Below are positions 1 through 64,000 of a stretch of 64,000 bases of DNA, one piece after another. The translations under genes and the position numbers were made by a program. The DNA is from Minisyncoccota bacterium (lineage in GTDB: Bacteria > Patescibacteriota > Minisyncoccia > Phycocordibacterales > DSPV01): contig JBAZSH010000003.1 of NCBI GenBank assembly GCA_041662545.1, positions 1,250 to 65,249 on the forward strand, in the 5' to 3' direction. Position 1 is the first letter of the stretch. Each line of letters begins with the position of its first letter. The notes beneath the pieces were generated by a model. That model did no database searches. It was not told where the DNA came from and saw only the letters and a list, made by a program, of their open reading frames with translations.

Positions 1-778
1 CGAACGCACTCCGGGTTTTTCCGGTGCCGATTTGTATTCGTTGATGAATGAAGGAGCAATTTTGGCGGCGCGGGAAAATCGCAAAAAGATTTCCCAATTT
101 GACCTGATTCGGTCTATTGAAAAAGTGATGTTAGGCCCGGAGCGCAAGAGTCATTTACTTTCCAAAAAAGAAAAAGAAATTACTGCTTATCACGAAGCTG
201 GTCACGCTTTGGTTGCTTCTGTTTTATCTTTCTCTGATCCGGTTCATAAAATTTCCATTATCTCGCGCGGTCGGGCGGCTGGTTATACTTTGAAGTTGCC
301 GATTGAAGATCGGAAGCTTCAATCTCGTCGAGAATTTTTGGATGACATTGCTGTTTCTCTGGCCGGTTACGCTACAGAGAAAATGATTTTCGGTGATTTG
401 ACCACTGGTTCTTCCAATGATTTGCAAGTGGCGACTGGTTTGGCGCGCGATATGGTGGCGAAATATGGTATGTCGGAAAAACTTGGACCAATGGCTTTTG
501 AAGGCCAATTGGGCCGGCCGATTATCGGTTATGGTTTTGAAGGAGAAGCAGATTATTCCGAAAGATTTGGTGCTGTAATTGATGACGAAGTAGCGCGGAT
601 TTTATCCGAGGCGGAGAAAAAGGCGGAGGAAATTTTGATTAAACACCGGCCGGCGCTCAATGCCATCGCCGTCCGACTTATTGAAACGGAAACTATAGAG
701 CGCGAGGAATTTGAAAAACTGCTTATCGCCAACGGTATTACCCCAAAGAAAAAACAGGACATTGAGCATCAAGTGTAA
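1..778 (+). CDS. ftsH: ATP-dependent zinc metalloprotease FtsH, C-terminal portion (5' end lies upstream of window)
   Basis: ORF open to window start; HEAGHALVA zinc-binding HExxH motif, M41 peptidase-like C-terminus (GSSNDLQVATGLARDMVAKYGMS). Confidence 0.85.
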   Translation, partial: ERTPGFSGADLYSLMNEGAILAARENRKKISQFDLIRSIEKVMLGPERKSHLLSKKEKEITAYHEAGHALVASVLSFSDPVHKISIISRGRAAGYTLKLPIEDRKLQSRREFLDDIAVSLAGYATEKMIFGDLTTGSSNDLQVATGLARDMVAKYGMSEKLGPMAFEGQLGRPIIGYGFEGEADYSERFGAVIDDEVARILSEAEKKAEEILIKHRPALNAIAVRLIETETIEREEFEKLLIANGITPKKKQDIEHQV

Positions 779-784
779 TTTTAT

Positions 785-858
785 TCCGCCCTCTTGGACT
801 CGAACCAAGGACCTACGAGGTATAAGCTCGTTGCTCTAACCAGCTGAGCTAAGGGCGG
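785..858 (-). tRNA. tRNA-Ile, anticodon UAU (AUA-decoding), no encoded CCA
   Basis: Reverse complement folds as cloverleaf: acceptor CCGCCCT/AGGGCGG, D-arm GCTC-AGCTGGTTA-GAGC, anticodon stem ACGAG/CTCGT with loop CTTATAC (U33, anticodon TAT, A37), T-arm CTTGG-TTCGAGT-CCAAG, discriminator A. Confidence 0.75.
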
Positions 859-864
859 GGAAAC

Positions 865-893
865 TTGTGTTTTACTAACACTGTTAATATAAT
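865..893 (+). promoter_or_regulatory. sigma70-like promoter candidate (-35 TTGTGT, 17 nt spacer, -10 TATAAT) upstream of the 931 gene
   Basis: TTGTGT at 865-870 and TATAAT at 888-893 read directly; about 38 nt upstream of ATG 931. Confidence 0.35.
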
Positions 894-930
894 ACAGCTT
901 ATAATTATAAGGTAAATACTCATAAGTTTT

Positions 931-3375
931 ATGGAAGAAGGAGAAAAGATTAAAGTTAAGTCGGTGGTGCCATTTGGCAACGCGGCTTTTTTTGAAAAGA
1001 TTGGTTTTTCGTTGGTTTTAATTGGCATGTTTCTAGTGCCGATTTTCTTTATTCCCAGTATCAGTTTTCCTTTTCAATTCAGTAAGGTCTTATTGTTTAC
1101 TCTAACAACATTGTTGGCCCTCGTTTGTTTTATTCTCGCTCGGCTTAAAGAAGGAGCAATTCAATTGCCGGAAAAATTTTTCTTGGCGGGCGCGTTTTTA
1201 TTGGTTTTGACGAATTTTTTAGTGGCTATTTTTTCTGGTAATGTTGCTCAATCAATGGCAGGACAAGGTTTTGAAGTGGCGACCGCCGTTTCTATTTTTA
1301 CTATGGTAGCTTTATTGGTTGTTACTGCTGCCTTGTTCCAGTCGCGGGAGAAAATTTTTCTAAGTTATAGTGCTTTTTTTCTAGGCGCGTTGATTCTATT
1401 TGTCTTCCAGTTGATCCATTTTATTTTTCCAAATTGGTTAACTTTTGGAGGAATTTTTTCCGGCAATACCGCTAGTTTAATAGGCCGCTTTAATGATTTA
1501 GGCATAATCTTTGGTGCAGTAGCGCTTTTGTCTTTGGCAACCACCGAACTCTTGGTAATTAGTAAGTTTTTTAGAATCTGCCTTTATGCTGTTTCGGTAT
1601 TAGCGATGGTTGTTTTGATGGCAGTTAATTTTTCTGTTGTTTGGTGGGCAGTTGCCTCGTTCACCCTTATTCTTTTTGTTTATCTTTGGGCGGTTAGGCG
1701 GACAGCGATAGCGAGTCCAATTGAGGATCAATTAGCCGAAAACGCATCCTTGCCCAAGCACCAAATTTCCTACGCCGCTTTAGTGGTTTTGATTGTTGCC
1801 TCGATTTTTATTGCCGACAGTTTTATACAAAGTAAACCGATCGGCTCAAGAATTGCCAATACTCTGAATATTACTCAATTTGAAGTGCGGCCATCCTGGA
1901 GTGCCACTGCTGACATTTCTTTAAAAAGTTTGGCAAGTAATCCAGTATTTGGTGTCGGTCAAAATCGATTTACTTACGAATGGTTGAAACACAAACCATC
2001 GTCTATCAACAGTACGATTTTTTGGAATACCGATTTTAATTTCGGTATTGGTTTAATTCCTTCAATGGCTGTGACGACTGGTGCCTTGGGCTTGCTGTCC
2101 TGGTTGGTCTTTTTAGGGTTATTTCTTTTTGTCGGTTTTCGGGCAATTTTCTTTACCAACGGCGATGTCTTTAATCGTTATCTGACGGTCTCGTCTTTTG
2201 CGGTAGCAGCTTATTTGTGGGTGTTCAGTATCTTCTACATTCCCAGCGCTGTGGTATTTGCCTTGACCTTTTTCTTTAGCGGTTTGTTTTTGGCTTCGCT
2301 CTATCAGGATAAAAATTTCAAGAGTCGAGGTTGGGAATTTGTTTTTTCTGATAGTCCTAAGAAAAGTTTTATTGCCACTTTGGTTTTGGTAATTCTTTTG
2401 GTTGTAGCTGTAACAATTGGTGCTGTGCTGGTACGGAAATTTACCGCTTTCACTAACCTTCAAAAAGCGTTGATCGCTTTCAATACTAAGGGTGATATTG
2501 CCGCTACCGAAGCGGGTTTGAAGAGAGCCATTAGTTTAAGTGAAATGGATATTTACAATCGTTTTCTTGCTGAACTTTATTTGGTGAAGATAAATAATTT
2601 GTTTTCTCGCAGTGCCGCTGATTTGAATACTGATGAAGCTAAGGCCGAATTTCAAACATCTTTTGGTGAGGCGATAAAATACTCCAAGCGGGCAATTGAA
2701 CTCAATAATGGTGATTACCAAAATTGGATGGAGGCTGGTCAAGTTTATACCACAGTGGTGTCGTCTAAAATCGCTGGTGCTTACGAAAACGCTTTGTTAA
2801 ATTACAACAAGGCATTGGAATTAAATCCTCAAAGTCCATTAATCCACCTAACTTTGGCTCGATTGGATTTGGCTAACAGTGATAATAAAAAGGCCAGAGA
2901 ATCTATTGAGAAAGCTCTCGAAATGAAACCGGATTATACCGACGCGATTTTTCTGCTAGCCCAAATTGATGCTGCCGAAGGTAATTTAACGGAAGCGATT
3001 AAATCAGTGGAAAAAATTGCCCAAATCGCCCCCGATGATCCAACGGTTTTTTTCCAACTTGGTCTGCTCCAATACAATAATAAAAATTACAATAAAACTG
3101 TCGAAGCTTTGGAGCGTGCTGTGACTCTGTCGCCTGATTATGCCAATGCTCGCTATTTTCTTGGTTTGAGTTATTATCAAATTGGCAAGAATGATGAAGC
3201 CGTTCAACAGTTTGTGGAAATTCAGAAGACCAATTCGGACAATGAAGAAGTGGCTTTGATTTTGAAAAACTTAAAAGCTGGCAAGTCGCCGTTTACCGAT
3301 GCCCAGCCACCAGTAGACAACAAACCGGAGAGTCGGTCTAAACCACCAATTGAAGAACCAACGCCGGCGGAGTAA
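931..3375 (+). CDS. Polytopic membrane protein, O-antigen ligase-like (Wzy_C/PglL-type) N-terminal domain with C-terminal TPR repeats
   Basis: About 12 predicted TM helices in first 480 aa with FGVGQNRFTYEW-type ligase loop; C-terminal half has repeated TPR-like A/Y/L periodicity (YNKALELNPQSP, LERAVTLSPDYANARYFLGLSYYQIG); paralog of 49806..51977. Confidence 0.6.
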   Translation: MEEGEKIKVKSVVPFGNAAFFEKIGFSLVLIGMFLVPIFFIPSISFPFQFSKVLLFTLTTLLALVCFILARLKEGAIQLPEKFFLAGAFLLVLTNFLVAIFSGNVAQSMAGQGFEVATAVSIFTMVALLVVTAALFQSREKIFLSYSAFFLGALILFVFQLIHFIFPNWLTFGGIFSGNTASLIGRFNDLGIIFGAVALLSLATTELLVISKFFRICLYAVSVLAMVVLMAVNFSVVWWAVASFTLILFVYLWAVRRTAIASPIEDQLAENASLPKHQISYAALVVLIVASIFIADSFIQSKPIGSRIANTLNITQFEVRPSWSATADISLKSLASNPVFGVGQNRFTYEWLKHKPSSINSTIFWNTDFNFGIGLIPSMAVTTGALGLLSWLVFLGLFLFVGFRAIFFTNGDVFNRYLTVSSFAVAAYLWVFSIFYIPSAVVFALTFFFSGLFLASLYQDKNFKSRGWEFVFSDSPKKSFIATLVLVILLVVAVTIGAVLVRKFTAFTNLQKALIAFNTKGDIAATEAGLKRAISLSEMDIYNRFLAELYLVKINNLFSRSAADLNTDEAKAEFQTSFGEAIKYSKRAIELNNGDYQNWMEAGQVYTTVVSSKIAGAYENALLNYNKALELNPQSPLIHLTLARLDLANSDNKKARESIEKALEMKPDYTDAIFLLAQIDAAEGNLTEAIKSVEKIAQIAPDDPTVFFQLGLLQYNNKNYNKTVEALERAVTLSPDYANARYFLGLSYYQIGKNDEAVQQFVEIQKTNSDNEEVALILKNLKAGKSPFTDAQPPVDNKPESRSKPPIEEPTPAE

Positions 3376-3381
3376 AATTAA

Positions 3382-5055
3382 ATGGTTAAAAAATTTTTCA
3401 ATTTGCTTGGCAAAGAATTTGTCGGCCTTCACGAAGCGGCTTATCTTTTGGCATTTTTCACTCTTCTTTCCCAGATACTTGGTTTGGTCCGAGACCGGTT
3501 GTTAGCTAGCACTTTTGGCGCTTCGGCGGCGTTAGATTCATATTACGCCGCCTTCCGGATACCAGATTTAATTTTTGTAGCCATTGCCTCTATAGTTTCC
3601 GTTTCAATTTTGGTGCCGTTTATCATTGAACGACTCCGAAGAAGTGAGACCGAGACGCGAGAATTCCTAGACGCGATTTTTTCTTTTTTCGCAGTTTTGA
3701 TGGTAATTGTTAGCGCGTCATTTTTTCTGCTAACCCCTAAATTACTGACTATGATTTTTCCGAAAATAATCGCCGGCCAATACAGCGCTGAACTTATTAT
3801 GATGACCCGCTGGATGTTACTTTCACCGATTTTGCTCGGTTTGTCCAATCTTTTGGCTTCGGTTACTCAAGCCAAACATCGTTTTTTTTCTTATGCCATT
3901 AGTCCAGTTTTTTACAATGCCGGAATAATTTTTGGTTTGTTGGTTTTTTATCCATTGTTTGGCTTGGTTGGTCTGGCTTTGGGTGTGGTGTTGGGTGCAG
4001 CCCTTCACTTAATCGTTCAAATAATTTCCGTCGGCAAATTATTCCCGCGTTTTCGTTTACCGTTCAATTTTCAAATTATCAAACAAGTGGTGGCTTTGTC
4101 TTTTTCCCGAACTCTAGCTCTTTCGGCTAGTCAGATTGCTTTGTTGGCGCTTGTCGCTTTTGCTGCTTATCTAGCGGTTGGTTCGGTTTCAGTTTTTAAT
4201 TTTTCCTGGAATTTACAGTCAGTGCCACTGGCCATCGTCGGCGCTAGTTATACGGTGGCGCTTTTTCCAACCATCAGTCGTTTATTTGGCGCCGGTGAAA
4301 AAGAAAAGTTTTTTCAAGAAATGCTTACTGCTGCCCGCCACATTACTTTTTGGTCGGTGCCAATAATTATTTTATTTATCGTTTTGCGTGCCCAAATTGT
4401 TCGGACAGTTTTGGGTTCTGGTAATTTTGATTGGGCCGACACCCGTTTAACCGCTGCCGCTTTGGCACTTTTTTCAATTTCCATCCTTTCCCAGTCACTG
4501 ATTTTGCTTTTTGTCCGCGGCTATTATGCTGGTGGCAACACCAAAAAACCACTGATTATAAATTTATTTTCGGCGGCACTGATTGTAATTTTAGCTTTCA
4601 GTTTTCTTTGGTTGTTCAAACGGTGGGAATTTTTCCGTTATTTTACAGAGAGTTTGTTGAGAGTAGACAGTGTTGCTGGCGCTGAAGTGCTGATGTTACC
4701 GTTGGGTTTTTCGGTGGCGCAGATTATCAATGCTTCAATTTTCTGGTTTTATTTCGCCCGCCGTTTTCCTACTTTTTCACCGATTGTCAGCCGGACTTTT
4801 TTCGAAATTTTTTCTACCTCGGTCATTATGGGCTTTGTCGCTTATCGGGCGCTCAATGTTTTTGATAAAATTTTTAATCTTGAAACTTTGCTCGGGGTTT
4901 TTCTGCAGGGTTTTTTCTCCGGTCTTATGGGTATTGCGGTTGGCGTTTTTGTCTTAGTGTTGCTGAAAAATAGAGAACTTAAAGAAGTTTGGATTACTCT
5001 TCATCACAAAATCTGGAAAGCCAAACCCATTGCTCCCGAGCCGGAGAGTTTGTAA
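3382..5055 (+). CDS. murJ: Lipid II flippase MurJ (MviN family)
   Basis: N-terminal LLASTFGASAALDSYYAAFRIPDLIF signature of MurJ; 14-TM MOP-superfamily architecture. Confidence 0.8.
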   Translation: MVKKFFNLLGKEFVGLHEAAYLLAFFTLLSQILGLVRDRLLASTFGASAALDSYYAAFRIPDLIFVAIASIVSVSILVPFIIERLRRSETETREFLDAIFSFFAVLMVIVSASFFLLTPKLLTMIFPKIIAGQYSAELIMMTRWMLLSPILLGLSNLLASVTQAKHRFFSYAISPVFYNAGIIFGLLVFYPLFGLVGLALGVVLGAALHLIVQIISVGKLFPRFRLPFNFQIIKQVVALSFSRTLALSASQIALLALVAFAAYLAVGSVSVFNFSWNLQSVPLAIVGASYTVALFPTISRLFGAGEKEKFFQEMLTAARHITFWSVPIIILFIVLRAQIVRTVLGSGNFDWADTRLTAAALALFSISILSQSLILLFVRGYYAGGNTKKPLIINLFSAALIVILAFSFLWLFKRWEFFRYFTESLLRVDSVAGAEVLMLPLGFSVAQIINASIFWFYFARRFPTFSPIVSRTFFEIFSTSVIMGFVAYRALNVFDKIFNLETLLGVFLQGFFSGLMGIAVGVFVLVLLKNRELKEVWITLHHKIWKAKPIAPEPESL

Positions 5056-5068
5056 ATATATTTTAAAT

Positions 5069-5797
5069 ATGGAATCAGAATTGTATAAAGTAAAAACACC
5101 AATTTTTGAAGGATCGTTAGAGCTTTTGCTTAATTTGATTGAGAAGCGCAAACTTTTAATTAACGAAATCTCTTTGGCTGAGGTGGCAGATGATTTTATT
5201 GCGCACGCTAAAGGTTTAGATAAATTTCCGGTGGCAGAAAGTGCAAATTTTATTTTAGTCGCTTCTACTCTGGTGTTAATAAAATCTCGCTCTTTATTGC
5301 CCGTATTAACTTTGACTGAAGAAGAGGAGAGTAGTGTGGCTGATTTGGAAAGACGGCTAAAAATTTATCAGCGGACGCGCGAGCTTAGCCGAGGGGTTGG
5401 CGCTTTATTCGGAAAACGACCGATTTTTTTACCAAGACCGCCTGAACGAGCACCGGTTTTTTCGCCGGACAGCCGTTTGTCCGTTGTTTTTGTTGCCGGA
5501 CTTATCAGAGAAATTTTGAAAAATTTACCTAAAACAGAAAAGTTGACACGGGCAGTGGTGGAAAAGGTGGTGAGTTTGGAAGAGATGATCGAGAACCTAA
5601 CCCAGCGGGTAAACACTTGTTTAAAAATGAATTTTCGCGATTTTGCTAAAATTGGTAAAGAGAAAAAAGTGAATGTTGTCGTTAGTTTTTTGGCGATGCT
5701 GGAATTGGTGAAGCAGGGGGTGATTGCGGTTACCCAAAATGAAAACTTTGGCGACATTGAGATGGAAACGGAAAATCTCGGTGTGCCGAAGTATTAA
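5069..5797 (+). CDS. scpA: Segregation and condensation protein A (ScpA)
   Basis: FEGSLELLLNLIEKRKLLINEISLAEVADDF N-terminal ScpA motif; start moved to ATG 5069 immediately after the murJ stop. Confidence 0.75.
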   Translation: MESELYKVKTPIFEGSLELLLNLIEKRKLLINEISLAEVADDFIAHAKGLDKFPVAESANFILVASTLVLIKSRSLLPVLTLTEEEESSVADLERRLKIYQRTRELSRGVGALFGKRPIFLPRPPERAPVFSPDSRLSVVFVAGLIREILKNLPKTEKLTRAVVEKVVSLEEMIENLTQRVNTCLKMNFRDFAKIGKEKKVNVVVSFLAMLELVKQGVIAVTQNENFGDIEMETENLGVPKY

Positions 5798-5829
5798 GAT
5801 TTACAAAAATTATTTATCCGCTTATACTT

Positions 5830-6303
5830 TTGTTTATGAAAAAAACTTGGACAAAGCCGAGAAGTGACACGATTTCATGGGACGAGTGTTTTATGCGCAT
5901 AGCAAAAGTTATCGCCCTGCGTTCCAAAGACCCCTCAACTCAGACCGGAGCGGTGGTGGTAAATGAAAAAAATATAGTGGTTGGTCTGGGTTATAATGGT
6001 TTTCCCCGAGGAATTGATAGTAAGGATTTGCCTTGGGATAGAGAAGGTGATTTTGAGAAAACCAAATATGCTTATGTTTGTCATTCCGAAGAAAATGCCA
6101 TCTACAACTCCAATGCTTCCACCGAGGGTTGCAAAATCTATTGCACTTTGTTTCCTTGCAACGAATGTGCTAAAACGATTATTCAAAATGGCATAATTGA
6201 AGTAATTTATGAAAGTGACAAATACGCTGGGACATCGATTACTAGGGCGTCAAAAAGATTATTTAAACTCGCTGGAATTAAAATGAGACAATGGCGAAAA
6301 TAA
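5830..6303 (+). CDS. dCMP deaminase (cytidine/deoxycytidylate deaminase family)
   Basis: Zinc ligand motifs HSEENAI (HxE) and PCNECAKTI (PCxxC). Confidence 0.75.
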   Translation: MFMKKTWTKPRSDTISWDECFMRIAKVIALRSKDPSTQTGAVVVNEKNIVVGLGYNGFPRGIDSKDLPWDREGDFEKTKYAYVCHSEENAIYNSNASTEGCKIYCTLFPCNECAKTIIQNGIIEVIYESDKYAGTSITRASKRLFKLAGIKMRQWRK

Positions 6304-6839
6304 TTTTAGGATTGGTGGGACCGATTGCTAGCGGCAAAGACACGGTCAAAAAATATTTGGAGAAAAAATACGGCGCTACTGGTTGCCGTTTTTCTACTAT
6401 TTTGCGGGATATTTTGGCGAGAGTTGATTTGCCCAATAGCCGAGAAAATATGCAGGGGCTTTCCACTATTTTGCGGCAAAGGTTTGGCGAAGATATTTTG
6501 GCGAAAGCCATAGCTACTGATGCGGTTAAATTAAAAAGTAATATCGTGGTGGTGGATGGCGTCCGGCGGTTGGCGGATATAAAATTTTTGCAACGGGCGG
6601 CTGGTTTCGTTTTGGTGGCGATTGATGCCGATTCAAAAATTCGCTATCAACGCTTGGTAAAACGAAATGAAAATGCCGGCGACGGCAAAAAAACTTATAC
6701 TCAATTTCTCAAAGATCACCAATACGAAACCGAATTGGACATTCCTAAATTAATGAAAAAAGCCAAGCGTAAATTAGACAATGGTGGTGAATTAGTTGAT
6801 TTGCAAAAGCAAATTGATGAACTGGTAGAAAAATTCTAA
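6291..6839 (+). CDS. P-loop nucleotide kinase, deoxynucleoside-monophosphate-kinase-like
   Basis: Walker A LVGPIASGKDT (SGKDT as in phage-type dNMP kinases); embedded in dTMP-synthesis gene cluster; 13 nt overlap with upstream gene. Confidence 0.4.
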   Translation: MAKIILGLVGPIASGKDTVKKYLEKKYGATGCRFSTILRDILARVDLPNSRENMQGLSTILRQRFGEDILAKAIATDAVKLKSNIVVVDGVRRLADIKFLQRAAGFVLVAIDADSKIRYQRLVKRNENAGDGKKTYTQFLKDHQYETELDIPKLMKKAKRKLDNGGELVDLQKQIDELVEKF

Positions 6840-7351
6840 GCCGAGGGCTGGTAGATTTTGAAATTGTAATCGTAATCGTTTTTGTCGTCTTTGAGGTGCG
6901 GTTCTTCTTTTTCCAAAGCCCATTGGTTTTGGTCAATGGCGGGGAAATAAGCGTCGCCGGGGCCATCATAATTTACTTCGGTGATATAAAGTTTATTAGC
7001 CAACGGCAACATTTGTCGATAGACGCTGGCGCCACCGATGACGAAAACTTCCTCGTCGCCGATTATTTTCATCGCTTCTTCTGTACTATTGACCGTTTCC
7101 GCTCCGGCAAATTTTTTATCTTTTTTGTCGGTTAAGACAATATTTCGTCGGCCGGGTAGGGGTCTGCCGATTTTTTCCAAAATAGAAATAAAAGTGTTTT
7201 CACCCATCAAGACCGTTTTGCCTTTTGTAGTTTGAGCGAAATATTTCAAATCGGCAGATAAATTCCAAGGCAGAGCATTTTTTATGCCAATAACATTGTT
7301 TTTGCCGACGGCAGCGATGATGTTGATTGGTGGTTTTTTCATATCAGACAA
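6836..7351 (-). CDS. folA: Dihydrofolate reductase
   Basis: IIAAVGKNNVIGIKNALPWNLSADLKYFAQTTKGKTVLMGENTF: classic DHFR N-terminus; about 170 aa. Confidence 0.8.
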   Translation of the reverse strand: MSDMKKPPINIIAAVGKNNVIGIKNALPWNLSADLKYFAQTTKGKTVLMGENTFISILEKIGRPLPGRRNIVLTDKKDKKFAGAETVNSTEEAMKIIGDEEVFVIGGASVYRQMLPLANKLYITEVNYDGPGDAYFPAIDQNQWALEKEEPHLKDDKNDYDYNFKIYQPSA

Positions 7352-8198
7352 TCATTTTCGCCTTGATGGGCGGATGATGCTTATAATTTTCTAGCTTGAT
7401 ATCGTCCATGGTGAATTTTTCCAGTTCTTTAATTTTTGGATTAAGCCAGAGTTTTGGCAAGCGCATTGGTTTGCGTTTTAATTGTTCCTTAACCGCTTCA
7501 AAATGGGTGCGGTAAATGTGAGCATCGTTTAGAGTTAGCACGCATTCTTGGGGTTTCATCTTGACTACTTGTGCCACCATTGAGAGCAGGAGAGCGTAAG
7601 AGGCGATATTAAATGGTACACCGAGAAACATATCACAACTGCGCTGAGTCATATGGAGCGACAATTTGCCCTTGGCGGCAAAAAACTGAAAAATCATATG
7701 ACAAGGTGGCAAAGCCATTTCTTCCAATTCGCCTGGATTCCAAGCGGTTACCACCAGACGGCGATCGTGAGGGTCGGTCCGTAATTTTTTGATTAAGTCG
7801 GCGATTTGATCAATGGTACCACCTTTTGGTTTTCGCCAACTGCGCCATTGGGCACCGTAGATGCGGCCAAGGTCGCCAGCAGATTTCGCTTTGGGTTTCC
7901 AATAAGGCGCTTCGGCATTGTCGGTCCAAATGGTTCGATCTTTGCCAGCAATTTCTTTTAAGCGATTGTCATTTAAACGGCCATTTTTGCCACCTTCCAA
8001 AAACCAAAGTAATTCGCTTTTGACCAAACTGAAAGCTAATTGTTTGGTGGTGACGGCGGGGAACCCTTTTTCCAAATTAAAACGCATTTGAATAGCAAAC
8101 AAACCTCGCGTCCAATCGTTGCGACCACGGCGATCTGTGCCTTCTCGTATTATTTTTTTGAGAACTTCATTGTAAGTTTTCATAATTAAATAAATCAT
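7344..8198 (-). CDS. thyA: Thymidylate synthase (ThyA type)
   Basis: RRLVVTAWNPGELEEMALPPCHMIFQFF active-site Cys region; 284 aa. Confidence 0.9.
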   Translation of the reverse strand: MIYLIMKTYNEVLKKIIREGTDRRGRNDWTRGLFAIQMRFNLEKGFPAVTTKQLAFSLVKSELLWFLEGGKNGRLNDNRLKEIAGKDRTIWTDNAEAPYWKPKAKSAGDLGRIYGAQWRSWRKPKGGTIDQIADLIKKLRTDPHDRRLVVTAWNPGELEEMALPPCHMIFQFFAAKGKLSLHMTQRSCDMFLGVPFNIASYALLLSMVAQVVKMKPQECVLTLNDAHIYRTHFEAVKEQLKRKPMRLPKLWLNPKIKELEKFTMDDIKLENYKHHPPIKAKMIV

Positions 8199-8269
8199 AC
8201 CTTTTGTCTGTCAAAAAACACAATCTTTACTTTTTAACATTCATTGGTATGATTTGGTTATAAATTGAT

Positions 8270-9451
8270 ATGAAAGATAGCCAAATTAAAAAACTGATTG
8301 AAACCGAAAAAAAGAGGCAGAAGAAGGTTATAAATCTTATCGCTTCGGAAAATTATGTTTCCAAAGGTGTTTTGGAGGCGTTAGGCAGTGAATTGACCAA
8401 TAAGTATGCCGAGGGTTATCCGGGAGCGCGCTATTACGGTGGCAGTGAGGTGATGGACAAAATTGAACGATTGGCGCAGGAACGGGCGCTAAAACTTTTT
8501 ATCTGCCAGCCGGCGGATCGTCAGAAGTGGAGTGTAAATGTTCAACCACTTTCCGGTTCTCCTGCCAATCTTGCTGTTTATACAGCTTTAGTACCACAAG
8601 GAGGAAAAATTATGGGAATGACCCTAGCTCACGGTGGGCATTTGACTCACGGTCATAAAGTTTCAGCAACAGGAAAATTCTGGACGCAGGTGCCCTATGG
8701 GGTGAATCAAAAAACTGAATTGTTGGATTATGATGAAATAAAACAAATCGCGACGAGAGAGAAACCGCAGATTATTGTTACTGGTTATACTGCTTATCCG
8801 CGGATTATTGATTTTAAAAAATTTAGAGAAATTGCTGATAGTTGCGGAGCGTATTTTATGGTGGATATGTCGCATTTTGCTGGTTTGGTGGCGGGTGGAG
8901 TTTATCTGTCTCCATTTGACTATGCCGATGTGGTGACGACAACAACCCATAAAACACTTCGGGGGCCTAGAGCTGCAATGATTTTTTCCCGTAAGGACGA
9001 TAGGGAATTATCAAAAAAGATCGATAAGGCGGTTTTTCCGGGTTTGCAAGGCGGTCCGCATTTGAATCAAATTGCTGCGGTGGCCGTGGCGCTCAAAGAA
9101 TCTGATACGCCAGCTTTCAAAAAATACGCTCAGCAAGTGGTGAAAAATGCTAAGGCCTTAGCTGACGAGCTGGCTCGTTTGGGTTGGCGAATTGTTTCTA
9201 ATGGCACTGATACGCATTTGCTTTTGGTTGACACTTGGATGAATGGTGAGGGAATTGGCGGAAAAGAGGCCAGCGACCGATTGGAAAAAGAGGGGATTAT
9301 TGTTAATAAAAACACTATCCCCTTTGACTCTCGTAGCCCCGTTGACCCTTCCGGAATTCGTCTTGGTAGCGCGGCGGAGACCACCCGCGGCAAGAAAGAA
9401 AAGGATTTTGTGGAAATTGCCGAAAAAATTAATGAGGTTTTGCGAAAATGA
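8270..9451 (+). CDS. glyA: Serine hydroxymethyltransferase
   Basis: LIASENYVSKGVLEALGSELTNKYAEGYPGARYYGG and PLP-lysine motif TTTTHKTLRGPR. Confidence 0.9.
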   Translation: MKDSQIKKLIETEKKRQKKVINLIASENYVSKGVLEALGSELTNKYAEGYPGARYYGGSEVMDKIERLAQERALKLFICQPADRQKWSVNVQPLSGSPANLAVYTALVPQGGKIMGMTLAHGGHLTHGHKVSATGKFWTQVPYGVNQKTELLDYDEIKQIATREKPQIIVTGYTAYPRIIDFKKFREIADSCGAYFMVDMSHFAGLVAGGVYLSPFDYADVVTTTTHKTLRGPRAAMIFSRKDDRELSKKIDKAVFPGLQGGPHLNQIAAVAVALKESDTPAFKKYAQQVVKNAKALADELARLGWRIVSNGTDTHLLLVDTWMNGEGIGGKEASDRLEKEGIIVNKNTIPFDSRSPVDPSGIRLGSAAETTRGKKEKDFVEIAEKINEVLRK

Positions 9452-10065
9452 AGCGAGGGAAATTTATTGTTGTTGATGGTGGCGAAGGGGCAGGGAAGAC
9501 CGCGGTTTTGAAATGGTTTGCTAAAATGTCGCTCGGTAAAAAATGTTTACTGACTCATGAGCCAGGCGGAACGCCGTTTGCTGATAAAATTCGCGAATTG
9601 GCGTTATCCAAAGAGGCGGGGATGGCTGGTGCTGAAACCCAATTTGGATTGATGTGGGCGGCTAGAGCCGAACATTTGCAGCATAAAATTTCGCCAGCAC
9701 TTAAAAAAGGAGTGAATGTTGTTTGTGATCGATTTGATTCAGCTACCTATGCTTACCAAATTCGCGCTCAAGGGGCGGGGTACTTGGAAAAATTGTTTTG
9801 GCAAACACGCAATGCTTTTTTGAACGACATCAAGCCAGATTTATATATTTTTTTTGATGTTGAGCCTGCGGCGGGTTTGCGACGGGTGGCGAATCGCAAA
9901 GCAAAGAAAACACATTTTGATAAAAGGAAATTAGATTTTCATAAAGAAGTTCATGCTGGCTTTCTGGATTTTTTTAAAAAAGTGCCGCATAAGATAATTG
10001 ATGCCAATCAATCACTGGAAACAGTCAAAACTGATTTTCTGGAATGTGTTAAAATGGTTTTATGA
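9448..10065 (+). CDS. tmk: Thymidylate kinase
   Basis: FIVVDGGEGAGKT P-loop typical of dTMP kinase; ATGA overlap with glyA. Confidence 0.8.
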   Translation: MKRGKFIVVDGGEGAGKTAVLKWFAKMSLGKKCLLTHEPGGTPFADKIRELALSKEAGMAGAETQFGLMWAARAEHLQHKISPALKKGVNVVCDRFDSATYAYQIRAQGAGYLEKLFWQTRNAFLNDIKPDLYIFFDVEPAAGLRRVANRKAKKTHFDKRKLDFHKEVHAGFLDFFKKVPHKIIDANQSLETVKTDFLECVKMVL

Positions 10066-11759
10066 TTGTGGAAAAAATCAAGGAGGTATTGGCGGTAGCG
10101 CTGAAAAATCTCGGGATTGAAGCCGGTGAGATTATTTTGGAGCATCCTGCTGATTTGGCAAATGGGGATTATTCTACGAATATCGCCTTGGTTTTGGCCA
10201 AGAAATTGGGGCAGAAACCGTGGGATATTGCGGAGAAGATTGTTGCAGAGGTTAAAAAAGGTCAGACCTTAAAATCAGAGAAAGGTCTGACCTTTCAAGA
10301 AATTAAGATAGCGGGGGCGGGGTTTATAAATTTTTATTTATCGCCGAAATTTTTTGCGGAAAGTATTGAAGAAATTTTGAAAGCCGGTGATGATTTTGGC
10401 AGAAACAAAAAACTAGCGGGGAAAAAAGTGATGGTGGAATACACCGACCCGAATCCATTCAAGGAATTTCACATTGGCCATTTGATGAGCAACGCTATTG
10501 GTGAATCAATCGCTCGTCTGTATGAAGCGAGCGACGCTAAAGTGGTGCGGGCTTGTTGGCAAGGTGATGTTGGACTTCATGTGGCCAAAGCAATTTGGGG
10601 TAAATTAAAAAATCCTGACGCGACTTGGGGCGAGGCTTATGTTTTCGGCACGCAAAATTATGACGACAATAAAACAGAAATTGATGCGTTCAACAAGAAA
10701 ATTTTTGAAAAATCCGATCCAGCAATCAATAAAATTTATGATGAGGGTAGGCAATGGAGTTTGGATCACTTTGAAGAAATTTATAAAAAACTTAGCACTA
10801 AATTTGACCATTACTTTTTTGAAAGCAAAGAAGGGCGAGAGGGCGAAAAGATTGTAGCTGAATTTCTGAAAAAGGGTGTGTTTGAAGAAAGCGAGGGTGC
10901 GGTGGTGTTTCGGGGAGAAAAATTTGGTTTGCACACTAGGGTTTTTATTACTTCCCAAGGATTGCCGACCTATGAAGCCAAAGAATTTGGCTTGAATAAA
11001 GCAAAGTTTGAAGTCGAGCCGGATTTATCCCAGTCAATTATTGTTACTGCCAATGAGCAGGATGATTATTTTAAAGTTGTTTTAAAAGCCATTGAGCAAA
11101 TTTATCCAAAGATTGCCGAAAAGACTAAACATATTTCTCATGGTATGTTGCGTTTTGCTTCCGGCAAAATGTCGTCGCGAACGGGTAATGTGATTACTGG
11201 TGAGTCGCTCATTACAACGACGGAAACTTTAGTAATTGAAAAAGTAAAAGAGCGGGATTTGCCAATGGCGGAAAAACAAAAAATTGCCGAGCAAGTTGGC
11301 GTTGGTGCGATTAAATATTCCATTTTGAAACAGGCGATTGGTGCAAATATTATTTATGATTTTGAAAAATCAATTTCTTTTGAAGGTGATTCTGGCCCGT
11401 ATTTACAATACGCTTATGCTCGGGCGAAGTCGGTGCTAACTAAGGCAGAAGTGATCACAGGTCAGACCTGTAAATCACAGGTCAGACCTGAAAAAACTGA
11501 AAAAAATAAGGCCGATGTTTTGGAACGCTTACTTTACCGTTTCCCGGAAGTGGTGGAGCGGGCAACGGCGGAATTTGAGCCGCACTATATCGCTACTTTT
11601 TTAATTGAATTAGCCAGCGCTTTTAATAATTTTTACGCCCATAATAAAATTATCGGTTCCGAAGAAGAAAATTATCGCTTAGTATTAACTCGTGCAGTCT
11701 CTATTGTTCTAAAAAATGGCTTATGGTTACTGGGCATCCAAGCGCCAGAAAGAATGTAA
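10062..11759 (+). CDS. argS: Arginine--tRNA ligase
   Basis: HIGH motif (FHIGHLMSN), MSSRTG (KMSKS-like), C-terminal DALR anticodon-binding region; carries two in-frame palindromic repeat insertions. Confidence 0.85.
   Translation: MIVEKIKEVLAVALKNLGIEAGEIILEHPADLANGDYSTNIALVLAKKLGQKPWDIAEKIVAEVKKGQTLKSEKGLTFQEIKIAGAGFINFYLSPKFFAESIEEILKAGDDFGRNKKLAGKKVMVEYTDPNPFKEFHIGHLMSNAIGESIARLYEASDAKVVRACWQGDVGLHVAKAIWGKLKNPDATWGEAYVFGTQNYDDNKTEIDAFNKKIFEKSDPAINKIYDEGRQWSLDHFEEIYKKLSTKFDHYFFESKEGREGEKIVAEFLKKGVFEESEGAVVFRGEKFGLHTRVFITSQGLPTYEAKEFGLNKAKFEVEPDLSQSIIVTANEQDDYFKVVLKAIEQIYPKIAEKTKHISHGMLRFASGKMSSRTGNVITGESLITTTETLVIEKVKERDLPMAEKQKIAEQVGVGAIKYSILKQAIGANIIYDFEKSISFEGDSGPYLQYAYARAKSVLTKAEVITGQTCKSQVRPEKTEKNKADVLERLLYRFPEVVERATAEFEPHYIATFLIELASAFNNFYAHNKIIGSEEENYRLVLTRAVSIVLKNGLWLLGIQAPERM
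10256..10298. repeat. About 43 bp palindromic element (arms AAAGGTCAGACCTT / AAGGTCTGACCTTT around an 11 nt spacer) in-frame inside argS
   Basis: Perfect reverse-complement arms read directly; same element family as 62454..62494. Confidence 0.6.
11454..11493. repeat. Tandem duplication (2 x 20 bp, ATCACAGGTCAGACCTG core) in-frame inside argS, sharing the GGTCAGACC palindromic core
   Basis: atcacaggtcagacctgtaa / atcacaggtcagacctgaaa direct repeat read directly. Confidence 0.6.
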
Positions 11760-11783
11760 AAAGTGTGCTAGCATATTGATTGA

Positions 11784-12791
11784 ATGAAAATCGTTATTGC
11801 TACGGGCATATACCCGCCAGAAATTGGGGGACCAGCTCAATACGCCAAGAATCTAAAGGCGGAATTTGAGGCGCAAGGCCATAGTGTTGGGGTTTTGACT
11901 TACCGATTGGAAAAAAAGTTGCCGACAGGCGTTCGCCACCTCTGGTTTTTTTTGCGGTGTCTTTGGTCTTTGCCGACAGCTGATTTTGCTGTGGCACTGG
12001 ATACTTTTAGCGCTGGTTGGCCGGCGGTGATGGCGGCAAAAATTTTAGGTAAAAAAATCGTCATCCGAACCGGCGGTGATTTTTTGTGGGAATGGTATGT
12101 GGAGCGGACAGGGGATTTGGTTTTGCTTAAGGATTTTTACCGGACTCGATTTGAAAAGTTGAATCTCAAAGAAAAAATTGTTTTTAAGCTTTCCTGTTGG
12201 ACGGTTCGCAATGCCAGCCACTTGATTTTTAGCACCGATTGGCAAAGAAAAATTTGGTTGCCAATTTACGGTTTTGACGAGACAAAAACGACGATTGTGG
12301 AAAATCATTATGGGCCGAAAGAATTATCTCTTCCGCCCACAGAGAAAAATTTTCTTGCTGGCACTCGGCCGCTTAAATGGAAAAATGCCAAGCGTTTAGC
12401 GGTGGCATTTGCCAAGGATCACATTAAAAGCGCCCAGATTGTTTATGACGATACCACCAAACCGTTTGAAAAGTTTATGGACAAGGTTGCCCATTGTTAC
12501 GCTGTGATTTTAGTGTCACTTGGTGATGTCAGTCCCAATTTAATTTTAGACGCCATTCGCCACAACAAGCCGTTTATTTTAACCAAAGAAACCGGTTTTT
12601 ATGATAAGCTGAAAGATGTGGGACTTTTTGTTGACCCGGAAAATATTGATGATATTGCCGAAAAGATTTTATATTTGGCTGATGAGAAAAATTATGTGCA
12701 ATGTCGGAAAAAGATTGAAAATTTTAATTTTACTCACACTTGGCGTCAAATTACCGACGAATTTTTAGCAGTTTACAAAAATCTCCGATGA
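11784..12791 (+). CDS. Glycosyltransferase, GT-B fold (GT4-like)
   Basis: N-terminus MKIVIATGIYPPEIGGPAQYAKNL typical of Glyco_trans_4 N-domain. Confidence 0.55.
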   Translation: MKIVIATGIYPPEIGGPAQYAKNLKAEFEAQGHSVGVLTYRLEKKLPTGVRHLWFFLRCLWSLPTADFAVALDTFSAGWPAVMAAKILGKKIVIRTGGDFLWEWYVERTGDLVLLKDFYRTRFEKLNLKEKIVFKLSCWTVRNASHLIFSTDWQRKIWLPIYGFDETKTTIVENHYGPKELSLPPTEKNFLAGTRPLKWKNAKRLAVAFAKDHIKSAQIVYDDTTKPFEKFMDKVAHCYAVILVSLGDVSPNLILDAIRHNKPFILTKETGFYDKLKDVGLFVDPENIDDIAEKILYLADEKNYVQCRKKIENFNFTHTWRQITDEFLAVYKNLR

Positions 12792-13786
12792 AAGTTTTAA
12801 TGATTTCCACCGATCGGAATATTTTTAAAGAAGATAGTGCTGTTCGAGCACGGATGATTGAGTATGGTAAAAATTATGATGAGTTGCACATTATAATTTT
12901 TAGCAAAAAAATAACATCAGAAACCAAAATTGCCGAAAATGTTTTTATCTACCCGACCAATTCATCATCAAAGTTTTTCTACATTTCAGATGCGATAAAA
13001 ATTGGCAAAAAGATTTTGCGCTCAGGAGGTTTCCAGTTGACTTGCCAAGATCCATTTGAGTGTGGGTTTGTTGGTTGGAAGCTATCTAGGAAATTGAAAA
13101 TTCCATTGGAACTGCAAATCCATACCGATATTGGTAGTCCTTATTTTACAAGCTTAAAATTGGGCTGGAGCTTGGCTTTTTTGAATTTTACGCGTTTCCA
13201 AATAGCGAAATTTTTATTACCCAAAGCTGATAAAATTAGGGTGGTTTCTGTAAGAATCAAAAATTTTCTTTTAACCCGAGAAATTGCTACAAACAAAATT
13301 GAAGTTAGGCCGATAAAAATTAATCTAAAAACAGATGGTTTACCAAAACAATATCCCCAATTTGATTTTATCGCCCTAGCTGTTGGCCGATTGGAACCGG
13401 AGAAAAATATAAGTTTGGCGATTGATGCTTGGCAAGAAGTTGTTAAAAAATTTCCCCGCGCCGGATTAATAATCGTCGGTTCCGGCTCAGAGTTAAAGTT
13501 TTTAAAGTCTAAAGTCCAAAGTTTAAAGTTGGGTAATAATATAGCGTTTGAGAGTTGGACGGAAAATCTAGCTGTTTATTACAAAACTGCCGATGTTTTT
13601 CTCAATACTTCTTTTTATGAGGGCTATGGGATGGCTTTGGCCGAAGCAACTACCGCCGATTGCCCGATTGTTTCTTCTGATGTTGGAGCGGTGAATGAAA
13701 TTTTGCAGAGCAATCGAAGGTTAGCTGTTTGTCCAATTGGGGATAAAAATTGTTTTGTTGCTAAAATAACTGAACTATTCAAATAA
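12788..13786 (+). CDS. Glycosyltransferase, GT4 family
   Basis: MKVLMISTDRNIF start (ATGA overlap with upstream GT); C-terminal EGYGMALAEA(T) GT4 sugar-donor motif. Confidence 0.55.
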   Translation: MKVLMISTDRNIFKEDSAVRARMIEYGKNYDELHIIIFSKKITSETKIAENVFIYPTNSSSKFFYISDAIKIGKKILRSGGFQLTCQDPFECGFVGWKLSRKLKIPLELQIHTDIGSPYFTSLKLGWSLAFLNFTRFQIAKFLLPKADKIRVVSVRIKNFLLTREIATNKIEVRPIKINLKTDGLPKQYPQFDFIALAVGRLEPEKNISLAIDAWQEVVKKFPRAGLIIVGSGSELKFLKSKVQSLKLGNNIAFESWTENLAVYYKTADVFLNTSFYEGYGMALAEATTADCPIVSSDVGAVNEILQSNRRLAVCPIGDKNCFVAKITELFK

Positions 13787-13812
13787 ATTTTTTCGTGTAG
13801 AATGTTGTCATT

Positions 13813-14682
13813 ATGAATAATAAGCCTTTAATTGGTTTTATTGGTCAGGGTTTTGTGGGTAAAAGCTATGCCGACGATTTCGAAAAACGGGGTTTTTCGG
13901 TAGTTCGCTATGCCAGGGAAAAATCTTTTGTGATCAATAACGAAAAAATAAAAAAATGCGATATGGTTTTTGTCGCTGTGCCAACCCCCACAACACCAAA
14001 AGGTTTTGACGTTAGCATTGTTCAAGATGTGATTAAACTTGTCGGTGTCGGAAAAATTGTTATTATTAAGTCAACAATTTTGCCGGGAACTACTAAAACA
14101 CTTCAAAAAAAATATCCTAGTAGGATAATTTTACACTCACCGGAATTTCTTAGTGAATTGACTGCGGCTAAGGAAGCAGCCAATCCTTTTTCAAATATTA
14201 TCGGTATGGCCAAAAATTCCGTTCGCCATAAAAAAGCGGCCAAACAAGTGATGTCGGTTTTGCCGAAATCGCCGTTCAATCTGATTTGCATTGCCGAAGA
14301 GGCCGAATTGTTCAAATATATTCACAATGCCAGTGGCTATACCCAAATTATTTTCTTCAATTTAATGTATGATTTAGCTAAAGCCGTTGGTGCTGATTGG
14401 CAGGTGATTGAATCGGCGGTTAAAGCTGATCCTTACATTCCCAATCGTTATGCCAGACCTGTCCACAAAAGTGGCCGAGGTGCCGGCGGGCATTGTTTTA
14501 TTAAGGACTTCGCAGCACTTTCAGCTCTTTATTGCCGATTATTCACTAATTCTAAAGGCTGTACCCTTTTTGGGGTGACCGCGGCGAAGAATATAGAATT
14601 GCTTATTGAAAGCGGTAAGGATTTAGATATTTTGAAGAATACTTATGGCAATGAAATTATTGATTCTTACTCAAAAAATTAA
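13813..14682 (+). CDS. Nucleotide-sugar (UDP-glucose/GDP-mannose) dehydrogenase family protein, short form lacking C-terminal domain
   Basis: GFIGQGFVGKS Rossmann motif, VFVAVPTP, SPEFLSE, catalytic GRGAGGHCFIKD (GGxCxxKD); only 289 aa. Confidence 0.5.
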   Translation: MNNKPLIGFIGQGFVGKSYADDFEKRGFSVVRYAREKSFVINNEKIKKCDMVFVAVPTPTTPKGFDVSIVQDVIKLVGVGKIVIIKSTILPGTTKTLQKKYPSRIILHSPEFLSELTAAKEAANPFSNIIGMAKNSVRHKKAAKQVMSVLPKSPFNLICIAEEAELFKYIHNASGYTQIIFFNLMYDLAKAVGADWQVIESAVKADPYIPNRYARPVHKSGRGAGGHCFIKDFAALSALYCRLFTNSKGCTLFGVTAAKNIELLIESGKDLDILKNTYGNEIIDSYSKN

Positions 14683-15700
14683 TAAAGCCGATCCGGTACT
14701 TGGTTTTTTCCACCGCTGGCTTTTGGCATTTGCCACGAATTTTGAAAAAATCACCGTGATTTGCCTTGAGCTTGGCGAATATGATTTGCCAGCTAATGTT
14801 CAAGTTCTTTCTCTTGGAAAAGAACAAGGAAAATCTCGCGTGAAATATCTGAGAAATTTCTACAAATACATTTGGCAAACAAGGCATGACTACGATGTTG
14901 TGTTTGTTCATATGAATCAAGAATATATTCTACTGGGCGCGCTGATTTGGAAAATTTTGGGTAAGAAAACAGCTTTTTGGTATAATCATACTTGCGGTAA
15001 TTTTTTGACCAAAATCGCAATGTTTATGGCGGACATTGTTTGTCACACTTCGCCTTTCGCCTATACCGCTGGTACAAAAAAATCTAGACGAATGCCAGCT
15101 GGTATTGATATGACATTTTTTAAGCCAGACGAAAAAATAAGTCAAAAGTCAAAAAACATAATGTATATTGGTCGGATTGCGCCGTTAAAAAAAGTAGATG
15201 TCTTGATTGAAGCGGCAAGAATTTTGGATAGAGAGGAAATAGATTTTGTTTTGGATATTTACGGCGCCGCGCTTGACAAGGATAGCGATTATTTTGATCA
15301 ACTTAAAAAGAGTTCGGCGGAACTTCAAGCCAAAGGCAAACTTTTCTTCCGCGGCGCCGTCTCAAACCAATTAACACCAGAAATTTTTAACTCTCACTTG
15401 ATCTCTGTGAATCTAACTCCAAGAGGTAATTACGACAAAACGGTTTTGGAAGGTATGGCCTGTGGCACTTTGCCTTTGGTGTCCAGCCCGGCTTTTAATG
15501 ATATTATTCCAGTGGAATTTCGGTTCAAAGAAAACGAGGCTGATGATTTGGTGGAAAAAATTGAGTCTGTTTTTTCTCTTTCAGAAACAGCAGTGACCCA
15601 ACATGGTAGTAATTGCCGACAGGCAGTAGGGCAGAATCACGATTTAGTTTTGTTAGCCACTAATTTGGCAACACTTTTCAATAGTCCACAAGCGTGTTAA
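14645..15700 (+). CDS. Glycosyltransferase, GT4 family
   Basis: EGMACGTLPLVSS motif (E-x7-E region of GT4). Confidence 0.6.
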   Translation: MAMKLLILTQKINKADPVLGFFHRWLLAFATNFEKITVICLELGEYDLPANVQVLSLGKEQGKSRVKYLRNFYKYIWQTRHDYDVVFVHMNQEYILLGALIWKILGKKTAFWYNHTCGNFLTKIAMFMADIVCHTSPFAYTAGTKKSRRMPAGIDMTFFKPDEKISQKSKNIMYIGRIAPLKKVDVLIEAARILDREEIDFVLDIYGAALDKDSDYFDQLKKSSAELQAKGKLFFRGAVSNQLTPEIFNSHLISVNLTPRGNYDKTVLEGMACGTLPLVSSPAFNDIIPVEFRFKENEADDLVEKIESVFSLSETAVTQHGSNCRQAVGQNHDLVLLATNLATLFNSPQAC

Positions 15701-15710
15701 AGTTTTTGTT

Positions 15711-16841
15711 ATGAAAATTTATTATGTTGCTAATGTCAGATGGCCAACTTCTAGGGCACACGGCATTCAGCTTGCCAAGATGAGCGAGGCGCTGATGGAA
15801 GAGGGCGTCGATTTAACACTAATTGTGCCCAATCGAGGCGAAGGTGACCCACAAACTTTCTACGGTTTGCGTCAACCGATTCCGGTGATCAGAATTCCTA
15901 ATTTAAACCTTGGCAACAGCGCCCTCGGTTTTAATCTCTCAGCGTTTTTTTTCGCTGTCAACTCTTTTTTGTTTTTACTATTCCGTCGTTTGGAAAAAGA
16001 CACAATACTTTATACCATTGATTTGGATAATCTCTCTTTTTTTCTTCTGCCGTTTTTGGGCCGGCCGGTTTTTGCCGAAGTTCACGGTTCCAAGAAATTA
16101 AGTTTTTTTTCCAAAATCTTCTTTAGCAAGATCTCTGGAGTTTTTGCGGTTAGTGAGGGAGTAAAATCAAGCTTAATCAAAAGTTTCAATTTATCGCTGG
16201 AAAAGATTATCGTTTGTCCCAACGGTATTGATTTTCAAATGTTTGAAAACTTGCCGGCGGCTGAAACCATTAGGCAAAAATTAAATTTTCCCAAAGGGCC
16301 AGTATTTTTATATGTTGGCCGATTTTATAACTGGAAAGGTCTTGAAGTTTTGCCAGCTGCTGCTGAAAAAGTCGGCGAGAAGGCTTCAATTGTTTTGGTT
16401 GGCGGCAGCGCCACTGAATTTAGTCGGATTACTGGAGAAAAAAAATTGCCAGCCAACCTGATTTTTGCGGGTATTCAGCCATTTTCCGAAATTCCTCTTT
16501 GGCTGAATGCCGCTGATTTTCTGTTAGTGACAGCAACGAAAAAAGACGAATATTCTTATCACGAAACTTCGCCGATGAAATTGTTTGAATATTTGGCGAC
16601 AGGCAAGCCGATTATTGCCGCCAAGACTCCCGCCATAGGTAATGTGGTATCGGCAGAGGAAGTTATCTTTTATGAGCCGGATGATGTGGCTGATTTAATT
16701 AAACAAATGAATTTTGTTCTTGATAATCAAAATGTTTGTGATGCTAAAGCTCAGCGAGCTTTAGCAAAAGCCAAAGAATTTTCTTGGCAAAAGCGGGCAG
16801 AAAGAGTTTTGGCGTTAATGAATAAGAAAATAAAAAAATGA
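15711..16841 (+). CDS. Glycosyltransferase, GT4 family
   Basis: FEYLATGKPIIAAKTPAIGNVV GT4 C-domain motif. Confidence 0.6.
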   Translation: MKIYYVANVRWPTSRAHGIQLAKMSEALMEEGVDLTLIVPNRGEGDPQTFYGLRQPIPVIRIPNLNLGNSALGFNLSAFFFAVNSFLFLLFRRLEKDTILYTIDLDNLSFFLLPFLGRPVFAEVHGSKKLSFFSKIFFSKISGVFAVSEGVKSSLIKSFNLSLEKIIVCPNGIDFQMFENLPAAETIRQKLNFPKGPVFLYVGRFYNWKGLEVLPAAAEKVGEKASIVLVGGSATEFSRITGEKKLPANLIFAGIQPFSEIPLWLNAADFLLVTATKKDEYSYHETSPMKLFEYLATGKPIIAAKTPAIGNVVSAEEVIFYEPDDVADLIKQMNFVLDNQNVCDAKAQRALAKAKEFSWQKRAERVLALMNKKIKK

Positions 16842-19027
16842 AAATAGGCATTATTTTATATCCGTATGAGGAAGAAAAACCAGGTGGTTTGGCCAGGACT
16901 ATTTACGAATGGGCGCAAGCTCTTGTTAAAATTGATTCAAAAAACGAATATATAATTTATTTCAAGAACAAACCTAAGATTTTTCCGGCTTTTATTAATG
17001 GCAAAAATTGTCGGGTTGTTGTAGTCGGGGGTGGGTTTTTTTGGCATGAAATGCTGCGATTTAAAGAGCATTCGGATATCTACATTTTTCAAACGCCGAT
17101 TTTGCCGATTACATTTACGCCGCATTCAGTTGTAATTATTCAGGATTTTCCATATTTACATTTAAAAACATCATCGTTGTTTAAAAAAATATTTTTTAAA
17201 TTTATTTTTTATTATCATCGTTATTCTATAAAGAAATCAGAAGTACTAATCGCTGTGTCTGACAACACAAAAAAAGAACTGGTCAGTTTGTTCAAAGTTT
17301 CACCGAAGAAAATTACGCGGGTGTATATGGGTTTTAAAAAAATGTCTGAAGTTACAGAAGAGCCCATAATGCTTCCCGGCGCTTTTTTCTTTTTCGCTGG
17401 TGTAATAAAAGAACGAAAGAATGTTAAACGAGCAATTGAAGCTTTCGCTATTTTTCTAAAAAATCATAAAGAAAGCGAATTAAATTTTGTGTTGGCAGGA
17501 AGAGCTGAGGGGCGATATTTCGAAGAAATTAAAGAATTTATCGATAGGGAAAAAATTACCGAGAAAATCCATTTTGTAGGACATCTCACCGATGGCCAAC
17601 TTTCTTATGTTTATCGGCGAGCGACCGCCTTTGTTTTTCCAAGCATCGTAGAGAGTTTCGGTTTTCCGGTGCTTGAAGCGATGAGTTGCGGTGTGCCGGT
17701 TATTACCTCAAATATTTTTGGGCCAGCCGAATTAGGCGCTAATGGTGCGGCAGTTTTGATAAATCCTTATGAGCCAAAGGAGATGGCCGAAGCCATGGAA
17801 AAAATTGTTTTTTCAGATGCGTTTCGTAGAGAGTTAATTGAAAAATCTCGCGAGCAGTTGAAACTTTTTTCTTGGGAAAATACTGGCCGAGAGACTTTGG
17901 TTTTGCTTGAAAAAATAGCTAAGCCGAAATCGCCAAAAATTTGTTTTGTCACCCACAATGTAAGTTTTTACAATGGCGGCGGAGTTTTAGCTCGAAACAT
18001 AATTTCGCGGCTGAAAATCGCTTTGTCCGCTAGCGCTCAAGTGTTAACGGCCGAGAACAGTGGTTTTCCGGATGAGTTACCACTTTTGTCCAGACATTGG
18101 TTTTTATCACCGTTCAAAATTTTCTCTATCTTGAAAGCGATTCGCTCTGCCGACTTCATCCACGCTTTTGATGTTTTTCCTTACGGATTTATCGCGGCAT
18201 TGTTTTCTTTGGGTAGCAATGCCCGATTAATTATTACTGTCGCCGGCACCGGCGCGATTCGGTATTTGTATCTTCCTCTTATTTATCCTTTGGCTAAGTT
18301 TGCTTATTGTCGGGCAGATAAAATTATTGCCATTAGTCAATTTACCAAAGATGAGATTTTGAATCGAATTCCTGGGTTGGCCATCTCGGTTATTAATCCG
18401 GGAATAGATTTATCGGTTTTTGGCAAAATACCAGACGAAAAATTCTTAGCCAAAACGAAAAAGTTTCAACCCTTCATTCTAAGTGTTGGTTCAATTCGTT
18501 TTCGCAAAGGTTATAAGCGAAGTATCCAAGCTTTCAAGAAGGTTTCAGAGATTTTCCCCGATCTTCATTATGTCATCATTGGAAAAAAATATACCGATAA
18601 AGAATATAATCGGCTGAAAAAATTAATCGATGAGCTTGATTTAAAAGAAAAAGTTTTCTTTGTTGAGGATATTGAGACCGATGAAGAATTAGCGGCGTTT
18701 TATCATGGGGCGAAATTATTTGGTTTGATGTCTCTGAATGTTGGTCACGATGTTGAAGGTTTTGGCATTGTTTTCACCGAAGCAGCGGCAGCCGGTTTGC
18801 CGGTGGTCGGCAGTAAAGATTGTGGTGTTGAAGATAGCGTGAAAGATGGTGCTAATGGATTTTTGGTGGCTGAAGATGATGTGGAAGGTTTTGCTGACGC
18901 AGTTATAAAAATTTTAAAAGACGAAGAACTTTACGCAAAAATGTCAGTTTGTTCAAAAAATTTCGCCAATCAATTTTCTTGGGAGAAAAAAATTGCTAAA
19001 TATATTAAATTGTGTTATATTGCGTAA
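16838..19027 (+). CDS. Tandem double-domain GT4 glycosyltransferase (two complete GT-B modules fused)
   Basis: Two separate GT4 C-domain motifs: [19 protein letters not shown] (first half) and [20 protein letters not shown] (second half); 729 aa. Confidence 0.6.
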
Positions 19028-19031
19028 CATT

Positions 19032-20036
19032 ATGAAAAAACACAAAAAGGCTTTAATTACAGGGATTACTGGCCAAGATGGTTCATATTTGGCTGAATTT
19101 TTGCTTAAGAAAGGTTATGAAGTGCATGGTATTGTCCGGCGTTCTTCCAGTTTTCACACTGAAAGAATTGGCCACATTCATCCCCAAACGCAAGCTCGTG
19201 AGCACCTATTTCTCCATTATGGTGATTTGACTGACACCTCAAATTTGGCTCGATTGATAGAGAGAATTGTTCCCGATGAAATTTACAATCTCGGTGCTCA
19301 AAGTCATGTTCGTATTAGTTTTGATGTGCCTCTTTATACTGCTGATGTGGTTGGTCTCGGCACTCTTCGGCTTTTGGAAGCAATTCGTGAGTCACGGGTT
19401 AAAACCAAATTTTATCAAGCATCTTCTTCCGAAATGTTTGGCAAGGTGAAAGAAAAGCCACAAAAAGAAACAACGCCATTTTATCCGAGAAGCCCCTACG
19501 GCGTCGCTAAAGTTTTTGCCTATTGGATTACTAGAAATTACCGTGAGGCCTACGGGATTTTTGCTTGCAATGGAATTCTTTTTAATCATGAATCACCACG
19601 ACGCGGTGAAAACTTTGTGACCAGAAAAATCGCCATTAGCGTTGCTGAAATTTTAGCGGGGAAAAGAGACAAAATATATCTTGGCAATCTTGATGCTTGT
19701 CGCGATTGGGGTTATGCGCCGGAATATGTGGAAGCGATGTGGTTAATGCTTCAACAACCAAAACCTGATGATTATGTTTTGGCCACTGGCGAGACCCACA
19801 CTATTGGTGAGTTTGTGAAGGAGGCATTCCGTTTGGCTGGCATTAAGGACTGGAAGAAATATATCGCCATTGATAAACGATATTTTCGGCCGACGGAAGT
19901 GGATTATTTGGTTGGTGACGCTTCCAAAGCTCGTAAAAAACTTGGTTGGCGGCCGAAAACCACTTTCAAAAAGCTGGTAAAAATTATGTTGGAGTCGGAG
20001 TGTAAAAAATTGGGCGTAAGTTTGCCGAAGAAATGA
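19032..20036 (+). CDS. gmd: GDP-mannose 4,6-dehydratase
   Basis: [36 protein letters not shown]-terminus, YxxxK SDR motifs; start trimmed to ATG 19032 after upstream stop. Confidence 0.85.
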
Positions 20037-21196
20037 TTAAACTTGTTAAATCAACTTTTTACGATGAAAAAAATACCAAAAAGAAATTGGTTGATTTTAT
20101 CTTGCGGACCGATATTTTGAGTATGGGCGAAGAGACACGGAAATTTGAAAAAAACTTTGCCAAGAAACAAGGTAAAAAACACGCTGTTTTTGTGAATAGT
20201 GGCAGTACCGCCAACTTGGTTTTGCTTCAAGCCCTTTTGAATCTTGGTCGGTTAAAAGCAGGAGCTCGAGTTGGTATTTCGGCAGTTACTTGGTCTACCA
20301 ATGTGATGCCAATTATTCAATTGGGTCTTCGGCCAATTGCCATTGATTGTGAATTGGAAACGCTCAATGTATCGCCGCGGACTTTGAAAAAACATCTCGG
20401 GAAACTTGACGCACTTTTTCTTACTAATGTTCTTGGGTTGGCTGATGACATTGGCGTGATAGAAAAACTTTGTAAAAAACACAACATCCTTTTTCTAGAG
20501 GACAATTGTGAGTCGCTCGGTTCTAAGACCGCCGGCAAATTGTTAGGTAATTTTGGTTTGGCTGCCACTTTTTCTTTTTTCGTTGGCCACCATCTTTCTA
20601 CTATTGAGGGTGGAATGATTGTAACCGATGATGAAGAGCTGTATCACCAATTAATGATGGTTCGGGCGCATGGTTGGAGTCGGAATCTGCCGATTAGTCA
20701 AAGGGTGAATTTGAAAAAGAAACACCAGGTGGAAGATTTTTTTGATTGGTACACTTTTTATGATTTAGCCTACAATGTTCGACCGACCGACATTCATGGT
20801 TTTGTTGGTAATGTCCAATTGCCATATTTGGACCAAATAGTTCGTCGGCGGGAGAAAAATTTTTACGCCCTGAAACCGGTTTTGGATAAAAACCCATACA
20901 TTTTAGATTTGCGCGTTAAACATATGAATATTTTTTCTAACTTTGCCGTACCGCTGATTTTTAAAAATCGCGAAATGTTTGAGAAGTATCGATTGGCTTT
21001 TGAAAAGGCCGGAGTGGAAATTCGGCCGATTATTGCTGGCAATATGTTACGCCAGCCGTTCTACAAAAAGTATGTTAAGAATAGGGAAGATTGTCCTAAT
21101 GCCGATTATATTCACAACCACGGTTTCTATTTCGGCAACAATCCGGAACTGACCTCCGGTGAAATTACTTTGCTCAAAAAGCTGCTAGTGGGGTAG
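20033..21196 (+). CDS. DegT/DnrJ/EryC1-family PLP enzyme of ColD type (putative GDP-4-keto-6-deoxy-D-mannose 3-dehydratase)
   Basis: [11 protein letters not shown]...[15 protein letters not shown]: His-His where aminotransferases of this fold carry the PLP lysine (SFxxxK), as in ColD; directly downstream of gmd with ATGA overlap. Confidence 0.55.
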
Positions 21197-21199
21197 AAT

Positions 21200-21625
21200 A
21201 TGGGGATGAATTTAATTAAACGGTTTATCGTGCCTCGTTATTTAATTGGCGGCGCCTGCGGCGCCGCCACCAATGTTTTTTTTCTTTTTCTACTCGTTGA
21301 TGTTTTCGGTGTTTGGTATCTTCAGGCAGCGGTTTGGTCTTTTTTAATTTCTTGGCTAGTGAGTTTTTTGCTACAGAAGTATTGGACTTTTCAGAATTAT
21401 TCAACCGAAAATGGCGTGTTACAAAAACAGGCAACACTCTTTTTTGCTGTTTCCTTTTTAAATTTAGGAATTAATACTCTCTTGATGTATATCTTTGTGG
21501 ACTTTTTCCAGCTGTGGTATTTATTGGCTCAGGTGTTTTCCTCGGCATTAATCGCTATCAGCAGTTTCTTTATCTACAAACATTTTGTATTTAAAGAGAA
21601 AACTATTGCCCCCCAATCTCTATGA
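21200..21625 (+). CDS. GtrA-family small membrane protein (polyprenyl-phosphate-sugar flippase-like)
   Basis: 141 aa, 4 TM, FIVPRYLIGGACGAATNVFFLFLLVDVFGVWYLQA GtrA-like N-terminus. Confidence 0.6.
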   Translation: MGMNLIKRFIVPRYLIGGACGAATNVFFLFLLVDVFGVWYLQAAVWSFLISWLVSFLLQKYWTFQNYSTENGVLQKQATLFFAVSFLNLGINTLLMYIFVDFFQLWYLLAQVFSSALIAISSFFIYKHFVFKEKTIAPQSL

Positions 21626-23093
21626 TATATTCTTTTTGGTCGTAAATGCCGAGTAGATAATAATTTTTAACTTTGAAGTAGTGGAAGTTGCCAAGTAATA
21701 AAATTATAGCGGCAACGCAGATTATTGGGTAAAACCAACGCAATAGTTTTTCTCGTTCTCCTAGCATTTTCTCCGTCAACATTGCCAGCAATGGCGGTAG
21801 AAGAATCAAAGCTGGCAAAAGGAAACGAGTTTGATGAGAAGTAAAAAATAACACTAGTAAATAAGTTTCAAGGGTTAAAAATAAGATGATTTCTGTCGGT
21901 GAAAATTTTCGTCGGAAAATTATCGCCGAAGCAATTAATCCATAGAGAGCAATAAGATAACCTAGAATTACCAAATCACTGGACGATTGATTTTCTTGGG
22001 TGAACCATTGACCAAATTTGTAAACCGGAAAGATAAAGGCATTCGGCAAGGTTCGATCAATAACCATAAACATTCCCACCGCTTCGGTGAATTGTTGATT
22101 TTCCAGCATCGGATAAACTGGATTACCAAAGACAACAGTGTTTTTTACATACCACGGGCTCATTACCGCGCCAGCGACCAGTAGATAAATAATTAACTCT
22201 TTACGCCACGCCCAAAGAAGAATAATGCTTTCTATGCCAACAAAAAACAATGAAGTGTATTTGATGCTGGCGGCAAAACCGGCCAGTAGAGCAGCAAAAA
22301 TAATTTGTCGGCGGTTGAATTTTCCGCCGAAGACATTGTTAATTACCAAAAACAAACTGCCGATGGAGAAAATAAAACCAAGGACATCAATATAACCGCC
22401 GTGAAGCACCTCTCGTTCTAATGGCATTATGGCTAGTAGGGCAATCGCGGTTGCGGCTGGTAGCCAGTTTATTTGCGTTCGGCGTTTAACAAAAGCAAAG
22501 GTAATCGCCGCGAATAAAATTAAAACATTGAATTGGATAATTTGAAAAACATACGGCGCGTTGGTCTCGCCGAAAGCAACCGTGGGTAGGGCGTAAATAA
22601 TTTCTCCCAAGACTGGTAAATAAGCGTAGGGGCTGATTTCTTGATTAAAGGTTAGTTGTTTGGAAGAAATAATGTCCTGGATTATTGGCAAATGATAATC
22701 TAGCGTGTCGTGGCCGGTGAGAGGTACGAAAACGATTAACAAATTAGCTGTAAGCCAAATAACGATAATAATTTTCAAAAAAGTCGCGCTAGCGAAAATC
22801 TTTTTTATTTCTATGTTTTTAATTGCCGCGATATCAGCGGCGATTGTTTTTGAAGCCAACAAAGCAAGGACAATGAATACAGACCAAATTGCCGGCGCGG
22901 TAAAAATACCGAAGGTCGCCAAGACTAAACCAATAACACCCATTGTTCCCAAGCCAGCAATAATTGAATAGGCAGTTCGCTCTGTGGTTGTTTCGAGATT
23001 TGTTTTAAGAAATTTGAAAATAATCCCACCAATTAAACGGCAGAGGTAAATAAAAATTAGTGCTTCCAGAAAAATTTGAAAACTGTGAATCAT
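21603..23093 (-). CDS. Polytopic membrane glycosyltransferase, GT-C fold (ArnT/PMT/GtrC-like)
   Basis: 496 aa, >=11 TM helices, Asp/His-containing first periplasmic loop ([11 protein letters not shown]); context next to GT2 and GtrA. Confidence 0.4.
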
Positions 23094-24490
23094 TTTATTA
23101 TTTTCTTAGCAATGACGACGGTAGATAGGCCAGACATTGGTAGAATATAATCTAGTAAGCGGAAAATTGGTGTTAGAATATTATAAATTTTTAACTGACG
23201 GGAAGTAATTGAGCGTTGACCCAAAAGTTTGTTGCCGAGCCACCAAGCAATTACACCAACTTTGTTAAAATAGAATTGTTTTTCTACGACGAAAACAGCT
23301 TCAGTCATCTTTTTTTCCAATTCGCCCTTGCTATAACGACGATAGTGGCCAATGCGGCGGTCAAAATCACTGAATAATTTTTGATTATAAGGAACGAGAA
23401 AAATCAGTCGGCAATTATTTGGCAGAATTTCTTTGAGCCAGTTCAATACTTCCAAATCGTTTTTGATATGCTCTAACACATTAAGACAAACAACGCTGTC
23501 TGGTTGAAATTTCGCTAAAACAACATAATCTTCTTTTATTGTTAGATCTAATTTGCCGACGGTTAAATTGGTTGAGTCAAAACGTTCTCGTAATTTTTCT
23601 AGATAATCATCTCGATAATCAGTGAGCAAAAGTTTGCGATTATCGGTGGCAAACCAACGACTCATATTGCCGTGCCCCGAACCTAATTCGGCCAAACATT
23701 TACCAAGGTAGGGTTTGACGGCGCTATACATCCAACGATTAAAACGAGGCGCTTGTTCCATAGCATCCAGAGCTACTTTGCCGGCATCGGCGTAATTGGA
23801 ACTGAAACGATATTTAATGATAAACCAAATTGCCGCCAAGCCATCGCGCCAGCCGATTTTTTTACCCTCATCATAAGTGCGTCCTCTATAATTAATTGGT
23901 ACTTCAAAAAGTCGAAGGCGACTCAGTGCCACCTTAGCGGTGATTTCTGGTTCAATGCCGAAACGATTTGATTCCAACGGAATAGCCTTTAGACAATCTG
24001 TCCTGAAAGCCTTGTAACAAGTTTCCATATCGGTAAGGTTGATATTGTTTAGCATATTGGAGAAAAGCGTTAGCAGTTTATTGCCAATCTCGTGCCAAAA
24101 ATAAAGCACTCGGCGTTCTTCACCACGGAAGCGCGAGCCGTAGACAACATCTGCTTGACCCCCCAAAATTGGCCGAAGTATTTTTTTGTAATCGTTCGGG
24201 TCGTATTCCAAGTCGGCGTCTTGAAAAATCACGATGTCACCGGTGACTTCGGCAATGCCACGACGAAGCGCAGCGCCCTTGCCTTGATTTTTCGGTTGGT
24301 AAAAAATCTTGTATTTACCAGCTGATTCCAGTTTTTTTAAAATTTTCCCCGTGCCATCGGTGGAGCAATCATCAACGATAACAATTTCTTTTTTGATTTC
24401 GCCGATGTCGCTTTTTTCCACCGCCTCAAGAATTTTTAAAATGGTCGCTTTTTCATTGAAGACCGGAATAATAATAGAGAGGATTTTCAT
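23090..24490 (-). CDS. Fusion protein: GT2 polyprenyl-phosphate glycosyltransferase (GtrB/DPM-synthase-like) + class I SAM methyltransferase domain
   Basis: N-term [11 protein letters not shown]...VDDCSTDGT...DADLEYDP (GT2 DxD); C-term [14 protein letters not shown]xGxG SAM motif and LNVLEHI. Confidence 0.6.
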
Positions 24491-24521
24491 GATTTTTGTG
24501 AATATTCATCATAAAACAAAT

Positions 24522-24551
24522 AACAAAAAAGGCAACCTTGGGGGTTGCCTT
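24522..24551 (-). terminator. Rho-independent terminator candidate for minus-strand NUDIX gene
   Basis: On minus strand: stem CAAAGGCAACC / GGTTGCCTTT with loop CCCAA followed by TTTTTGTTATTTG. Confidence 0.45.
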
Positions 24552-24568
24552 TGAAATCTTCCGTCATA

Positions 24569-25129
24569 CTACCCTAGAAGAAGAGGATGCCTTATGGCTA
24601 AGGAGGTGATCCACCCAATGTAGGGGTGAAATTTTCCCTCCAGTGTCATAATTCCAGCTTTGTCGAAAGGAATGACACACCAGTCTTCAGGTCTGAATTC
24701 TTGCGGGTCAAATTTCAACTTGCCAACTTCTTCGTTGGACAGCTTAAGAAGATGGACATAAACATCTTGATGAGTGCCGGCATCTTGGGGTTTTTGTTGA
24801 CGGCTGTTCCAGCGACAGTCGGCAATGCCCATAAGAGTAAATCGTTCCAGAGATACTTCCAGTCCGGTTTCCCTTTTGAAACACCGTGCCGCCGCTTCAG
24901 ATTTAGTTTCTCCCATTTCGCGCCGTCCACCGGTAACCCACCATTGTCCAGTGGCCGGTTTCGCTTTTCGCTTGACGAGTAAAAAACCAACATCCGTGAC
25001 TATCAAGGTGTCGCAACACCCGAAAGAGATGGTTGAGAGCATTTGCGAATACTGTCCGTCGGTTAAGAATTCAGGGGTGGGTTTTTCAAATCCCGGGTCG
25101 GTATATTCAAAGTGCGCGATTGTTTGCAC
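24569..25129 (-). CDS. NUDIX hydrolase (possibly GDP-sugar hydrolase)
   Basis: Nudix box GGRREMGETKSEAAARCFKRETGLE (Gx5Ex7REUxEExGU). Confidence 0.65.
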   Translation of the reverse strand: MQTIAHFEYTDPGFEKPTPEFLTDGQYSQMLSTISFGCCDTLIVTDVGFLLVKRKAKPATGQWWVTGGRREMGETKSEAAARCFKRETGLEVSLERFTLMGIADCRWNSRQQKPQDAGTHQDVYVHLLKLSNEEVGKLKFDPQEFRPEDWCVIPFDKAGIMTLEGKFHPYIGWITSLAIRHPLLLG

Positions 25130-25235
25130 GAGTAATCCTTTCTTTTGTTGTTGAAAACTTCTACCAATATCTTAGCACATCATTATTTTTATGTCAAGGT
25201 TAGCAATTGTTTTCATTTTAAGCGATGATAGAAGG

Positions 25236-26117
25236 ATGAAAATTTTGGTGACTGGGGCAGAGGGATTGTTGGGCAAAGAAATTGTCGCGATGAAGCGAGA
25301 CGGTTTTGAAGTCGTTGGTACGGATCACTCGGAACTGGATGTGACTGATTTGGCAAGTATCAAAAAGGCTTTTTTGAAAGAACAGCCGGAAGTAGTGGTG
25401 AATTGCGCTGTAATTCTAAATGTGGATCTTTGTCAAGAAAATCCCAACCTTTGTTTTGGGGTGAATCGGGACGGAGTATCAAATATTTTGGAAGTGATAA
25501 AAGAATTGGGCAAGCCAGTGATTTTTTTTCAAATTAGCTCCTCGGAAGTTTTTGGCAGGGTGAAAGAAGGCGAGTATCAAATAAACGGTTACACCGAGGC
25601 AGACGCTCCTTTGCCGGTTTCAAATTATCAGAAATCCAAAACGGAGGCGGAAAAAATTGTTACTGATTTTGCGCGGCAAAATCCGGAGATTTTGCCGCGC
25701 TTCTACATTTTGCGGGCGGCTTGGCTTTACGGAAAAGGGCGGCGGACTTTCGTGGAAAATTTTTTGGCGGATTTACAACAGCCGAAAGAATTATCGGTGA
25801 TTGCCGACCAATGGCGCTCGCCGACTTGGGCGAAGCATTTTGTGGATCAACTGTTTTTGCTTTTAGAAAAAAATTATCCAAATGGAACTTACCATGGCGT
25901 CGCTGAAGTTTTATCAGGCGAAGCCACCACACCCCAAGTTATTGAAGAAATTTCAAAATTTTTAGGGCCGAATAAAGTTAAGGCGATAATTAAAAAAGTT
26001 AAGCGCGACGACTTTTTCAAAGTTCCTCGTGCTCCATCCAATGTTTTGAAAAATACTAAATTACCGAAGCTACCGTATTGGCGAGAAACACTAAGAGAAT
26101 TTCTTCATTATCTCTAA
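25236..26117 (+). CDS. NAD(P)-dependent sugar epimerase/reductase, RmlD-like (dTDP-4-dehydrorhamnose reductase family)
   Basis: MKILVTGAEGLLGKEIV Rossmann start, DHSELDVTDLASIKKAF...VVVNCAV pattern of RmlD-type 4-reductases. Confidence 0.55.
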   Translation: MKILVTGAEGLLGKEIVAMKRDGFEVVGTDHSELDVTDLASIKKAFLKEQPEVVVNCAVILNVDLCQENPNLCFGVNRDGVSNILEVIKELGKPVIFFQISSSEVFGRVKEGEYQINGYTEADAPLPVSNYQKSKTEAEKIVTDFARQNPEILPRFYILRAAWLYGKGRRTFVENFLADLQQPKELSVIADQWRSPTWAKHFVDQLFLLLEKNYPNGTYHGVAEVLSGEATTPQVIEEISKFLGPNKVKAIIKKVKRDDFFKVPRAPSNVLKNTKLPKLPYWRETLREFLHYL

Positions 26118-27314
26118 AATCCCATCGGCATATTTTTGCCAAGAGAAATGACCGCGGACGAAAGCATTACTATTTTTTGCGATTTTGGCATAGAGAACAC
26201 TGTCGGTTAAAAGTAGAGAAATTTTTTCAGCAATGTCCTCTGGATTTTTAGGATTGATAAGTAGGGCATTTTCTTTGTCGGTCAATACCTCGTGACAGCC
26301 GGCTGTCTTAGAAACGATAAGCGGGCAACCACAGGCAGCCGCTTCAAACGGCGACAAGCCGTCGCTTTGTAAATGGTGCTGAAAAATATAAGTATCATTT
26401 TCGTGATAAGCAGCGATGAGTTCTTCGTCGGTCACTTTGCCTCTAAAAATAACTTGTTTTTCCAATCCTAGTTTTGAGACCAAATCACGGAGTCGGGAGT
26501 AATATTTTTTATCATTGTCGGTGTCGCCGATGATAGTTAAAGTTGGCTGGAAACCTCTGGCATTTAAAATTGACAGAGCTTTAATAGTGTCTTCAAAACG
26601 TCGATGGGGCATTAGGATGCCGCTGGTCAGAATTTTGATGGAATTTTTCGGCGGTGTTTTTTCTTTGAAATTGAAATATTCAAAGTCAGGTCCGCTGCGG
26701 ACGGTGAAGGCGTTTAGGTTCAAATATTTTTTTACTAACTCTTTGTTGAAATGGTCTACCACTACGATGGCGTCTTGTTTTTTAATGAAAGCATGTTTGT
26801 CATAAAAATCAAAAATCCAGTAGATGATATGTTTATACCAAGGTTGGTGGAAATTATCGTCACAGCCGTGAGCGCGATCAAAACCCCAACGCTTCAGTGG
26901 CAAATCATTCATATTCCAGACCGAGGGAATATTTTTTTTGAGTTTTTTATAATAAACGGCGACTTTGTAAGCCACTTGGTCGTGGGGATTTAAGGCGTCA
27001 AAATCATCGTCCATTATCATTGCCATTTTTTTTGCTTGTCGATTTTCATTCAACACTTCTGGAATACCGGTCTTTTCAAGGATAGGGTAATAAGGAGCTT
27101 TCTTGTTTTGTTCGCGATCTTCGCTTTTTAAAGTTTCTACTCGAAAATTTTTGAGTAGGTGAGGATAACAATTTTCTGGCGAATAATGGAGCGTATAAAT
27201 CACAACTTCATGACCGCGCCGGCGTAGTTCATTGGCAAGCGACAACCCTTGGCGTTGAGTGCCACCTTTAACATTGAGTTTTCTAAAAATCATTCCAATT
27301 TTCATGATATCCAT
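26091..27314 (-). CDS. Glycosyltransferase, GT4 family
   Basis: SPFEAAACGCPLIVSKTAGCHEVL GT4 C-domain motif. Confidence 0.6.
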   Translation of the reverse strand: MDIMKIGMIFRKLNVKGGTQRQGLSLANELRRRGHEVVIYTLHYSPENCYPHLLKNFRVETLKSEDREQNKKAPYYPILEKTGIPEVLNENRQAKKMAMIMDDDFDALNPHDQVAYKVAVYYKKLKKNIPSVWNMNDLPLKRWGFDRAHGCDDNFHQPWYKHIIYWIFDFYDKHAFIKKQDAIVVVDHFNKELVKKYLNLNAFTVRSGPDFEYFNFKEKTPPKNSIKILTSGILMPHRRFEDTIKALSILNARGFQPTLTIIGDTDNDKKYYSRLRDLVSKLGLEKQVIFRGKVTDEELIAAYHENDTYIFQHHLQSDGLSPFEAAACGCPLIVSKTAGCHEVLTDKENALLINPKNPEDIAEKISLLLTDSVLYAKIAKNSNAFVRGHFSWQKYADGILEIMKKFS

Positions 27315-27375
27315 TCTAGCGAGAATTCAAAATTTATCAAGGCGGTTAAAATGTGCTATTGTCTAGATTCTGGAG

Positions 27376-28083
27376 ATGAAGTATATCCAGTCGGAAAAAA
27401 TCAAAGAAGAAAAAATTGAAAGCCGGGCGATTGAAAAAATGGCGCCTTGGACTGTTTGTGATGGTAGTTTTGAAAAAATTCTGAATAATTACAAAACAAA
27501 AAATAATCAAGGTGCGATTTTAGATATTGGTGTTGGTAGCGGAGCAACCTTGAAACTCGCCGAACCATACTTTTCAAAACTTTATGGTGTGGATTTAGTT
27601 TCCTATTTGGCGTCGGAGATGAAGTCAAAGGTTGATTTTTCAACGGTAGATTTGAATTTTGAAAAATTACCATACGAGGATAACTTTTTTGAATTTATTA
27701 CTGCCTTTCAAGTAATCGAACATTTGGAGAATCCATTTTTTGTAATGCGTGAGTCGGCTAGAGTATTAAAGAAGGGAGGTTTTTTTGTTTTATCCGTGCC
27801 CAATCCTTACCATCTCTCATTCAAAATCAAATATTTGTTTACAAACAATATGCCGCCTTGGACGCGCGACAACAATCATTTACTTTTTTTGACCAAAGAT
27901 GTTTTTGCTAAGACCTATCTAGAGAATTTTGATTTACTGGAAACAATTTACCAAAGAGGAGCGATTCCTTTTTGGGGACGGTTGAGGATGATTTTTGGAA
28001 AGATTATCAAAAAACACGCTATGATTTTGCCGAGATGGGAAATTTTTGGGCGAAGAGTTTGTTATGTTTTGAAGAAAAAATAA
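27376..28083 (+). CDS. Class I SAM-dependent methyltransferase
   Basis: ILDIGVGSGATLKLAE motif I; paralog of 31673..32371 and 33099..33860 (shared C-terminal NNHLxxFxxxxF...YxLKKK tail). Confidence 0.6.
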   Translation: MKYIQSEKIKEEKIESRAIEKMAPWTVCDGSFEKILNNYKTKNNQGAILDIGVGSGATLKLAEPYFSKLYGVDLVSYLASEMKSKVDFSTVDLNFEKLPYEDNFFEFITAFQVIEHLENPFFVMRESARVLKKGGFFVLSVPNPYHLSFKIKYLFTNNMPPWTRDNNHLLFLTKDVFAKTYLENFDLLETIYQRGAIPFWGRLRMIFGKIIKKHAMILPRWEIFGRRVCYVLKKK

Positions 28084-28084
28084 A

Positions 28085-29473
28085 ATGGCTGCCGAAAAAA
28101 CAATTTTTATAAACCTATTTTCCATTTTAGCAATGGACAATTTTACGGTTCCAGATGGTGTGATTGAAGAGTTAATTCGGAACAAAGGCCAGGATGTTCG
28201 TTTGGTATTGCTAACGGGCAAAAAGCTTTTGTCGCGGTTGGCGTCCTATGCCGATGGCCAAACGATAATTGTTGAAGTTATCCAATCATTTCCGCCGAGG
28301 GGGTTTATCCAAAAGCTTTTTCATTTTTTCTACGCTTTTCTGATTTTTACTGGCAGTACCAAAGTGCTGGCGACTTTTGGCGCCCGGGCCGATATTCCAC
28401 CAGCCGGTGGCAATCGGCATATGTGGTTTTTCAAATCTTTAATTGCTGGGACTTTTGGTCAGTCGCTTTTTGTGAAGCGGCGTTTAACGCCATGGCTTTT
28501 TAAAATAATTTTTCGTGCTCGGCCCTATAGACAGCTTTTTGAAAGATATCAACCAGATTTAGTGATGGCGCCTGCCATTGCTTTTTTCCCGGATGTTGAA
28601 TTAGTTTCGGAAGCTCAGCGGCGAGGAGTAAAAACTATTGGAATGGCGATGAATTGGGACCATCTTAATAAATATTATATTCCCGTTCACGCCGACTGGC
28701 TTTTGGTTCAAAATGAGCAGATGCGTCGCGAGGCGATAAATTGGCACGCCTATTATTCGGAACAAATTGCTCTTGTTGGTTTCCCGCAATTTGATATGTA
28801 TGCTCATCCGGAAAAATATTTGATAGCCAAAGATCAGTTTAAAAAAGATTTTGGTTTGGAGGGAGTTGATAAAATAATTTTGTTTATTTCCGGCGCTGCT
28901 TATTCGCTGGATGAACCGGATGTTATCAGGGAAATTTCCAAATGGATTAGCGAAGGGAAATTTGGCTCCAAGACCAAACTTTTTGTTCGCCCTTACGCTA
29001 TTGCTCGGGATATAGAAAGGGAACACGAAAAATATAAATCTTTGGAAGACGACCCGAACATAGTTTTTAATTGGCAAAAGAGAAGCGATTCTTTGGAAAG
29101 CAAGAAAAATTTTATGAGTATGCTGGCCTATTCCAATGTGATTATTTCAATTTTTTCCACCACCGCCATCGAGTCGGCGATTTTTGATAAGCCGACTATT
29201 ACCGTTGGTTTTGATGGTTACAAAAAACGACCCTATTATCAGTCAATTGTTCGGCTGGAAGACATGTCTCATTTCCGAAATGTTTTGGAAACAGGGAGTG
29301 TAAAAGTGGTTCGCAGTTTTCTCGATCTGGAAAAATCTTTGGTTCTTTATTTAGAGAATCCGGCGATTGATATGATGGCGAGGAAAGTTCTGGTGGCCAA
29401 GATGTGTTATAAAAATGACGGGGGTGCTTCCAAGAGAATTACCGATTTTATTTTATCCAAAATCAATGCTTAA
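28085..29473 (+). CDS. TagF/CDP-glycerol glycerophosphotransferase-like GT-B protein (paralog 1 of 4)
   Basis: Shares family-specific blocks with 33868, 41166, 42476 ORFs: DLVMAPAIAFFPDVELVSEAQRRGVKTIGMAMNWDHL, ILF-type (I/V)L(Y/F)AP motif, C-terminal STTAIESAIFDKPTITVGF. Confidence 0.4.
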   Translation: MAAEKTIFINLFSILAMDNFTVPDGVIEELIRNKGQDVRLVLLTGKKLLSRLASYADGQTIIVEVIQSFPPRGFIQKLFHFFYAFLIFTGSTKVLATFGARADIPPAGGNRHMWFFKSLIAGTFGQSLFVKRRLTPWLFKIIFRARPYRQLFERYQPDLVMAPAIAFFPDVELVSEAQRRGVKTIGMAMNWDHLNKYYIPVHADWLLVQNEQMRREAINWHAYYSEQIALVGFPQFDMYAHPEKYLIAKDQFKKDFGLEGVDKIILFISGAAYSLDEPDVIREISKWISEGKFGSKTKLFVRPYAIARDIEREHEKYKSLEDDPNIVFNWQKRSDSLESKKNFMSMLAYSNVIISIFSTTAIESAIFDKPTITVGFDGYKKRPYYQSIVRLEDMSHFRNVLETGSVKVVRSFLDLEKSLVLYLENPAIDMMARKVLVAKMCYKNDGGASKRITDFILSKINA

Positions 29474-30839
29474 ACCGAATTTTTCATTTTCAAAAAAGTT
29501 TCTAAGCGGCGAAGCCCACTTCGGTTTTTGGGCTGTTATTTCTAAACTGATTGGTTTGATCACTACTTTTTTTCTTATCTCGGCGCTTTCAGTGTATCAA
29601 TACGGGGTGTTTCAGCTCCTACTTTCTATTTTCAGCATTCTATCAAGTGTTGTGGCGATAGGAGCTGGAGTGGTTTCAAATGATATCAATCGTTTCATTG
29701 GACTTGGCAAAGAAGCCGAGGCGAAAAAACTTTTCTTTCAATATAATGGCGTGCGATTGGCTGTCGGCTTAATTCTTTCCGCCGGTTTATTTTTTGGTCC
29801 GGCGTTTTTGGGCGATACTTATAAGCCAGATTTTATTTTATTGCTTAAGCTGGTTTCCATTATCGTCTTTTTGGAAACAATTTACACTTTACCTAAATCG
29901 CTTTTGGGTATGAGGTTAATGTTTAATTATTCTGCTAGCCGCTCCAGTATGTATAAGTTTTTTCAAGCTGGTTTTTTGGCGTATTTCTTTTTCTTTTCCT
30001 CCTTAACTGTTAAAGAGGCATTACTATCGCTTATTGTTGGGTCGGTTAGCTCGCTAATTTTTTTGATTTCCCCAACACTTAAAGCTTATAGACCATGGCA
30101 GGGAGTGATTATGGCCAAAGAAAATATTCTGGTCAAAATCTTCAGGGCCCATGGCAAATGGGATGTGGTCAATCAGTTCGTTTCTAAGTTCGTTTCTAAT
30201 GCCCAGATTTGGCTCATCAAGATATTTATAAGCACCGAAGCGGTGGCAATTTATTCAGTGGCGCAAACGATGATTGGAACGATAGTGGGTTTTTTCCCAA
30301 CAAAAACATTGGGGACTTTAATACCTCAAGCGATAGGAGATAAAGCTAAGCTTCAGCGGATTTTTGAATACGGCAATAAATATTTGGTAATACTCTCAAT
30401 AATTATGGGTGTTGGCGCGGCTATTACTGGGCCAATTGCCATTCACTTAATTTTTCCTAAATATATACCATCACTCCCGTATTTCTTGGTGTTGTTATTT
30501 GGTTTACCAATTACCGCGATCGGTTCCGTTATTACGGTTTTTATAATTGCAATGCGTCGCCAAAAATATCTGGTGTATCAAAAGGTACTAAAGGCGATTA
30601 CCGCCCTGCCCATGATTCTTTTAATGATTTTTTTCGGTCTATGGGGATTGGTTGCTTATCAACTGGTGTTTTCTTTTCTTCTCTGCCTTTCTATTTATCG
30701 TTTTGTCCGTCCAATACCACCCGGTTTTCGTTTGGAATGGCACAACTTTTTCCGGTTTGGCGCTGAGGATAAGGTTTTTATCAAGAGATTTTGGGTTCAG
30801 GTTTTGTCATTTATAAAGAGTAAGATGCCCTTAACATAA
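29466..30839 (+). CDS. Polysaccharide/oligosaccharide flippase (Wzx-like, MOP superfamily)
   Basis: About 12-14 TM helices, polysaccharide-biosynthesis-protein-like organisation; glycan island context. Confidence 0.45.
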   Translation: MLKPNFSFSKKFLSGEAHFGFWAVISKLIGLITTFFLISALSVYQYGVFQLLLSIFSILSSVVAIGAGVVSNDINRFIGLGKEAEAKKLFFQYNGVRLAVGLILSAGLFFGPAFLGDTYKPDFILLLKLVSIIVFLETIYTLPKSLLGMRLMFNYSASRSSMYKFFQAGFLAYFFFFSSLTVKEALLSLIVGSVSSLIFLISPTLKAYRPWQGVIMAKENILVKIFRAHGKWDVVNQFVSKFVSNAQIWLIKIFISTEAVAIYSVAQTMIGTIVGFFPTKTLGTLIPQAIGDKAKLQRIFEYGNKYLVILSIIMGVGAAITGPIAIHLIFPKYIPSLPYFLVLLFGLPITAIGSVITVFIIAMRRQKYLVYQKVLKAITALPMILLMIFFGLWGLVAYQLVFSFLLCLSIYRFVRPIPPGFRLEWHNFFRFGAEDKVFIKRFWVQVLSFIKSKMPLT

Positions 30840-30841
30840 AA

Positions 30842-31663
30842 ATGAATCGTTTTTATCCCATTAAAATATATTTCAATATCGTTAAGATGTTTTTGGTTCG
30901 GACATTTCTCCGACGGGGTATTACTAATCGTGACCAGCCCCTCGTCATTAATGATTATAGAAAATCTTGGGGTGAAGGTTACCGGAGCGTGATTTGGGGC
31001 AGGAAACTTAGGGTATTAAGGGTTAATGGGCGTTTAACAATTGGTAGGGCCATTGATTCTAGAAAATTTTTTATTGCCCATATCAATAAATTTATTCGTT
31101 CTGTTGGTCCTAAACAAGTGTTAGAACTTGGCAGTGGCATTGGTATAAATATTTTAGCGTTGGCAGTTTTGAACCCAAACATCAAAAGTTTTAAAGGCAT
31201 TGAACTTACTGCGGAAGGAGTAGAGCAAGCTCGTTCAGCGCTCAAAGATATACCCGTCAAAGAACTTATGTATTTGACGGAAGAAGATGAAGCTACGATC
31301 CGGCAAAGACTCGCCAATCGAGACATAGAGTTTATTCAGGGGGATATTCTTCATTTACCGTGGCACGACAAAAGTTTTGATTTTGTTTTTTCCTGTTGGG
31401 TGATTGAGCAATTACCCCGTCAATATCGAGAAGCTTTTTTGGAGGCCAAAAGGGTTTTAAAAGGGCACGCGTTGTTCATCGAAGAATTTAAAGAAGCGCA
31501 GGAAAATATTTTCCAACTGCTTCATTTGAATAATGTTGATTATTTTCATGCCAGTTTTGCCGAGGTTGGGAAACTTGGTTTTAAAATTCTCGGATTTGAG
31601 CCGATGGCGATGTCAAAAATAAAATTTACCTACGGTTCGCTTTTTTGCTCAGCTAACCTTTAG
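30842..31663 (+). CDS. Class I SAM-dependent methyltransferase
   Basis: VLELGSGIGINILAL motif I, DILHLPWHDKSFDFVFSCWVIEQL motif II/III. Confidence 0.55.
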   Translation: MNRFYPIKIYFNIVKMFLVRTFLRRGITNRDQPLVINDYRKSWGEGYRSVIWGRKLRVLRVNGRLTIGRAIDSRKFFIAHINKFIRSVGPKQVLELGSGIGINILALAVLNPNIKSFKGIELTAEGVEQARSALKDIPVKELMYLTEEDEATIRQRLANRDIEFIQGDILHLPWHDKSFDFVFSCWVIEQLPRQYREAFLEAKRVLKGHALFIEEFKEAQENIFQLLHLNNVDYFHASFAEVGKLGFKILGFEPMAMSKIKFTYGSLFCSANL

Positions 31664-31672
31664 AGCCATCTA

Positions 31673-32371
31673 TTATTTTTTTCGCAGTAGGTAAAAAACC
31701 CAATTGCCGAACCACTGATTCTCCGGCAAAAATTTAATATGTTTCAAGAGCGGTAAGTTAATTTGGCTAAAAAAATATTTTTCTTCAACCAAATCAAAAT
31801 ATTTTAGGAAGGTTTTCTCAAAAATCCCGCGTGGGAAAACGGCAATGTGGTTATTGGTTTTGTTCCAGCGTGGGAATAACCCGCGCTTAAGGAAAATTAG
31901 TCGGGAAACAATGTGAAAAATATTGGGCACCGACATAAAAAGCAGTCCGTCTTTTTTAAGAACACGATAAATTTCCCGCATTGCGCGATGTGGGTTTTCT
32001 AGATGTTCAAAAATTTCCCAAGCAGTGACAACATCAAATCGTTCATTTGACCAAGGGAATGGTTCATTTGACGCGTCAAATGTTTTGAATTCCTCGGTCA
32101 TTTTTTTTACATCGGGTCGTCGGTAATCGTCAATATCGGCAGCGCAGACATGAATAAAACCGTTATCGTGGATTTGCTTAATAAACATTCCGCCACCGGC
32201 GCCGAAATCCAGAATCTCAGCTGATTTATTTGGCACTTGATGGATAAATTCTGCCAACGATGATTTTCCCAAATAAACCAAAGCCTTTTCTTTTGAGACA
32301 TTGTCGCCCTTGAATTTTTCGGTGATTGTTTTTTGTTCGGCCTTTATTTCTTCAGCGGTAGAATATTTCAT
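31673..32371 (-). CDS. Class I SAM-dependent methyltransferase
   Basis: ILDFGAGGGMFIKQIHDNGF motif I; paralog of 27376 and 33099 genes. Confidence 0.6.
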   Translation of the reverse strand: MKYSTAEEIKAEQKTITEKFKGDNVSKEKALVYLGKSSLAEFIHQVPNKSAEILDFGAGGGMFIKQIHDNGFIHVCAADIDDYRRPDVKKMTEEFKTFDASNEPFPWSNERFDVVTAWEIFEHLENPHRAMREIYRVLKKDGLLFMSVPNIFHIVSRLIFLKRGLFPRWNKTNNHIAVFPRGIFEKTFLKYFDLVEEKYFFSQINLPLLKHIKFLPENQWFGNWVFYLLRKK

Positions 32372-32431
32372 TGGTAGATTATATCACATTACCTTTTCTT
32401 TTCCAGATTGTCGCGTTATAATTAATTTTCA

Positions 32432-33097
32432 ATGTTTAGAAAAATTATTTCAAAAATTTCCAGCAGGTTGGTTCAACACCCCTCTCTAAGGGATGAAATT
32501 TTGGACAGAACAATGCGGCTGATTTCCCGCTTTGGCTTGGAAGGCGGCGATTATCTTGAATTTGGAGTGGATCAAGGCAAATCTTTTGCGTCAGCTTACA
32601 GTATCGCCCAAAGACACAATCTGACGGCTATGCGTTTCTATGCCTTCGATTCTTTCAAAGGTCTACCACCAATCGAGGGTGTTGATCAGGAGGTGGGGCA
32701 GTTCAAAGAAGGTGAATATTCCTGCAGTGAGCCACAATTTCTTGGAAATATAAAAAATAAAGGAGTGGACTTAAGTAAAGTTATTACCGTACCCGGTTGG
32801 TATCACGAATCTTTAAATAAAGCGACCAAGAAAAAACTGAAAATCAAATCGGCGGCGGTGATTTGGATTGATTGCGACCTTTATGAGTCAACTGTTCCGG
32901 TTTTGGATTTTATTACTGATTATGTAGTTGATGGAACCATTATTATTTTTGACGATTGGTTTTGTTTCCGTGGCAGTCCTAAAAGAGGGGAACAAAGGGC
33001 TTTTCGGGAATGGTTAAGCAGGAATCCTGTTATTACTGCTTCCGAATATTACAAACACGGCTTTTACGGTAACTCTTTTATTTTGCACCGAGATTGA
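32432..33097 (+). CDS. TylF/MycF-family (macrocin-type) sugar O-methyltransferase
   Basis: AVIWIDCDLYESTVPVLDFITDYVVDGTIIIFDDW matches the DxDLYES block of TylF-type O-methyltransferases. Confidence 0.55.
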   Translation: MFRKIISKISSRLVQHPSLRDEILDRTMRLISRFGLEGGDYLEFGVDQGKSFASAYSIAQRHNLTAMRFYAFDSFKGLPPIEGVDQEVGQFKEGEYSCSEPQFLGNIKNKGVDLSKVITVPGWYHESLNKATKKKLKIKSAAVIWIDCDLYESTVPVLDFITDYVVDGTIIIFDDWFCFRGSPKRGEQRAFREWLSRNPVITASEYYKHGFYGNSFILHRD

Positions 33098-33098
33098 T

Positions 33099-33860
33099 TT
33101 ATTTTTTTTTGAGAATATAGAAAATATCGTTGCCAAACCATGACTGGAAGCGTTTTTGTCCAAACCATTTTTTTTCTGTACCTAAAAGTTTGAAGAAGCC
33201 TAGTCGGCTGTGGCGCAATTTTTTCCGTTCTATGTAATATTCTGTTCCCAAAATTTCAAAATGATTGGCTACCATTTTTTTGACTATCGCTTCTGGGAAT
33301 GCGACGAGATGATTGTTTTGTTCTCCGTACCTTTCAACTTCACCAGTTTTAAGGAATCTTTTTCGTGCCATAAGCGAGCTGATATGCGGAGCGGAAAAGA
33401 AAAACAAGCCATTAGAAGTCAGAGCTCGCCTCACTTCACGGAAGAAATGAAAAGGATTTTCCAAATGCGGCAGGACGCACCAAGCCGTAATAATATCAAA
33501 AGAATCATCAGGCCACGGCAAAGGTTCGGTGGATAAATCCCCGGTTTTGAAATTTTCTATTGAATTTTCCTGCTTGCTTTCCGGACTTCGGTAATCGTCA
33601 AAATCAACAGCGGAAATGTTTTCGAACCCTAAATTTTTTAGCTCTAAAGTAAATTGCCCACTTGCTGTGCCACAGTCAAGAATTCTTAGATTTTCTTTTT
33701 TATTAGGCCAGTAATCTTTGTATTTCTCCAAAATTTCAAGACCTTTTATTGAACCTTGTCCAATATGCTCGGTCAGGGCACTATGAGCTTCCGCCCTAGC
33801 AGAAGTTTTTAATTCCTGCGGAGTAAAATATTTTAACCTCTTTGGCGACGCTTTTCTCAT
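33099..33860 (-). CDS. Class I SAM-dependent methyltransferase
   Basis: ILDCGTASGQFTLELKNLGF motif I; paralog of 27376 and 31673 genes. Confidence 0.6.
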   Translation of the reverse strand: MRKASPKRLKYFTPQELKTSARAEAHSALTEHIGQGSIKGLEILEKYKDYWPNKKENLRILDCGTASGQFTLELKNLGFENISAVDFDDYRSPESKQENSIENFKTGDLSTEPLPWPDDSFDIITAWCVLPHLENPFHFFREVRRALTSNGLFFFSAPHISSLMARKRFLKTGEVERYGEQNNHLVAFPEAIVKKMVANHFEILGTEYYIERKKLRHSRLGFFKLLGTEKKWFGQKRFQSWFGNDIFYILKKK

Positions 33861-33867
33861 TTATTTA

Positions 33868-35220
33868 TTATTTCAACTTTTCTAAAAGCTCTTGCGCCAC
33901 CCGTTCACTTGCTTTAGCATCCGATTTACCACCGCATTGTTCTTTTACGATTCGAGTCCGGCCTTCTTTATCAAGAGATGGGTCGGTCAGATAGCGATTT
34001 ATCCAATTTGTAAAATCGTCAACCTCGTCGACTTTACGGACACCACCGCTTCTTAGAATGTAACCTAAATGGTCGTAGCCGTATGAATAGACACCCAATA
34101 ATCCGTCTTTTGGTTTTCGGTGTAAGTTCACCATAATGATTGGTTTATCAAAAAGAGCGGCTTCGATGGCGATGGTTGAAGGTCCGGTAATGATTAAGTT
34201 GCTCCAGTAGAGTCCATTTATAAGCATGTCGTCATCTTCTCTGGTTACATCACGGTTGCCAGTTATCTTTTTGTCATATGCCATTCCCGGTCGGTCCAAA
34301 AACATTAGGGGTGGTGGGGAAAAGTTATCAAGACAACTTACTCTATCATTTGGCGGAAACCTGACAAAAATATTTTCGTCTCTCTTCGCTAGCATTTCAA
34401 TTACCAGTTGATCAGTGTCATTTTCATGTTGATACATATCGCCGATGGGTGCGTAAAAAATTAATTTTTTATCTGGGTTGGCGCCAATTTTTTTGAAAAA
34501 TTCATTGCGGGGTATTTTTTTTGATTTGATATAACGGTCATAGTGAGGAATGCCGACTATGAAGATTTTGTTTTCGGGCACTCCGCTGTAGCGGATAGCT
34601 TCATTCTTTAAGACACTGTTCCAAACCAAGAGCCGGTCAGGTATGACTTGAAGGATGCTATGAATGGTCAGATTGTCCCAGGAACGGATCATGCCAACAA
34701 CAGGAATCTTTCTCTCCTTGGCTTCTCGGACAAAGCAGATATCGTTTTCGTTTTGAACATCGGTGGCAAAAATCAAGGCGGGTTGATATTTGTTAAACAC
34801 CTCGTTAAAAAAGTAGTGAGGGGTGAGATGATAGTCAAGCCAGCGGAAAAAAGGCAGGGCAAATTTCAACCTCCCAATGTTTTGAGTGATATAGACAAAT
34901 AATACAGTGCGCCAGTTTTTTCTCATAGACCAGATCTGGTAGCGTTCACGAATTATAATACTTTCAGTTCGGAGCATAAGCCGAAACAATCTTTTGAAAA
35001 ACAGACCGAAGAATGTCTTACTCGGTTTTCCAGTGGTGACTCCTTCAATGATGACCCCTGGTTTACCAAAAGTTTTTTCGTAGTAATCTTTTTTGAAATC
35101 GGGCATAGCGATAACCACCTGGATTTTGTTGGCGACGAGAATATCCAGAATTTCTGTGGAAAGAATATTTCGAGAGATGATTGGTTGGAAGCTAGTTATG
35201 ATAATTGTTTTTTTCATCAT
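33868..35220 (-). CDS. TagF/CDP-glycerol glycerophosphotransferase-like GT-B protein (paralog 2 of 4)
   Basis: ALIFATDVQNENDICFVREAKERKIPVVGMIRSWDNLT, KKLIFYAPIGD, GPSTIAIEAALFDKPIIMV blocks shared with paralogs. Confidence 0.4.
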   Translation of the reverse strand: MMKKTIIITSFQPIISRNILSTEILDILVANKIQVVIAMPDFKKDYYEKTFGKPGVIIEGVTTGKPSKTFFGLFFKRLFRLMLRTESIIIRERYQIWSMRKNWRTVLFVYITQNIGRLKFALPFFRWLDYHLTPHYFFNEVFNKYQPALIFATDVQNENDICFVREAKERKIPVVGMIRSWDNLTIHSILQVIPDRLLVWNSVLKNEAIRYSGVPENKIFIVGIPHYDRYIKSKKIPRNEFFKKIGANPDKKLIFYAPIGDMYQHENDTDQLVIEMLAKRDENIFVRFPPNDRVSCLDNFSPPPLMFLDRPGMAYDKKITGNRDVTREDDDMLINGLYWSNLIITGPSTIAIEAALFDKPIIMVNLHRKPKDGLLGVYSYGYDHLGYILRSGGVRKVDEVDDFTNWINRYLTDPSLDKEGRTRIVKEQCGGKSDAKASERVAQELLEKLK

Positions 35221-35277
35221 TTTGAAATGATTCTAATCTAAATTTCCCGATTTGCCCAGAGTGGAGTGTTTGGCTAA

Positions 35278-36492
35278 ATGATTGGACTCATGTTATTCTC
35301 AAATTGCTTTTTAAAATCAAAAATTGTGAAGAATAATAAAATTAGGAAAATTTGTGTTTTTTCCGGTAAACGGGGCGGTTTTGGCGCCTATATCCCCTTA
35401 ATGCGACTTATTGAAAAAGACCCGGTGTTTCAGCTCCAAATAATTTTGGGGGACATGCACGGTTCCAACACTTTCGGTGATACAGCAAAAGAAGCCAAAA
35501 GGTTTTTTCCAAAGAGCAAAATTGTCATTATCAAGATGGGTGCCGGCCGTGGCGACTCACCGGTTATTAGAACGGAGAATCTTGGCACTTGCTTACACAA
35601 AGCCGCCGGTTTTTTGAGCAAACTTAATCCTGACATTTTAATGGTTCACGGCGACCGAGGGGAGCATTTAGTTATGGCTTTGGTTGCCCTTAATCTTGGG
35701 ATTCCGGTTTTTCACACTCAAGGCGGCGAAGTGTCCGGTAACATTGATGATGTTCAAAGACATGCCATTACCAAATTGGCCCACCTTCATTTTCCGGAAA
35801 CCGAAACTGCGAAGAAACGAATTGAGGTTTTAGGTGAAGAGTCGTGGCGGATTTGTGTGGCCGGCTCCCTTTATGTTGATAGAATTGTTCGAAGAATGTT
35901 TACCAATCCAGTAGAAGTACGAAAAAAATATGGCTTGAAACCCGAAGAAAAGTATTTTATTATCATTTATCACCCTGATACTTACTTGTCTCAAAAGGAA
36001 AATTATCGGGTAATGAAAAATGTTCTAACAGCAGTGGAGAGTTTTGGTTTGAGGAGCATTGTTATCTACCCCTGTTCTGACCCGGGTTATCAAGGGGTGA
36101 TTGACGCTATAGATGAAGTTAAAGAAAACTCCGATTTTTTAATTTACAAAAATATTGAGAATCTTGATTTTCTAGGATTACTCACCGACGCTGAAGCTTT
36201 AATTGGAAACTCTTCAACAGCTTTGGTGGAGGCGCCTTATTTGAAATTACCGGCTGTCAATGTTGGCAATCGACAGCTTGGTCGAGATCGGGAAGAAAAT
36301 GTTGCAGATGTTGAAACTAGTGTAATAAAAATCAAAAATAGGTTATTATATGTGACAAGCGATAAGCTTTTCAGAGAACAACTTAAAAAATGCGGTTATC
36401 GTTTGGGGAACGGTCGTGCTTCGGAGCAAATTTTAAAAGTTATCAGAGGCGTTTCCTTAGACGAAAAACTCTTGCGAAAAAAGTTAATATAA
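35278..36492 (+). CDS. UDP-N-acetylglucosamine 2-epimerase, NeuC-like (hydrolysing type)
   Basis: MVHGDRGEHLVMALVALNLGIPVFHTQGGEVSGNIDDVQRHAITKLAHLHFPETETAKKRI matches NeuC-type epimerase core. Confidence 0.7.
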   Translation: MIGLMLFSNCFLKSKIVKNNKIRKICVFSGKRGGFGAYIPLMRLIEKDPVFQLQIILGDMHGSNTFGDTAKEAKRFFPKSKIVIIKMGAGRGDSPVIRTENLGTCLHKAAGFLSKLNPDILMVHGDRGEHLVMALVALNLGIPVFHTQGGEVSGNIDDVQRHAITKLAHLHFPETETAKKRIEVLGEESWRICVAGSLYVDRIVRRMFTNPVEVRKKYGLKPEEKYFIIIYHPDTYLSQKENYRVMKNVLTAVESFGLRSIVIYPCSDPGYQGVIDAIDEVKENSDFLIYKNIENLDFLGLLTDAEALIGNSSTALVEAPYLKLPAVNVGNRQLGRDREENVADVETSVIKIKNRLLYVTSDKLFREQLKKCGYRLGNGRASEQILKVIRGVSLDEKLLRKKLI

Positions 36493-36509
36493 TTTAGTAT
36501 ATTTTATTT

Positions 36510-37190
36510 ATGAACCTGAAAGAAAAAGCCGACATCTCTAAGAATATTATTAAACTAGCCACCGAAGCTTACCCGAAAATTTTTGTGGCTTGCTCATTTG
36601 GTAAGGATTCACGAGTCCTTCTTGATTTGGCCATGCAAGTCAGGTCGGATATTACCGTTGCCGCTATTGATACCGGTTATGAATTTGAGGAGACAATTGA
36701 ATTTGGTAATTCTCTTAGCAAAGAATTGGGTTTTAAATTAATTTGGCTTAAACCATCAATCAAGGATGTGAAACGCATTGATAAAGAATATGGCGACAGT
36801 TTTATCAAGAACGACCAATACAAATGTTGCGAAATGAAAATCCCGGCAATTGAGCGATTTGTAACGAAACATCACGCTTGGATTACTGGTTTGCGTCGTG
36901 ACGAGACCGAATATAGGAAAGATACGATGATTGTTGAAACGGGAAAAGTGGCAAAAATTAACCCTCTGGCCTTTTGGAATAACGATGATATTTGGAACTA
37001 TATTCGCGAAAACAAACTTCGCTACCATCCACTTTATGACAAAGGTTATCCTTCTTTGGGTTGCAAGCCCTGTACTACTTCTGGAAAGGTAAGAGATGGT
37101 GGCGGTCGGCAAGGGCAGTTTGAAAGAGCGGGACGATTTGCCGGTACTAAAAATACTGGCGGTGAGTGTGGACTACATCTTAAAATCTAA
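36510..37190 (+). CDS. Phosphoadenosine-phosphosulfate (PAPS/APS) reductase family protein, CysH-like
   Basis: PP-loop CSFGKDS, conserved GCKPCT and C-terminal ECGLH motif characteristic of CysH-type sulfonucleotide reductases. Confidence 0.7.
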   Translation: MNLKEKADISKNIIKLATEAYPKIFVACSFGKDSRVLLDLAMQVRSDITVAAIDTGYEFEETIEFGNSLSKELGFKLIWLKPSIKDVKRIDKEYGDSFIKNDQYKCCEMKIPAIERFVTKHHAWITGLRRDETEYRKDTMIVETGKVAKINPLAFWNNDDIWNYIRENKLRYHPLYDKGYPSLGCKPCTTSGKVRDGGGRQGQFERAGRFAGTKNTGGECGLHLKI

Positions 37191-37192
37191 TT

Positions 37193-38395
37193 ATGAAAAC
37201 GGTGCGGTTAAAAAATAAATTGACGCCCGGGAAGAAGCGAAAAATTCTTATTTTGGGAGGTGACGGCTATTTAGGCTGGCCTACGGCCATGCATTTTTCA
37301 GCTTTGGGTTATGAAGTGGCAATTGCTGATAATCTTTCCAAGCGACTTTGGGAAGCCGAGTATGACGCCCAACCACTTTGGCAAATTCCCTCAATCAGAA
37401 GGCGAGGGCAATTATGGAAGAAAATATCAGGAAAAGATATAAAAATTTACATTGGCGATATTGCCAACAATCATCGTTTTGTTTACGAAATGTTTCGTGA
37501 ATTTCAACCGGATTCAATCATTCATTATGCTGAACAACCGTCAGCGCCTTTTTCTATGCACAGCCGAGAAAAGGCGGTTTTTACGCAGCACAACAATATT
37601 ATCGGCAATCTCAATGTACTTTTTGCTATGCAAAAATATTGTCCCGACGCCCATCTCGTTAAACTTGGTACTATGGGGGAATACGGCACACCGAACATTA
37701 CAATTGAAGAAGGTTGGCTTGAAGTTAAACATGGCGGTAGGAAAGACAGGATGCTTTATCCTAAACGGGCTGGTTCGTTTTATCACTTAACCAAAGTCCA
37801 CGATAGCAACAACATTGAATTTGCCGTTAGGATTTGGAAATTAAGGGCAACGGATCTTAATCAGGGTGTTGTGTATGGTATTGATACACCAGAAACTCTT
37901 CTTGATACGGAGCTTATGACCAGCTTCCATTACGATGAAGTTTTTGGGACGGTTTTGAATCGGTTTATCGCTCAAGCGGTAGTCGGCTTTCCTCTGACTG
38001 TTTATGGTAAAGGGGGACAGAAGCGAGGCTTTTTGAATATTAAAGACACTATTCAGTGTGTTGAATTAGCGATTAAAAATCCAGCCTTACCCGGCGATTT
38101 TAGAGTTTTCAACCAGTTCACCGAGTTGTTTACAGTTAATGATTTGGCGCAAAAAGTTTGCCAGGCAAGCAAGAAGCTTGGTTTGAATGTGAAAATTCAT
38201 GCTATTGATAATCCCCGAATAGAACAGGAGGATCATTTTTATAAAGCAAAAAACTCCGCCCTTTTATCACTAGGTCTTAAACCAAACTTTTTGACGGAAG
38301 CAACACTTATCGTAATGTTGCAGAAGGTCATTGCGATGAAAGATCATATTAACAAAAGTGTCATCAAACCCTCCATAAGATGGAAGATTCGGTAA
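37193..38395 (+). CDS. sqdB: UDP-sulfoquinovose synthase (SQD1/SqdB/Agl3 family)
   Basis: GGDGYLGWPTAMHFS, FQPDSIIHYAEQPSAPFSM, FTQHNNIIGNLNVLFAM, HLVKLGTMGEYGTPNITIEEG, SFYHLTKVHDS, ATDLNQGVVYG: consecutive blocks recognisable as SQD1 signature segments. Confidence 0.7.
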   Translation: MKTVRLKNKLTPGKKRKILILGGDGYLGWPTAMHFSALGYEVAIADNLSKRLWEAEYDAQPLWQIPSIRRRGQLWKKISGKDIKIYIGDIANNHRFVYEMFREFQPDSIIHYAEQPSAPFSMHSREKAVFTQHNNIIGNLNVLFAMQKYCPDAHLVKLGTMGEYGTPNITIEEGWLEVKHGGRKDRMLYPKRAGSFYHLTKVHDSNNIEFAVRIWKLRATDLNQGVVYGIDTPETLLDTELMTSFHYDEVFGTVLNRFIAQAVVGFPLTVYGKGGQKRGFLNIKDTIQCVELAIKNPALPGDFRVFNQFTELFTVNDLAQKVCQASKKLGLNVKIHAIDNPRIEQEDHFYKAKNSALLSLGLKPNFLTEATLIVMLQKVIAMKDHINKSVIKPSIRWKIR

Positions 38396-38402
38396 TAATT
38401 AT

Positions 38403-39116
38403 ATGAACAAGAAAGTTCTCGGTTTTATTCCGGCTCGTGGTGGGTCAAAAAGTATTCCGCGGAAAAATATTTTTCCTTTGGTGGGAAAACCTTTGATTGC
38501 TTACGCAATTGAAGCCCTCAAACACTCCCAGTTTGTCAACAGAATTGTAGTAAGTACTGATGATGAAGAAATTGCCGCCATTGCGAAAAAATTTGGGGCA
38601 GAAGTTCCATTTTTTCGCCCAAAAGAATTAGCTAAAGATACCAGCCGGGTTTTTGCCGCAATTAAATATACAATTAACAGATTAAAAAAAGAAGAGAAAT
38701 ATTATCCTGATTATGTTGTGACAATTCAACCGACCTCGCCCCTGGTTCAAACTAGTCAAATTGATGCCGCTCTCAAGTTGGTCTTTAAAAAGAAAGCCGA
38801 GTCGGTGGTGACAGTAAAAACTTTACCTCACCACTATCACCCTCATAACATCAGGAAAGTTAAAGAAGGAAAAACCAGTTTTTGGATGGAGCGGGAACAT
38901 TACAAATCCATCAACCGCCAACAGCGACCGGTCTTTTATGCTTTCGGTAATTTGTATGTTTCGCGGGTAGATTTAATAGAGCGGGAAGGCCACCTTGAAG
39001 GAAAAAATAATTATCAAATAGTAATTGACCATTTGAGCGCTCTTGATATTGACGATATTGATGATTTTAAAATTGTCGAGGCGTTGATTAAGGCGGGGAT
39101 TGTAAAAACTTCTTGA
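38403..39116 (+). CDS. Acylneuraminate (nonulosonate) cytidylyltransferase, NeuA-like
   Basis: LGFIPARGGSKSIPRKNIFPLVGKPLIAYAIEAL CMP-sugar synthetase N-terminal motif; 237 aa. Confidence 0.7.
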   Translation: MNKKVLGFIPARGGSKSIPRKNIFPLVGKPLIAYAIEALKHSQFVNRIVVSTDDEEIAAIAKKFGAEVPFFRPKELAKDTSRVFAAIKYTINRLKKEEKYYPDYVVTIQPTSPLVQTSQIDAALKLVFKKKAESVVTVKTLPHHYHPHNIRKVKEGKTSFWMEREHYKSINRQQRPVFYAFGNLYVSRVDLIEREGHLEGKNNYQIVIDHLSALDIDDIDDFKIVEALIKAGIVKTS

Positions 39117-40078
39117 TTTTAATGAAACTTTTGTATTACAAATGTCTTAAATTTCAACCAAAATCATTAGCTTTGCTTAAACGAAATTTTGAGATTATCT
39201 CGCTTAATAATCCGGGCAAAGACACCAAAAAACTTCTAGAATCGATCGAGATTTCTTTTGCGCCACTAGGTTTCTTTTTCAACCGGGAGAAAATTGACTC
39301 AATGCCTAAACTTAAAATCATTGCTTCCAATACTACTGGCTACCCGCACATTGATGTTGACTACGCCAAAACCAAAGGGATAAAAGTAATAACTCTTAAA
39401 GGAGAAAATAAATTTTTGGATACTATTACACCGACCGCTGAACTAACCTGGGGTTTGATCATTGCTTTGACTAGACACCTAATTCCAGCCAGTCGTTTCG
39501 TTCTTGGCGGTAAATGGGATCGACGGCCATTTGGCGGTCAAACGATGCTTTCTCGCCTAACACTTGGAGTTGTTGGTTTGGGGCGATTGGGAAAAATGGT
39601 GGCTGAATACGGCAAGGCCTTTAGAATGAAAGTTATTTATTACGATCCCTTTGTCAAAAGTGCTGACCCGGAGTTATTGAAAATGTCTAATCTTAAGTCG
39701 TTGGCGTCCAAAGCGGATATTATTACAGTTCATGTGCCGGCAGAAAAAGAAAACACCGGACTGGTCGGTAAATATGTTTTTGATAAAATGAAAAAGGGTT
39801 CATATTTCGTAAATACTTCACGAGCTGAACTCGTTGATCATCGAGCATTACTCCAAGCTCTTCGGTCCGGTCATTTAGCCGGTGCCGCCTTAGATGTTTT
39901 CACTGGTGAATTTGAAAGAGATATCAATCAAAAACTCAAAAAACATCCGTTATTAGATTACGCCAAGAGGCACAGCAATCTTCTCATTACCCCCCACATA
40001 GGTGGTTCTACACAAGACGCTTGGTTGGAGACAGAGCTTTTTACCATTAAGCGGATTATGGAATCTTTTAAAAAATAA
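39113..40078 (+). CDS. D-isomer-specific 2-hydroxyacid dehydrogenase family, NAD-binding
   Basis: GVVGLGRLGKMVAEYG Rossmann motif, catalytic-domain RxE/H pattern; paralog of 48844..49788. Confidence 0.65.
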   Translation: MILMKLLYYKCLKFQPKSLALLKRNFEIISLNNPGKDTKKLLESIEISFAPLGFFFNREKIDSMPKLKIIASNTTGYPHIDVDYAKTKGIKVITLKGENKFLDTITPTAELTWGLIIALTRHLIPASRFVLGGKWDRRPFGGQTMLSRLTLGVVGLGRLGKMVAEYGKAFRMKVIYYDPFVKSADPELLKMSNLKSLASKADIITVHVPAEKENTGLVGKYVFDKMKKGSYFVNTSRAELVDHRALLQALRSGHLAGAALDVFTGEFERDINQKLKKHPLLDYAKRHSNLLITPHIGGSTQDAWLETELFTIKRIMESFKK

Positions 40079-40079
40079 A

Positions 40080-41162
40080 ATGGCCAAGGATATTATTTTA
40101 GGAAAAGTCGGCAATAAAAAAATTATTATTGGGCCGGGGCGTGAACCGTTATTAATTGCTGAAGCTGGTGTGCTTACTTGGGGAGAAGTAAAGCGCGGTT
40201 ATATTTTTGTTGACGAGGCAAAAAAGGCGGGTCTCAAGCTTATTAAGTTCCAAGCTTTCAATGCCGACCATGTGGTTTCAAAGAGCGATTCGTTTTGGCA
40301 TAATCGTTTGAAGCAGAGGGAACTTAGTAAGGAAAATTTTTTTAAAATTAAGAACTATGCCGAATCGAAAGGTCTTCTAGCTTTTGCCACCACGCACAAT
40401 GAATATGATTTGGTGAATTTTGCTAAGGATGGAATGGCAGTGCTCAAGATTGGTTCGGGGGACAGCAATAATTTTAGGATGATTGATTTGGCCCTTGAAA
40501 CTGGAAAGCCGGTTATTGTGTCGCTGGGTTTAATGGATGAGAAAGAAACCGAAATTGTTTTGAAAAAGTACAGGAAGCATGCGGATAAAATAGTTTTTAT
40601 GTATTGCGTTACGCTTTATCCGACGCCACCGGAAGCGGTTGATTTGTCAATCTTGGGAAGATGGAGAAAAAAGTATCCAGAATATAATTTTGGTTATTCC
40701 GACCATGTTTTGGGAAAAGAAGTTGCAGTTGCCGCCGTGATGAATGGCGCTTCCATTATTGAAAAACATCTTTGTTTGCCGGCTGATAGGGTTAAGCCAA
40801 AACACAAGAGTTATGATATTATTGTCGCCCTTATCCCAGATGAGATGAAAAAGTTAAACGAGGACATCAAGAATGTCAACACAACTGGCGGGCAGTCTTT
40901 TGTTAGAGTTCATCGAGTTCCATCAAAACTCGTTAAGAAAAATATTTTATGGGCACGCAAATCAATCACGGCTTTTTCGGCCATTAAGAAAGGTACCAAG
41001 ATTAAAGCTAAACAACTGGTTTCGTGTCGGCCATTTGACTCTCGAAAAGGTCATATTTCTATTGAATTTTTTGACGATTTAGTTGGCACTACAGCCGTTC
41101 ATGATATAGTTGCTGGGTCTTTCATTACCAAAGATGACATTTTTGGTTTTTCAAAAAAATAA
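40080..41162 (+). CDS. Nonulosonic (sialic-acid-like) acid synthase, NeuB family with C-terminal SAF domain
   Basis: LLIAEAGVLTWGEV...AKKAGLKLIKFQAF TIM-barrel N-terminus resembling NeuB IIAEIG...A(G)ADA(V)KFQ; start trimmed to ATG 40080 after upstream stop. Confidence 0.6.
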   Translation: MAKDIILGKVGNKKIIIGPGREPLLIAEAGVLTWGEVKRGYIFVDEAKKAGLKLIKFQAFNADHVVSKSDSFWHNRLKQRELSKENFFKIKNYAESKGLLAFATTHNEYDLVNFAKDGMAVLKIGSGDSNNFRMIDLALETGKPVIVSLGLMDEKETEIVLKKYRKHADKIVFMYCVTLYPTPPEAVDLSILGRWRKKYPEYNFGYSDHVLGKEVAVAAVMNGASIIEKHLCLPADRVKPKHKSYDIIVALIPDEMKKLNEDIKNVNTTGGQSFVRVHRVPSKLVKKNILWARKSITAFSAIKKGTKIKAKQLVSCRPFDSRKGHISIEFFDDLVGTTAVHDIVAGSFITKDDIFGFSKK

Positions 41163-41165
41163 ATC

Positions 41166-42479
41166 ATGAAGACGATTTTTATTACCAGCTTTCATATCTT
41201 GATATCGCGCAACATTCTGGCGACGGGTATTTTGCCTTTGCTTGCTAATGGGGGTAGGCGAGTAGTTATTCTTTGCCCAAAAAAGAAGGAGGAATTTTTT
41301 CGGAAAGAGTTTGAAAAAGATGGAGTAATAGTTGAACCAATAGCGGCAAAATTAAATTGGCGGGATTTTATCTGCCGTTTTTTGTCATTGGCGTCTTTGC
41401 GGACAAAAACTCTCTGGCTTAAACGGCGGACAGAAATGAAGGGTGTTGGCGCAGTTTTCTCAGAAATTATGCCAGTTTCTTTGATGGGTTGGCTGACACG
41501 CCGATTAAGTCCGATTCTTACACCTAAGAATCGTTTTCAATCGCTTCTGGAAAAATATAAGCCGGAACTGATTTTTGCCACCGATGTTCAAAATGAATTT
41601 GATGTATCTTTGATGGAGGCCGCCAGAAAGCGAAGCATAAAAATTGTTGGTATGGCTCGGTCTTGGGATAATTTAACAGCGAAAGGTTTGTTGCGAATTA
41701 TTCCTGATGTCTTGTTGGTTAACAACGAAATTGTGAAGAGGGAAGCGATGGAGCTTCACGGTGTTCCAGCTGAAAAAATTCAGGTTGTCGGTTTGCCACA
41801 CTATGATAATTATTTTCAGACGCCAAAACTTTCTCGTTCGGAATTAACCGAAAAACTTGGCTTGAGCGCCGAGAAAAAATTTGTTTTATTCGCGCCGGTT
41901 GGCGATCGCTATCTTGCTAATAATTTCGTTGATAAAAATGTTTTAACTTTACTTGATAAAATTTTACCGGCCGATTGGGAAATTTTGGTTCGTTTGCCGC
42001 CGGCCGATTCGGTGAAAGATTTTGAGTCGGGAAATTTATCAGGGCGGGTAAAAGTCTATCGACCTGGTAGACATCTTGGTAATATTAAAAATACAGAACT
42101 TTCTGTTGTCGACGATGAGATTTTAATCGCCAGCATCAAATACACCGATTTACTTGTCGTTGGGCCATCTACGATGGTTATTGATGCGGCAATTTTTGAT
42201 AAGCCGGTGATTTTGATTGGTTTTGACGGGAGGGAAAATCGGCCGTATCTTGAAAGTATCCGTCGCTATTATGATTACAATCATTTCCAGCCGATTATTG
42301 AAAGTGGCGGCGCCCCGCTAGCCCGAAGCGAGGAGGAGTTTAGAAAATTTGTTGGGGCGTATCTTGCTAATCCAGCCATTGATCGAGCGGGGCGCCGCAA
42401 GATTGTTGAGTCAGAATGTCAGTTTACCGATGGTCAATCTAGCCAACGAGTAGTTAAAGAATTGGAAAAATTTCTATGA
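41166..42479 (+). CDS. TagF/CDP-glycerol glycerophosphotransferase-like GT-B protein (paralog 3 of 4)
   Basis: ELIFATDVQNEFDVSLMEAARKRSIKIVGMARSWDNLT, KKFVLFAPVGD, GPSTMVIDAAIFDKPVILIGF. Confidence 0.4.
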   Translation: MKTIFITSFHILISRNILATGILPLLANGGRRVVILCPKKKEEFFRKEFEKDGVIVEPIAAKLNWRDFICRFLSLASLRTKTLWLKRRTEMKGVGAVFSEIMPVSLMGWLTRRLSPILTPKNRFQSLLEKYKPELIFATDVQNEFDVSLMEAARKRSIKIVGMARSWDNLTAKGLLRIIPDVLLVNNEIVKREAMELHGVPAEKIQVVGLPHYDNYFQTPKLSRSELTEKLGLSAEKKFVLFAPVGDRYLANNFVDKNVLTLLDKILPADWEILVRLPPADSVKDFESGNLSGRVKVYRPGRHLGNIKNTELSVVDDEILIASIKYTDLLVVGPSTMVIDAAIFDKPVILIGFDGRENRPYLESIRRYYDYNHFQPIIESGGAPLARSEEEFRKFVGAYLANPAIDRAGRRKIVESECQFTDGQSSQRVVKELEKFL

Positions 42480-43846
42480 GCAAAAAAATCAAAACAATTT
42501 TCCTGACGATTTTTGAAGGAGTGGAAGCAAAAAATTTGTTGCGCACTTCTGTTTTACCAACCTTGCTCGCTGATCCAGCGGTACGGATTATTTTATTCAC
42601 AAAAAGCGAGGAAAAAGTCGCATATTACAAAAAAGAATTTTCTGACTCGCGATTGATTTATGAAGTAGCGCCCCGCCAGCCGATTCGCGGTTGGGATGCG
42701 ATTTTCGCCCAATTAAAATTTACTTTGCTTCGAACCGCGACCACCGATTTGAAACGGTTGTTGAATTACAAGCGAGAGAAAAACTTTTTTCGCTACTATG
42801 GCGGTGTGTTTGCCAATCGGCTTTTAGCTTGGTCCATTGTCAGGAAAATTGTTCGCTGGTTGGATTTTGTCTTGGTTCGCCAAGATTTTTACGCGCCGGT
42901 TTTTGAAAAATATCAGCCCGATTTGGTTTTTCTTGCCCATCTTTTTGATGAACCGGAAATTGCTTTGTTGCGGGAAGCGAAAAAACAAAAGGTAAAAACT
43001 GTTGGACTGGTCAATTCTTGGGACAAAACAACTGCCCGCTGTATTTGGCGACTGTTGCCCGATAAAGCTATTGTTTTCAATAATATCGTCAAACGGGAAC
43101 TTGTGGTGCACGATGAAGTTAAAGTAGAAAACATTTTTGTTTCTGGTCTGCCTCAATACGATATTTACTGGAACGCCAAACCAAGTCCGCGTGAAGAATT
43201 TTTTAATGCCATCGGTATTAGCTCCGATAAAAAACTTATCGTCTACGCGCCAATAGGTCAGGCTTTTGGCGGTTGCGATTTTGAAATGATTGATTTGTTA
43301 AGAAAACTTTTGGCTGAAGGAAAATTTGGCAATGACGCTGAACTTTTTGTTCGTTTCCAGCCCAATGATTTTTTTGAAAAATCAGAAATTGAGAAAAGAC
43401 CTGACCTAAAGTTTGATTACCCGGGCCGGCGTTTTGGCACGAAACGCGGTGTTGATTGGGATATGGACGAAAGAGACATCAACCAGTTAGTGGATACTTT
43501 GGCTCACGCTTCAATCTTTATTTCCTACGCTTCCAGTATTGTTATTGATGCGGCGGTTTTCGGAAAACCGGTAATTAATATTGGTTTTGAAATTAGTGAA
43601 AACTTGAGGCCAGAAAACAAACCGACTCAATATTATCAAACTGATCACTATAAAAATGTCTTAGCGACAGGCGCGGTCAGATTGGTCAAAAATGTTTCTG
43701 AACTCGTTGAATGGACAAAAAAATATTTGGCGGGCAATTTTTCTGATAGGGGAACTCGGGAGCGATTGATAAAAGAACAGTGCCAATTTACCGACGGCAA
43801 ATCTGGTGAGCGAATTGGCAGGTTTATTCTTGAATTAATTAAATGA
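42476..43846 (+). CDS. TagF/CDP-glycerol glycerophosphotransferase-like GT-B protein (paralog 4 of 4)
   Basis: DLVFLAHLFDEPEIALLREAKKQKVKTVGLVNSWDKTT, KKLIVYAPIGQ, YASSIVIDAAVFGKPVINIGF; ATGA overlap with paralog 3. Confidence 0.4.
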   Translation: MSKKIKTIFLTIFEGVEAKNLLRTSVLPTLLADPAVRIILFTKSEEKVAYYKKEFSDSRLIYEVAPRQPIRGWDAIFAQLKFTLLRTATTDLKRLLNYKREKNFFRYYGGVFANRLLAWSIVRKIVRWLDFVLVRQDFYAPVFEKYQPDLVFLAHLFDEPEIALLREAKKQKVKTVGLVNSWDKTTARCIWRLLPDKAIVFNNIVKRELVVHDEVKVENIFVSGLPQYDIYWNAKPSPREEFFNAIGISSDKKLIVYAPIGQAFGGCDFEMIDLLRKLLAEGKFGNDAELFVRFQPNDFFEKSEIEKRPDLKFDYPGRRFGTKRGVDWDMDERDINQLVDTLAHASIFISYASSIVIDAAVFGKPVINIGFEISENLRPENKPTQYYQTDHYKNVLATGAVRLVKNVSELVEWTKKYLAGNFSDRGTRERLIKEQCQFTDGKSGERIGRFILELIK

Positions 43847-44859
43847 CCAAAAGAATTTTTATTACCGGCATCGCTGGTCAAGATGGATCTTATTTATCGG
43901 AATTTTTGGCCAAAAAGAAATGCCAAATTTTTGGTTTGACTAATCAAAAATATTCCGATAACGCGGTTTCAATGGAGGCGATAAAAAAGCTTGGTGACCA
44001 GGTTGTTTTAATTGATGGTGATATTGTTGATACTGGTTTACTAACGAAAATTTTTAAGGATATAAAACCGCACGAAATTTATAATTTGGCAGCAATTTCC
44101 AGTGTGGGTGAGTCCTTCAAGATTCCCGAAAAAGTGATGGAGATTAATTTTTACGCTTTTAAAAGATTGGTTGATGAGGCAATAGCTGTTGTGCCGAAGG
44201 TTAGAATTTATCAAGCGTCGTCGAGTGAAATGTTTGGTAAAGTCCCAGCGCCGCAGAATGAAAAAACAGATTTTAGGCCAGTTAGTCCTTACGGTGAATC
44301 AAAACTTCGTGCTCACAGGGAAGTTGTCTTGGAATATCGTAATAAAAAAGGTATTCATATTTGTTCTGGAATTATGTTTAATCACGAATCGCCACGGCGA
44401 GGTGAAAACTTTGTTACTCAAAAAATTGTTACCGATTTATCTAAAGTAAAACTTGGTTTGCTTGACCATATTGAATTGGGAAATTTGGATGTGGAAAGGG
44501 ATTGGGGTTTTGCCGGTGATTATGTAAAAGCAATGTATTTGATTTTAAACCACAGTAAACCCGATGATTATGTGATTGCTACTGGCAAAAGTCATACCGT
44601 ACGGGATTTCGTGAAGGAAGCCGCGAAAAATCTTGGTTTGAAAATAAAATGGCGCGGGCAGGGCGAGCGGGAGGAAGCAGTTGATAACAATGGAAAAATT
44701 TTGGTAAAAGTTAATCCGATTTTTTATCGTCCAAAAGAACTCGGCTCAACCTTTGGCGACAGCGCCAAAGCGCGGAAAATTTTGGGCTGGAAACCCGAAG
44801 TAAATTTTGTGGGATTGGTAAAAATGATGACGGCGGCAGCTCTAAAGCGCCATGTTTGA
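43843..44859 (+). CDS. gmd: GDP-mannose 4,6-dehydratase (second copy)
   Basis: [40 protein letters not shown]; paralog of 19032..20036. Confidence 0.8.
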   Translation: MTKRIFITGIAGQDGSYLSEFLAKKKCQIFGLTNQKYSDNAVSMEAIKKLGDQVVLIDGDIVDTGLLTKIFKDIKPHEIYNLAAISSVGESFKIPEKVMEINFYAFKRLVDEAIAVVPKVRIYQASSSEMFGKVPAPQNEKTDFRPVSPYGESKLRAHREVVLEYRNKKGIHICSGIMFNHESPRRGENFVTQKIVTDLSKVKLGLLDHIELGNLDVERDWGFAGDYVKAMYLILNHSKPDDYVIATGKSHTVRDFVKEAAKNLGLKIKWRGQGEREEAVDNNGKILVKVNPIFYRPKELGSTFGDSAKARKILGWKPEVNFVGLVKMMTAAALKRHV

Positions 44860-45835
44860 TTACTCAAAAACAAAAAAAGAAGAAATTAGTTGTAACCTTT
44901 GCGGTAGGAATGATTTTTCTGTTATCGCCAGAAAATCAAAAAATAATTTACCGGTGGTGACGGTAATGTGCCGAAAGTGTTCTTTAATCTATATTAATCC
45001 GCGAATGGTCAGTGAAGAATATGACAATTATTACAAATATTTTTACCGAGTAGACAGAAATACAATTAAAGGCACGACAGCTGATACTGAATTGGAAAAG
45101 AATTTTGAAAATGCCAGAAAATTTGGTCTAGCGCTTGGTCGGCGGTATCAAGAGTTTTTTAAACCCGGTTTGACGATTGACGTTGGTTCTTCCACCGGCG
45201 GCGTGCTCTATGGTTTGCGAGAGGCGATGCCGACTTTAAAAATCTTGGGTATTGAGCCGTCGGTAGCGGAATCAGAATTGGCAAGGAATCATGGAGTGCC
45301 AACCAAAACCATTTTATTTGAAAATTTTCGTGATAACTTACCCGAAGCGCCGGCCAACATTTTTTGCGTTCAGAGTTTGAATCATCTTTTGGATCCCAAG
45401 GGTTTTATGACTTGGGCTTACCAAACTTTGATTGACGGCGGTTCGCTGTTTTTGGCGGTGAAAAATTTTCGGTATCAAGCGCGCCGCGCCGGTTCAATAT
45501 CGGCTGGAGTTCAGATTGACCACCCTTATATGTTTACACCCGAAACCCTACGAGCAATGGTTGAGTCCGTTGGTTTTAGAATAGCAGTTTTTGAAGTTGA
45601 TGAAGGTAAAAGTCAGAATGAATTGTTAGAACAAAGAGCCGAGGGTTTGCCAAGACATCATATTCGCGTGGTGGCGGTGAAAGACAATAATTCAAATAAA
45701 GTCCAAATAGTTTTGCCCAATTTTTGGGCTCGGTTTAAACTTCGGTTGGCGCTTAGTTGGCCGATTTTGAAGTTGGTTTATCTAGCCAAGTATTCCCATT
45801 GGGGGGCTTGGCAAAAATCAAAGATTGTAGTATAG
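44852..45835 (+). CDS. SAM-dependent methyltransferase with N-terminal zinc-ribbon
   Basis: CNLCGRN...CRKCS Cys4 ribbon followed by TIDVGSSTGGVLYGL motif I. Confidence 0.5.
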   Translation: MFDYSKTKKEEISCNLCGRNDFSVIARKSKNNLPVVTVMCRKCSLIYINPRMVSEEYDNYYKYFYRVDRNTIKGTTADTELEKNFENARKFGLALGRRYQEFFKPGLTIDVGSSTGGVLYGLREAMPTLKILGIEPSVAESELARNHGVPTKTILFENFRDNLPEAPANIFCVQSLNHLLDPKGFMTWAYQTLIDGGSLFLAVKNFRYQARRAGSISAGVQIDHPYMFTPETLRAMVESVGFRIAVFEVDEGKSQNELLEQRAEGLPRHHIRVVAVKDNNSNKVQIVLPNFWARFKLRLALSWPILKLVYLAKYSHWGAWQKSKIVV

Positions 45836-45843
45836 TGTTGGCA

Positions 45844-46962
45844 ATGACAAAAAGACGGCCCAAAACAATAATAATTCCGGGTACAGACAAAATTCTCGGT
45901 GGCGAGGAAGTTTTTTTTGTGGCGGAAATTGGCAAGGGCTTCATTCAGACAGAAGTCGATCGACCGGCGAAAGAATATCTCGCCAATGCTAAACGGTTGA
46001 TTGATGAGGCGATTATCGCCGGCGCCGACGCGGTAAAGTTCCAAACCCACGAGGTTGATGATGAGCAGGCCAACATCCCAATTGTTTCGCCTCATTTTAA
46101 AGGTGCCGAGCGCTACGCTTGGGTGAAAAGAAACACTGAAGCGACGCCGCTTTCTTTTTGGCGGGCATTAAAAAATTACGCTGACAAAAAAGGTATTATT
46201 TTTTTCTCAACGGCGATGAGTCGATTGGCGGCAGAAAAACTGACTAAGGTCGGTGTGCCACTTTGGAAAGTTGGTTCTGGTGATGTGGAAGATTTCTCAA
46301 TGCTTGATTGTATGATTAAAACTGGTTTGCCGGTTATTATTTCCACCGGTATGGTGAGTTTTGCCGAGTTGGATGAAATCGTCGCTCATTTTAGAAAGCA
46401 TCAAACGCCACTTGCCATTTTGTATTGTGTTAGCGAGTATCCTTGTCCGCCGGAAAAATTTAATTTGGCTACTATTGAAAAAATAAAAGAAAAATATCCG
46501 GAAGTTGTTGTGGGCTTTTCTGACCACTCGGTGGGAAATTTAGAGCCAGTTTTGGCCGCTGTCAAATTGGGCGCTCGCATTGTGGAAAAACATTTTTCGC
46601 TCTCGCGGAATTTGTGGGGTTCGGACCATAAGGTTTCTATGACCCCACTGGAGTTTGCTGAAATGGTGCGCGCGGTGCGTGCCGGCGAATACAAAGAAGT
46701 TGCTCACCAAAAATTCTATGGTAGCAAAAATCGCGAGTTGGACGGTGCCAAAAATCGCTTTCGCCCCTACTTCAAGAAATCATTGGTGGCGGCGCGAGTT
46801 ATCAATAAAGGCGAAAAAATTTCCACTGAGATGATTCAGGCTTTGCGTCCAGCGAAACATCTTAAGGGTTTGCCATCGCGTGATTTTCATAAAGTGGTTG
46901 GTCGTGAGATGATTCGCCAAATTAAAAAAGGTCAGTCGTTAACCAAGCAAAATGTCCGATAA
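45844..46962 (+). CDS. Nonulosonic acid synthase, NeuB family with SAF domain (second copy)
   Basis: VFFVAEIGKGF...AIIAGADAVKFQTHE NeuB-type TIM-barrel N-terminus; start trimmed to ATG 45844. Confidence 0.65.
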   Translation: MTKRRPKTIIIPGTDKILGGEEVFFVAEIGKGFIQTEVDRPAKEYLANAKRLIDEAIIAGADAVKFQTHEVDDEQANIPIVSPHFKGAERYAWVKRNTEATPLSFWRALKNYADKKGIIFFSTAMSRLAAEKLTKVGVPLWKVGSGDVEDFSMLDCMIKTGLPVIISTGMVSFAELDEIVAHFRKHQTPLAILYCVSEYPCPPEKFNLATIEKIKEKYPEVVVGFSDHSVGNLEPVLAAVKLGARIVEKHFSLSRNLWGSDHKVSMTPLEFAEMVRAVRAGEYKEVAHQKFYGSKNRELDGAKNRFRPYFKKSLVAARVINKGEKISTEMIQALRPAKHLKGLPSRDFHKVVGREMIRQIKKGQSLTKQNVR

Positions 46963-48127
46963 ACCCAAACAAAAAAGAAAAGTTTGTTTCGTCATCACGA
47001 GTTTTATTCATTACTCGCGTGGTCTTTTCATTTTGGAAGAATTGAAAAATTGTTCGGATGTGGAGCTTCATATTGTCATCAGCGGTACCGCTTTGCTTGC
47101 CAAGTATTCTTCAAAGTTTTCCTATGTGAAAGATATTTTGGAGCGCGAAGGTTACAAAAATTTTCATGAGCTTTATTTCAATTTGGAAGGCGATAGCCAC
47201 ATCACTAAAGCAAAAACTACTGGTGTTGGTATTATAGAATTTTCCACTTTTTTCAATCATCTTAAACCGGATGTGGTAGTTTTGCGTGGCGATCGATTTG
47301 AAGTGTTGTCCGCTGCTGTGGCAGCCGCTTATTTACAAATTCCCATTGCTCATATTGAGGGGGGGGATGTTACCGGTTCCATTGATGAAAGCGTTCGCCA
47401 CGCCATTACTAAGCTCTCGCATTTACACTTTGCCACCAATGAAGACGCCAAAAAGAGAATTTTGCGAATGGGCGAAAATCCCAAATATGTTTTCAATTTT
47501 GGCAGTCCGGAAATTGAAGTGGTTCATCGGATAATCAACGGCAAACATCATATTGATTTTAGTCAGACCGGTTCTGGTGCGCCATTTGATATTAAGCAAG
47601 ATTTTTTGATGGTGATGTATCAGCCGTTAACCACCGAGACCGAGCGCTTGGCCGAATACACTAAGACCATTTTGTCGGCAGTTCACGAGACAGCGATTCC
47701 AACGCTTTGGTTCTGGCCTAATTTTGACACTGGGGCTGAAGAAATTTCTCGCACCTTGCGGGAGTTTCGTGATCAAACCAAAGACCACAAGATTCGTTTT
47801 ATGCGCTATTTACCACCGCGCGATTTTATCTGGCTTTTGAAACATACTCGGGCGCTTATTGGTAATTCTTCCTCTGGCATTAAAGAGTCATCCTATCTTG
47901 GTGTGCCGGTGGTTAATATTGGCGAGCGGCAGGGCGGGCGTTTACGGGCTAAAAATGTTTTGGATGTGTCGCACAAAAAAGAATATATTAAAAAAGCGAT
48001 TGAAAAACAAATCAGTAAAAATCGTTATCAGCCGTCCAAAATTTATTTCGCTAAGGATACGGCTCGCAAAATTGCCAAAACCTTGGCCACCACCAATCTT
48101 TATGTCCAAAAAAAATTCCACAACTAA
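46952..48127 (+). CDS. UDP-N-acetylglucosamine 2-epimerase, NeuC-like (hydrolysing type), second copy
   Basis: VVLRGDRFEVLSAAVAAAYLQIPIAHIEGGDVTGSIDESVRHAITKLSHLHFATNEDAKKRI, near-identical to NeuC consensus block. Confidence 0.75.
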   Translation: MSDKPKQKRKVCFVITSFIHYSRGLFILEELKNCSDVELHIVISGTALLAKYSSKFSYVKDILEREGYKNFHELYFNLEGDSHITKAKTTGVGIIEFSTFFNHLKPDVVVLRGDRFEVLSAAVAAAYLQIPIAHIEGGDVTGSIDESVRHAITKLSHLHFATNEDAKKRILRMGENPKYVFNFGSPEIEVVHRIINGKHHIDFSQTGSGAPFDIKQDFLMVMYQPLTTETERLAEYTKTILSAVHETAIPTLWFWPNFDTGAEEISRTLREFRDQTKDHKIRFMRYLPPRDFIWLLKHTRALIGNSSSGIKESSYLGVPVVNIGERQGGRLRAKNVLDVSHKKEYIKKAIEKQISKNRYQPSKIYFAKDTARKIAKTLATTNLYVQKKFHN

Positions 48128-48839
48128 ACCGAAAATTCTGGCGGTGATTACTGCCCGAGGTGGTTCTAAAGGTATACCGGGGAAAAACATTAAACCCTTG
48201 GGTGGCAAACCGTTGATTGCTTATTCCATTGATGCGGCAAAAAAGAGTAAGTTGATCACTCACCTTATTGTTTCTACCGATGATAAAAAAATCGCGCGGA
48301 TTGCTATAAAATATGGCGCCGAAGTACCGTTTTTGCGTCCGAAAAAATTAGCCCAAGATAAAACACCCCATGTGCCAGTGATGTGTCACGCCATAGAATT
48401 TGTGGAGAAAAAACTCGGCATTATTTTTGATTACGCCGTAATTCTACAGCCGACCTCTCCGTTTCGTTTGCCGGAAGATATTGATAACACCTTGGAGAAA
48501 CTTATTAAAAATAGCGCTGATAGTGCGGTGTCGTTGGTTGATGTTGATAATTATCATCCGGTGAAAGCTAAAAAATTAGCGGGTGATAAAGTGTTGCCAT
48601 ATATGACACCTGAACCCGAAGGCACTCGTCGGCAAGATTTTCCGCCGGCTTATCGTCGGAGTGGGGCAATTTACGCTATGCGTCGGGATTTATTGATAAA
48701 AGACAACCGACTTTATGGTGATTATATTGTTGGTCACATTGTGCCAGCCGAGCGCTCGGTGGATATTGATACGCCGTTTGAATGGTTTCGGGCCGAGTGG
48801 ATGTTGGAGGATTTAAAACGCAAAGGATATGAATTTTAA
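48102..48839 (+). CDS. Acylneuraminate (nonulosonate) cytidylyltransferase, NeuA-like (second copy); start uncertain
   Basis: KPKILAVITARGGSKGIPGKNIKPLGGKPLIAYSIDAA; first in-frame ATG (48102) lies 26 nt inside the neuC-like gene in another frame; the long upstream ORF extension is implausible. Confidence 0.6.
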   Translation: MSKKNSTTKPKILAVITARGGSKGIPGKNIKPLGGKPLIAYSIDAAKKSKLITHLIVSTDDKKIARIAIKYGAEVPFLRPKKLAQDKTPHVPVMCHAIEFVEKKLGIIFDYAVILQPTSPFRLPEDIDNTLEKLIKNSADSAVSLVDVDNYHPVKAKKLAGDKVLPYMTPEPEGTRRQDFPPAYRRSGAIYAMRRDLLIKDNRLYGDYIVGHIVPAERSVDIDTPFEWFRAEWMLEDLKRKGYEF

Positions 48840-48843
48840 TTAT

Positions 48844-49788
48844 ATGAAAATTTTAAATACTATCGGCGAAAATTTTGCGTTGGAAGCTAAAAAAATACTG
48901 GTTGGCTTGGGCAAAGTTGATTATAAAATTCCAACCCAGAAAGAGCTGGCGGAAATAATTGGTGATTATGACGCGGTAATCGTTGGTCTCGGTTTAAATT
49001 TCCATAAAGAAATTTTGTCACGAGCGAAAAAACTAAAAGTAATTGCTACGGCGACTACGGGTCTTGACCACATTGATGTCGCTTGGGCGAAAAAGCGGGG
49101 GATTAAGGTTTTAAGTTTACGGGGCGAGGAAAAGTTTTTAAACACCATTACTGGCACGGCCGAATTGGCTTTCGGTTTACTCATTGATTTGTCGCGCTTC
49201 ACACCTTGGGCTTTTGAAGATGTGAAAAATTATCGTTGGCGGCGCGAGGATTGGAAAGGCGCGAGTTTATACGGTAAAACTTTGGGTATTATTGGTTTGG
49301 GGCGATTAGGAAAAATGACGGCGCGTTTTGGCCAAGCGTTTGGTATGAAAGTTTTGTTTACCGACCCGAATGTTTCGCCAAAAGATTTTCCTCAATACAA
49401 AAAGGTTTCTTTAAAAAAATTGCTCAAAGAAAGTAGTGCGGTTTCCATCCATCTTCATCTAGGCAAAGATACGGAAAATCTTTTGGCTAGAAAAGAATTT
49501 ACCCTAATGAAAAAAAGCGCGATTTTAGTGAACACCTCACGCGGTAAAATCGTCAACGAAAAAGATTTACTGGTTGCTTTGAAAAGTGGTCAATTGGGTG
49601 GTTATGCGACTGATGTTTTGGCTGACGAACTTTCTTTTAAAACTGTTGGTTTCAAAAAACACCCACTGGTTGAATATTCTAAAACCCACCAAAATCTTAT
49701 TATCGCCCCACATATTGGCGGTATGACCACCGACTCCCGCCTCGCCACTGACCTATTCATGGTGGAGAAATTGAATAAATTCTTGTAA
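48844..49788 (+). CDS. D-isomer-specific 2-hydroxyacid dehydrogenase family (second copy)
   Basis: LGIIGLGRLGKMTARFG Rossmann motif; paralog of 39113..40078; alternative ATG at 48829 overlaps the upstream stop. Confidence 0.65.
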   Translation: MKILNTIGENFALEAKKILVGLGKVDYKIPTQKELAEIIGDYDAVIVGLGLNFHKEILSRAKKLKVIATATTGLDHIDVAWAKKRGIKVLSLRGEEKFLNTITGTAELAFGLLIDLSRFTPWAFEDVKNYRWRREDWKGASLYGKTLGIIGLGRLGKMTARFGQAFGMKVLFTDPNVSPKDFPQYKKVSLKKLLKESSAVSIHLHLGKDTENLLARKEFTLMKKSAILVNTSRGKIVNEKDLLVALKSGQLGGYATDVLADELSFKTVGFKKHPLVEYSKTHQNLIIAPHIGGMTTDSRLATDLFMVEKLNKFL

Positions 49789-49805
49789 GCTGGTATATTG
49801 GTGGG

Positions 49806-51977
49806 ATGAAATTAAATAAGATTTTGCGTTGGGTGGCGTTGGGGGGAATTTTTCTGGTGCCGTTTGTACCACTAGTAATCGCAAATAATCTGTTCTTCCC
49901 GTTCATTACTGGCAAGGCCTTTGTTTTCAGAATTTTGGTAATGATTGCCGCCGGTGCTTGGCTGATTTTGGCTTTGCGGGACGAGGACTATCGGCCGAAA
50001 AATTCTTGGATTTTAAAAGCGCTGGTAGTTTTTTTTGTTATTGTCAGTTTGGCCGATATTTTTGGCGCCAACCCCTTCAAAAGTTTTTGGAGTAATTTTG
50101 AGCGAATGGAGGGTTGGGTTGGGATTTTCCATCTATTTCTCTATTTCTTGACGGCCAGCTCAATGCTTAATGACTGGAAACTTTGGAAAAAATTTTTCCA
50201 AACCTCAATTGTCGCCAGTGTGATAATGAGTGGTTACGGTATCCTTCAATTGACAGGTGCGATGACAATTTTTCAAGGTGGTACGCGGTTGGATGGAACT
50301 TTTGGCAATGCCACTTACTTAGCGGTCTATATGCTTTTCCATATTTTTCTGACTTTTTTTCTTTTATTGCGCGAGCGCTTTAGCAAGACCTTACAATGGA
50401 CCTACGGCATTATTATCGCTTTGCAATTATTTACTCTGTATCATACCGCCACTCGCGGTGTGTCACTTGGTTTACTCGGTGGTATTTTAGTAACGGCAAT
50501 TTTAATCGCTTTATTTGAAAAAGAAAGATTATTTCTGAAAAAAGGTGCTCGAATTGCCCTAATCTCTATTGTGATTTTGGTTGGCGGTTTTATTGCTATA
50601 AAAAATACCAGTTTTGTTCAGAATAGTGGCTCGTTGTCGCGACTGGCTTCAATTTCTTTAAACGAAGCCGCGCCGCGTTTTATGGTTTGGAATATGGGCT
50701 GGCAGGGTTTTCTGGAACGGCCGATTTTGGGTTGGGGGCAAGAAAGTTTTAATTTTGTTTTCAATAAATATTATGACCCAAAAATGTATACCCAAGAGCA
50801 ATGGTTTGATCGTTCGCATAATATAATTTTTGATTGGCTAATTGCTGCCGGCATCCTCGGGCTTTTAAGTTATTTGTCAATTTTCGTTGCGCTTCTTTTT
50901 TATCTTTGGCGCGGCAAGAGCGAAGAATTTTCTTTTTCCGAGAAAGCTATTTTTACCGGTTTGCTAGCCGCTTACTTTTTCCAAAACATTTTTGTTTTTG
51001 ACAATATCGGCAGTTACATAATGTTTTTCTCCATTTTGGCTTTCTTCCACCTTAGCTTTGGCAAGTCTTTTTCTGATAAGTGGCAGAAGAAATTAGTTTT
51101 TGACGAAATGACGACCAATAAAATTGTCACGCCCATGATTGTGGTGATAGCACTTTTCGCTCTTTATTTTTTCAATACCAAACCCTATCTAACCGGCACG
51201 ACCTTGATTGGTGCTTTACAGGAGAGGGTGGTGGAACAGAAATTTGTTTTGTTTGAAAAAGCTCTGTCTTATAATTCTCTTGGTGGCGCTGAAATTCGCG
51301 AGCAACTTTCCCAGACGGCCTTAGGGGTCGGCGCATCGCAAGCTCCGGTAGAATGGAAACAAAAATATTTTGACTTGGCGCGTTCTGAACTCTTGAAACA
51401 GATTGAAGTGCCGAAAATCGGCGATGCTCGCTATGAACTTTTTCTCGGCTCATATCTGACTCGGTTCCAACGATATGATGAAGCGTTAATTCATTTGAAA
51501 AAAGCACAGGAACTTTCGCCCAAAAAACAAATAATTATGTTTGAAATCGGTTTGGTTTATATCAGCAATAAAAAATATGACCAGGCCTTAGAGGTTTTCC
51601 GTCAGGCTTATGAATTAGAAAAGAATTATCCCGACGCCCGTGATTATTATGCCGTTGCCGCCATTTACGCTGGCCAGGATAATCTGGTAAAATCTATTTT
51701 GGAGCCGGTTTATGGCACGACCATTGTTGATGGTGATAATTTCGTTAAGGCCTACGCTGACACCAATCAGTATCAAAAGGTTTTGGCAATTTGGCAATTA
51801 CGAGTGGAGCAAAATCCAGTGGCGAAAAATTACATTGGTCTCGGCGCTACCTATTTAAATCTGGGGCAAAGAACGAAATCCATTGAGGCCATTCAAAAAG
51901 CTATTGATTTGGACGCCAGTTTTAAAGATCAGGGCGAGTACTATATTAAAGAAATTCGGGCTGGTCGTAATCCTTAG
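49806..51977 (+). CDS. O-antigen ligase-like (Wzy_C/PglL-type) polytopic membrane protein with C-terminal TPR repeats (paralog of 931..3375)
   Basis: GWGQESFNFVF and RSHNIIFDWLIAAGILG Wzy_C-type loop/helix motifs; C-terminal TPR-like repeats (YDEALIHLKKAQELSPK, YDQALEVFRQAYELEKNYPDA). Confidence 0.6.
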   Translation: MKLNKILRWVALGGIFLVPFVPLVIANNLFFPFITGKAFVFRILVMIAAGAWLILALRDEDYRPKNSWILKALVVFFVIVSLADIFGANPFKSFWSNFERMEGWVGIFHLFLYFLTASSMLNDWKLWKKFFQTSIVASVIMSGYGILQLTGAMTIFQGGTRLDGTFGNATYLAVYMLFHIFLTFFLLLRERFSKTLQWTYGIIIALQLFTLYHTATRGVSLGLLGGILVTAILIALFEKERLFLKKGARIALISIVILVGGFIAIKNTSFVQNSGSLSRLASISLNEAAPRFMVWNMGWQGFLERPILGWGQESFNFVFNKYYDPKMYTQEQWFDRSHNIIFDWLIAAGILGLLSYLSIFVALLFYLWRGKSEEFSFSEKAIFTGLLAAYFFQNIFVFDNIGSYIMFFSILAFFHLSFGKSFSDKWQKKLVFDEMTTNKIVTPMIVVIALFALYFFNTKPYLTGTTLIGALQERVVEQKFVLFEKALSYNSLGGAEIREQLSQTALGVGASQAPVEWKQKYFDLARSELLKQIEVPKIGDARYELFLGSYLTRFQRYDEALIHLKKAQELSPKKQIIMFEIGLVYISNKKYDQALEVFRQAYELEKNYPDARDYYAVAAIYAGQDNLVKSILEPVYGTTIVDGDNFVKAYADTNQYQKVLAIWQLRVEQNPVAKNYIGLGATYLNLGQRTKSIEAIQKAIDLDASFKDQGEYYIKEIRAGRNP

Positions 51978-52003
51978 GTAGAATTATCAGTTTTAGATAA
52001 TAT

Positions 52004-52372
52004 ATGAAAATCAACATCAAAGGGACTAATCTTACAGTTTCTCCCGATATCAATGCTTATTTAGACGAGAAGCTGAAAAGTGTAATTAAATTAGTTGATC
52101 AAAATGATGAGACGGTAATCTTTGACATTGAATTGGGACGAACTACTCGACATCATCAAACCGGCGATATTTTTCGCGCTGAAATTAATCTTTATCGCCG
52201 TGATGGTAACTATCGGGCGGTGTCGGAGGCCAGCGATATTTTTTCAGCAATTGATTTAGTTAAGGATCAAATGCTTGACGAATTGCGTGACGCTAAGGGT
52301 AAGCGATTACACTTTATCCGAAAAAGCGGCCGGCAAGTCAAGGAGTGGTTGCGTCGATTTTATAAGCATTAA
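52004..52372 (+). CDS. hpf: Ribosome hibernation promoting factor (HPF/RaiA family)
   Basis: MKINIKGTNLTVSPDINAYLDEKL N-terminus typical of HPF; 122 aa. Confidence 0.75.
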   Translation: MKINIKGTNLTVSPDINAYLDEKLKSVIKLVDQNDETVIFDIELGRTTRHHQTGDIFRAEINLYRRDGNYRAVSEASDIFSAIDLVKDQMLDELRDAKGKRLHFIRKSGRQVKEWLRRFYKH

Positions 52373-52387
52373 TTTAAAAAATAAAAA

Positions 52388-53023
52388 ATGTTTTTAAGCA
52401 AAAGGTTTTCACCACTTACTTCCTCTATTTTTTTATTGCTTCTTTCTGGGGTAACGGCGATCCTGTATTTTACTGTTGCCAAAGCGGAAAAAATTGCTGA
52501 TCAATGGTCGGCGATAAGTCCAGCGGCAGTGAGTCAATCTTCTGTTAACGAGGCCTTGATCAGGACTTCGCTGGGCGATATCAGAATTAAATTATTGGAA
52601 GATAAGGCGCCCAAGACCGTAGAAAATTTTGTTAAATTGGTGAAGGACAATTTTTATGACAACACTAAATTTCATCGGATAATTCCTGATTTTATGATTC
52701 AAGGAGGCGATCCACTGACAAAAGACGACACAGCAAAAGAGCGATGGGGAACTGGTGGGCCGGGTTATAATTTTGCCGATGAACCGAATAATGTAAAAAT
52801 GGTTCGGGGCGTTTTGGCAATGGCCAATTCTGGTCCTGATACCAACGGCAGTCAATTTTTCATTATTACCACCGCCGAAACCCCATGGCTTCAAGGCAAG
52901 CACACAGTTTTCGGTCAAGTGATTGCTGGGATGGATATTGTTGATAAAATTTCTGCCTTGCCCACCGATGATCGCGACGTGTCACTTCAGCCGGTGGTTG
53001 TTCAAGAAATTATTTTAAGATAA
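52388..53023 (+). CDS. Peptidyl-prolyl cis-trans isomerase, cyclophilin type, with N-terminal signal/anchor
   Basis: FHRIIPDFMIQGGDP and SQFFIIT cyclophilin motifs; hydrophobic N-terminus. Confidence 0.8.
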   Translation: MFLSKRFSPLTSSIFLLLLSGVTAILYFTVAKAEKIADQWSAISPAAVSQSSVNEALIRTSLGDIRIKLLEDKAPKTVENFVKLVKDNFYDNTKFHRIIPDFMIQGGDPLTKDDTAKERWGTGGPGYNFADEPNNVKMVRGVLAMANSGPDTNGSQFFIITTAETPWLQGKHTVFGQVIAGMDIVDKISALPTDDRDVSLQPVVVQEIILR

Positions 53024-53861
53024 ATTGAGCAAAAGCAATTTCCTTTTTGCCCTCGGGAATCACCGATTCTATTTTTAGTTGGTCATTAGCGAAAGAAGCT
53101 TTCGTAATTTTCATTCTTATCTTTTTTCCATTTTGTTCGGCGAAAAAGTAAGCGCCGGGCCAACCGGCAAAGGCCTGAATTTTTAGAAAATTCTGGCGTG
53201 GATCGCCGTTTAAATCAATCAATCCATCTTCTTTAGTGATTTTTTTGCAAAAAGTTGTTTGGCTATCATCTTGGGGAATCGGCGTGATTTTGTCCCCGAG
53301 CCACTTTGGGAGTGTTTCTACTAAAAGTTTTCCACCTTCTTTTGCTAATTTTTCTGATAATTCTTTGGCCGTCGGCACTTTGGTTGGAGTAGCCAGTTCT
53401 CGCAAAACGAGAACTTGCCCATGATCCATTTTTTCATCCATCAGCATTATCGTTACCCCAACATTTTTTTCATCATTTAAAATTTGGGCTTGAATCGGTG
53501 AGGCACCGCGATACTTTGGCAGTAGGGAAGGATGGACATTAAGAATACCTCGCTCGGGAATTTCTAAAATATTTTTTGGGATTATTTTGCCATAGGAAGC
53601 AACCACACCAATTTTTAATTTATAATTTTTAATTTTCAAACACAAGTCGTCGTCTAATTTTTCCGGTTGGAGAAAATTAATTTTATTTTTAATAGCCCAA
53701 AGTTTGACTGGTGGCGGGGTAAGTTTTAGACCACGACCCTTTGGCCTATCGGGTGAAGTGACAATCAAGGTCGGCAAAAAGCCGGCGCTTTTTAGCTCAT
53801 CCAACACACCTACCGAAAAATCATCCGTTCCAAAAAAAGCAAAATTAGTTTTGTTTTTCAT
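53010..53861 (-). CDS. fmt: Methionyl-tRNA formyltransferase
   Basis: FFGTDDFSVGVLDELKSAGFLPTLIVTSPDRPKGRGLKLTPPPVK; formyltransferase N-domain HPSLLPKYRGASPIQ. Confidence 0.8.
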   Translation of the reverse strand: MKNKTNFAFFGTDDFSVGVLDELKSAGFLPTLIVTSPDRPKGRGLKLTPPPVKLWAIKNKINFLQPEKLDDDLCLKIKNYKLKIGVVASYGKIIPKNILEIPERGILNVHPSLLPKYRGASPIQAQILNDEKNVGVTIMLMDEKMDHGQVLVLRELATPTKVPTAKELSEKLAKEGGKLLVETLPKWLGDKITPIPQDDSQTTFCKKITKEDGLIDLNGDPRQNFLKIQAFAGWPGAYFFAEQNGKKIRMKITKASFANDQLKIESVIPEGKKEIAFAQFILK

Positions 53862-54366
53862 ATTTTTCTAATTCCTCTGGCGTTACTTCCACCACTTCTT
53901 TGGCTTTGTCGGTAAATAAAATACCCTCCAAGTGATCCAGTTCGTGTTGAAAAATTTGCGCCAGAATCCCACCGGCACCGCGAGTAAATTCTTCACCATT
54001 TTCATCAACAGCGCGGATAGTGACATTGCGAGCTCGATTGACTTTGCCGTAAAGCCAACGAACCGACAGGCAACCTTCTTCAGATTCCTTTTTCTTTTTA
54101 GACATACTTAAGAGCACTGGATTGATACAGATTAAGTCTTCTTTTCCTTCACCAAGCCACTTGCCGGCGACAATGAAAATCCGAAGCGCCTCACCAACTT
54201 GCGGAGCGGCAATGGCCACACCATCAGCCTCGCCAGCCAACGAGGCTTTCATTTTTTTCATTAGCCGGCGGATTTTGGTTGATTTGATCTCTTTTAACGG
54301 TACCGGCTGGGCAATTTGCCTCAAAACCGGCTCGTCGGCTTGATAAACCTCCTTAATTTTTGTCAT
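53845..54366 (-). CDS. def: Peptide deformylase
   Basis: GVAIAAPQVG, EGCLSV, QHELDHLEG metal-binding motifs. Confidence 0.85.
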   Translation of the reverse strand: MTKIKEVYQADEPVLRQIAQPVPLKEIKSTKIRRLMKKMKASLAGEADGVAIAAPQVGEALRIFIVAGKWLGEGKEDLICINPVLLSMSKKKKESEEGCLSVRWLYGKVNRARNVTIRAVDENGEEFTRGAGGILAQIFQHELDHLEGILFTDKAKEVVEVTPEELEKYEKQN

Positions 54367-54396
54367 TCTCCAATTATATTGATTTTACCGAATATT

Positions 54397-54678
54397 TCAA
54401 ATATTATTTTTTACCCGAGAATTTTTGAGTATACCGAAGAATTTTTTGCTGAAAGAGTCACCCTGATCGCATTCCTTAAAAAACCAATAAAGATCTCTGA
54501 TTTTAACATGAGCAACCAGTCCGTTTATTTGTCTCCAGGTAACAGGTTTAAATTTAGTGCCAATTCGTTCCAGATTAATTTTGTCCACGAAACGCTGGAC
54601 ACATTCTTGCCGCTCGCTGGTGATTTTGAGCGGTTGCTTACTTTTTAGTTTCTCTAGATAATTTTTAGGGATATCCAT
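54397..54678 (-). CDS. Hypothetical small protein (93 aa) in def-fmt operon
   Basis: ORF tightly packed between udg (14 nt gap) and def (30 nt gap) on same strand; no recognisable motif. Confidence 0.3.
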   Translation of the reverse strand: MDIPKNYLEKLKSKQPLKITSERQECVQRFVDKINLERIGTKFKPVTWRQINGLVAHVKIRDLYWFFKECDQGDSFSKKFFGILKNSRVKNNI

Positions 54679-54692
54679 AATTTCAAAAAATA

Positions 54693-55259
54693 TTAAAATT
54701 CAAATGTAATTTTTTCAGAAACTATTTTGGGGAGTTTTTTGAAGTCAGCGCGCAAGTCATTTAAGACGGCGGTGGCACGAAGGGCGGCGGCTGGATGATA
54801 GAGTGGCACGATTATTTGTTCATCCAAATCAAACAATTTGCCATGAGCATTGGAAATTTTGGCGAAGGGTAAAAAATAATTCATAGAAAATCTGCCTAAA
54901 GGAGCGACAATTTTTGGTTTAATAATTTCGATTTGTCGTGCCAGATAGGGTTTATAGGCCTCAATTTCTTCTGGCAACGGGTCGCGGTTTTCCGGTGGTC
55001 GGCGTTTGACGATATTAGTAATGTAAACATCTTTTCTTTGCCAGCCGATTTCTTCTAACATTTTGTCCAAAAGTTTCCCAGCTCGGCCGACGAATGGCCG
55101 ACGCAATTCGTTTTCGGTTTGGCCCGGCGCTTCACCGATGAACATTACTTGGCAATCGGCATCACCTTCACCGAAAACTAGGTTTGATTCTCGCAATGGC
55201 AGAGTTGTGTCGCTGGCGATTTCTTCTTCCAGTTTTTTGAGTTGCTTTAGTTTGTCCAT
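54693..55259 (-). CDS. Uracil-DNA glycosylase, family 4/5 type
   Basis: VMFIGEAPGQTENELRRPFVGRAGKLL (GEAPG motif) and LYHPAAALR. Confidence 0.7.
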   Translation of the reverse strand: MDKLKQLKKLEEEIASDTTLPLRESNLVFGEGDADCQVMFIGEAPGQTENELRRPFVGRAGKLLDKMLEEIGWQRKDVYITNIVKRRPPENRDPLPEEIEAYKPYLARQIEIIKPKIVAPLGRFSMNYFLPFAKISNAHGKLFDLDEQIIVPLYHPAAALRATAVLNDLRADFKKLPKIVSEKITFEF

Positions 55260-55335
55260 AAATTTATCTTATCATATTCGCAAATTCCAGAAGATAAAAT
55301 TTTGTGTTATATTGTCGTGGGAATGTGCGATTAGG

Positions 55336-55409
55336 GGGCGATTAGCTCAGCTGGTTAGAGCGTGCGATTCACATTCGCAAGGCCACAGGTTCGATTCCTG
55401 TATCGCCCA
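55336..55409 (+). tRNA. tRNA-Val, anticodon CAC, no encoded CCA
   Basis: Acceptor GGGCGAT/ATCGCCC, D-arm GCTC-AGCTGGTTA-GAGC, anticodon stem TGCGA/TCGCA loop TTCACAT, T-arm ACAGG-TTCGATT-CCTGT, discriminator A. Confidence 0.8.
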
Positions 55410-55413
55410 TTGT

Positions 55414-55447
55414 CGGGGTATAGTATAACGGCAGTATACACGCTTCG
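55414..55447 (+). other. Duplicate 5' half (acceptor to anticodon loop) of tRNA-Pro, followed by 21 nt element X (CCTGCCCGCCATTGCCAGAGC)
   Basis: 34 nt identical to positions 1-34 of the complete tRNA-Pro at 55469..55539. Confidence 0.6.
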
Positions 55448-55468
55448 CCTGCCCGCCATTGCCAGAGC

Positions 55469-55539
55469 CGGGGTATAGTATAACGGCAGTATACACGCTT
55501 CGGGTGCGTGAGGTCTGGGTTCAATTCCCAGTACCCCGA
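55469..55539 (+). tRNA. tRNA-Pro, anticodon CGG (complete copy), no encoded CCA
   Basis: C1-G70 acceptor CGGGGTA/TACCCCG, anticodon stem CACGC/GCGTG with loop TTCGGGT (anticodon CGG, G37), T-arm CTGGG-TTCAATT-CCCAG; 71 nt with atypical D-arm. Confidence 0.7.
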
Positions 55540-55561
55540 AGGCAAAGGCTATGGCAGGCGG

Positions 55562-55599
55562 GGGTGCGTGAGGTCTGGGTTCAATTCCCAGTACCCCGA
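55562..55599 (+). other. Duplicate 3' half (anticodon loop to 3' end) of tRNA-Pro, preceded by 22 nt element Y (AGGCAAAGGCTATGGCAGGCGG)
   Basis: 38 nt identical to positions 34-71 of the complete tRNA-Pro; Y is an imperfect reverse complement of X. Confidence 0.6.
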
Positions 55600-55601
55600 G
55601 A

Positions 55602-55672
55602 GGGCTCATAGTAAAGTGGTATTACGCGGCATTCGCATTGCCGAGGCCCGGGTCCGATTCCCGGTGAGTCCA
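55602..55672 (+). tRNA. tRNA-Ala, anticodon CGC, no encoded CCA
   Basis: Acceptor GGGCTCA/TGAGTCC with G3-U70 Ala identity pair, anticodon stem CGGCA/TGCCG loop TTCGCAT, T-arm CCGGG-TCCGATT-CCCGG. Confidence 0.8.
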
Positions 55673-55678
55673 AATTTT

Positions 55679-56155
55679 ATGAAAAAAGTTCGTAAGGTAC
55701 GCAAAAAAATAGTTGCTGTCTCTGGTGGTTTTGATCCGGCGCATGTTGGTCATGTGCGGATGTTTAATGAGGCAAAAAAACTTGGTGATGAACTTGTGGT
55801 AATTCTTAACAACGACAATTGGCTCCGAAAAAAGAAGGACTTTGTTTTTATGGACGAGCAAGAGCGAAAAGAGCTGATTGAAGCCTTTGAAGTCGTGGAT
55901 CGGGTGATTGTTAGCCAGCATAAACCAAATGATTTAGACTGCAGCGTTTGTCGTGAATTAACAGAGCTTCGCCCCCACATTTTTGCCAATGGTGGTGATC
56001 GTAAGCCCGACGGCGATCCTGTGCCCGAAGTCGCTTTGTGTGAAGAATTGGGTATTAAAATGGTCTATAATATTGGTGAGGGCGGCAAAGTTCAGTCCAG
56101 TTCGTGGTTGATTGAAAAAGCAGCGAAGTTGGCGAAGAAAAAGAAAAAAAGTTAA
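55679..56155 (+). CDS. Nucleotidyltransferase of the cytidylyltransferase superfamily (TagD / HldE-domain-II-like)
   Basis: IVAVSGGFDPAHVGHVRMF (GxFDxxHxGH) motif, about 158 aa; start set to ATG 55679 because the longer ORF from 55508 runs through the tRNA genes. Confidence 0.6.
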   Translation: MKKVRKVRKKIVAVSGGFDPAHVGHVRMFNEAKKLGDELVVILNNDNWLRKKKDFVFMDEQERKELIEAFEVVDRVIVSQHKPNDLDCSVCRELTELRPHIFANGGDRKPDGDPVPEVALCEELGIKMVYNIGEGGKVQSSSWLIEKAAKLAKKKKKS

Positions 56156-56164
56156 AATTATATC

Positions 56165-56737
56165 GTGCCGGAATATTTTATTGTTACCTACGGTTATTAC
56201 GCGCTTTTCGTCGGTTCTCTTTTGGAAGGAGAGCTGATGCTTATTATTGCTGGTTTTTTGGCCCATCTTGGTTTATTTAATTTGCCTTGGGTGATGGCCA
56301 TTGCTCTTTCCGGTACGATTATTGCCGATCAATTTTATTTTTATCTTGGTCGTCGACACGGTCGGGAATTTTTAGAAAAGCGACCAAAATGGCAACGACG
56401 CTTAGAAAAAGTGCGAACGCTTTTGGATAAACACCAGAATTTGATTTTGATTGGTTTTCGTTTTCTCTACCAACTTCGGGCGATTATTCCCATTGCTTTC
56501 GGTTTAAGTCCCATGAGAGCAGAAAAGTTTTTAATTTGGAATGTTGCTGGCGCGCTTGTTTGGACCACGATTTTCAGCGCCGGCGGCTATTTTTTCGGCA
56601 ATACTCTAGCCCTTATTTTTACCGATATCAAGCATTATGAAAAAGAGTTAATTTACGCTATCATAGTAGTGGCGGTTTTGTTTTGGGTTGGTTCTTATAT
56701 TTGGAGAAAAATTAAAAACGGTGAAAAAAATCTTTAA
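56165..56737 (+). CDS. DedA/TVP38 family membrane protein
   Basis: LLEGELMLIIAGFLAH... and LGRRHGREFLEK DedA-type motifs, 4-5 TM. Confidence 0.65.
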   Translation: MPEYFIVTYGYYALFVGSLLEGELMLIIAGFLAHLGLFNLPWVMAIALSGTIIADQFYFYLGRRHGREFLEKRPKWQRRLEKVRTLLDKHQNLILIGFRFLYQLRAIIPIAFGLSPMRAEKFLIWNVAGALVWTTIFSAGGYFFGNTLALIFTDIKHYEKELIYAIIVVAVLFWVGSYIWRKIKNGEKNL

Positions 56738-57113
56738 TTATTTTGACAAGTTGGAAGATCGAGTGCGCGCCAAACTTTCTCATCACCCGATCATTTACAG
56801 TTTTATTGGTGGTGTCGCCATCGTGCTCTTTTGGCGTGGCGTTTGGATGACTGCTGACCAGTATGAATTTTTAACTGGGCCGGTATCAATTTTGATTAGC
56901 GTTGTTGTGTTGCTTTTAACTGGACTTTTCGCTTCGTTTTTCATTGGCGACCGAATTTTCTTGTCGGGCTTAAGAAGGGAGAAAAAGATTTTTGAACAAA
57001 CCGAAGCGGAAGTCCAGAAAGAGTCAGAAACTTTGTCTGAAGTCAAAAGTGAATTGAAAGAAATCAAAAAGACCCTGGAAGATATTAAAGAAGAAGAAAC
57101 TAAACATCATTAA
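56721..57113 (+). CDS. Hypothetical membrane protein with C-terminal charged coiled-coil
   Basis: Two TM helices then EQTEAEVQKESETLSEVKSELKEIKKTLEDIKEEE; start ambiguous (GTG 56721 or overlapping ATG 56688). Confidence 0.3.
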   Translation: MKKIFNYFDKLEDRVRAKLSHHPIIYSFIGGVAIVLFWRGVWMTADQYEFLTGPVSILISVVVLLLTGLFASFFIGDRIFLSGLRREKKIFEQTEAEVQKESETLSEVKSELKEIKKTLEDIKEEETKHH

Positions 57114-57673
57114 ACCTCGTATTCAAAATAGCTATCGTAGGGGATTGTCCAATAACAGGTTTCTTCAACCGAAGCATTTTCCATAATTTTACGGAATAGT
57201 CGAATGGAGTTGCCGTGGGCGGAGATGGCGACATTTTTATTTTCCTGGCGAATTTTTACCAACAGGTCGTCAATGAATGATTGGACGCGAGTTTCTACCA
57301 TAGCGAAACTTTCACCGTTTGGCGGCGCCTCAAAAAAACCGCGATGGATCAAGTCAAATTTTTCTTGGCTATTTTGGGCAATGAAATCGGCATGTGTTGT
57401 GCCGTTCAGCGAGCCGTAATTTCTTTCAAGCATTCTATTGTCCTCAATGATTTCTTTGCAATCGGGATGGTATTTTAGCACCGCTTTTAAGGTGTCTCTG
57501 GAGCGTTGGAGTGAAGTTTGGTAGGCGATTTCAAAATTTTTGTCTTTGAGTTTTTCGGCAATAATTTCCGCTTGTTTCAAACCAAGTTCGGTCAATGGCG
57601 GGTCGTCAAAACCGGTGAATCGTCGGTCGCGATTGTAGATTGTCTGTCCGTGTCTAAAAATGTAGATTTTCAT
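57110..57673 (-). CDS. Histidine phosphatase family protein (phosphoglycerate mutase-like)
   Basis: [34 protein letters not shown] catalytic motif. Confidence 0.7.
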
Positions 57674-58935
57674 ATACCTTCGCTTTCTATTTTTAAAAGT
57701 TCGTTATATTTCGCTAGCCGTTCGCCTCGGGCCGGCGCGCCGGCCTTAATAAACGGCGCCCCTAGACCGACCGCCAAGTGAGCGATGGAAGTGTCTAAAG
57801 TTTCGCCGGAGCGGTGGGAGACGATAATTTTAAAGCCGGCGCGTTCGGCCATTTTCGCCGTTTCAATAGTTTCCGTAACAGTGCCGATTTGATTTGGTTT
57901 GATAATAATGGCATTGGCGAGTTTTTGTTCAATGCCGATTTTTAGCCGTTTGGGATTGGTGGCGAATAAATCGTCGCCAACCAGCATTATTTTTTCACCA
58001 AGTTTTTCAGTAATAATTTTCCAGTTTTCCACATCATCTTCGGCTAGTGGATCTTCCAGCGATATAATCGGATATTTTGTCAGCCAGTTTTCATAAAGCG
58101 CGATTAGTTCCGAGGCCGACAATTTTTTATCATCTCTTTTCAAAAAATATTTTCCATCAGCAAAAAATTCGCCAGCCGCCGCGTCCAAAGCAATTTTTGT
58201 TTCATCATCTTTTCCAATTGCTTCCACAATTATTTCCAACGCCGCTTCATTTGAAGGTAATGGGGGAGCAAAACCGCCTTCGTCGCCGACGGTTGTCGGT
58301 AGATTTTTTTCTTCCAGATTTTTTTTAAGGGCGTGATAAATTTCTGTGCCTCGGCGCATTTTCTCGGCAAAATTTTCGCCACTTGGCACTATCATAAATT
58401 CCTGAATATCAGTGGAATTGTTCGCGTGTCGGCCGCCGTTTAAAATATTGAACATTGGCGTTGGTAGGGTGGGCCCGCCCGCCATCGCTACGCTCAGGCG
58501 TTGGCCGGCGGGTTTTTCTGTGCCAGCGATTTTAGCGAAATACTGCCAGAGTTTTTGCTGGCGACTGGCGGCATTGGCTTTGGCAAAAGCCAACGAGGTG
58601 GCAAGAATAGCGTTAGCGCCGAGTCGACTTTTATTTTCCGTGCCGTCTTCCTCAATTAGCAGCCGGTCAAAATCTTTTTGTTCTAATTCTAATCCAACAA
58701 TAATTTTCGCAATTTTTTCATTAATATTTGCCACCGCCTTCAGAACGCCTTTGCCGTCGTAACAGGCTGGGTCGCCATCGCGCAGTTCCAACGCTTCAAA
58801 TTTTCCGGTGGAAGCGCCACTGGGCACAGCCGCGATACCAACAGCATCATCGGAAAGCAAAATTTCCGCCTCTACCGTCGGCTCGTCGCGTGAGTCCAAA
58901 ATTTCTCGAGCTTTAATTCTCTCAATTGTCGCCAT
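57670..58935 (-). CDS. eno: Enolase (phosphopyruvate hydratase)
   Basis: [23 protein letters not shown]-terminus, [18 protein letters not shown] active-site block. Confidence 0.9.
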
Positions 58936-58977
58936 ATTGCTATTATAACTCGTTTTTGTAATAATTATTAGTACTTT

Positions 58978-60000
58978 ATGCCCCGTCGCATTTCCATAAC
59001 TTTCTTTTTGATTTTGCTGGCCATTGCGTTGGTGTTATCTTTTTTCGTCCTGCGACCTTATCTTGGAGCTTTGTTTATGGCCTTGGTTTTTTATATTTCC
59101 CTTAAACCGGTCTACGAATTTTTGCTGAAAATTTTCGGCGGCCGGGCGGGTCTAACTTCGCTGGTGGTGGTGGCGGCAACGGTTTTGGTAATTCTCGCGC
59201 CGCTGGTGATTTTTGGCTTCACTTTGTTTGATGATGCTTCCAACCTTTATTTAAAAATCGCCGATAATGCCGAACGGATTGGTTATACCGCCAAAATCAA
59301 CACCTTTATTGAAAAATACATTGGAACTTTCGCGCCTGAAGCGGTATTGGATTTGGAAGGTTATATCAAAAATTTTCTGGCTTTGGTGGTTAGCCACCTT
59401 GGTTTGGTTTTTTCCAGTTTGGCGGAATTGGCGGTTAACGCGGTCATTATGCTGTTCGCTTTATTTTTCTTATTTCGTGATGGTCCAAAATTTAAGAAAG
59501 AACTTTTTGGTTGGAGTCCTTTGGCGGATAATTACGACCAAGATATTTTTGATTTTACCCAGGAAGCGGTTAACGCTGTAGTGTACGGTTCGCTGCTGGT
59601 CGGCATTGTCCAGGGAATTCTGGTCGGTGTCGGCTTCGCGGTTTTTGGCGTGCCCAGCGCCGTTTTGTGGGGCGCTTTGGCGGCCATCGCTTCGCTTATT
59701 CCTACCATTGGCACGGCGGTTATTGTGATTCCCGCCGTTGCTTATTTAATTATTGTTTCTAGTCCGGTGTTGGCGATTGGCTTGGCGGTCTGGGGCTTTT
59801 TCGTCGTTGGTTTGTCTGATAATTTTCTCAAGCCGATTTTGATGAATCGCGGAGCTCGTTTACAACCACTAATCGTGTTGTTGTCGGTTTTGGGCGGCAT
59901 TGCTTTTTTTGGTCCCATCGGTTTTATCGCCGGTCCGGTTATCGTTAGTTTTGGTTTATCGCTGTTTCGGCTTTATCCGTTGATTTTGAAAAATTCCTGA
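58978..60000 (+). CDS. AI-2E family (UPF0118/PerM-like) transporter
   Basis: 340 aa, about 8 TM helices with the long cytoplasmic loop and Gly-rich C-terminal helices typical of the family. Confidence 0.45.
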
Positions 60001-60003
60001 TTT

Positions 60004-60900
60004 ATGAAAATTATTACTCACAACGGCAACTTTCACGCTGACGATGTTTTTGGTGTGGCTACTTTGCTAATTAATTTTGCTGGCGAATCAAAAGAACCGA
60101 AAATTATTCGCACTCGCGATCCGGAGACAATTAAGACCGGCGACATTGTTTTGGATGTCGGTGGTGAATATGATGAAGCGCACAATCGTTTTGACCATCA
60201 CCAAATTGGTGGAGCGGGTGAACGGGCCAACGGTGTGCCTTATGCTTCCTTCGGTTTAATTTGGAAAAAATTTGGCGTCGCCATCGCCGGAGGTAGTGAA
60301 ATTTTTGAACTGGTGGATAAAAATTTAGTTCAATTTATTGACGCTGCCGACAATGGAGTTGGTCAGCTAAAACCTTTTGTTGCTGAAACTCTTCCTTATA
60401 CCATTGATAAAGCGGTTGATATTTTTAATCCCAGCTGGCGCGACGAAAAACGCGATTTTGATGGCTGGTTTTTGCAAGCGGTCGCTTTTGCCGCCGGTGT
60501 TTTAAAAAGAGAGATTCAATTAGCTAAAGAAATTTTGGAAAGTGAAGCAATGGTTGAGCAAGCTTATAATAATGCCACCGACAAAAGAATTGTTGTTTTA
60601 GATAAACAGTATCATTGGGAGGAAATTATCAGAAAACATTCAGAACCGCTTTTTGTCATTGAACCTAAATTAGGAGAGGGTGATGCTGTTGTCTGGCGGG
60701 TCGGTGCTGTTAGAGACACTAAACAAGCCTTTATTAATCGCCGAGATTTGCCGATAGAGTGGGCAGGAAAAAGAGATGAAGAATTGGTGAAAGTTACCGG
60801 CGTAGCCGATGCGCTTTTTTGCCACAATAAACTTTTCGTTACCTATGCCAAATCCAAAGAAGGAGCAATTGAGTTAGCCAAGCGAGCGCTAGAAAATTGA
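60004..60900 (+). CDS. MYG1/UPF0160 family metal-dependent hydrolase
   Basis: MKIITHNGNFHADDVFGVATLL N-terminal His-rich metal-binding signature of MYG1 proteins. Confidence 0.65.
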   Translation: MKIITHNGNFHADDVFGVATLLINFAGESKEPKIIRTRDPETIKTGDIVLDVGGEYDEAHNRFDHHQIGGAGERANGVPYASFGLIWKKFGVAIAGGSEIFELVDKNLVQFIDAADNGVGQLKPFVAETLPYTIDKAVDIFNPSWRDEKRDFDGWFLQAVAFAAGVLKREIQLAKEILESEAMVEQAYNNATDKRIVVLDKQYHWEEIIRKHSEPLFVIEPKLGEGDAVVWRVGAVRDTKQAFINRRDLPIEWAGKRDEELVKVTGVADALFCHNKLFVTYAKSKEGAIELAKRALEN

Positions 60901-60901
60901 T

Positions 60902-61870
60902 ATGCTTATCGACGAATTAAAAATTCATTTGAGAGCCGGTAATGGCGGTACTGGCGTGGTGCGTTGGCGTCACGAAAAAGGCAAAGAATTTGCCGGACCG
61001 GGTGGTGGCAATGGCGGCAAAGGCGGTGATGTTTTCGCAAAAGCGATTCGCGATGTCGGTGGCTTGTTGCGCTACCGTCATGTTAAAGAACTCTCGGCGG
61101 GTAAAGGCGGTGATGGCGAAAATTTTGGCCGACACGGCAAAAATGGCGACGATCTAGTTTTGGAATTGCCCATTGGTTCGGTTTTGATAAATGCCGAAAC
61201 TCGCGAGCAGTTTGAATTATTGAACGAAGGCGAAACAATAAAAATTTTACAAGGCGGTCGCGGCGGTTTGGGCAATGAACATTTCAAAACATCTCTTAAC
61301 ACTTCACCGCGCGAAAGCACCTCTGGTAATGCCGCCGAGGTAGCTGATTTTTCTATTGAATTGCGTTTATTTGCCGATGTCGGAATTATTGGCTTGCCCA
61401 ATGCCGGTAAATCGTCGTTGCTGAATGCTTTGTCGGCGGCGCATGCTAGAGTTGGCGATTATCCGTTTACCACTTTGGAACCCAATCTCGGCACTCTTTA
61501 TGATTTTGTTTTGGCTGACATTCCCGGTTTGATTGAAGGCGCGGCGGAAGGTAAGGGTTTAGGTCATAAATTTTTGCGCCACATTCGCCGGACGAAAATC
61601 TTACTTCACTGTATTTCTTTGGAAAATCCCGATGTGGCCGTCGTTTGGCAGACAGTTAGAGAGGAATTAAAAAAATACGACCCGGAGCTGTTAGACAAAA
61701 AAGAAATAGTAGTTTTGACCAAGTCGGACTTGGTTGATAAAGCAACGCTCAAAAAAACCGAAAAAGCGTCAAAAAAACTTTGTCCCACTACCCTCACCAT
61801 TTCTACTTTAGACGATCAGTCAATTAAAAATTTCTCCGATTCACTTGTGAAAATTTTACGAGAGTTGTAA
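60902..61870 (+). CDS. obg: GTPase Obg
   Basis: N-terminal glycine-rich Obg fold (GGNGGKGGDV), G1 ADVGIIGLPNAGKSSLL, G3 DIPGLIEGA. Confidence 0.85.
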   Translation: MLIDELKIHLRAGNGGTGVVRWRHEKGKEFAGPGGGNGGKGGDVFAKAIRDVGGLLRYRHVKELSAGKGGDGENFGRHGKNGDDLVLELPIGSVLINAETREQFELLNEGETIKILQGGRGGLGNEHFKTSLNTSPRESTSGNAAEVADFSIELRLFADVGIIGLPNAGKSSLLNALSAAHARVGDYPFTTLEPNLGTLYDFVLADIPGLIEGAAEGKGLGHKFLRHIRRTKILLHCISLENPDVAVVWQTVREELKKYDPELLDKKEIVVLTKSDLVDKATLKKTEKASKKLCPTTLTISTLDDQSIKNFSDSLVKILREL

Positions 61871-61874
61871 GCTA

Positions 61875-63308
61875 TTGTTAATGAAATATACTCCGACGAT
61901 TGGTTTAGAAATTCATGCGGAATTGAAAACGCAGACGAAGATGTTTTGCAATTCCAAAAATGACCCCGATGAATCGCGGGCCAATGTTAATGTTTGCCCA
62001 GTTTGTATGGGGCATCCGGGCACTTTGCCAGTGGTTAATAAGGAGGCGGTTAAAAGTGTTTTGAAAGTTGGACTAGCGCTTGGTGGTAAATTAGCCGATT
62101 TTACCGAATTTGATAGAAAAAATTATTTTTATCCCGACATTCCAAAAGGTTATCAAATCAGTCAGTATAAATATCCACTTGTTTCTGGCGGAGAATTAAA
62201 TGGCGTAAAAATAACTCGGGTACATCTTGAAGAAGATACGGGCACATCTTTACATGAAGAGGGGGGTTATTCGCTTGTTGATTACAATCGCGCTGGTGTG
62301 CCACTAATGGAATTGGTTACCGAGCCGGTACTTCATTCGGCGAAAGAAGCAGCGGATTTTGCTCGCGAGCTTCAATTGTTATTGCGTTATCTACGAGTAG
62401 CTGAAGCCAATATGGAAAAGGGAGAAATGCGGGTAGAGGCAAATATCTCAGTTAAAAGGTCAGACCTTTCTCCAGATTTAAGGTCTGACCTTAAACTAGG
62501 AACAAAAGTGGAGGTGAAAAATCTAAACAGTTTCAAGGCGGTGGAGAAAGCGATTGAATATGAAATAGAAAGACAGGCAGAAGTTTTGGAAAGGGGAGAA
62601 TCGGTGGTACAAGAAACTCGCGGTTGGGATGATAAAAAAGGCGAAACCTTTTCCCAGCGGCAAAAAGAAGAGTCGCATGATTACCGATATTTTCCCGAAC
62701 CCGATATTCTAAAACTGAAATTAAGTGAGCTGTCCGAGTTTGCCGAAGAAACTCTCGAAAAAGAATTACCAGAATTACCTTGGGCAAAAAGGCAACGATA
62801 TGCCAAAGATTTTGATATCAAGGCAAGCGACATAGAAATTTTTGTTCAAGACCAGAGATTAGCAGAATTTTTTGAATCAGTTGCAAGGTTGAACCTTGAA
62901 TCGGAAAAAAGGTTCAACCTTAATTTCTTAAAATTGGCGGCTAATTATATTATCAATGACGGTGTAGACGCGAAGATTACATCGGAGAATTTTGCTGAGT
63001 TAATCACAATGGTAAATAAGGGTGAACTTTCTTCTCGTGGTGCCAAAGATGTCTTGGCGGCGATGGTTCAAAAAGGCAACTCAAAACCAATCGAGATTGC
63101 TCAAAAACTTGGTTTGCTCCAAAAAAATGATGAGGTAGTATTAGAAAAAATTGTTAAAAAAGCCATTGACGACAATCCAAAAGTTGTTTCCGAGTATAAA
63201 GCTGGCAAAATTACTTCTCTGGAGTATTTGGTGGGGCAGGGGATGAAAATCTCTAAGGGTTCGGCCAATCCCGCTGTCTTACGCCAATTGCTTATGAAAC
63301 ACCTCTAA
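61875..63308 (+). CDS. gatB: Asp-tRNA(Asn)/Glu-tRNA(Gln) amidotransferase subunit B
   Basis: PTIGLEIHAELKT, VCPVCMGHPGTLPV, ANISV...GTKVEVKNLNSF blocks; contains an in-frame palindromic insertion. Confidence 0.85.
   Translation: MLMKYTPTIGLEIHAELKTQTKMFCNSKNDPDESRANVNVCPVCMGHPGTLPVVNKEAVKSVLKVGLALGGKLADFTEFDRKNYFYPDIPKGYQISQYKYPLVSGGELNGVKITRVHLEEDTGTSLHEEGGYSLVDYNRAGVPLMELVTEPVLHSAKEAADFARELQLLLRYLRVAEANMEKGEMRVEANISVKRSDLSPDLRSDLKLGTKVEVKNLNSFKAVEKAIEYEIERQAEVLERGESVVQETRGWDDKKGETFSQRQKEESHDYRYFPEPDILKLKLSELSEFAEETLEKELPELPWAKRQRYAKDFDIKASDIEIFVQDQRLAEFFESVARLNLESEKRFNLNFLKLAANYIINDGVDAKITSENFAELITMVNKGELSSRGAKDVLAAMVQKGNSKPIEIAQKLGLLQKNDEVVLEKIVKKAIDDNPKVVSEYKAGKITSLEYLVGQGMKISKGSANPAVLRQLLMKHL
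62454..62494. repeat. About 41 bp palindromic element (AAAGGTCAGACCTTT ... TAAGGTCTGACCTTA, 11 nt spacer) in-frame inside gatB; same family as argS element at 10256
   Basis: Arms are exact reverse complements; spacer is approximately the reverse complement of the argS spacer. Confidence 0.6.
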
Positions 63309-63364
63309 TTTTTTTTGAAAAGGGTGTGAAACGCGAGAAAAGCTAAAATTTAAGCCAAATAATT

Positions 63365-63392
63365 CATCTCGGCTAGCCGAGATGTTGTTTTG
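63365..63392 (+). terminator. Rho-independent terminator candidate downstream of gatB
   Basis: Hairpin CATCTCGG-ctag-CCGAGATG followed by TTGTTTTGT. Confidence 0.45.
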
Positions 63393-63678
63393 TAACAAAA
63401 TTTCCGTTGCGTTTGCCAAATTCTTTCTCGGCACAGGTTTGTCGGGGCACGGATAAATTTCTACTGAAATTTTCCTCGTGTTCGCGCCAGTCGCGCTCGC
63501 AAGCCCCCGCCAAACCTATGCCTTCAATGAATTTGGCTGATTTATCATTTCCGAAGCCGCAGTATTAAAATTTTTATACGCGTCGGAGCCCACCCCGTCT
63601 TCGGGGAAGGGTGAAGCGGAAAAAATTTTGATATTGCGGTGGAGGAATTTCTAAACGAAAAAGAGTTTTGCGACTAAT
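63393..63678 (+). ncRNA. Candidate structured non-coding RNA or long 5' leader (unclassified)
   Basis: About 286 nt without ORF, locally GC-richer than flanks (CGCGCCAGTCGCGCTCGCAAGCCCCCGCC; GGAGCCCACCCCGTCTTCGGGGAAGGGTGAAGCGG with UUCG-type hairpin), bracketed by two near-identical terminator-like hairpins. Confidence 0.25.
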
Positions 63679-63710
63679 CATCTCGGATAACCGAGATGAC
63701 TTTATTTATC
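63679..63710 (+). terminator. Second terminator/attenuator-like hairpin, near-duplicate of 63365..63392
   Basis: CATCTCGG-ataa-CCGAGATG followed by ACTTTATTTAT; 55 nt upstream of next start codon. Confidence 0.4.
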
Positions 63711-63743
63711 CACAGTTTTATTGACCTTCTCGGATGAAAAATT

Positions 63744-63752
63744 TGGTATAAT
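63744..63752 (+). promoter_or_regulatory. Extended -10 promoter element candidate (TGGTATAAT)
   Basis: TGn-TATAAT read directly, 14 nt upstream of ATG 63766. Confidence 0.25.
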
Positions 63753-63765
63753 TTTGATTATAAAA

Positions 63766-64000
63766 ATGCCAAAAAACGAGTTCATCCTAGCAGGTAAAAA
63801 ATTCATCACTTCCAAAAAAGCGGCGGCGCTTTTTGGCTACACTCAGGACTATGTAGGTCAGCTTTGTCGTGGCGAAAAAGTTGATGCCCGGCGCGTCGGT
63901 AGAACTTGGTATGTTAGTGAAAAGTCCATTTTAGAACACAAAAGACTTTTCAACGGTGCGACGGTTTTGAAAAAAGAAGAGATTGCCCCAAAAGATGCCA
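63766..64000 (+). CDS. Hypothetical protein, N-terminal part (3' end beyond window)
   Basis: Open frame from ATG 63766 to window end (MPKNEFILAGKKFITSKKAAALFGYTQDYVGQLCRGEKVDARRVGRTWYVSEKSILEHKR); not in supplied ORF track because it is truncated. Confidence 0.4.
   Translation, partial: MPKNEFILAGKKFITSKKAAALFGYTQDYVGQLCRGEKVDARRVGRTWYVSEKSILEHKRLFNGATVLKKEEIAPKDA

What the first reader, a model, noticed from the sequence alone, without database searches (positions are those of the whole stretch)
11784..51977. About 38 kb cell-surface glycan island combining a rare set of sugar pathways in a small-genome (CPR-like) bacterium
This is the coordinate-spanning entry for the whole island. The locus is one near-uninterrupted block of about 35 genes: >=7 GT4 transferases, a GtrA/GT2/GT-C module, a Wzx-like flippase, >=7 methyltransferases, two gmd copies, a ColD-type dehydratase, an SQD1-type UDP-sulfoquinovose synthase with a CysH-like partner, two complete nonulosonic-acid modules and four TagF-like paralogs. 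It is bounded on the right by an O-antigen-ligase/TPR paralog, whose sister copy sits at 931. For an organism with CPR-like genome economy this is an extraordinary investment in one surface glycoconjugate. The inferred glycan would be sulfated, methylated and nonulosonate- and dideoxyhexose-containing. Such a glycan has, to my knowledge, not been characterised in this lineage.
Basis: partly seen in the sequence, partly recalled or inferred. Interest (0 to 1): 0.85.

Follow-up and report, generated by a model that had tools for sequence, protein, structure and literature searches.

The report
Mosaic surface-glycan island in a Paceibacterium
A 40-kb uninterrupted block of 37 sugar-building genes in a tiny-genome (CPR) bacterium is real and native, similar blocks recur in its relatives, and its sulfo-sugar enzyme sits inside a sialic-acid-type gene cassette found across very different bacteria, hinting at an undescribed sulfonated sialic-acid-like sugar.

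Summary
Window 11784-51977 is 37 back-to-back genes, and 36 of them match glycan-biosynthesis families directly (the GT-C only through its homologs). They lie between housekeeping genes of a Paceibacteria (Patescibacteria/CPR) MAG.

Corrections:
- The sugar would be sulfonated, not sulfated; the island has no sulfotransferase.
- The TagF-like proteins weakly match the Tannerella nonulosonate-transferase family and travel with NulO genes, so they are better read as CMP-NulO transferases.
- The "sister" gene at 931 fails the Wzy_C test.
- There is no GC shift, tRNA or integrase. The island is native and mosaic, with a recombination breakpoint near 32378 against a 94%-identical relative.
- It is not unique. 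Related Paceibacteria keep the right-hand block, and another carries dual NulO modules followed by a Wzy_C-TPR gene.

New lead: in 10 further loci (GC 0.23-0.68), SQD1 is embedded among NeuC/NeuB/CMP-transferase genes. These co-cluster phylogenetically and come with no conserved SQ-transferase. UDP-sulfoquinovose may therefore feed a 9-sulfo nonulosonic acid. No paper linking the two was found.

The parts
11784..12791 (+). GT4 glycosyltransferase a (weak match)
   Evidence: Pfam Glyco_transf_4 scores 30 bits against a 28.5 cut-off. The same gene was called in the independent contig L001.
12788..13786 (+). GT4 glycosyltransferase b (the mechanical ORF starts at 12740)
   Evidence: Pfam Glycos_transf_1 scores 101 bits.
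13813..14682 (+). NDP-sugar dehydrogenase (UGDH-like), truncated to 289 aa with no C-terminal UDP-binding domain
   Evidence: Pfam UDPG_MGDP_dh_N and the central domain only are matched. TIGR03026 scores 119 bits, below its 190 cut-off. The catalytic Cys motif GGHCFIKD is present.
14645..15700 (+). GT4 glycosyltransferase c
   Evidence: Pfam Glycos_transf_1 scores 59 bits.
15711..16841 (+). GT4 glycosyltransferase d
   Evidence: Pfam Glycos_transf_1 scores 70 bits and Glyco_transf_4 scores 34 bits.
16838..19027 (+). Tandem double GT4 glycosyltransferase (729 aa, two catalytic units)
   Evidence: Pfam Glycos_transf_1 scores 263 bits in two stretches. NCBIfam gives many GT4 models, all below cut-off.
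19032..20036 (+). GDP-mannose 4,6-dehydratase GMD1 (the mechanical ORF starts at 18993)
   Evidence: TIGR01472 scores 533 bits against a 415 cut-off. Pfam GDP_Man_Dehyd gives E=1.6e-144.
20033..21196 (+). ColD-type PMP-dependent GDP-4-keto-6-deoxymannose 3-dehydratase
   Evidence: The best PDB match is ColD/WbdK 2gms at 243 bits. A His aligns with ColD His188 (the residue changed in the 3b8x variant sequence), where aminotransferases have Lys. The best NCBIfam match is RfbH.
21200..21625 (+). GtrA-family small membrane protein (polyprenyl-P-sugar flippase type)
   Evidence: Pfam GtrA_DPMS_TM scores 76.5 bits. Hydropathy shows several hydrophobic segments.
21603..23093 (-). Polytopic membrane protein, GT-C-superfamily candidate
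   Evidence: No direct Pfam hit. Hydropathy shows 10-12 TM segments. NCBIfam LIC_10190 family scores 45 bits, below its cut-off. Of 48 aligned homologs, 15 hit PMT_2 and others hit GT87, PMT or Glyco_transf_22. D129 is invariant in the loop GHDTLDYH.
23090..24490 (-). GT2 (polyprenyl-phosphate sugar synthase type) fused to a class-I methyltransferase
   Evidence: Pfam Glycos_transf_2 scores 126 bits, with Methyltransf_12/23 matches. The best NCBIfam matches are AglJ, dolichyl-P hexose transferase, ArnC and PpgS, all below cut-off.
24569..25129 (-). NUDIX hydrolase (weakly GDP-mannose mannosyl hydrolase-like)
   Evidence: Pfam NUDIX scores 42 bits. NCBIfam PRK15434 scores 36.6 bits against a 146 cut-off.
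25191..26117 (+). RmlD-family NDP-4-ketohexose reductase
   Evidence: Pfam RmlD_sub_bind scores 165 bits. TIGR01214 scores 149 bits against a 224 cut-off.
26091..27314 (-). GT4 glycosyltransferase e
   Evidence: Pfam Glycos_transf_1 scores 106 bits.
27376..28083 (+). SAM methyltransferase 1
   Evidence: Pfam Methyltransf_11 scores 69 bits.
28085..29473 (+). TagF/BFO_1060-like GT-B protein 1 (candidate CMP-NulO transferase)
   Evidence: Pfam Glyphos_transf scores 34 bits against a 22.1 cut-off. NF046086 scores 52 bits against a 200 cut-off.
29415..30839 (+). Wzx-type (MOP family) flippase
   Evidence: Pfam Polysacc_synt scores 28.6 bits against a 28.2 cut-off. Hydropathy shows about 12-13 TM segments.
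30842..31663 (+). SAM methyltransferase 2
   Evidence: Pfam Methyltransf_11 scores 54 bits.
31673..32371 (-). SAM methyltransferase 3
   Evidence: Pfam Methyltransf_23 scores 80 bits.
32372..32431 (.). Recombination breakpoint of the mosaic: homology to the 94%-identical relative L110 ends at about 32378
   Evidence: blastn aligns L110 1-5043 with window 37420-32378 at 93.9% identity. Beyond that point L110 carries different genes.
32432..33097 (+). TylF-family (sugar O-) methyltransferase
   Evidence: Pfam TylF scores 61 bits.
33099..33860 (-). SAM methyltransferase 4
   Evidence: Pfam Methyltransf_11 scores 56 bits.
33868..35220 (-). TagF/BFO_1060-like GT-B protein 2 (candidate CMP-NulO transferase)
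35278..36492 (+). NeuC-type hydrolysing NDP-sugar 2-epimerase, a-type (SQD1-linked clade)
   Evidence: TIGR03568 scores 316 bits against a 236 cut-off. The best PDB match is the hydrolysing GDP/UDP-diNAcBac 2-epimerase 5xvs at 193 bits, and the GDRxE and HxxGGE segments are kept in that alignment.
36510..37190 (+). CysH, APS-reductase type (sulfite supply)
   Evidence: PRK02090 scores 183 bits against a 154 cut-off, and TIGR00434 scores 165.4 against 165.1. CC...CxxC and ECGLH motifs are present.
37193..38395 (+). UDP-sulfoquinovose synthase (SQD1/SqdB type)
   Evidence: PDB 1qrr scores 495 bits over the full length, with T145, Y182, H183 and K186 conserved. NF041015 scores 450 bits against a 575 cut-off.
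38403..39116 (+). CMP-nonulosonate synthetase (cytidylyltransferase) a
   Evidence: Pfam CTP_transf_3 scores 102 bits. The best NCBIfam match is PseF at 169 bits against a 206 cut-off.
39113..40078 (+). D-2-hydroxyacid dehydrogenase a (short PGDH-like); role unknown
   Evidence: Pfam 2-Hacid_dh_C scores 168 bits. NCBIfam PGDH scores 190 bits, below its cut-off. The gene is conserved in NulO modules of other loci.
40080..41162 (+). NeuB-family nonulosonate synthase a (SQD1-linked clade; the mechanical ORF starts at 40002)
   Evidence: Pfam NeuB scores 160 bits, plus a SAF domain. TIGR03569 scores 188 bits against a 400 cut-off. Against N. meningitidis NeuB, the residues I recall as catalytic are mostly aligned and kept; E134 is D and N184 is T.
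41166..42479 (+). TagF/BFO_1060-like GT-B protein 3
   Evidence: Pfam Glyphos_transf scores 55.6 bits. NF046086 scores 49 bits. It is 79% identical to its counterpart in sister locus L082.
42476..43846 (+). TagF/BFO_1060-like GT-B protein 4
   Evidence: Pfam Glyphos_transf scores 44.9 bits. NF046086 scores 56 bits.
43843..44859 (+). GMD-family 4,6-dehydratase GMD2 (divergent)
   Evidence: Pfam GDP_Man_Dehyd gives E=2.4e-108. TIGR01472 scores 341 bits against a 415 cut-off. The top 11 PDB matches are all GMDs, led by 2z1m at 297 bits.
44852..45835 (+). SAM methyltransferase 5
   Evidence: Pfam Methyltransf_23 scores 48 bits. The gene is conserved next to NeuB_b in L082 and L083.
45844..46962 (+). 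NeuB-family nonulosonate synthase b (the mechanical ORF starts at 45757)
   Evidence: Pfam NeuB scores 214 bits, plus a SAF domain. TIGR03569 scores 241 bits and TIGR03586 scores 212 bits, both below cut-off.
46952..48127 (+). NeuC-type hydrolysing 2-epimerase b
   Evidence: TIGR03568 scores 349 bits against a 236 cut-off.
48102..48839 (+). CMP-nonulosonate synthetase b (the mechanical ORF starts at 47859)
   Evidence: Pfam CTP_transf_3 scores 91 bits. PseF scores 187 bits against a 206 cut-off.
48829..49788 (+). D-2-hydroxyacid dehydrogenase b (short PGDH-like)
   Evidence: Pfam match. PDB 1wwk scores 162 bits. It has more than 2000 homologs; those that carry a source name are mostly Parcubacteria/Paceibacterota.
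49806..51977 (+). Wzy_C (O-antigen ligase/polymerase family) membrane domain with C-terminal TPR
   Evidence: Pfam Wzy_C scores 61.9 bits against a 31.7 cut-off, plus TPR matches. Hydropathy shows about 12 TM segments. A gene of this architecture follows the glycan genes in L082-L085 and L109.
931..3375 (+). Polytopic membrane + TPR protein next to MurJ; same architecture as the 49806 protein but not a demonstrable Wzy_C member
   Evidence: Only TPR hits were found, and there is no Wzy_C hit at E<=1. BLASTP to the 49806 protein gives 23% identity at E=1e-14 over the full length, and E=0.002 for the membrane domains alone.

Best explanation
Window 11784-51977 is a chromosomally native, recombination-shuffled locus for one or more complex cell-surface glycoconjugates of a Paceibacteria (CPR) bacterium.

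Shown by sequence: it encodes three kinds of activated-sugar supply.
(i) A GDP-3,6-dideoxyhexose route. GMD1 and the ColD-type 3-dehydratase are followed by an RmlD-family 4-reductase, with a NUDIX hydrolase alongside.
(ii) UDP-sulfoquinovose, made by SQD1 with sulfite from an Fe-S APS-reductase-type CysH.
(iii) Two old, divergent CMP-nonulosonate modules. Each has a NeuC hydrolysing 2-epimerase, a NeuB synthase, a cytidylyltransferase and a PGDH-like 2-hydroxyacid dehydrogenase.

Inferred assembly:
- Seven GT4 units and four TagF/BFO_1060-like GT-B enzymes build a polyprenyl-phosphate-linked oligosaccharide on the cytoplasmic face. The GT-B enzymes are read here as CMP-NulO transferases.
- Six free methyltransferases O-methylate it.
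- Wzx flips it across the membrane.
- A three-component system (GT2-MT fusion, GtrA, GT-C) adds a further sugar outside the membrane.
- The Wzy_C-TPR protein polymerises it or ligates it to its acceptor. CPR bacteria lack lipid A (established knowledge), so the acceptor is more likely a protein such as a pilin or S-layer protein (as for PglL), or a wall polymer.

My favoured reading of the 35278-43846 segment is that the SQD1 product is a pathway intermediate, not merely a donor for a sulfoquinovose residue. On this reading the a-type NeuC releases it and NeuB_a condenses it with PEP to give a 9-deoxy-9-sulfo nonulosonic acid. That part is inference from conserved gene order only; I put it at about 0.4.
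For: - Gene content: Pfam and NCBIfam assignments for all ORFs.
- Active-site checks: SQD1, ColD His188, NeuB, NeuC, CysH motifs.
- GT-C by transitive homology.
- The TagF2 model has a GT-B fold.
- BFO_1060 is the orthologue of Tanf_01245, a genetically proven pseudaminic-acid transferase with a TagB-like domain (PMC5420450). All four paralogs hit that NCBIfam model.
- TagF-like genes flank NulO genes in L082, L083, L087, L088, L090, L109 and L110.
- Native and mosaic: GC is 0.399 against 0.413 and 0.425 in the flanks. The same right-hand block and site occur in L082 at 78% nt identity. A breakpoint lies near 32378 against L110 at 93.9% nt identity. No tRNA lies at either edge, and no ORF matched a recombinase family.
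- Wzy_C-TPR follows the glycan genes in L082-L085 and L109.
- SQD1-NulO coupling: 10 further loci with GC 0.23-0.68 have SQD1 directly among NeuC, NeuB and CMP-transferase genes, often with 4-bp overlaps.
- The SQD1-linked NeuB sequences, and most of the SQD1-linked NeuC and CMP-transferase sequences, cluster apart from the b-type in NJ trees. The a-type NeuC clade has more than 40 clade-specific invariant residues.
- No GT4 or other obvious SQ-transferase is conserved in these cassettes.
- In 1.28 Mb of control Paceibacteria loci, none of the 18 island proteins tested (NulO, TagF-like, Wzy_C-TPR, GMD1 and two GT4) had a homolog.
Against: - No initiating phosphoglycosyltransferase (Bac_transf or MraY-like) is present anywhere in the 64-kb window, although other Parcubacteria loci have one beside Wzy_C-TPR. 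The lipid-linked pathway is therefore incomplete as seen.
- No ATP sulfurylase is in the window to supply APS for CysH.
- The RmlD-family enzyme is not the ColC-type epimerase/reductase of the colitose pathway, so the identity of the dideoxyhexose is open.
- The UGDH-like gene is truncated.
- The BFO_1060 matches are far below the family cut-off (49-61 against 200 bits) and cover only about the first half of the model.
- Fold searches could not separate TagF-like from other GT-B enzymes.
- For the sulfo-NulO idea: NeuC-type enzymes are known only with 2-acetamido substrates, whereas UDP-SQ carries 2-OH.
- L087 shows NeuC-SQD1-CMPtr-TagF but no NeuB within 21 kb. L094 has a PseB-like dehydratase beside SQD1 and no NeuC.
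- No gained basic residue was seen in the SQD1-linked NeuB clade.
- The role of the 2-hydroxyacid dehydrogenases is unexplained.
Confidence: 0.8

Rival explanations
1. The pathways are independent. SQD1 and CysH only supply UDP-sulfoquinovose for a sulfoquinovose residue that one of the GT4 enzymes puts into the glycan. Both NeuC/NeuB/CMP-transferase modules make ordinary Neu5Ac- or Leg-type sugars from UDP-GlcNAc. The shared gene order reflects co-inherited 'acidic sugar' cassettes.
For: - The known SQ transferases SQD2 and SqdX are GT4 enzymes (established knowledge), and the island has 7 GT4 units.
- The tandem GT4 weakly matches Agl16 of the sulfoquinovose-containing Sulfolobus N-glycan pathway, at 138 bits against a 575 cut-off.
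- The SQD1 active site and motifs are canonical and plant-like.
- NeuC_a passes the NeuC equivalog cut-off.
- L087 lacks NeuB near SQD1.
Against: - In L088, L090, L092, L093, L103, L108 and L109 no GT4 lies next to the SQD1 cassette, while NeuC, NeuB and the CMP-transferase always do.
- SQD1 is interleaved between NeuC and the CMP-transferase, not appended to them.
- The SQD1-linked NeuC and NeuB enzymes form their own clades across GC 0.23-0.68, which suggests a dedicated specificity.
- Two NulO modules making the same sugar in one island would be redundant. The paralogs are only 29-42% identical.
Confidence: 0.45
2. The four TagF-like proteins are true teichoic-acid-type polyol-phosphate transferases or polymerases, so the locus makes a wall-teichoic-acid-like polymer decorated with sugars.
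For: - All four pass the Pfam Glyphos_transf gathering score.
- A small TagD/RfaE-II-like nucleotidyltransferase lies at about 55.7-56.15 kb.
- Sources name the homologs 'CDP-glycerol glycerophosphotransferase family'.
Against: - There is no CDP-glycerol or CDP-ribitol synthesis gene inside the island. The nucleotidyltransferase at 55.7 kb is ambiguous: RfaE-II 69 bits, TagD 49 bits, both far below cut-off.
- All four also hit the Tannerella NulO-transferase model.
- In at least seven loci the paralogs sit directly beside CMP-NulO synthesis genes.
Confidence: 0.2
3. The island is a recently acquired foreign genomic island or an assembly chimera rather than a native locus.
For: - None of 80 related Paceibacteria species has any island gene within 10 kb downstream of ArgRS.
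- Contigs of two of the three closest ArgRS relatives end at or just after ArgRS: L007 within the gene and L003 about 2.8 kb downstream.
- Strain-level content differs to the left of about 32378.
Against: - GC differs by only 1.4-2.6 points from the flanks.
- No tRNA lies at either edge, and no ORF matched a recombinase family.
- The left junction is reproduced at 99.98% identity in an independent assembly, L001.
- The right-hand 12 kb, including the junction with HPF-PPIase-Fmt, is syntenic in L082 to L084.
- The closest homologs of island genes are from Parcubacteria.
Confidence: 0.05

Closest known systems
Wzx/Wzy-dependent O-antigen, capsule and general protein O-glycosylation loci (for example the Tannerella forsythia O-glycan cluster with its Pse/Leg module and Tanf_01245 transferase)
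   Same: Both cluster nucleotide-sugar genes, GT4/GT2 transferases, a Wzx flippase, a Wzy_C-family enzyme, methyltransferases, a NulO module and a TagB-like NulO transferase. In both, strain-level swapping of the NulO module leaves the rest conserved (PMC5420450).
   Different: The host is a CPR bacterium without lipid A. No initiating phosphoglycosyltransferase is in the locus. The Wzy_C domain is fused to TPR repeats. There are four paralogous TagB-like proteins and two or more NulO modules, each with a PGDH-like dehydrogenase. An SQD1/CysH pair sits inside a NulO module.
Legionaminic and pseudaminic acid pathways (NDP-hexose C6 modification, then a NeuC-like hydrolysing epimerase, a NeuB-like synthase and a CMP-transferase)
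   Same: The enzyme families are the same. The proposed logic is also the same: an SDR enzyme modifies C4/C6 of an NDP-hexose before release and condensation with PEP. NeuC_a's best solved relative is the hydrolysing GDP/UDP-diNAcBac 2-epimerase of the legionaminic-acid type (5xvs).
   Different: No aminotransferase or N-acetyltransferase belongs to the module. The C6-modifying enzyme is SQD1, which adds sulfite, instead of a simple 4,6-dehydratase. The predicted product, a 9-sulfo NulO, has not been reported in any paper I could find.
Sulfolipid and sulfoquinovose-glycan systems (plant SQD1/SQD2, cyanobacterial sqdB-sqdX, rhizobial sqdBDC, Sulfolobus agl3)
   Same: The SQD1 orthologue is 55% identical to the Arabidopsis enzyme, with its catalytic residues and the motifs YHLSKVHDS and DLNQGVVYG conserved.
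   Different: The gene partners here are NeuC, NeuB, a CMP-transferase and CysH, not SqdX, SqdD or diacylglycerol-directed transferases. The same partners occur in 10 other loci.
E. coli O55/O111 colitose pathway (Gmd, ColD, ColC) and colanic-acid Gmd/WcaH
   Same: GMD1 is followed directly by a ColD-type 3-dehydratase with the diagnostic His. A NUDIX hydrolase lies nearby, as with Gmm/WcaH.
   Different: The reductase belongs to the RmlD family and is not the ColC/GFS-type epimerase-reductase. No ManB or ManC is present. The final sugar may be a D-series 3,6-dideoxyhexose rather than L-colitose.
Three-component extracytoplasmic glycosylation systems (GtrA/GtrB/GtrC; CsbB/GtcA/YfhO)
   Same: All three components are adjacent: a GT2 of polyprenyl-P-sugar synthase type, a GtrA-family protein and a GT-C-superfamily membrane protein.
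   Different: The GT2 is fused to a methyltransferase and lacks clear C-terminal TM helices. The GT-C member is only recognisable through its homologs.

Membership tests
UDP-sulfoquinovose synthase (SQD1/SqdB/Agl3) | Extended SDR with catalytic Thr145, Tyr182 and Lys186 (plus His183), and full-length similarity to a characterised enzyme | tested here: met
   495 bits to 1qrr over residues 16-398. T, Y-H-x-x-K all align. The catalytic triad is taken from PMC4388408.
UDP-sulfoquinovose synthase (SQD1/SqdB/Agl3) | NCBIfam equivalog NF041015 curated cut-off | tested here: not met
   450 bits against a 575 cut-off, with full model coverage. I suspect the model is tuned to archaeal Agl3-type sequences, but this was not checked.
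UDP-sulfoquinovose synthase (SQD1/SqdB/Agl3) | Converts UDP-glucose plus sulfite to UDP-sulfoquinovose | not testable with these tools
   Needs an enzyme assay.
ColD (GDP-4-keto-6-deoxymannose 3-dehydratase) | DegT-fold enzyme with His in place of the Schiff-base Lys (His188 in E. coli ColD) | tested here: met
   'GHH' aligns with ColD 'SHH'. The first His aligns with the residue changed in the 3b8x variant sequence. ColD entries are the top four PDB hits.
GDP-mannose 4,6-dehydratase | TIGR01472 equivalog cut-off | tested here: met
   GMD1 scores 533 bits against a 415 cut-off. GMD2 fails at 341 bits, although its top 11 PDB matches are GMDs.
NeuC (hydrolysing UDP-GlcNAc 2-epimerase family) | TIGR03568 cut-off and the conserved GDRxE and HxxGGE segments | tested here: met
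   The two copies score 316 and 349 bits against a 236 cut-off. The GDRxE and HxxGGE segments are kept in NeuC_a. Substrate identity was not tested.
NeuB / PseI nonulosonate synthases | NeuB TIM barrel plus SAF domain, with metal and PEP ligands | tested here: met
   Both copies have Pfam NeuB and SAF domains. In NeuB_a the residues aligned with E25, K53, Q55, K129, S132, H215, E234, H236, D247 and R314 of N. meningitidis NeuB are kept; E134 is D and N184 is T (the residue roles are from memory).
NeuB / PseI nonulosonate synthases | Equivalog cut-offs that would name the product (TIGR03569 Neu5Ac, TIGR03586 Pse) | tested here: not met
   NeuB_a scores 188 and 130 bits; NeuB_b scores 241 and 212 bits. 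The cut-offs are 400 and 340. The product cannot be named.
TagB/TagF CDP-glycerol glycerophosphotransferases (Pfam Glyphos_transf) | Pfam gathering score and GT-B fold | tested here: met
TagB/TagF CDP-glycerol glycerophosphotransferases (Pfam Glyphos_transf) | A CDP-glycerol or CDP-ribitol supply gene (TagD, TarI, TarJ) in the locus | tested here: not met
   None lies within 11784-51977. An ambiguous small nucleotidyltransferase lies outside the island at about 55.7 kb.
BFO_1060/Tanf_01245 nonulosonate transferases | NCBIfam NF046086 cut-off | tested here: not met
   49-61 bits against a 200 cut-off, covering only model positions about 39-196 of 365. This is a resemblance, not membership.
BFO_1060/Tanf_01245 nonulosonate transferases | Genomic coupling to CMP-NulO synthesis genes | tested here: met
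   Adjacent in the window and in L082, L083, L087, L088, L090, L109 and L110.
Wzy_C (O-antigen ligase / polymerase / PglL family) | Pfam PF04932 gathering score within a polytopic membrane domain | tested here: met
   The 49806-51977 protein scores 61.9 bits against a 31.7 cut-off and has about 12 TM segments. The 931-3375 protein gives no hit at E<=1, so it does not meet this test.
GT-C glycosyltransferase superfamily | Polytopic membrane protein with an acidic catalytic motif in the first outside loop, recognisable by a GT-C family model | tested here: inconclusive
   - No direct Pfam hit.
- Of 48 homologs, 15 hit PMT_2 and others hit GT87, PMT or Glyco_transf_22.
- D129 is invariant.
- The profile search against PDB was empty.
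- The single-sequence AF2 model failed at pLDDT 44.
Assimilatory APS/PAPS reductase (CysH) | NCBIfam cut-offs, the C-terminal ECGLH catalytic Cys, and the CC...CxxC Fe-S motif of the APS type | tested here: met
   PRK02090 scores 183 bits against 154, and TIGR00434 scores 165.4 against 165.1. The motifs were read in the sequence.
Wzx/Wzy-dependent lipid-linked glycan pathway | An initiating polyprenyl-phosphate phosphoglycosyltransferase (Bac_transf/WbaP or WecA/MraY type) | tested here: not met
   No such family appears among the roughly 60 ORFs of at least 120 aa that were scanned. Other Parcubacteria loci do have Bac_transf.
Mobile genomic island | Compositional shift, flanking tRNA or direct repeats, and an integrase | tested here: not met
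   GC is 0.399 against 0.413 and 0.425. tRNAs occur only at 785 and 55.3-55.7 kb. No ORF matched a recombinase family. Direct repeats were not searched.

The most novel reading that the evidence does not exclude
The segment NeuC_a-CysH-SQD1-CMP-transferase-(2HADH)-NeuB_a plus the TagF-like transferases (35278-43846) is one member of a widespread, undescribed cassette found in Patescibacteria, in an alphaproteobacterial MAG and in unassigned metagenome contigs with GC from 0.23 to 0.68.

In this cassette UDP-sulfoquinovose (or a 6-sulfo-QuiNAc analogue) would be the precursor of a 9-deoxy-9-sulfo nonulosonic acid. That would be a sulfonated sialic-acid-like sugar, activated as a CMP-sugar and placed on the cell surface.

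If true, it would be a new class of nonulosonic acid and a second biological fate for sulfoquinovose chemistry besides sulfolipids and archaeal N-glycans.
Probability: 0.4. Interest if true: 0.85.

Novelty: new variant of a known kind. Interest (0 to 1): 0.62.

Why it matters
CPR/Patescibacteria are thought to live attached to other cells, and their surfaces are almost unstudied chemically. This locus is about 40 kb in a lineage whose genomes are typically under about 1 Mb (established knowledge). Its conserved relatives show that Paceibacteria keep a hypervariable, nonulosonate-rich, methylated and sulfonated glycan system anchored by a Wzy_C-TPR enzyme. Such a system is a likely determinant of host attachment and phage recognition.

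Separately, SQD1 is repeatedly embedded in NeuC/NeuB/CMP-transferase cassettes across unrelated lineages. That makes a concrete prediction which a few recombinant enzymes, or a DMB/LC-MS nonulosonate survey, could test. The prediction is a sulfonated nonulosonic acid, with [M-H]- at 331.03 for a 9-sulfo-Kdn type or 372.06 for a 9-sulfo-Neu5Ac type.

It also warns annotators on two points. 'CDP-glycerol glycerophosphotransferase family' proteins next to NulO genes are probably NulO transferases. And the PGDH-like dehydrogenases here belong to NulO modules, not to serine synthesis.

Tried and rejected
1. Looking for the island in sister genomes through ArgRS synteny. Eighty loci keep DHFR-ThyA-SHMT-Tmk-ArgRS but none has island genes downstream. 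This showed that the left junction is lineage-specific, but it could not describe island variation. The 2HADH_b and TagF2 look-ups did that instead.

2. The idea that 2HADH_b is a housekeeping fermentation or serine gene lying outside the island. I raised this because of its more than 2000 close Parcubacteria homologs. I rejected it because four of the five contigs examined have it inside or beside NulO genes; the fifth, L086, has it beside sulfate-activation and GT4/Bac_transf genes.

3. Structure of the GT-C candidate. The single-sequence AF2 model failed at pLDDT 44, and the profile search against PDB was empty.

4. Fold search to separate TagF-like from sialyltransferase-like enzymes. It returned only generic GT-B matches.

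5. SQD1 Arg101 replaced by Pro looked like a specificity change, but every bacterial homolog has Pro there.

6. A search for gained basic residues in SQD1-linked NeuB, which could bind a sulfonate. None was found; only H132, N157, T204 and W317 are clade-specific.

7. A parallel role for GMD2 as the C6-modifying step of module b. This is weakened because L083 keeps module b without GMD2.

8. Literature searches for any link between sulfoquinovose and nonulosonic or sialic acid biosynthesis, or between CPR and either sugar. Nothing relevant was found.

Full report
**What is there.** The mechanical ORF list shows 37 ORFs filling 11784-51977, with gaps of under 80 bp. Pfam and NCBIfam assign 36 of them to glycan-biosynthesis families.

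Reading left to right, the genes are:
- GT4, GT4, a truncated NDP-sugar dehydrogenase, GT4, GT4 and a tandem double GT4.
- GMD1 (TIGR01472, 533 bits against a 415 cut-off) and a DegT-family enzyme.
- GtrA, and on the minus strand a 496-aa protein with 10-12 TM segments, a GT2-methyltransferase fusion and a NUDIX hydrolase.
- An RmlD-family reductase, GT4 (minus strand), a methyltransferase and TagF-like 1.
- A Wzx-type flippase, four methyltransferases (one of the TylF family) and TagF-like 2 (minus strand).
- NeuC_a, CysH, an SQD1-like SDR, a CMP-transferase, a 2-hydroxyacid dehydrogenase and NeuB_a.
- TagF-like 3 and 4, GMD2, a methyltransferase, NeuB_b, NeuC_b, a CMP-transferase and a second 2-hydroxyacid dehydrogenase.
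- A Wzy_C+TPR membrane protein.

Several mechanical ORFs start too early. The probable true starts are 12788, 19032, 40080, 45844 and 48102.

**Surroundings and organism.** The flanks are housekeeping genes. On the left are FtsH, tRNA-Ile, a TPR membrane protein, MurJ, ScpA, a thymidylate-cycle cluster and ArgRS. On the right are HPF, PPIase, Fmt, Def, UDG, three tRNAs, enolase, Obg and GatB.

ArgRS relatives are all Patescibacteria/Paceibacteria MAGs, 78% identical at best. The window's own proteins are NCBI MFA6273123.1 to MFA6273134.1, from a 67,144-bp contig of a 'Candidatus Paceibacterota bacterium' MAG. The CPR assignment is correct.

**Key enzyme checks.**
- The SDR at 37193 scores 495 bits against Arabidopsis SQD1 over its whole length, and Thr145, Tyr182, His183 and Lys186 are conserved. 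The catalytic triad is as given in PMC4388408. It shares the plant-type motifs YHLSKVHDS and DLNQGVVYG.
- The partner at 36510 passes two CysH cut-offs. It has the CC...CxxC Fe-S motif and the ECGLH catalytic motif of APS reductases.
- The DegT enzyme's best solved relatives are ColD structures. Its His aligns with ColD His188, the position where aminotransferases have Lys.
- Both NeuC copies pass the hydrolysing-epimerase equivalog, and NeuC_a keeps the conserved GDRxE and HxxGGE segments.
- Both NeuB copies have NeuB and SAF domains but fall below the Neu5Ac- and Pse-specific cut-offs. NeuB_a keeps nearly all metal and PEP ligands of N. meningitidis NeuB.
- The 496-aa membrane protein has no direct family hit. 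However, 15 of 48 homologs found by an exhaustive search hit PMT_2, and others hit GT87, PMT or Glyco_transf_22. An Asp in the loop GHDTLDYH is invariant. This gives indirect support for GT-C.

**Corrections to the interpretation.**

1. SQD1 makes a sulfonate, and no sulfotransferase is present. The glycan would be sulfonated, not sulfated.

2. The four 'TagF-like' proteins pass Pfam Glyphos_transf. All four also hit NCBIfam NF046086, the 'BFO_1060 family glycosyltransferase'. BFO_1060 is the strain-92A2 orthologue of Tanf_01245, the genetically proven pseudaminic-acid transferase of Tannerella forsythia, which has a TagB-like domain (PMC5420450). The scores of 49-61 bits are far below the cut-off of 200, so this is a resemblance and not membership. 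Even so, the paralogs sit beside CMP-NulO genes here and in at least seven other loci, and the island has no CDP-polyol synthesis gene. An AF2 model (pLDDT 92) is a GT-B fold that resembles 2-epimerases, TarL and TagF about equally, so the fold does not decide the question.

3. The protein at 931 shares the architecture (polytopic membrane domain plus TPR) but gives no Wzy_C hit even at E<=1. Its membrane domain is only 23% identical to the 49806 protein, at E=0.002.

4. There is no compositional shift: 0.399 against 0.413 and 0.425. No tRNA lies at an edge and no ORF matched a recombinase family.

**Is it unusual for the lineage?** The 2-hydroxyacid dehydrogenase 2HADH_b has more than 2000 homologs. 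The top 120 are at least 51% identical, and those that carry a source name are mostly Parcubacteria. Their contexts are as follows.
- L082/L111 (78% nt identity) keep TagF3-TagF4-GMD2-MT5-NeuB_b-NeuC_b-CMPtr-2HADH_b, then Wzy_C/TPR-HPF-PPIase-Fmt at the same chromosomal site. In place of the SQD1 module they carry a different NulO-type module: CMP-transferase, GFO/IDH/MocA, AKR, AP_endonuc_2, SDR and NeuB.
- L083/L084 are further variants of the same block.
- L085, a more distant Parcubacterium, has two NulO modules, each with its own 2HADH, plus GT4, Bac_transf and Wzy_C/TPR.
- L086 and another contig put 2HADH next to a sulfotransferase, ATP sulfurylase, APS kinase, CysQ, Bac_transf and Wzy_C.
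- L110, a 93.9%-identical relative, shares window 32378-37420 and then diverges exactly between TylF and MT3 into other methyltransferases and a third kind of NulO module.

The locus is thus a native, recombination-shuffled glycan island. Its architecture (NulO modules with a PGDH-like dehydrogenase, TagF-like transferases, and a Wzy_C-TPR gene at the end of the glycan cluster) recurs in Paceibacteria. The literature already notes that Patescibacteria carry many surface-modification genes and that their phages carry gmd and rmd (PMC12911398). Nothing was found on nonulosonates or sulfoquinovose in them.

**The lead that goes beyond the finding.** SQD1 homologs in other organisms were examined through look-ups and one metagenome scan. 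Every homolog at least 57% identical with usable flanks lies directly among NulO genes:

| Locus | GC | Gene order |
|---|---|---|
| L087 (Patescibacteria) | not computed | NeuC-SQD1-CMPtr-TagF-like |
| L088 (Vogelbacteria) | not computed | NeuC-NeuB-TagF-like-CysH-SQD1-MT-CMPtr |
| L089 | 0.49 | CysH-SQD1-CMPtr-2HADH |
| L090/L091 | 0.51 | NeuB-NeuC-CMPtr-SQD1 |
| L092 | 0.37 | NeuB-NeuC-2HADH-CMPtr-SQD1 |
| L093 | 0.63 | NeuB-NeuC-CMPtr-SQD1 |
| L103 | 0.58 | NeuC-CMPtr-SQD1 |
| L094 | 0.23 | PseB-like-SQD1-NeuB-CMPtr |
| L108 (Hyphomicrobiales MAG) | 0.68 | NeuC...CMPtr...SQD1-NeuB |
| L109 (Patescibacteria) | 0.41 | TagF-NeuC-CysH-SQD1-SDR-CMPtr-NeuB-Wzy_C/TPR |

Further points:
- More distant SQD1 homologs (47-55% identity, with different motifs) have no NulO neighbours.
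- In NJ trees the SQD1-linked NeuB sequences, and most of the SQD1-linked NeuC and CMP-transferase sequences, cluster together. They sit apart from the window's b-type and from other types.
- The a-type NeuC clade has more than 40 clade-specific invariant positions.
- No GT4 or other obvious sulfoquinovosyl-transferase is conserved in these cassettes.
- As a crude control, 1.28 Mb of Paceibacteria DNA around ArgRS contains no NulO gene.

The simplest pathway that uses every cassette gene once runs as follows. CysH supplies sulfite and SQD1 makes UDP-sulfoquinovose. The a-type NeuC releases, and possibly 2-epimerises, the 6-sulfo sugar. NeuB_a condenses it with PEP to a 9-deoxy-9-sulfo nonulosonic acid. 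The cytidylyltransferase activates that sugar, and TagF/BFO_1060-like enzymes transfer it. This mirrors the logic of the legionaminic and pseudaminic acid pathways.

It is inference from gene order and co-clustering only. The weak points are these:
- NeuC-type enzymes are known only on 2-acetamido sugars.
- L087 shows no NeuB within view.
- L094 looks Pse-like.
- The dehydrogenase has no assigned step.

The main rival is that sulfoquinovose is simply a second acidic residue added by a GT4. No paper in the library links sulfoquinovose with nonulosonic or sialic acid biosynthesis.

**How the locus most likely works.** The sequence shows the supply of a GDP-3,6-dideoxyhexose, UDP-sulfoquinovose and two different CMP-nonulosonates. 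It also shows many transferases, a flippase, a three-component outside-the-membrane glycosylation set, methyltransferases and a Wzy_C-TPR enzyme.

The rest is inferred:
- Assembly takes place on a polyprenyl phosphate carrier.
- Wzx flips the product across the membrane.
- The Wzy_C-TPR enzyme polymerises it or ligates it to a protein or wall acceptor, since CPR bacteria have no lipid A.

Genes missing from the window are an initiating phosphoglycosyltransferase, ATP sulfurylase, ManB/ManC and GalU.

**Verdict.** In kind this is a new variant of a known system, a Wzx/Wzy-type glycan locus with NulO modules. It does carry a previously undescribed and testable association between SQD1 and nonulosonate synthesis that extends well beyond CPR.

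Noticed in passing
window 785-858 (-): A tRNA-Ile with anticodon UAU lies directly after the FtsH gene. My recollection is that most bacteria decode AUA with a lysidine-modified CAU tRNA instead, so this may be unusual.
   Followed up: no
window 55336-55672 (+) and ORF 55508-56155: A tRNA-Val/Pro/Ala cluster overlaps the mechanical ORF. The real gene probably starts at about 55700 and encodes a nucleotidyltransferase of roughly 150 aa, like TagD or RfaE domain II. A 47%-identical homolog sits beside 2HADH, GT4 and Bac_transf in locus L086.
   Followed up: partly
window 13813-14682: The UDP-glucose-dehydrogenase-like gene is only 289 aa. The catalytic Cys motif is present, but the C-terminal UDP-binding domain is absent, and the next gene overlaps its end so there is no room for it. 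A related genome (L083) has a full-length 579-aa version.
   Followed up: partly
window 39113-40078 and 48829-49788; L082-L085, L089, L092: A short PGDH-like D-2-hydroxyacid dehydrogenase is a recurrent fourth member of NeuB/NeuC/CMP-transferase modules. It has no step in any known nonulosonate pathway, so its role is unexplained.
   Followed up: partly
window 5830-10065: A compact thymidylate-cycle cluster (dCMP deaminase, a kinase, DHFR, ThyA, SHMT, Tmk) lies upstream of ArgRS. It is largely syntenic across about 80 Paceibacteria species.
   Followed up: partly
L086 2772-8102 and the contig of P0091: Other Parcubacteria glycan loci carry a sulfotransferase, a pyruvate-kinase-domain/PUA/ATP-sulfurylase fusion (with or without APS kinase) and a CysQ-like phosphatase. 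True sulfate esters may therefore also occur on CPR glycans.
   Followed up: no
L088 13992-15563 and L109 2389-3984: NeuB-cupin fusion proteins sit next to a CMP-transferase and a GFO/IDH/MocA oxidoreductase (plus a HAD phosphatase in L109, and a His_Phos_1 protein and a predicted kinase in L088). This is a third, different ulosonic-acid-type module in Patescibacteria.
   Followed up: no
window 23090-24490 (-): A polyprenyl-phosphate-sugar-synthase-type GT2 is fused to a class-I SAM methyltransferase. No C-terminal TM helices were detected by simple hydropathy.
   Followed up: no
L108 5801-7881 and 10217-11212: In the Hyphomicrobiales MAG the SQD1-NeuB pair is flanked by two sulfotransferase-like genes and a radical-SAM/SPASM enzyme.
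   Followed up: no
window 931-5055: The TPR membrane protein that fails the Wzy_C test is immediately followed by MurJ. This hints at a role in the cell-wall precursor pathway rather than in the glycan island.
   Followed up: no

What the first reader, a model, noticed from the sequence alone, without database searches (positions are those of the whole stretch)
35278..49788. Two separate nonulosonic-acid (sialic-acid-like) biosynthesis modules in one locus
Module 1 is neuC-like (35278), neuA-like (38403), D-2-hydroxyacid dehydrogenase (39113) and neuB-like (40080). Module 2 is neuB-like (45844), neuC-like (46952), neuA-like (48102) and D-2-hydroxyacid dehydrogenase (48844), preceded by a second gmd and a methyltransferase. 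Each module contains the same four-gene set in a different order. Both include an unusual companion 2-hydroxyacid dehydrogenase not part of canonical Neu5Ac/legionaminic/pseudaminic routes. Duplication with divergence (the two NeuC-like proteins differ substantially) suggests two different nonulosonic acids, or a modified one (for example a reduced or alternative-stereochemistry derivative), are made.
Basis: partly seen in the sequence, partly recalled or inferred. Interest (0 to 1): 0.65.

Follow-up and report, generated by a model that had tools for sequence, protein, structure and literature searches.

The report
Two sialic-acid-like sugar pathways, one sulfonate-linked
A candidate-phyla-radiation bacterium carries two old, intact gene sets for sialic-acid-like sugars, each with an undescribed dehydrogenase partner, and one is wired to enzymes that make a sulfonated sugar, so a sulfonated sialic-acid-like sugar may exist.

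Summary
Window 35278-49788 holds two complete NeuC/NeuB/NeuA sets. Each set has a D-2-hydroxyacid dehydrogenase (HADH), and the gene order differs between the two. The paralogs are only 29-43% identical, so this is neither an assembly artefact nor a recent duplication. Both NeuB proteins keep every catalytic residue checked.

1. An APS-reductase-type CysH (36510-37190) and an SQD1-type UDP-sulfoquinovose synthase (37193-38395) lie inside module 1.
2. Both HADHs belong to one clade that is found next to Neu genes in 46 of 52 loci seeded with HADH, and in none of 19 loci carrying generic HADHs. The clade has two subclades, and some members are fused to the cytidylyltransferase.
3. SQD1 is embedded in nonulosonic-acid (NulO) clusters across CPR, Alphaproteobacteria, Burkholderiales, Nitrospirota, Nitrospinaceae and Rokubacteria. 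This also holds when loci are seeded from SQD1.

Best reading: these are two different CMP-NulO pathways of an uncharacterised class tailored by an HADH. Module 1 draws on sulfite and UDP-sulfoquinovose, possibly giving a 9-sulfo NulO. I found no paper describing either link. The products are inferred, not shown.

The parts
33868..35220 (-). TagF/BFO_1060-like glycosyltransferase (GT_c). It is a candidate ulosonic-acid transferase, transcribed divergently from module 1.
   Evidence: Pfam Glyphos_transf and NCBIfam NF046086 score weakly. It is 37% identical to GT_a. Members of the BFO_1060 family in Tannerella are genetically required for Pse/Leg transfer (PMC5420450).
35278..36492 (+). NeuC1, a hydrolysing NDP-sugar 2-epimerase.
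   Evidence: TIGR03568 scores 316.5 bits against a cutoff of 235.9. The best solved homolog is the hydrolysing GDP/UDP-diNAcBac 2-epimerase 5xvs.
36510..37190 (+). CysH, an APS/PAPS reductase that produces sulfite.
   Evidence: NF002537 scores 183.5 bits (cutoff 154) and TIGR00434 scores 165.4 (cutoff 165.1). The sequence has the CC...CxxC and ECGLH motifs of the Fe-S APS-reductase type. CysH is again adjacent to SQD1 in L088 and L090.
37193..38395 (+). SQD1/SqdB-type UDP-sulfoquinovose synthase.
   Evidence: It scores 495 bits against Arabidopsis SQD1 (1qrr) and is 55% identical to it. T145, Y182, H183 and K186 are conserved. NF041015 scores 450 bits, below the 575 cutoff.
38403..39116 (+). 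NeuA1, a CMP-ulosonic acid synthetase.
   Evidence: Pfam CTP_transf_3. PseF TIGR03584 scores 168.7 bits, below the 205.7 cutoff. The nearest solved structures are NeuA/CMP-Neu5Ac synthetases 9ftb, 6ifd and 1eyr.
39122..40078 (+). HADH1, a NulO-associated D-2-hydroxyacid dehydrogenase of subclade 1.
   Evidence: Pfam 2-Hacid_dh(_C). It reaches no NCBIfam cutoff. The catalytic Arg/Glu/His residues and the clade motif SNTTGxPHID are present. Homologs 53-60% identical sit in NeuB-NeuC-HADH-NeuA operons, and some are fused to CTP_transf_3.
40080..41162 (+). NeuB1, a NulO synthase with the type-1 signature.
   Evidence: Pfam NeuB plus SAF. TIGR03569 scores 188 bits, below the 399.65 cutoff. All catalytic residues are kept. 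It has the type-1 signature of a loop deletion at N74, N184T and F288W.
41166..42479 (+). TagF/BFO_1060-like transferase GT_a.
   Evidence: Pfam Glyphos_transf scores 55.6 bits. NF046086 is weak. The gene is conserved next to module 2 in CPR loci L040, L042, L043 and L066.
42476..43846 (+). TagF/BFO_1060-like transferase GT_b.
43843..44859 (+). Gmd2, a divergent protein resembling GDP-mannose 4,6-dehydratase.
   Evidence: Pfam GDP_Man_Dehyd scores 363 bits. TIGR01472 scores 341 bits, below the 415 cutoff. It is 43% identical to Gmd1 at 18993-20036. Among related loci it is present only in L043.
44852..45835 (+). SAM methyltransferase, a common accessory gene of both cassette types.
   Evidence: Pfam Methyltransf_23. 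Homologs occur in 15 HADH-seeded loci.
45844..46962 (+). NeuB2, a NulO synthase with the CPR type-2 signature.
   Evidence: Pfam NeuB plus SAF. TIGR03569 scores 241 bits and PseI scores 212 bits, both below their cutoffs. The catalytic residues are kept, and positions 74, 184 and 288 are K, S and Y.
46952..48127 (+). NeuC2, a hydrolysing NDP-sugar 2-epimerase.
   Evidence: TIGR03568 scores 349 bits against a cutoff of 236.
48102..48839 (+). NeuA2, a CMP-ulosonic acid synthetase.
   Evidence: Pfam CTP_transf_3. PseF scores 187 bits, below the 205.7 cutoff. The nearest solved structures are NeuA proteins. The start at 48102 agrees with the gene caller.
48844..49788 (+). HADH2, a NulO-associated D-2-hydroxyacid dehydrogenase of subclade 2.
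   Evidence: Its homologs are mostly from CPR bacteria and sit in NeuB-NeuC-NeuA-HADH cassettes.
49806..51977 (+). Wzy_C (O-antigen ligase/polymerase-like) protein with TPR repeats, the likely user of the assembled glycan.
   Evidence: Pfam Wzy_C plus TPR. The same protein follows HADH2 in six CPR loci.

Best explanation
The locus encodes two separate routes to CMP-activated nonulosonic acids (NulOs). In each route a NeuC-type enzyme releases a free sugar from a nucleotide sugar, NeuB condenses that sugar with PEP, and NeuA activates the product with CTP. In each route a dedicated NAD(P)-dependent oxidoreductase of a previously undescribed 2-hydroxyacid-dehydrogenase clade adds a redox tailoring step at or next to the CMP-activation step.

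Module 1 belongs to cassette 'type 1', which is often joined to an SQD1 gene. In this window CysH makes sulfite and SQD1 makes UDP-sulfoquinovose. I infer that NeuC1 and NeuB1 convert this sugar into a 9-deoxy-9-sulfo NulO. Module 2 belongs to cassette 'type 2', which is typical of CPR bacteria. It carries a methyltransferase and a Gmd-like enzyme and makes a different, probably O-methylated, NulO. TagF/BFO_1060-like transferases and a Wzy_C-TPR protein then install the sugars on a surface glycan.

Shown here: gene content, intact catalytic residues, and conserved synteny. Inferred: the substrates, the carbon the HADH acts on, and whether the sulfosugar enters the NulO backbone.
For: - Family assignments and thresholds are.
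- NeuB catalytic residues are intact in both copies.
- The HADH catalytic Arg/Glu/His triad and a clade-specific motif and insertion are shared by types 1 and 2 and absent from generic HADHs.
- In HADH-seeded genome loci of at least 8 kb, 41 of 47 with HADH identity of 41% or more carry at least 2 Neu genes, against 5 of 24 below 41% (Fisher p = 5e-8). All 5 exceptions fall inside the NulO-HADH clade on the tree, and the 19 loci outside the clade have none.
- HADH-CTP_transf_3 fusion proteins exist (P0010, P0014, P0079).
- HADH-NeuA-HADH triplets in L018 and L027 mirror the ElaA-ElaB-ElaC gene order (PMC13656337).
- SQD1 lies within 10 kb in 13 of 26 type-1 loci, against 1 of 21 type-2 loci, and that one is the two-module locus L006 (p = 0.001).
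- Compact operons are seen: SQD1-NeuB-NeuC-HADH-ABC-NeuA in L003, L085 and L086, and NeuC-HADH-NeuA-SQD1-NeuB in L033.
- The reverse test, seeding loci from SQD1, gives the same result. Three of 3 look-ups and 7 metagenome loci with homologs at least 57% identical carry Neu genes beside SQD1.
- CysH is adjacent to SQD1 in three independent loci.
- L006 (Parcubacteria) has the same two-module layout.
Against: - No biochemical data exist for any member.
- NeuC-family enzymes are known only on 2-acetamido sugars, and UDP-sulfoquinovose has a 2-OH.
- SQD1 proteins in NulO clusters do not form one clade separate from SQD1 proteins outside such clusters or from plant SQD1. Nothing therefore marks them as specialised, and UDP-sulfoquinovose could simply be a second glycosyl donor.
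- About half of type-1 loci lack SQD1 within 10 kb.
- In L088 a GalE-like SDR sits where the HADH sits elsewhere.
- Canonical 2HADH chemistry acts on the carbon next to a carboxylate. That does not fit an obvious hydroxyl of a CMP-NulO.
- No sulfate-activation genes (Sat/CysDN/CysC) are in the window.
Confidence: 0.6

Rival explanations
1. CysH and SQD1 make UDP-sulfoquinovose only as an ordinary glycosyl donor. The glycan would then contain a sulfoquinovose residue beside a NulO that carries no sulfonate, as in the Sulfolobus N-glycan. NeuC1 would use UDP-GlcNAc.
For: SQD1 is 55% identical to plant SQD1 with its catalytic residues intact. SQD1 proteins in NulO clusters are interspersed with ones outside such clusters on the tree. 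NeuC enzymes are known on 2-acetamido sugars. NeuB R314, recalled as the contact for the N-acetyl group, is conserved. Half of type-1 loci have no SQD1 nearby. The window has five GT4 genes upstream.
Against: No hexosyltransferase travels with SQD1 across loci. The only recurrent transferases are of the ulosonic-acid type, either TagF-like or KpsC/S-like Capsule_synth. SQD1 is interleaved between Neu genes in compact operons from several phyla.
Confidence: 0.35
2. The HADH does not act on the NulO. It makes a small D-2-hydroxy acid (D-glycerate or D-lactate) that is attached as a substituent, as in glyceroyl- or di-O-methylglyceroyl-NulOs.
For: This is canonical 2HADH chemistry, and the nearest solved homologs are phosphoglycerate dehydrogenases and glyoxylate reductases. 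The locus has many methyltransferases. Glyceroyl-NulOs are known in Tannerella and Campylobacter (PMC5420450; SugarBase preprint).
Against: The conserved four-gene cassettes contain no ligase, acyltransferase, aminotransferase or ATP-grasp enzyme. The Arg/Ser/Thr/Lys phosphate-binding motif that I recall from PGDH appears to be replaced. This is my own reading of the A1 consensus; no PGDH sequence was aligned. Fusion to the cytidylyltransferase points to the NulO or CMP-NulO as the shared ligand.
Confidence: 0.12
3. The HADH reduces the open-chain 2-keto group of the free NulO to a 3-deoxy-aldonic acid, or performs some other side reaction that is not part of glycan assembly.
For: The NulO is the only 2-oxo acid in the pathway, and 2HADH-family 2-ketoaldonate reductases exist (a 2-ketogluconate reductase is among the hits).
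Against: The product could not be CMP-activated at C2, yet the HADH is adjacent to or fused with the cytidylyltransferase. No known glycan contains such an acid, to my knowledge.
Confidence: 0.07
4. The two modules are redundant copies that make the same sugar, or the arrangement is an assembly or binning artefact.
For: The two modules share the same four gene families. Module 2 is 79-89% identical to a contig binned as Saccharibacteria.
Against: The paralogs are 29-43% identical, with distinct NeuB signatures and distinct HADH subclades. The same two-module contig was assembled independently from another run (L001, 44 kb). Parcubacteria locus L006 has the same layout. GC content is uniform across the region. 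There are no long repeats.
Confidence: 0.05

Closest known systems
Bacterial NeuC/NeuB/NeuA sialic-acid pathway and the late LegG/LegI/LegF steps of legionaminic acid synthesis
   Same: Both share the same three enzyme families and logic: release of a free sugar from a nucleotide sugar, condensation with PEP, and CMP activation. The NeuC proteins pass the TIGR03568 cutoff, and the NeuB catalytic residues are conserved.
   Different: NeuB and NeuA score well below the curated NeuB, PseI and PseF cutoffs. The modules contain no dehydratase, aminotransferase or acetyltransferase of the Leg/Pse type. Each module has an extra 2HADH, and module 1 also has CysH and SQD1.
ElaABC (A. baumannii and V. 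vulnificus) and EpaAB (prophage) NulO C8-epimerisation cassettes
   Same: Oxidoreductases are encoded beside, or fused to, the CMP-NulO synthetase and tailor the activated sugar (PMC13656337; PMC12053666). HADH-NeuA fusions and HADH-NeuA-HADH triplets repeat that architecture.
   Different: The oxidoreductase here has a different fold (2HADH rather than Gfo/Idh/MocA, SDR or aldo-keto reductase). The window has only one oxidoreductase per module. The position acted on and the outcome (epimer or keto product) are unknown.
SQD1/SqdB/Agl3 UDP-sulfoquinovose synthases (plant and cyanobacterial sulfolipid; Sulfolobus N-glycan)
   Same: The window protein is 55% identical to Arabidopsis SQD1, and T145, Y182, H183 and K186 are conserved. 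A sulfite source is encoded next to it.
   Different: The genomic context is a NulO operon rather than sulfolipid (sqdX/SQD2) genes. The host is a CPR bacterium. The fate of the product may be conversion by NeuC and NeuB rather than glycosyl transfer.
Tannerella forsythia Pse/Leg transferases (BFO_1060 / Tanf_01245 family, TagB-like)
   Same: The proteins have a TagB/TagF-like GT-B fold and are encoded beside NulO genes (PMC5420450).
   Different: The match to NF046086 is weak (49-61 bits against a cutoff of 200). The window has four paralogs. Their activity is untested.

Membership tests
NeuC/NeuB/NeuA-type nonulosonic acid pathway | A hydrolysing NDP-sugar 2-epimerase (NeuC/LegG family). | tested here: met
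   TIGR03568 scores 316.5 and 349.3 bits against a cutoff of 235.9. The best solved hit is the LegG-type enzyme 5xvs.
NeuC/NeuB/NeuA-type nonulosonic acid pathway | A NeuB TIM-barrel plus SAF synthase with its metal-binding, PEP-binding and catalytic residues. | tested here: met
   Pfam NeuB plus SAF. E25, K53, Q55, T110, K129, S132, S154, Y186, S213, H215, E234, H236, D247 and R314 are conserved in both copies.
NeuC/NeuB/NeuA-type nonulosonic acid pathway | A CMP-ulosonic acid synthetase (CTP_transf_3). | tested here: met
   Pfam scores are 101.8 and 90.8 bits. The nearest solved structures are CMP-Neu5Ac synthetases.
Canonical Neu5Ac, legionaminic or pseudaminic acid synthase equivalogs (TIGR03569, TIGR03586) | A score above the curated equivalog cutoff. 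| tested here: not met
   NeuB1 scores 188 and 130 bits, and NeuB2 scores 241 and 212 bits, against cutoffs of 399.65 and 340.25.
Legionaminic/pseudaminic (5,7-diamino) pathways | A 4,6-dehydratase, an aminotransferase and an N-acetyltransferase (and PseG for Pse) within the module. | tested here: not met
   None of these lies in 35278-49788. The only DegT aminotransferase is at 20033-21196, next to Gmd1. Most related cassettes also lack them.
UDP-sulfoquinovose synthase (SQD1/SqdB/Agl3) | The SQD1 fold with T145, Y182 and K186 plus H183, and high similarity to the characterised enzyme. | tested here: met
   It scores 495 bits and is 55% identical to 1qrr, and the motifs KLGTMGEYG and SFYHLTK are conserved. 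The NF041015 equivalog cutoff is not reached (450 bits against 575).
UDP-sulfoquinovose synthase (SQD1/SqdB/Agl3) | Formation of UDP-sulfoquinovose from UDP-glucose and sulfite. | not testable with these tools
   Only context is available: an adjacent CysH passes its cutoffs and recurs beside SQD1 in L088 and L090.
D-2-hydroxyacid dehydrogenase superfamily | Both Pfam domains, the GxGxxG NAD-binding motif and the Arg-Glu-His catalytic triad. | tested here: met
Characterised 2HADH subfamilies (PGDH, glyoxylate/hydroxypyruvate reductase, D-LDH, PdxB, FDH, VanH) | A score above the curated subfamily cutoff. | tested here: not met
   The best score is PGDH TIGR01327 at 190 and 203 bits against a cutoff of 454. 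All other models are also below their cutoffs. The clade has its own TTGxxHID motif and an insertion.
ElaABC / EpaAB CMP-NulO epimerisation systems | A pair of oxidoreductases (Gfo/Idh/MocA plus SDR, or AKR plus SDR) together with a CTP-transferase. | tested here: not met
   The window has one oxidoreductase per module, of a different fold. The resemblance is in architecture only.

The most novel reading that the evidence does not exclude
Module 1 and its relatives in at least six phyla make a C-sulfonated nonulosonic acid, either 9-deoxy-9-sulfo-Kdn or 9-deoxy-9-sulfo-Neu5Ac. The proposed route is APS to sulfite (CysH), UDP-glucose to UDP-sulfoquinovose (SQD1), then NeuC, NeuB and NeuA. A new NulO-specific clade of 2-hydroxyacid dehydrogenases tailors the sugar. 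To my knowledge this sugar class has never been reported, and it would be displayed on the surface of CPR bacteria.
Probability: 0.35. Interest if true: 0.85.

Novelty: new variant of a known kind. Interest (0 to 1): 0.62.

Why it matters
Nonulosonic acids cap bacterial surface glycans and govern recognition by hosts, phages and immune systems. CPR bacteria live attached to other cells and have tiny genomes, yet this one spends about 17 kb on two such pathways.

A widespread, unstudied dehydrogenase partner of the CMP-activating enzyme would add a new class of tailoring enzyme. A sulfonate-bearing NulO would be a new kind of strongly acidic sugar. It would also be a new sink for sulfoquinovose chemistry outside sulfolipids.

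Both ideas can be tested directly by expressing five or six genes and analysing CMP-sugars by mass spectrometry.

Tried and rejected
- **Literature.** Nine full-text searches combined nonulosonic/neuB/sialic acid synthase with 2-hydroxyacid dehydrogenase, phosphoglycerate dehydrogenase, sulfoquinovose (synthase), Patescibacteria or CPR. None returned a paper describing either association. The large NulO-synthase phylogeny paper does not mention it.
- **An unassigned NulO mass.** The SugarBase preprint reports an unassigned NulO mass of 333.106 in a C. jejuni strain. It does not match a sulfo-Kdn at 332.041.
- **Plasmids.** A tblastn search of plasmids with the Rhizobium HADH found only one weak, unannotated hit.
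- **A specialised SQD1 subfamily.** I looked for a subfamily that might use UDP-GlcNAc. The neighbour-joining tree shows SQD1 proteins from NulO clusters interspersed with others and with plant SQD1, so I dropped the idea.
- **Further universally conserved genes.** Only accessory genes recur in the cassettes: an MsbA-like ABC transporter, methyltransferases, Asn-synthase-like proteins, radical-SAM proteins and DegT.
- **Sulfolactate and uronate-tail ideas for the HADH.** Type-2 cassettes lack SQD1, so these ideas do not generalise.
- **Recent duplication or artefact.** Rejected.
- **Antisense ORF clusters.** Some ORF clusters in high-GC loci lay antisense to the HADH and other genes (for example L009 10001-11170 on the minus strand). 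I judged these to be spurious ORFs and ignored them.

Full report
**Source and setting**

The window comes from a CPR bacterium. The HADH1, HADH2 and SQD1 proteins are 100% identical to NCBI entries named 'MAG... Candidatus Paceibacterota bacterium' on a 67-kb contig. A 44-kb contig assembled independently from another sequencing run has the same gene order (L001).

Housekeeping genes flank a single large glycan locus that runs from about 11.8 to 52 kb. Upstream are MurJ, ScpA, ThyA, SHMT, Tmk and ArgS. Downstream are a ribosome hibernation factor, cyclophilin, tRNAs, enolase, Obg and GatB. GC content is even across the window, 0.37-0.45.

**Observation**

Module 1, in gene order:
- NeuC1, 35278-36492
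- CysH, 36510-37190
- SQD1, 37193-38395
- NeuA1, 38403-39116
- HADH1, 39122-40078
- NeuB1, 40080-41162

Two TagF/BFO_1060-like transferases (41166-43846), a Gmd-like gene (43843-44859) and a methyltransferase (44852-45835) follow.

Module 2, in gene order:
- NeuB2, 45844-46962
- NeuC2, 46952-48127
- NeuA2, 48102-48839
- HADH2, 48844-49788

A Wzy_C-TPR protein (49806-51977) comes next. All 15 genes are co-directional, with gaps of 17 bp or less or short overlaps.

The paralogs are 34% (NeuC), 39% (NeuA), 42.5% (HADH) and 29% (NeuB) identical. DNA-level repeats between the modules are limited to motif-sized stretches at 71-73% identity. The paralogs are not near-identical, and both NeuB proteins keep all fourteen catalytic, metal-binding and PEP-binding residues of N. 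meningitidis NeuB that I checked.

Two genes lie between NeuC1 and NeuA1.

The first passes the curated cutoffs for phosphoadenylyl-sulfate reductase. It has the CC...CxxC and ECGLH motifs of the iron-sulfur APS-reductase type, so it makes sulfite.

The second scores 495 bits against Arabidopsis SQD1 and is 55% identical to it. The catalytic residues T145, Y182, H183 and K186 are intact. It is therefore a UDP-sulfoquinovose-synthase-type enzyme, which consumes sulfite. A sulfosugar nucleotide is almost certainly made inside module 1.

**The dehydrogenase is a conserved partner of Neu genes**

Homologs of HADH1 at 53-60% identity occur in many phyla. Some are fused to a CTP_transf_3 domain.

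I scanned one genome per species with an HADH alignment and then ran tblastn with the window proteins. Among loci of at least 8 kb:
- 41 of 47 loci with HADH identity of 41% or more carry at least two of NeuA, NeuB and NeuC.
- 5 of 24 loci below 41% identity do so (Fisher p = 5e-8).

On a neighbour-joining tree those five fall inside the same clade. The 19 loci outside that clade have no Neu genes.

The clade shares a TTGxxHID motif and a four-residue insertion (FLxxITxTAE) that the generic HADHs lack. It keeps the Arg/Glu/His catalytic triad. No curated 2HADH subfamily cutoff is reached.

The clade has two subclades:
- Type 1 contains HADH1. The usual operon is NeuB-NeuC-HADH-(ABC)-NeuA.
- Type 2 contains HADH2. 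The usual operon is NeuB-NeuC-NeuA-HADH. It is mostly from CPR bacteria. In CPR loci it is accompanied by the same TagF-like pair, the same methyltransferase and the same Wzy_C-TPR protein.

The NeuB proteins follow the same split. Type-1 NeuB proteins have a loop deletion at N74, T184 and W288. CPR type-2 NeuB proteins have K74, S184 and Y288.

Parcubacteria locus L006 has both modules in the same layout. A contig binned as Saccharibacteria (L043) carries module 2 at 79-89% identity. The two modules are therefore two old cassette lineages placed side by side, not a local duplication.

**The sulfonate link recurs**

SQD1 lies within 10 kb of the HADH in 13 of 26 type-1 loci. It does so in only 1 of 21 type-2 loci, and that one is the two-module locus L006 (p = 0.001).

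Compact operons include:
- SQD1-NeuB-NeuC-HADH-ABC-NeuA in Algihabitans albus, Ferrovibrio and a Nitrospinaceae MAG.
- NeuC-HADH-NeuA-SQD1-NeuB in a Burkholderiales genome.

Seeding loci from SQD1 instead gives the same picture:
- All three look-ups of homologs 64-68% identical landed in NulO clusters. One of them (L088) reads NeuC-CysH-SQD1-SDR-NeuA-NeuB.
- Seven metagenome loci with SQD1 at least 57% identical carry Neu genes beside it. One of them (L090) reads CysH-SQD1-NeuA-HADH. More distant SQD1 homologs (55% identical or less) in that scan do not.

No hexosyltransferase travels with SQD1. The recurrent transferases are TagF-like or KpsC/S-like.

**Mechanism**

The core of each module can be read with confidence. 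NeuC releases a free sugar from a nucleotide sugar, NeuB condenses it with PEP, and NeuA makes the CMP-sugar.

For the HADH the best guide is architecture. It sits beside the cytidylyltransferase, is sometimes fused to it, and in L018 and L027 flanks it on both sides. This matches the known C8-epimerisation cassettes ElaA-ElaB-ElaC and EpaA-EpaB, where oxidoreductases of other folds act on the CMP-NulO. I therefore read the HADH as a redox-tailoring enzyme for the NulO or CMP-NulO. The outcome could be a keto product or an epimer, and the position is unknown. This is inference. Canonical 2HADH chemistry at a carbon next to a carboxylate does not map neatly onto a CMP-NulO.

For module 1 I favour sulfite to UDP-sulfoquinovose, then NeuC1/NeuB1, giving a 9-sulfo NulO. 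My probability for that step is about 0.35-0.4.

The main rival, at about 0.35, is that UDP-sulfoquinovose is a separate donor. Several points favour the rival:
- NeuC enzymes are known only on 2-acetamido sugars.
- SQD1 proteins from NulO clusters are not a distinct clade.
- Half of type-1 loci have no SQD1 nearby.

Module 2, with its methyltransferase and Gmd-like enzyme, should give a different, probably methylated, NulO.

**Comparison and novelty**

The three core enzymes meet the family-level tests of the NeuC/NeuB/NeuA pathway. They fall below the curated equivalog cutoffs for Neu5Ac, Leg and Pse synthases and for PseF. The modules lack the dehydratase, aminotransferase and acetyltransferase steps of the Leg and Pse routes.

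Nine full-text searches found no paper linking a 2-hydroxyacid dehydrogenase or SQD1 to NulO synthesis, and none on NulOs in CPR bacteria. That search covers open-access literature only.

I rate this a new variant of a known kind. The pathway type is familiar, while the dehydrogenase partner and the sulfonate coupling are not described. Interest is moderate to high because the prediction is specific, widespread and cheap to test, but nothing about the products has been shown.

Noticed in passing
window 785-858 (-): ARAGORN calls a tRNA-Ile with anticodon TAT. To my knowledge bacteria normally read AUA with a lysidine-modified CAT tRNA, so this is unusual.
   Followed up: no
L043 1-10900 versus window 41166-49788: A contig binned as 'uncultured Candidatus Saccharibacteria' carries GT_a-GT_b-Gmd2-MT-NeuB2-NeuC2-NeuA2-HADH2 at 79-89% amino-acid identity to this Paceibacterota window. 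This is either recent transfer between CPR lineages or a binning error.
   Followed up: partly
window 28085-29473, 33868-35220 (-), 41166-42479, 42476-43846: The locus has four paralogous TagF/BFO_1060-like transferases, 27-37% identical to each other. This suggests several distinct ulosonic-acid linkages or acceptors.
   Followed up: partly
L018 8272-10945; L027 4343-7022: Deltaproteobacterial Leg/Pse-like clusters (HisF/HisH-like amidotransferase, CBS-SDR, sulfotransferase) contain HADH-NeuA-HADH triplets with no NeuB or NeuC found on the held sequence (10.4 kb for L027, about 21 kb for L018). The gene order mirrors ElaA-ElaB-ElaC.
   Followed up: partly
window 49806-51977; L040, L042, L043, L052, L057, L066: A Wzy_C (O-antigen ligase/polymerase-like) protein with C-terminal TPR repeats directly follows HADH2 here and in six CPR loci. 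A second large TPR protein lies at 931-3375. These could be a polymerase or an O-oligosaccharyltransferase in a bacterium without an outer membrane.
   Followed up: no
window 23090-33860: At least six SAM-methyltransferase genes or domains sit in the upstream part of the glycan locus: 23090-24490 (GT2-MT fusion), 27376-28083, 30842-31663, 31673-32371, 32432-33097 (TylF-like) and 33099-33860. SHMT lies at the edge of the locus. In L087 SHMT and FolD are also embedded among glycan methyltransferases.
   Followed up: no
window 13813-14682: The UDP-glucose/GDP-mannose dehydrogenase-family ORF is only 289 aa. Its match begins at position 71 of the N-terminal NAD-domain model, so it may be truncated or mis-started.
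   Followed up: no
L088 389-1984: One protein fuses a NeuB domain to a C-terminal cupin (lyxose-isomerase-like) domain. It lies beside a HAD phosphatase, a CTP_transf_3 protein and a Gfo/Idh/MocA oxidoreductase. This is a third NulO-type module on the same contig as a CysH-SQD1 module.
   Followed up: no
L089 5801-6745 and 10217-11212; L027 7024-7995: Sulfotransferase-family genes sit inside NulO clusters that carry SQD1 or the HADH. O-sulfation may occur alongside, or instead of, C-sulfonation in some lineages.
   Followed up: no
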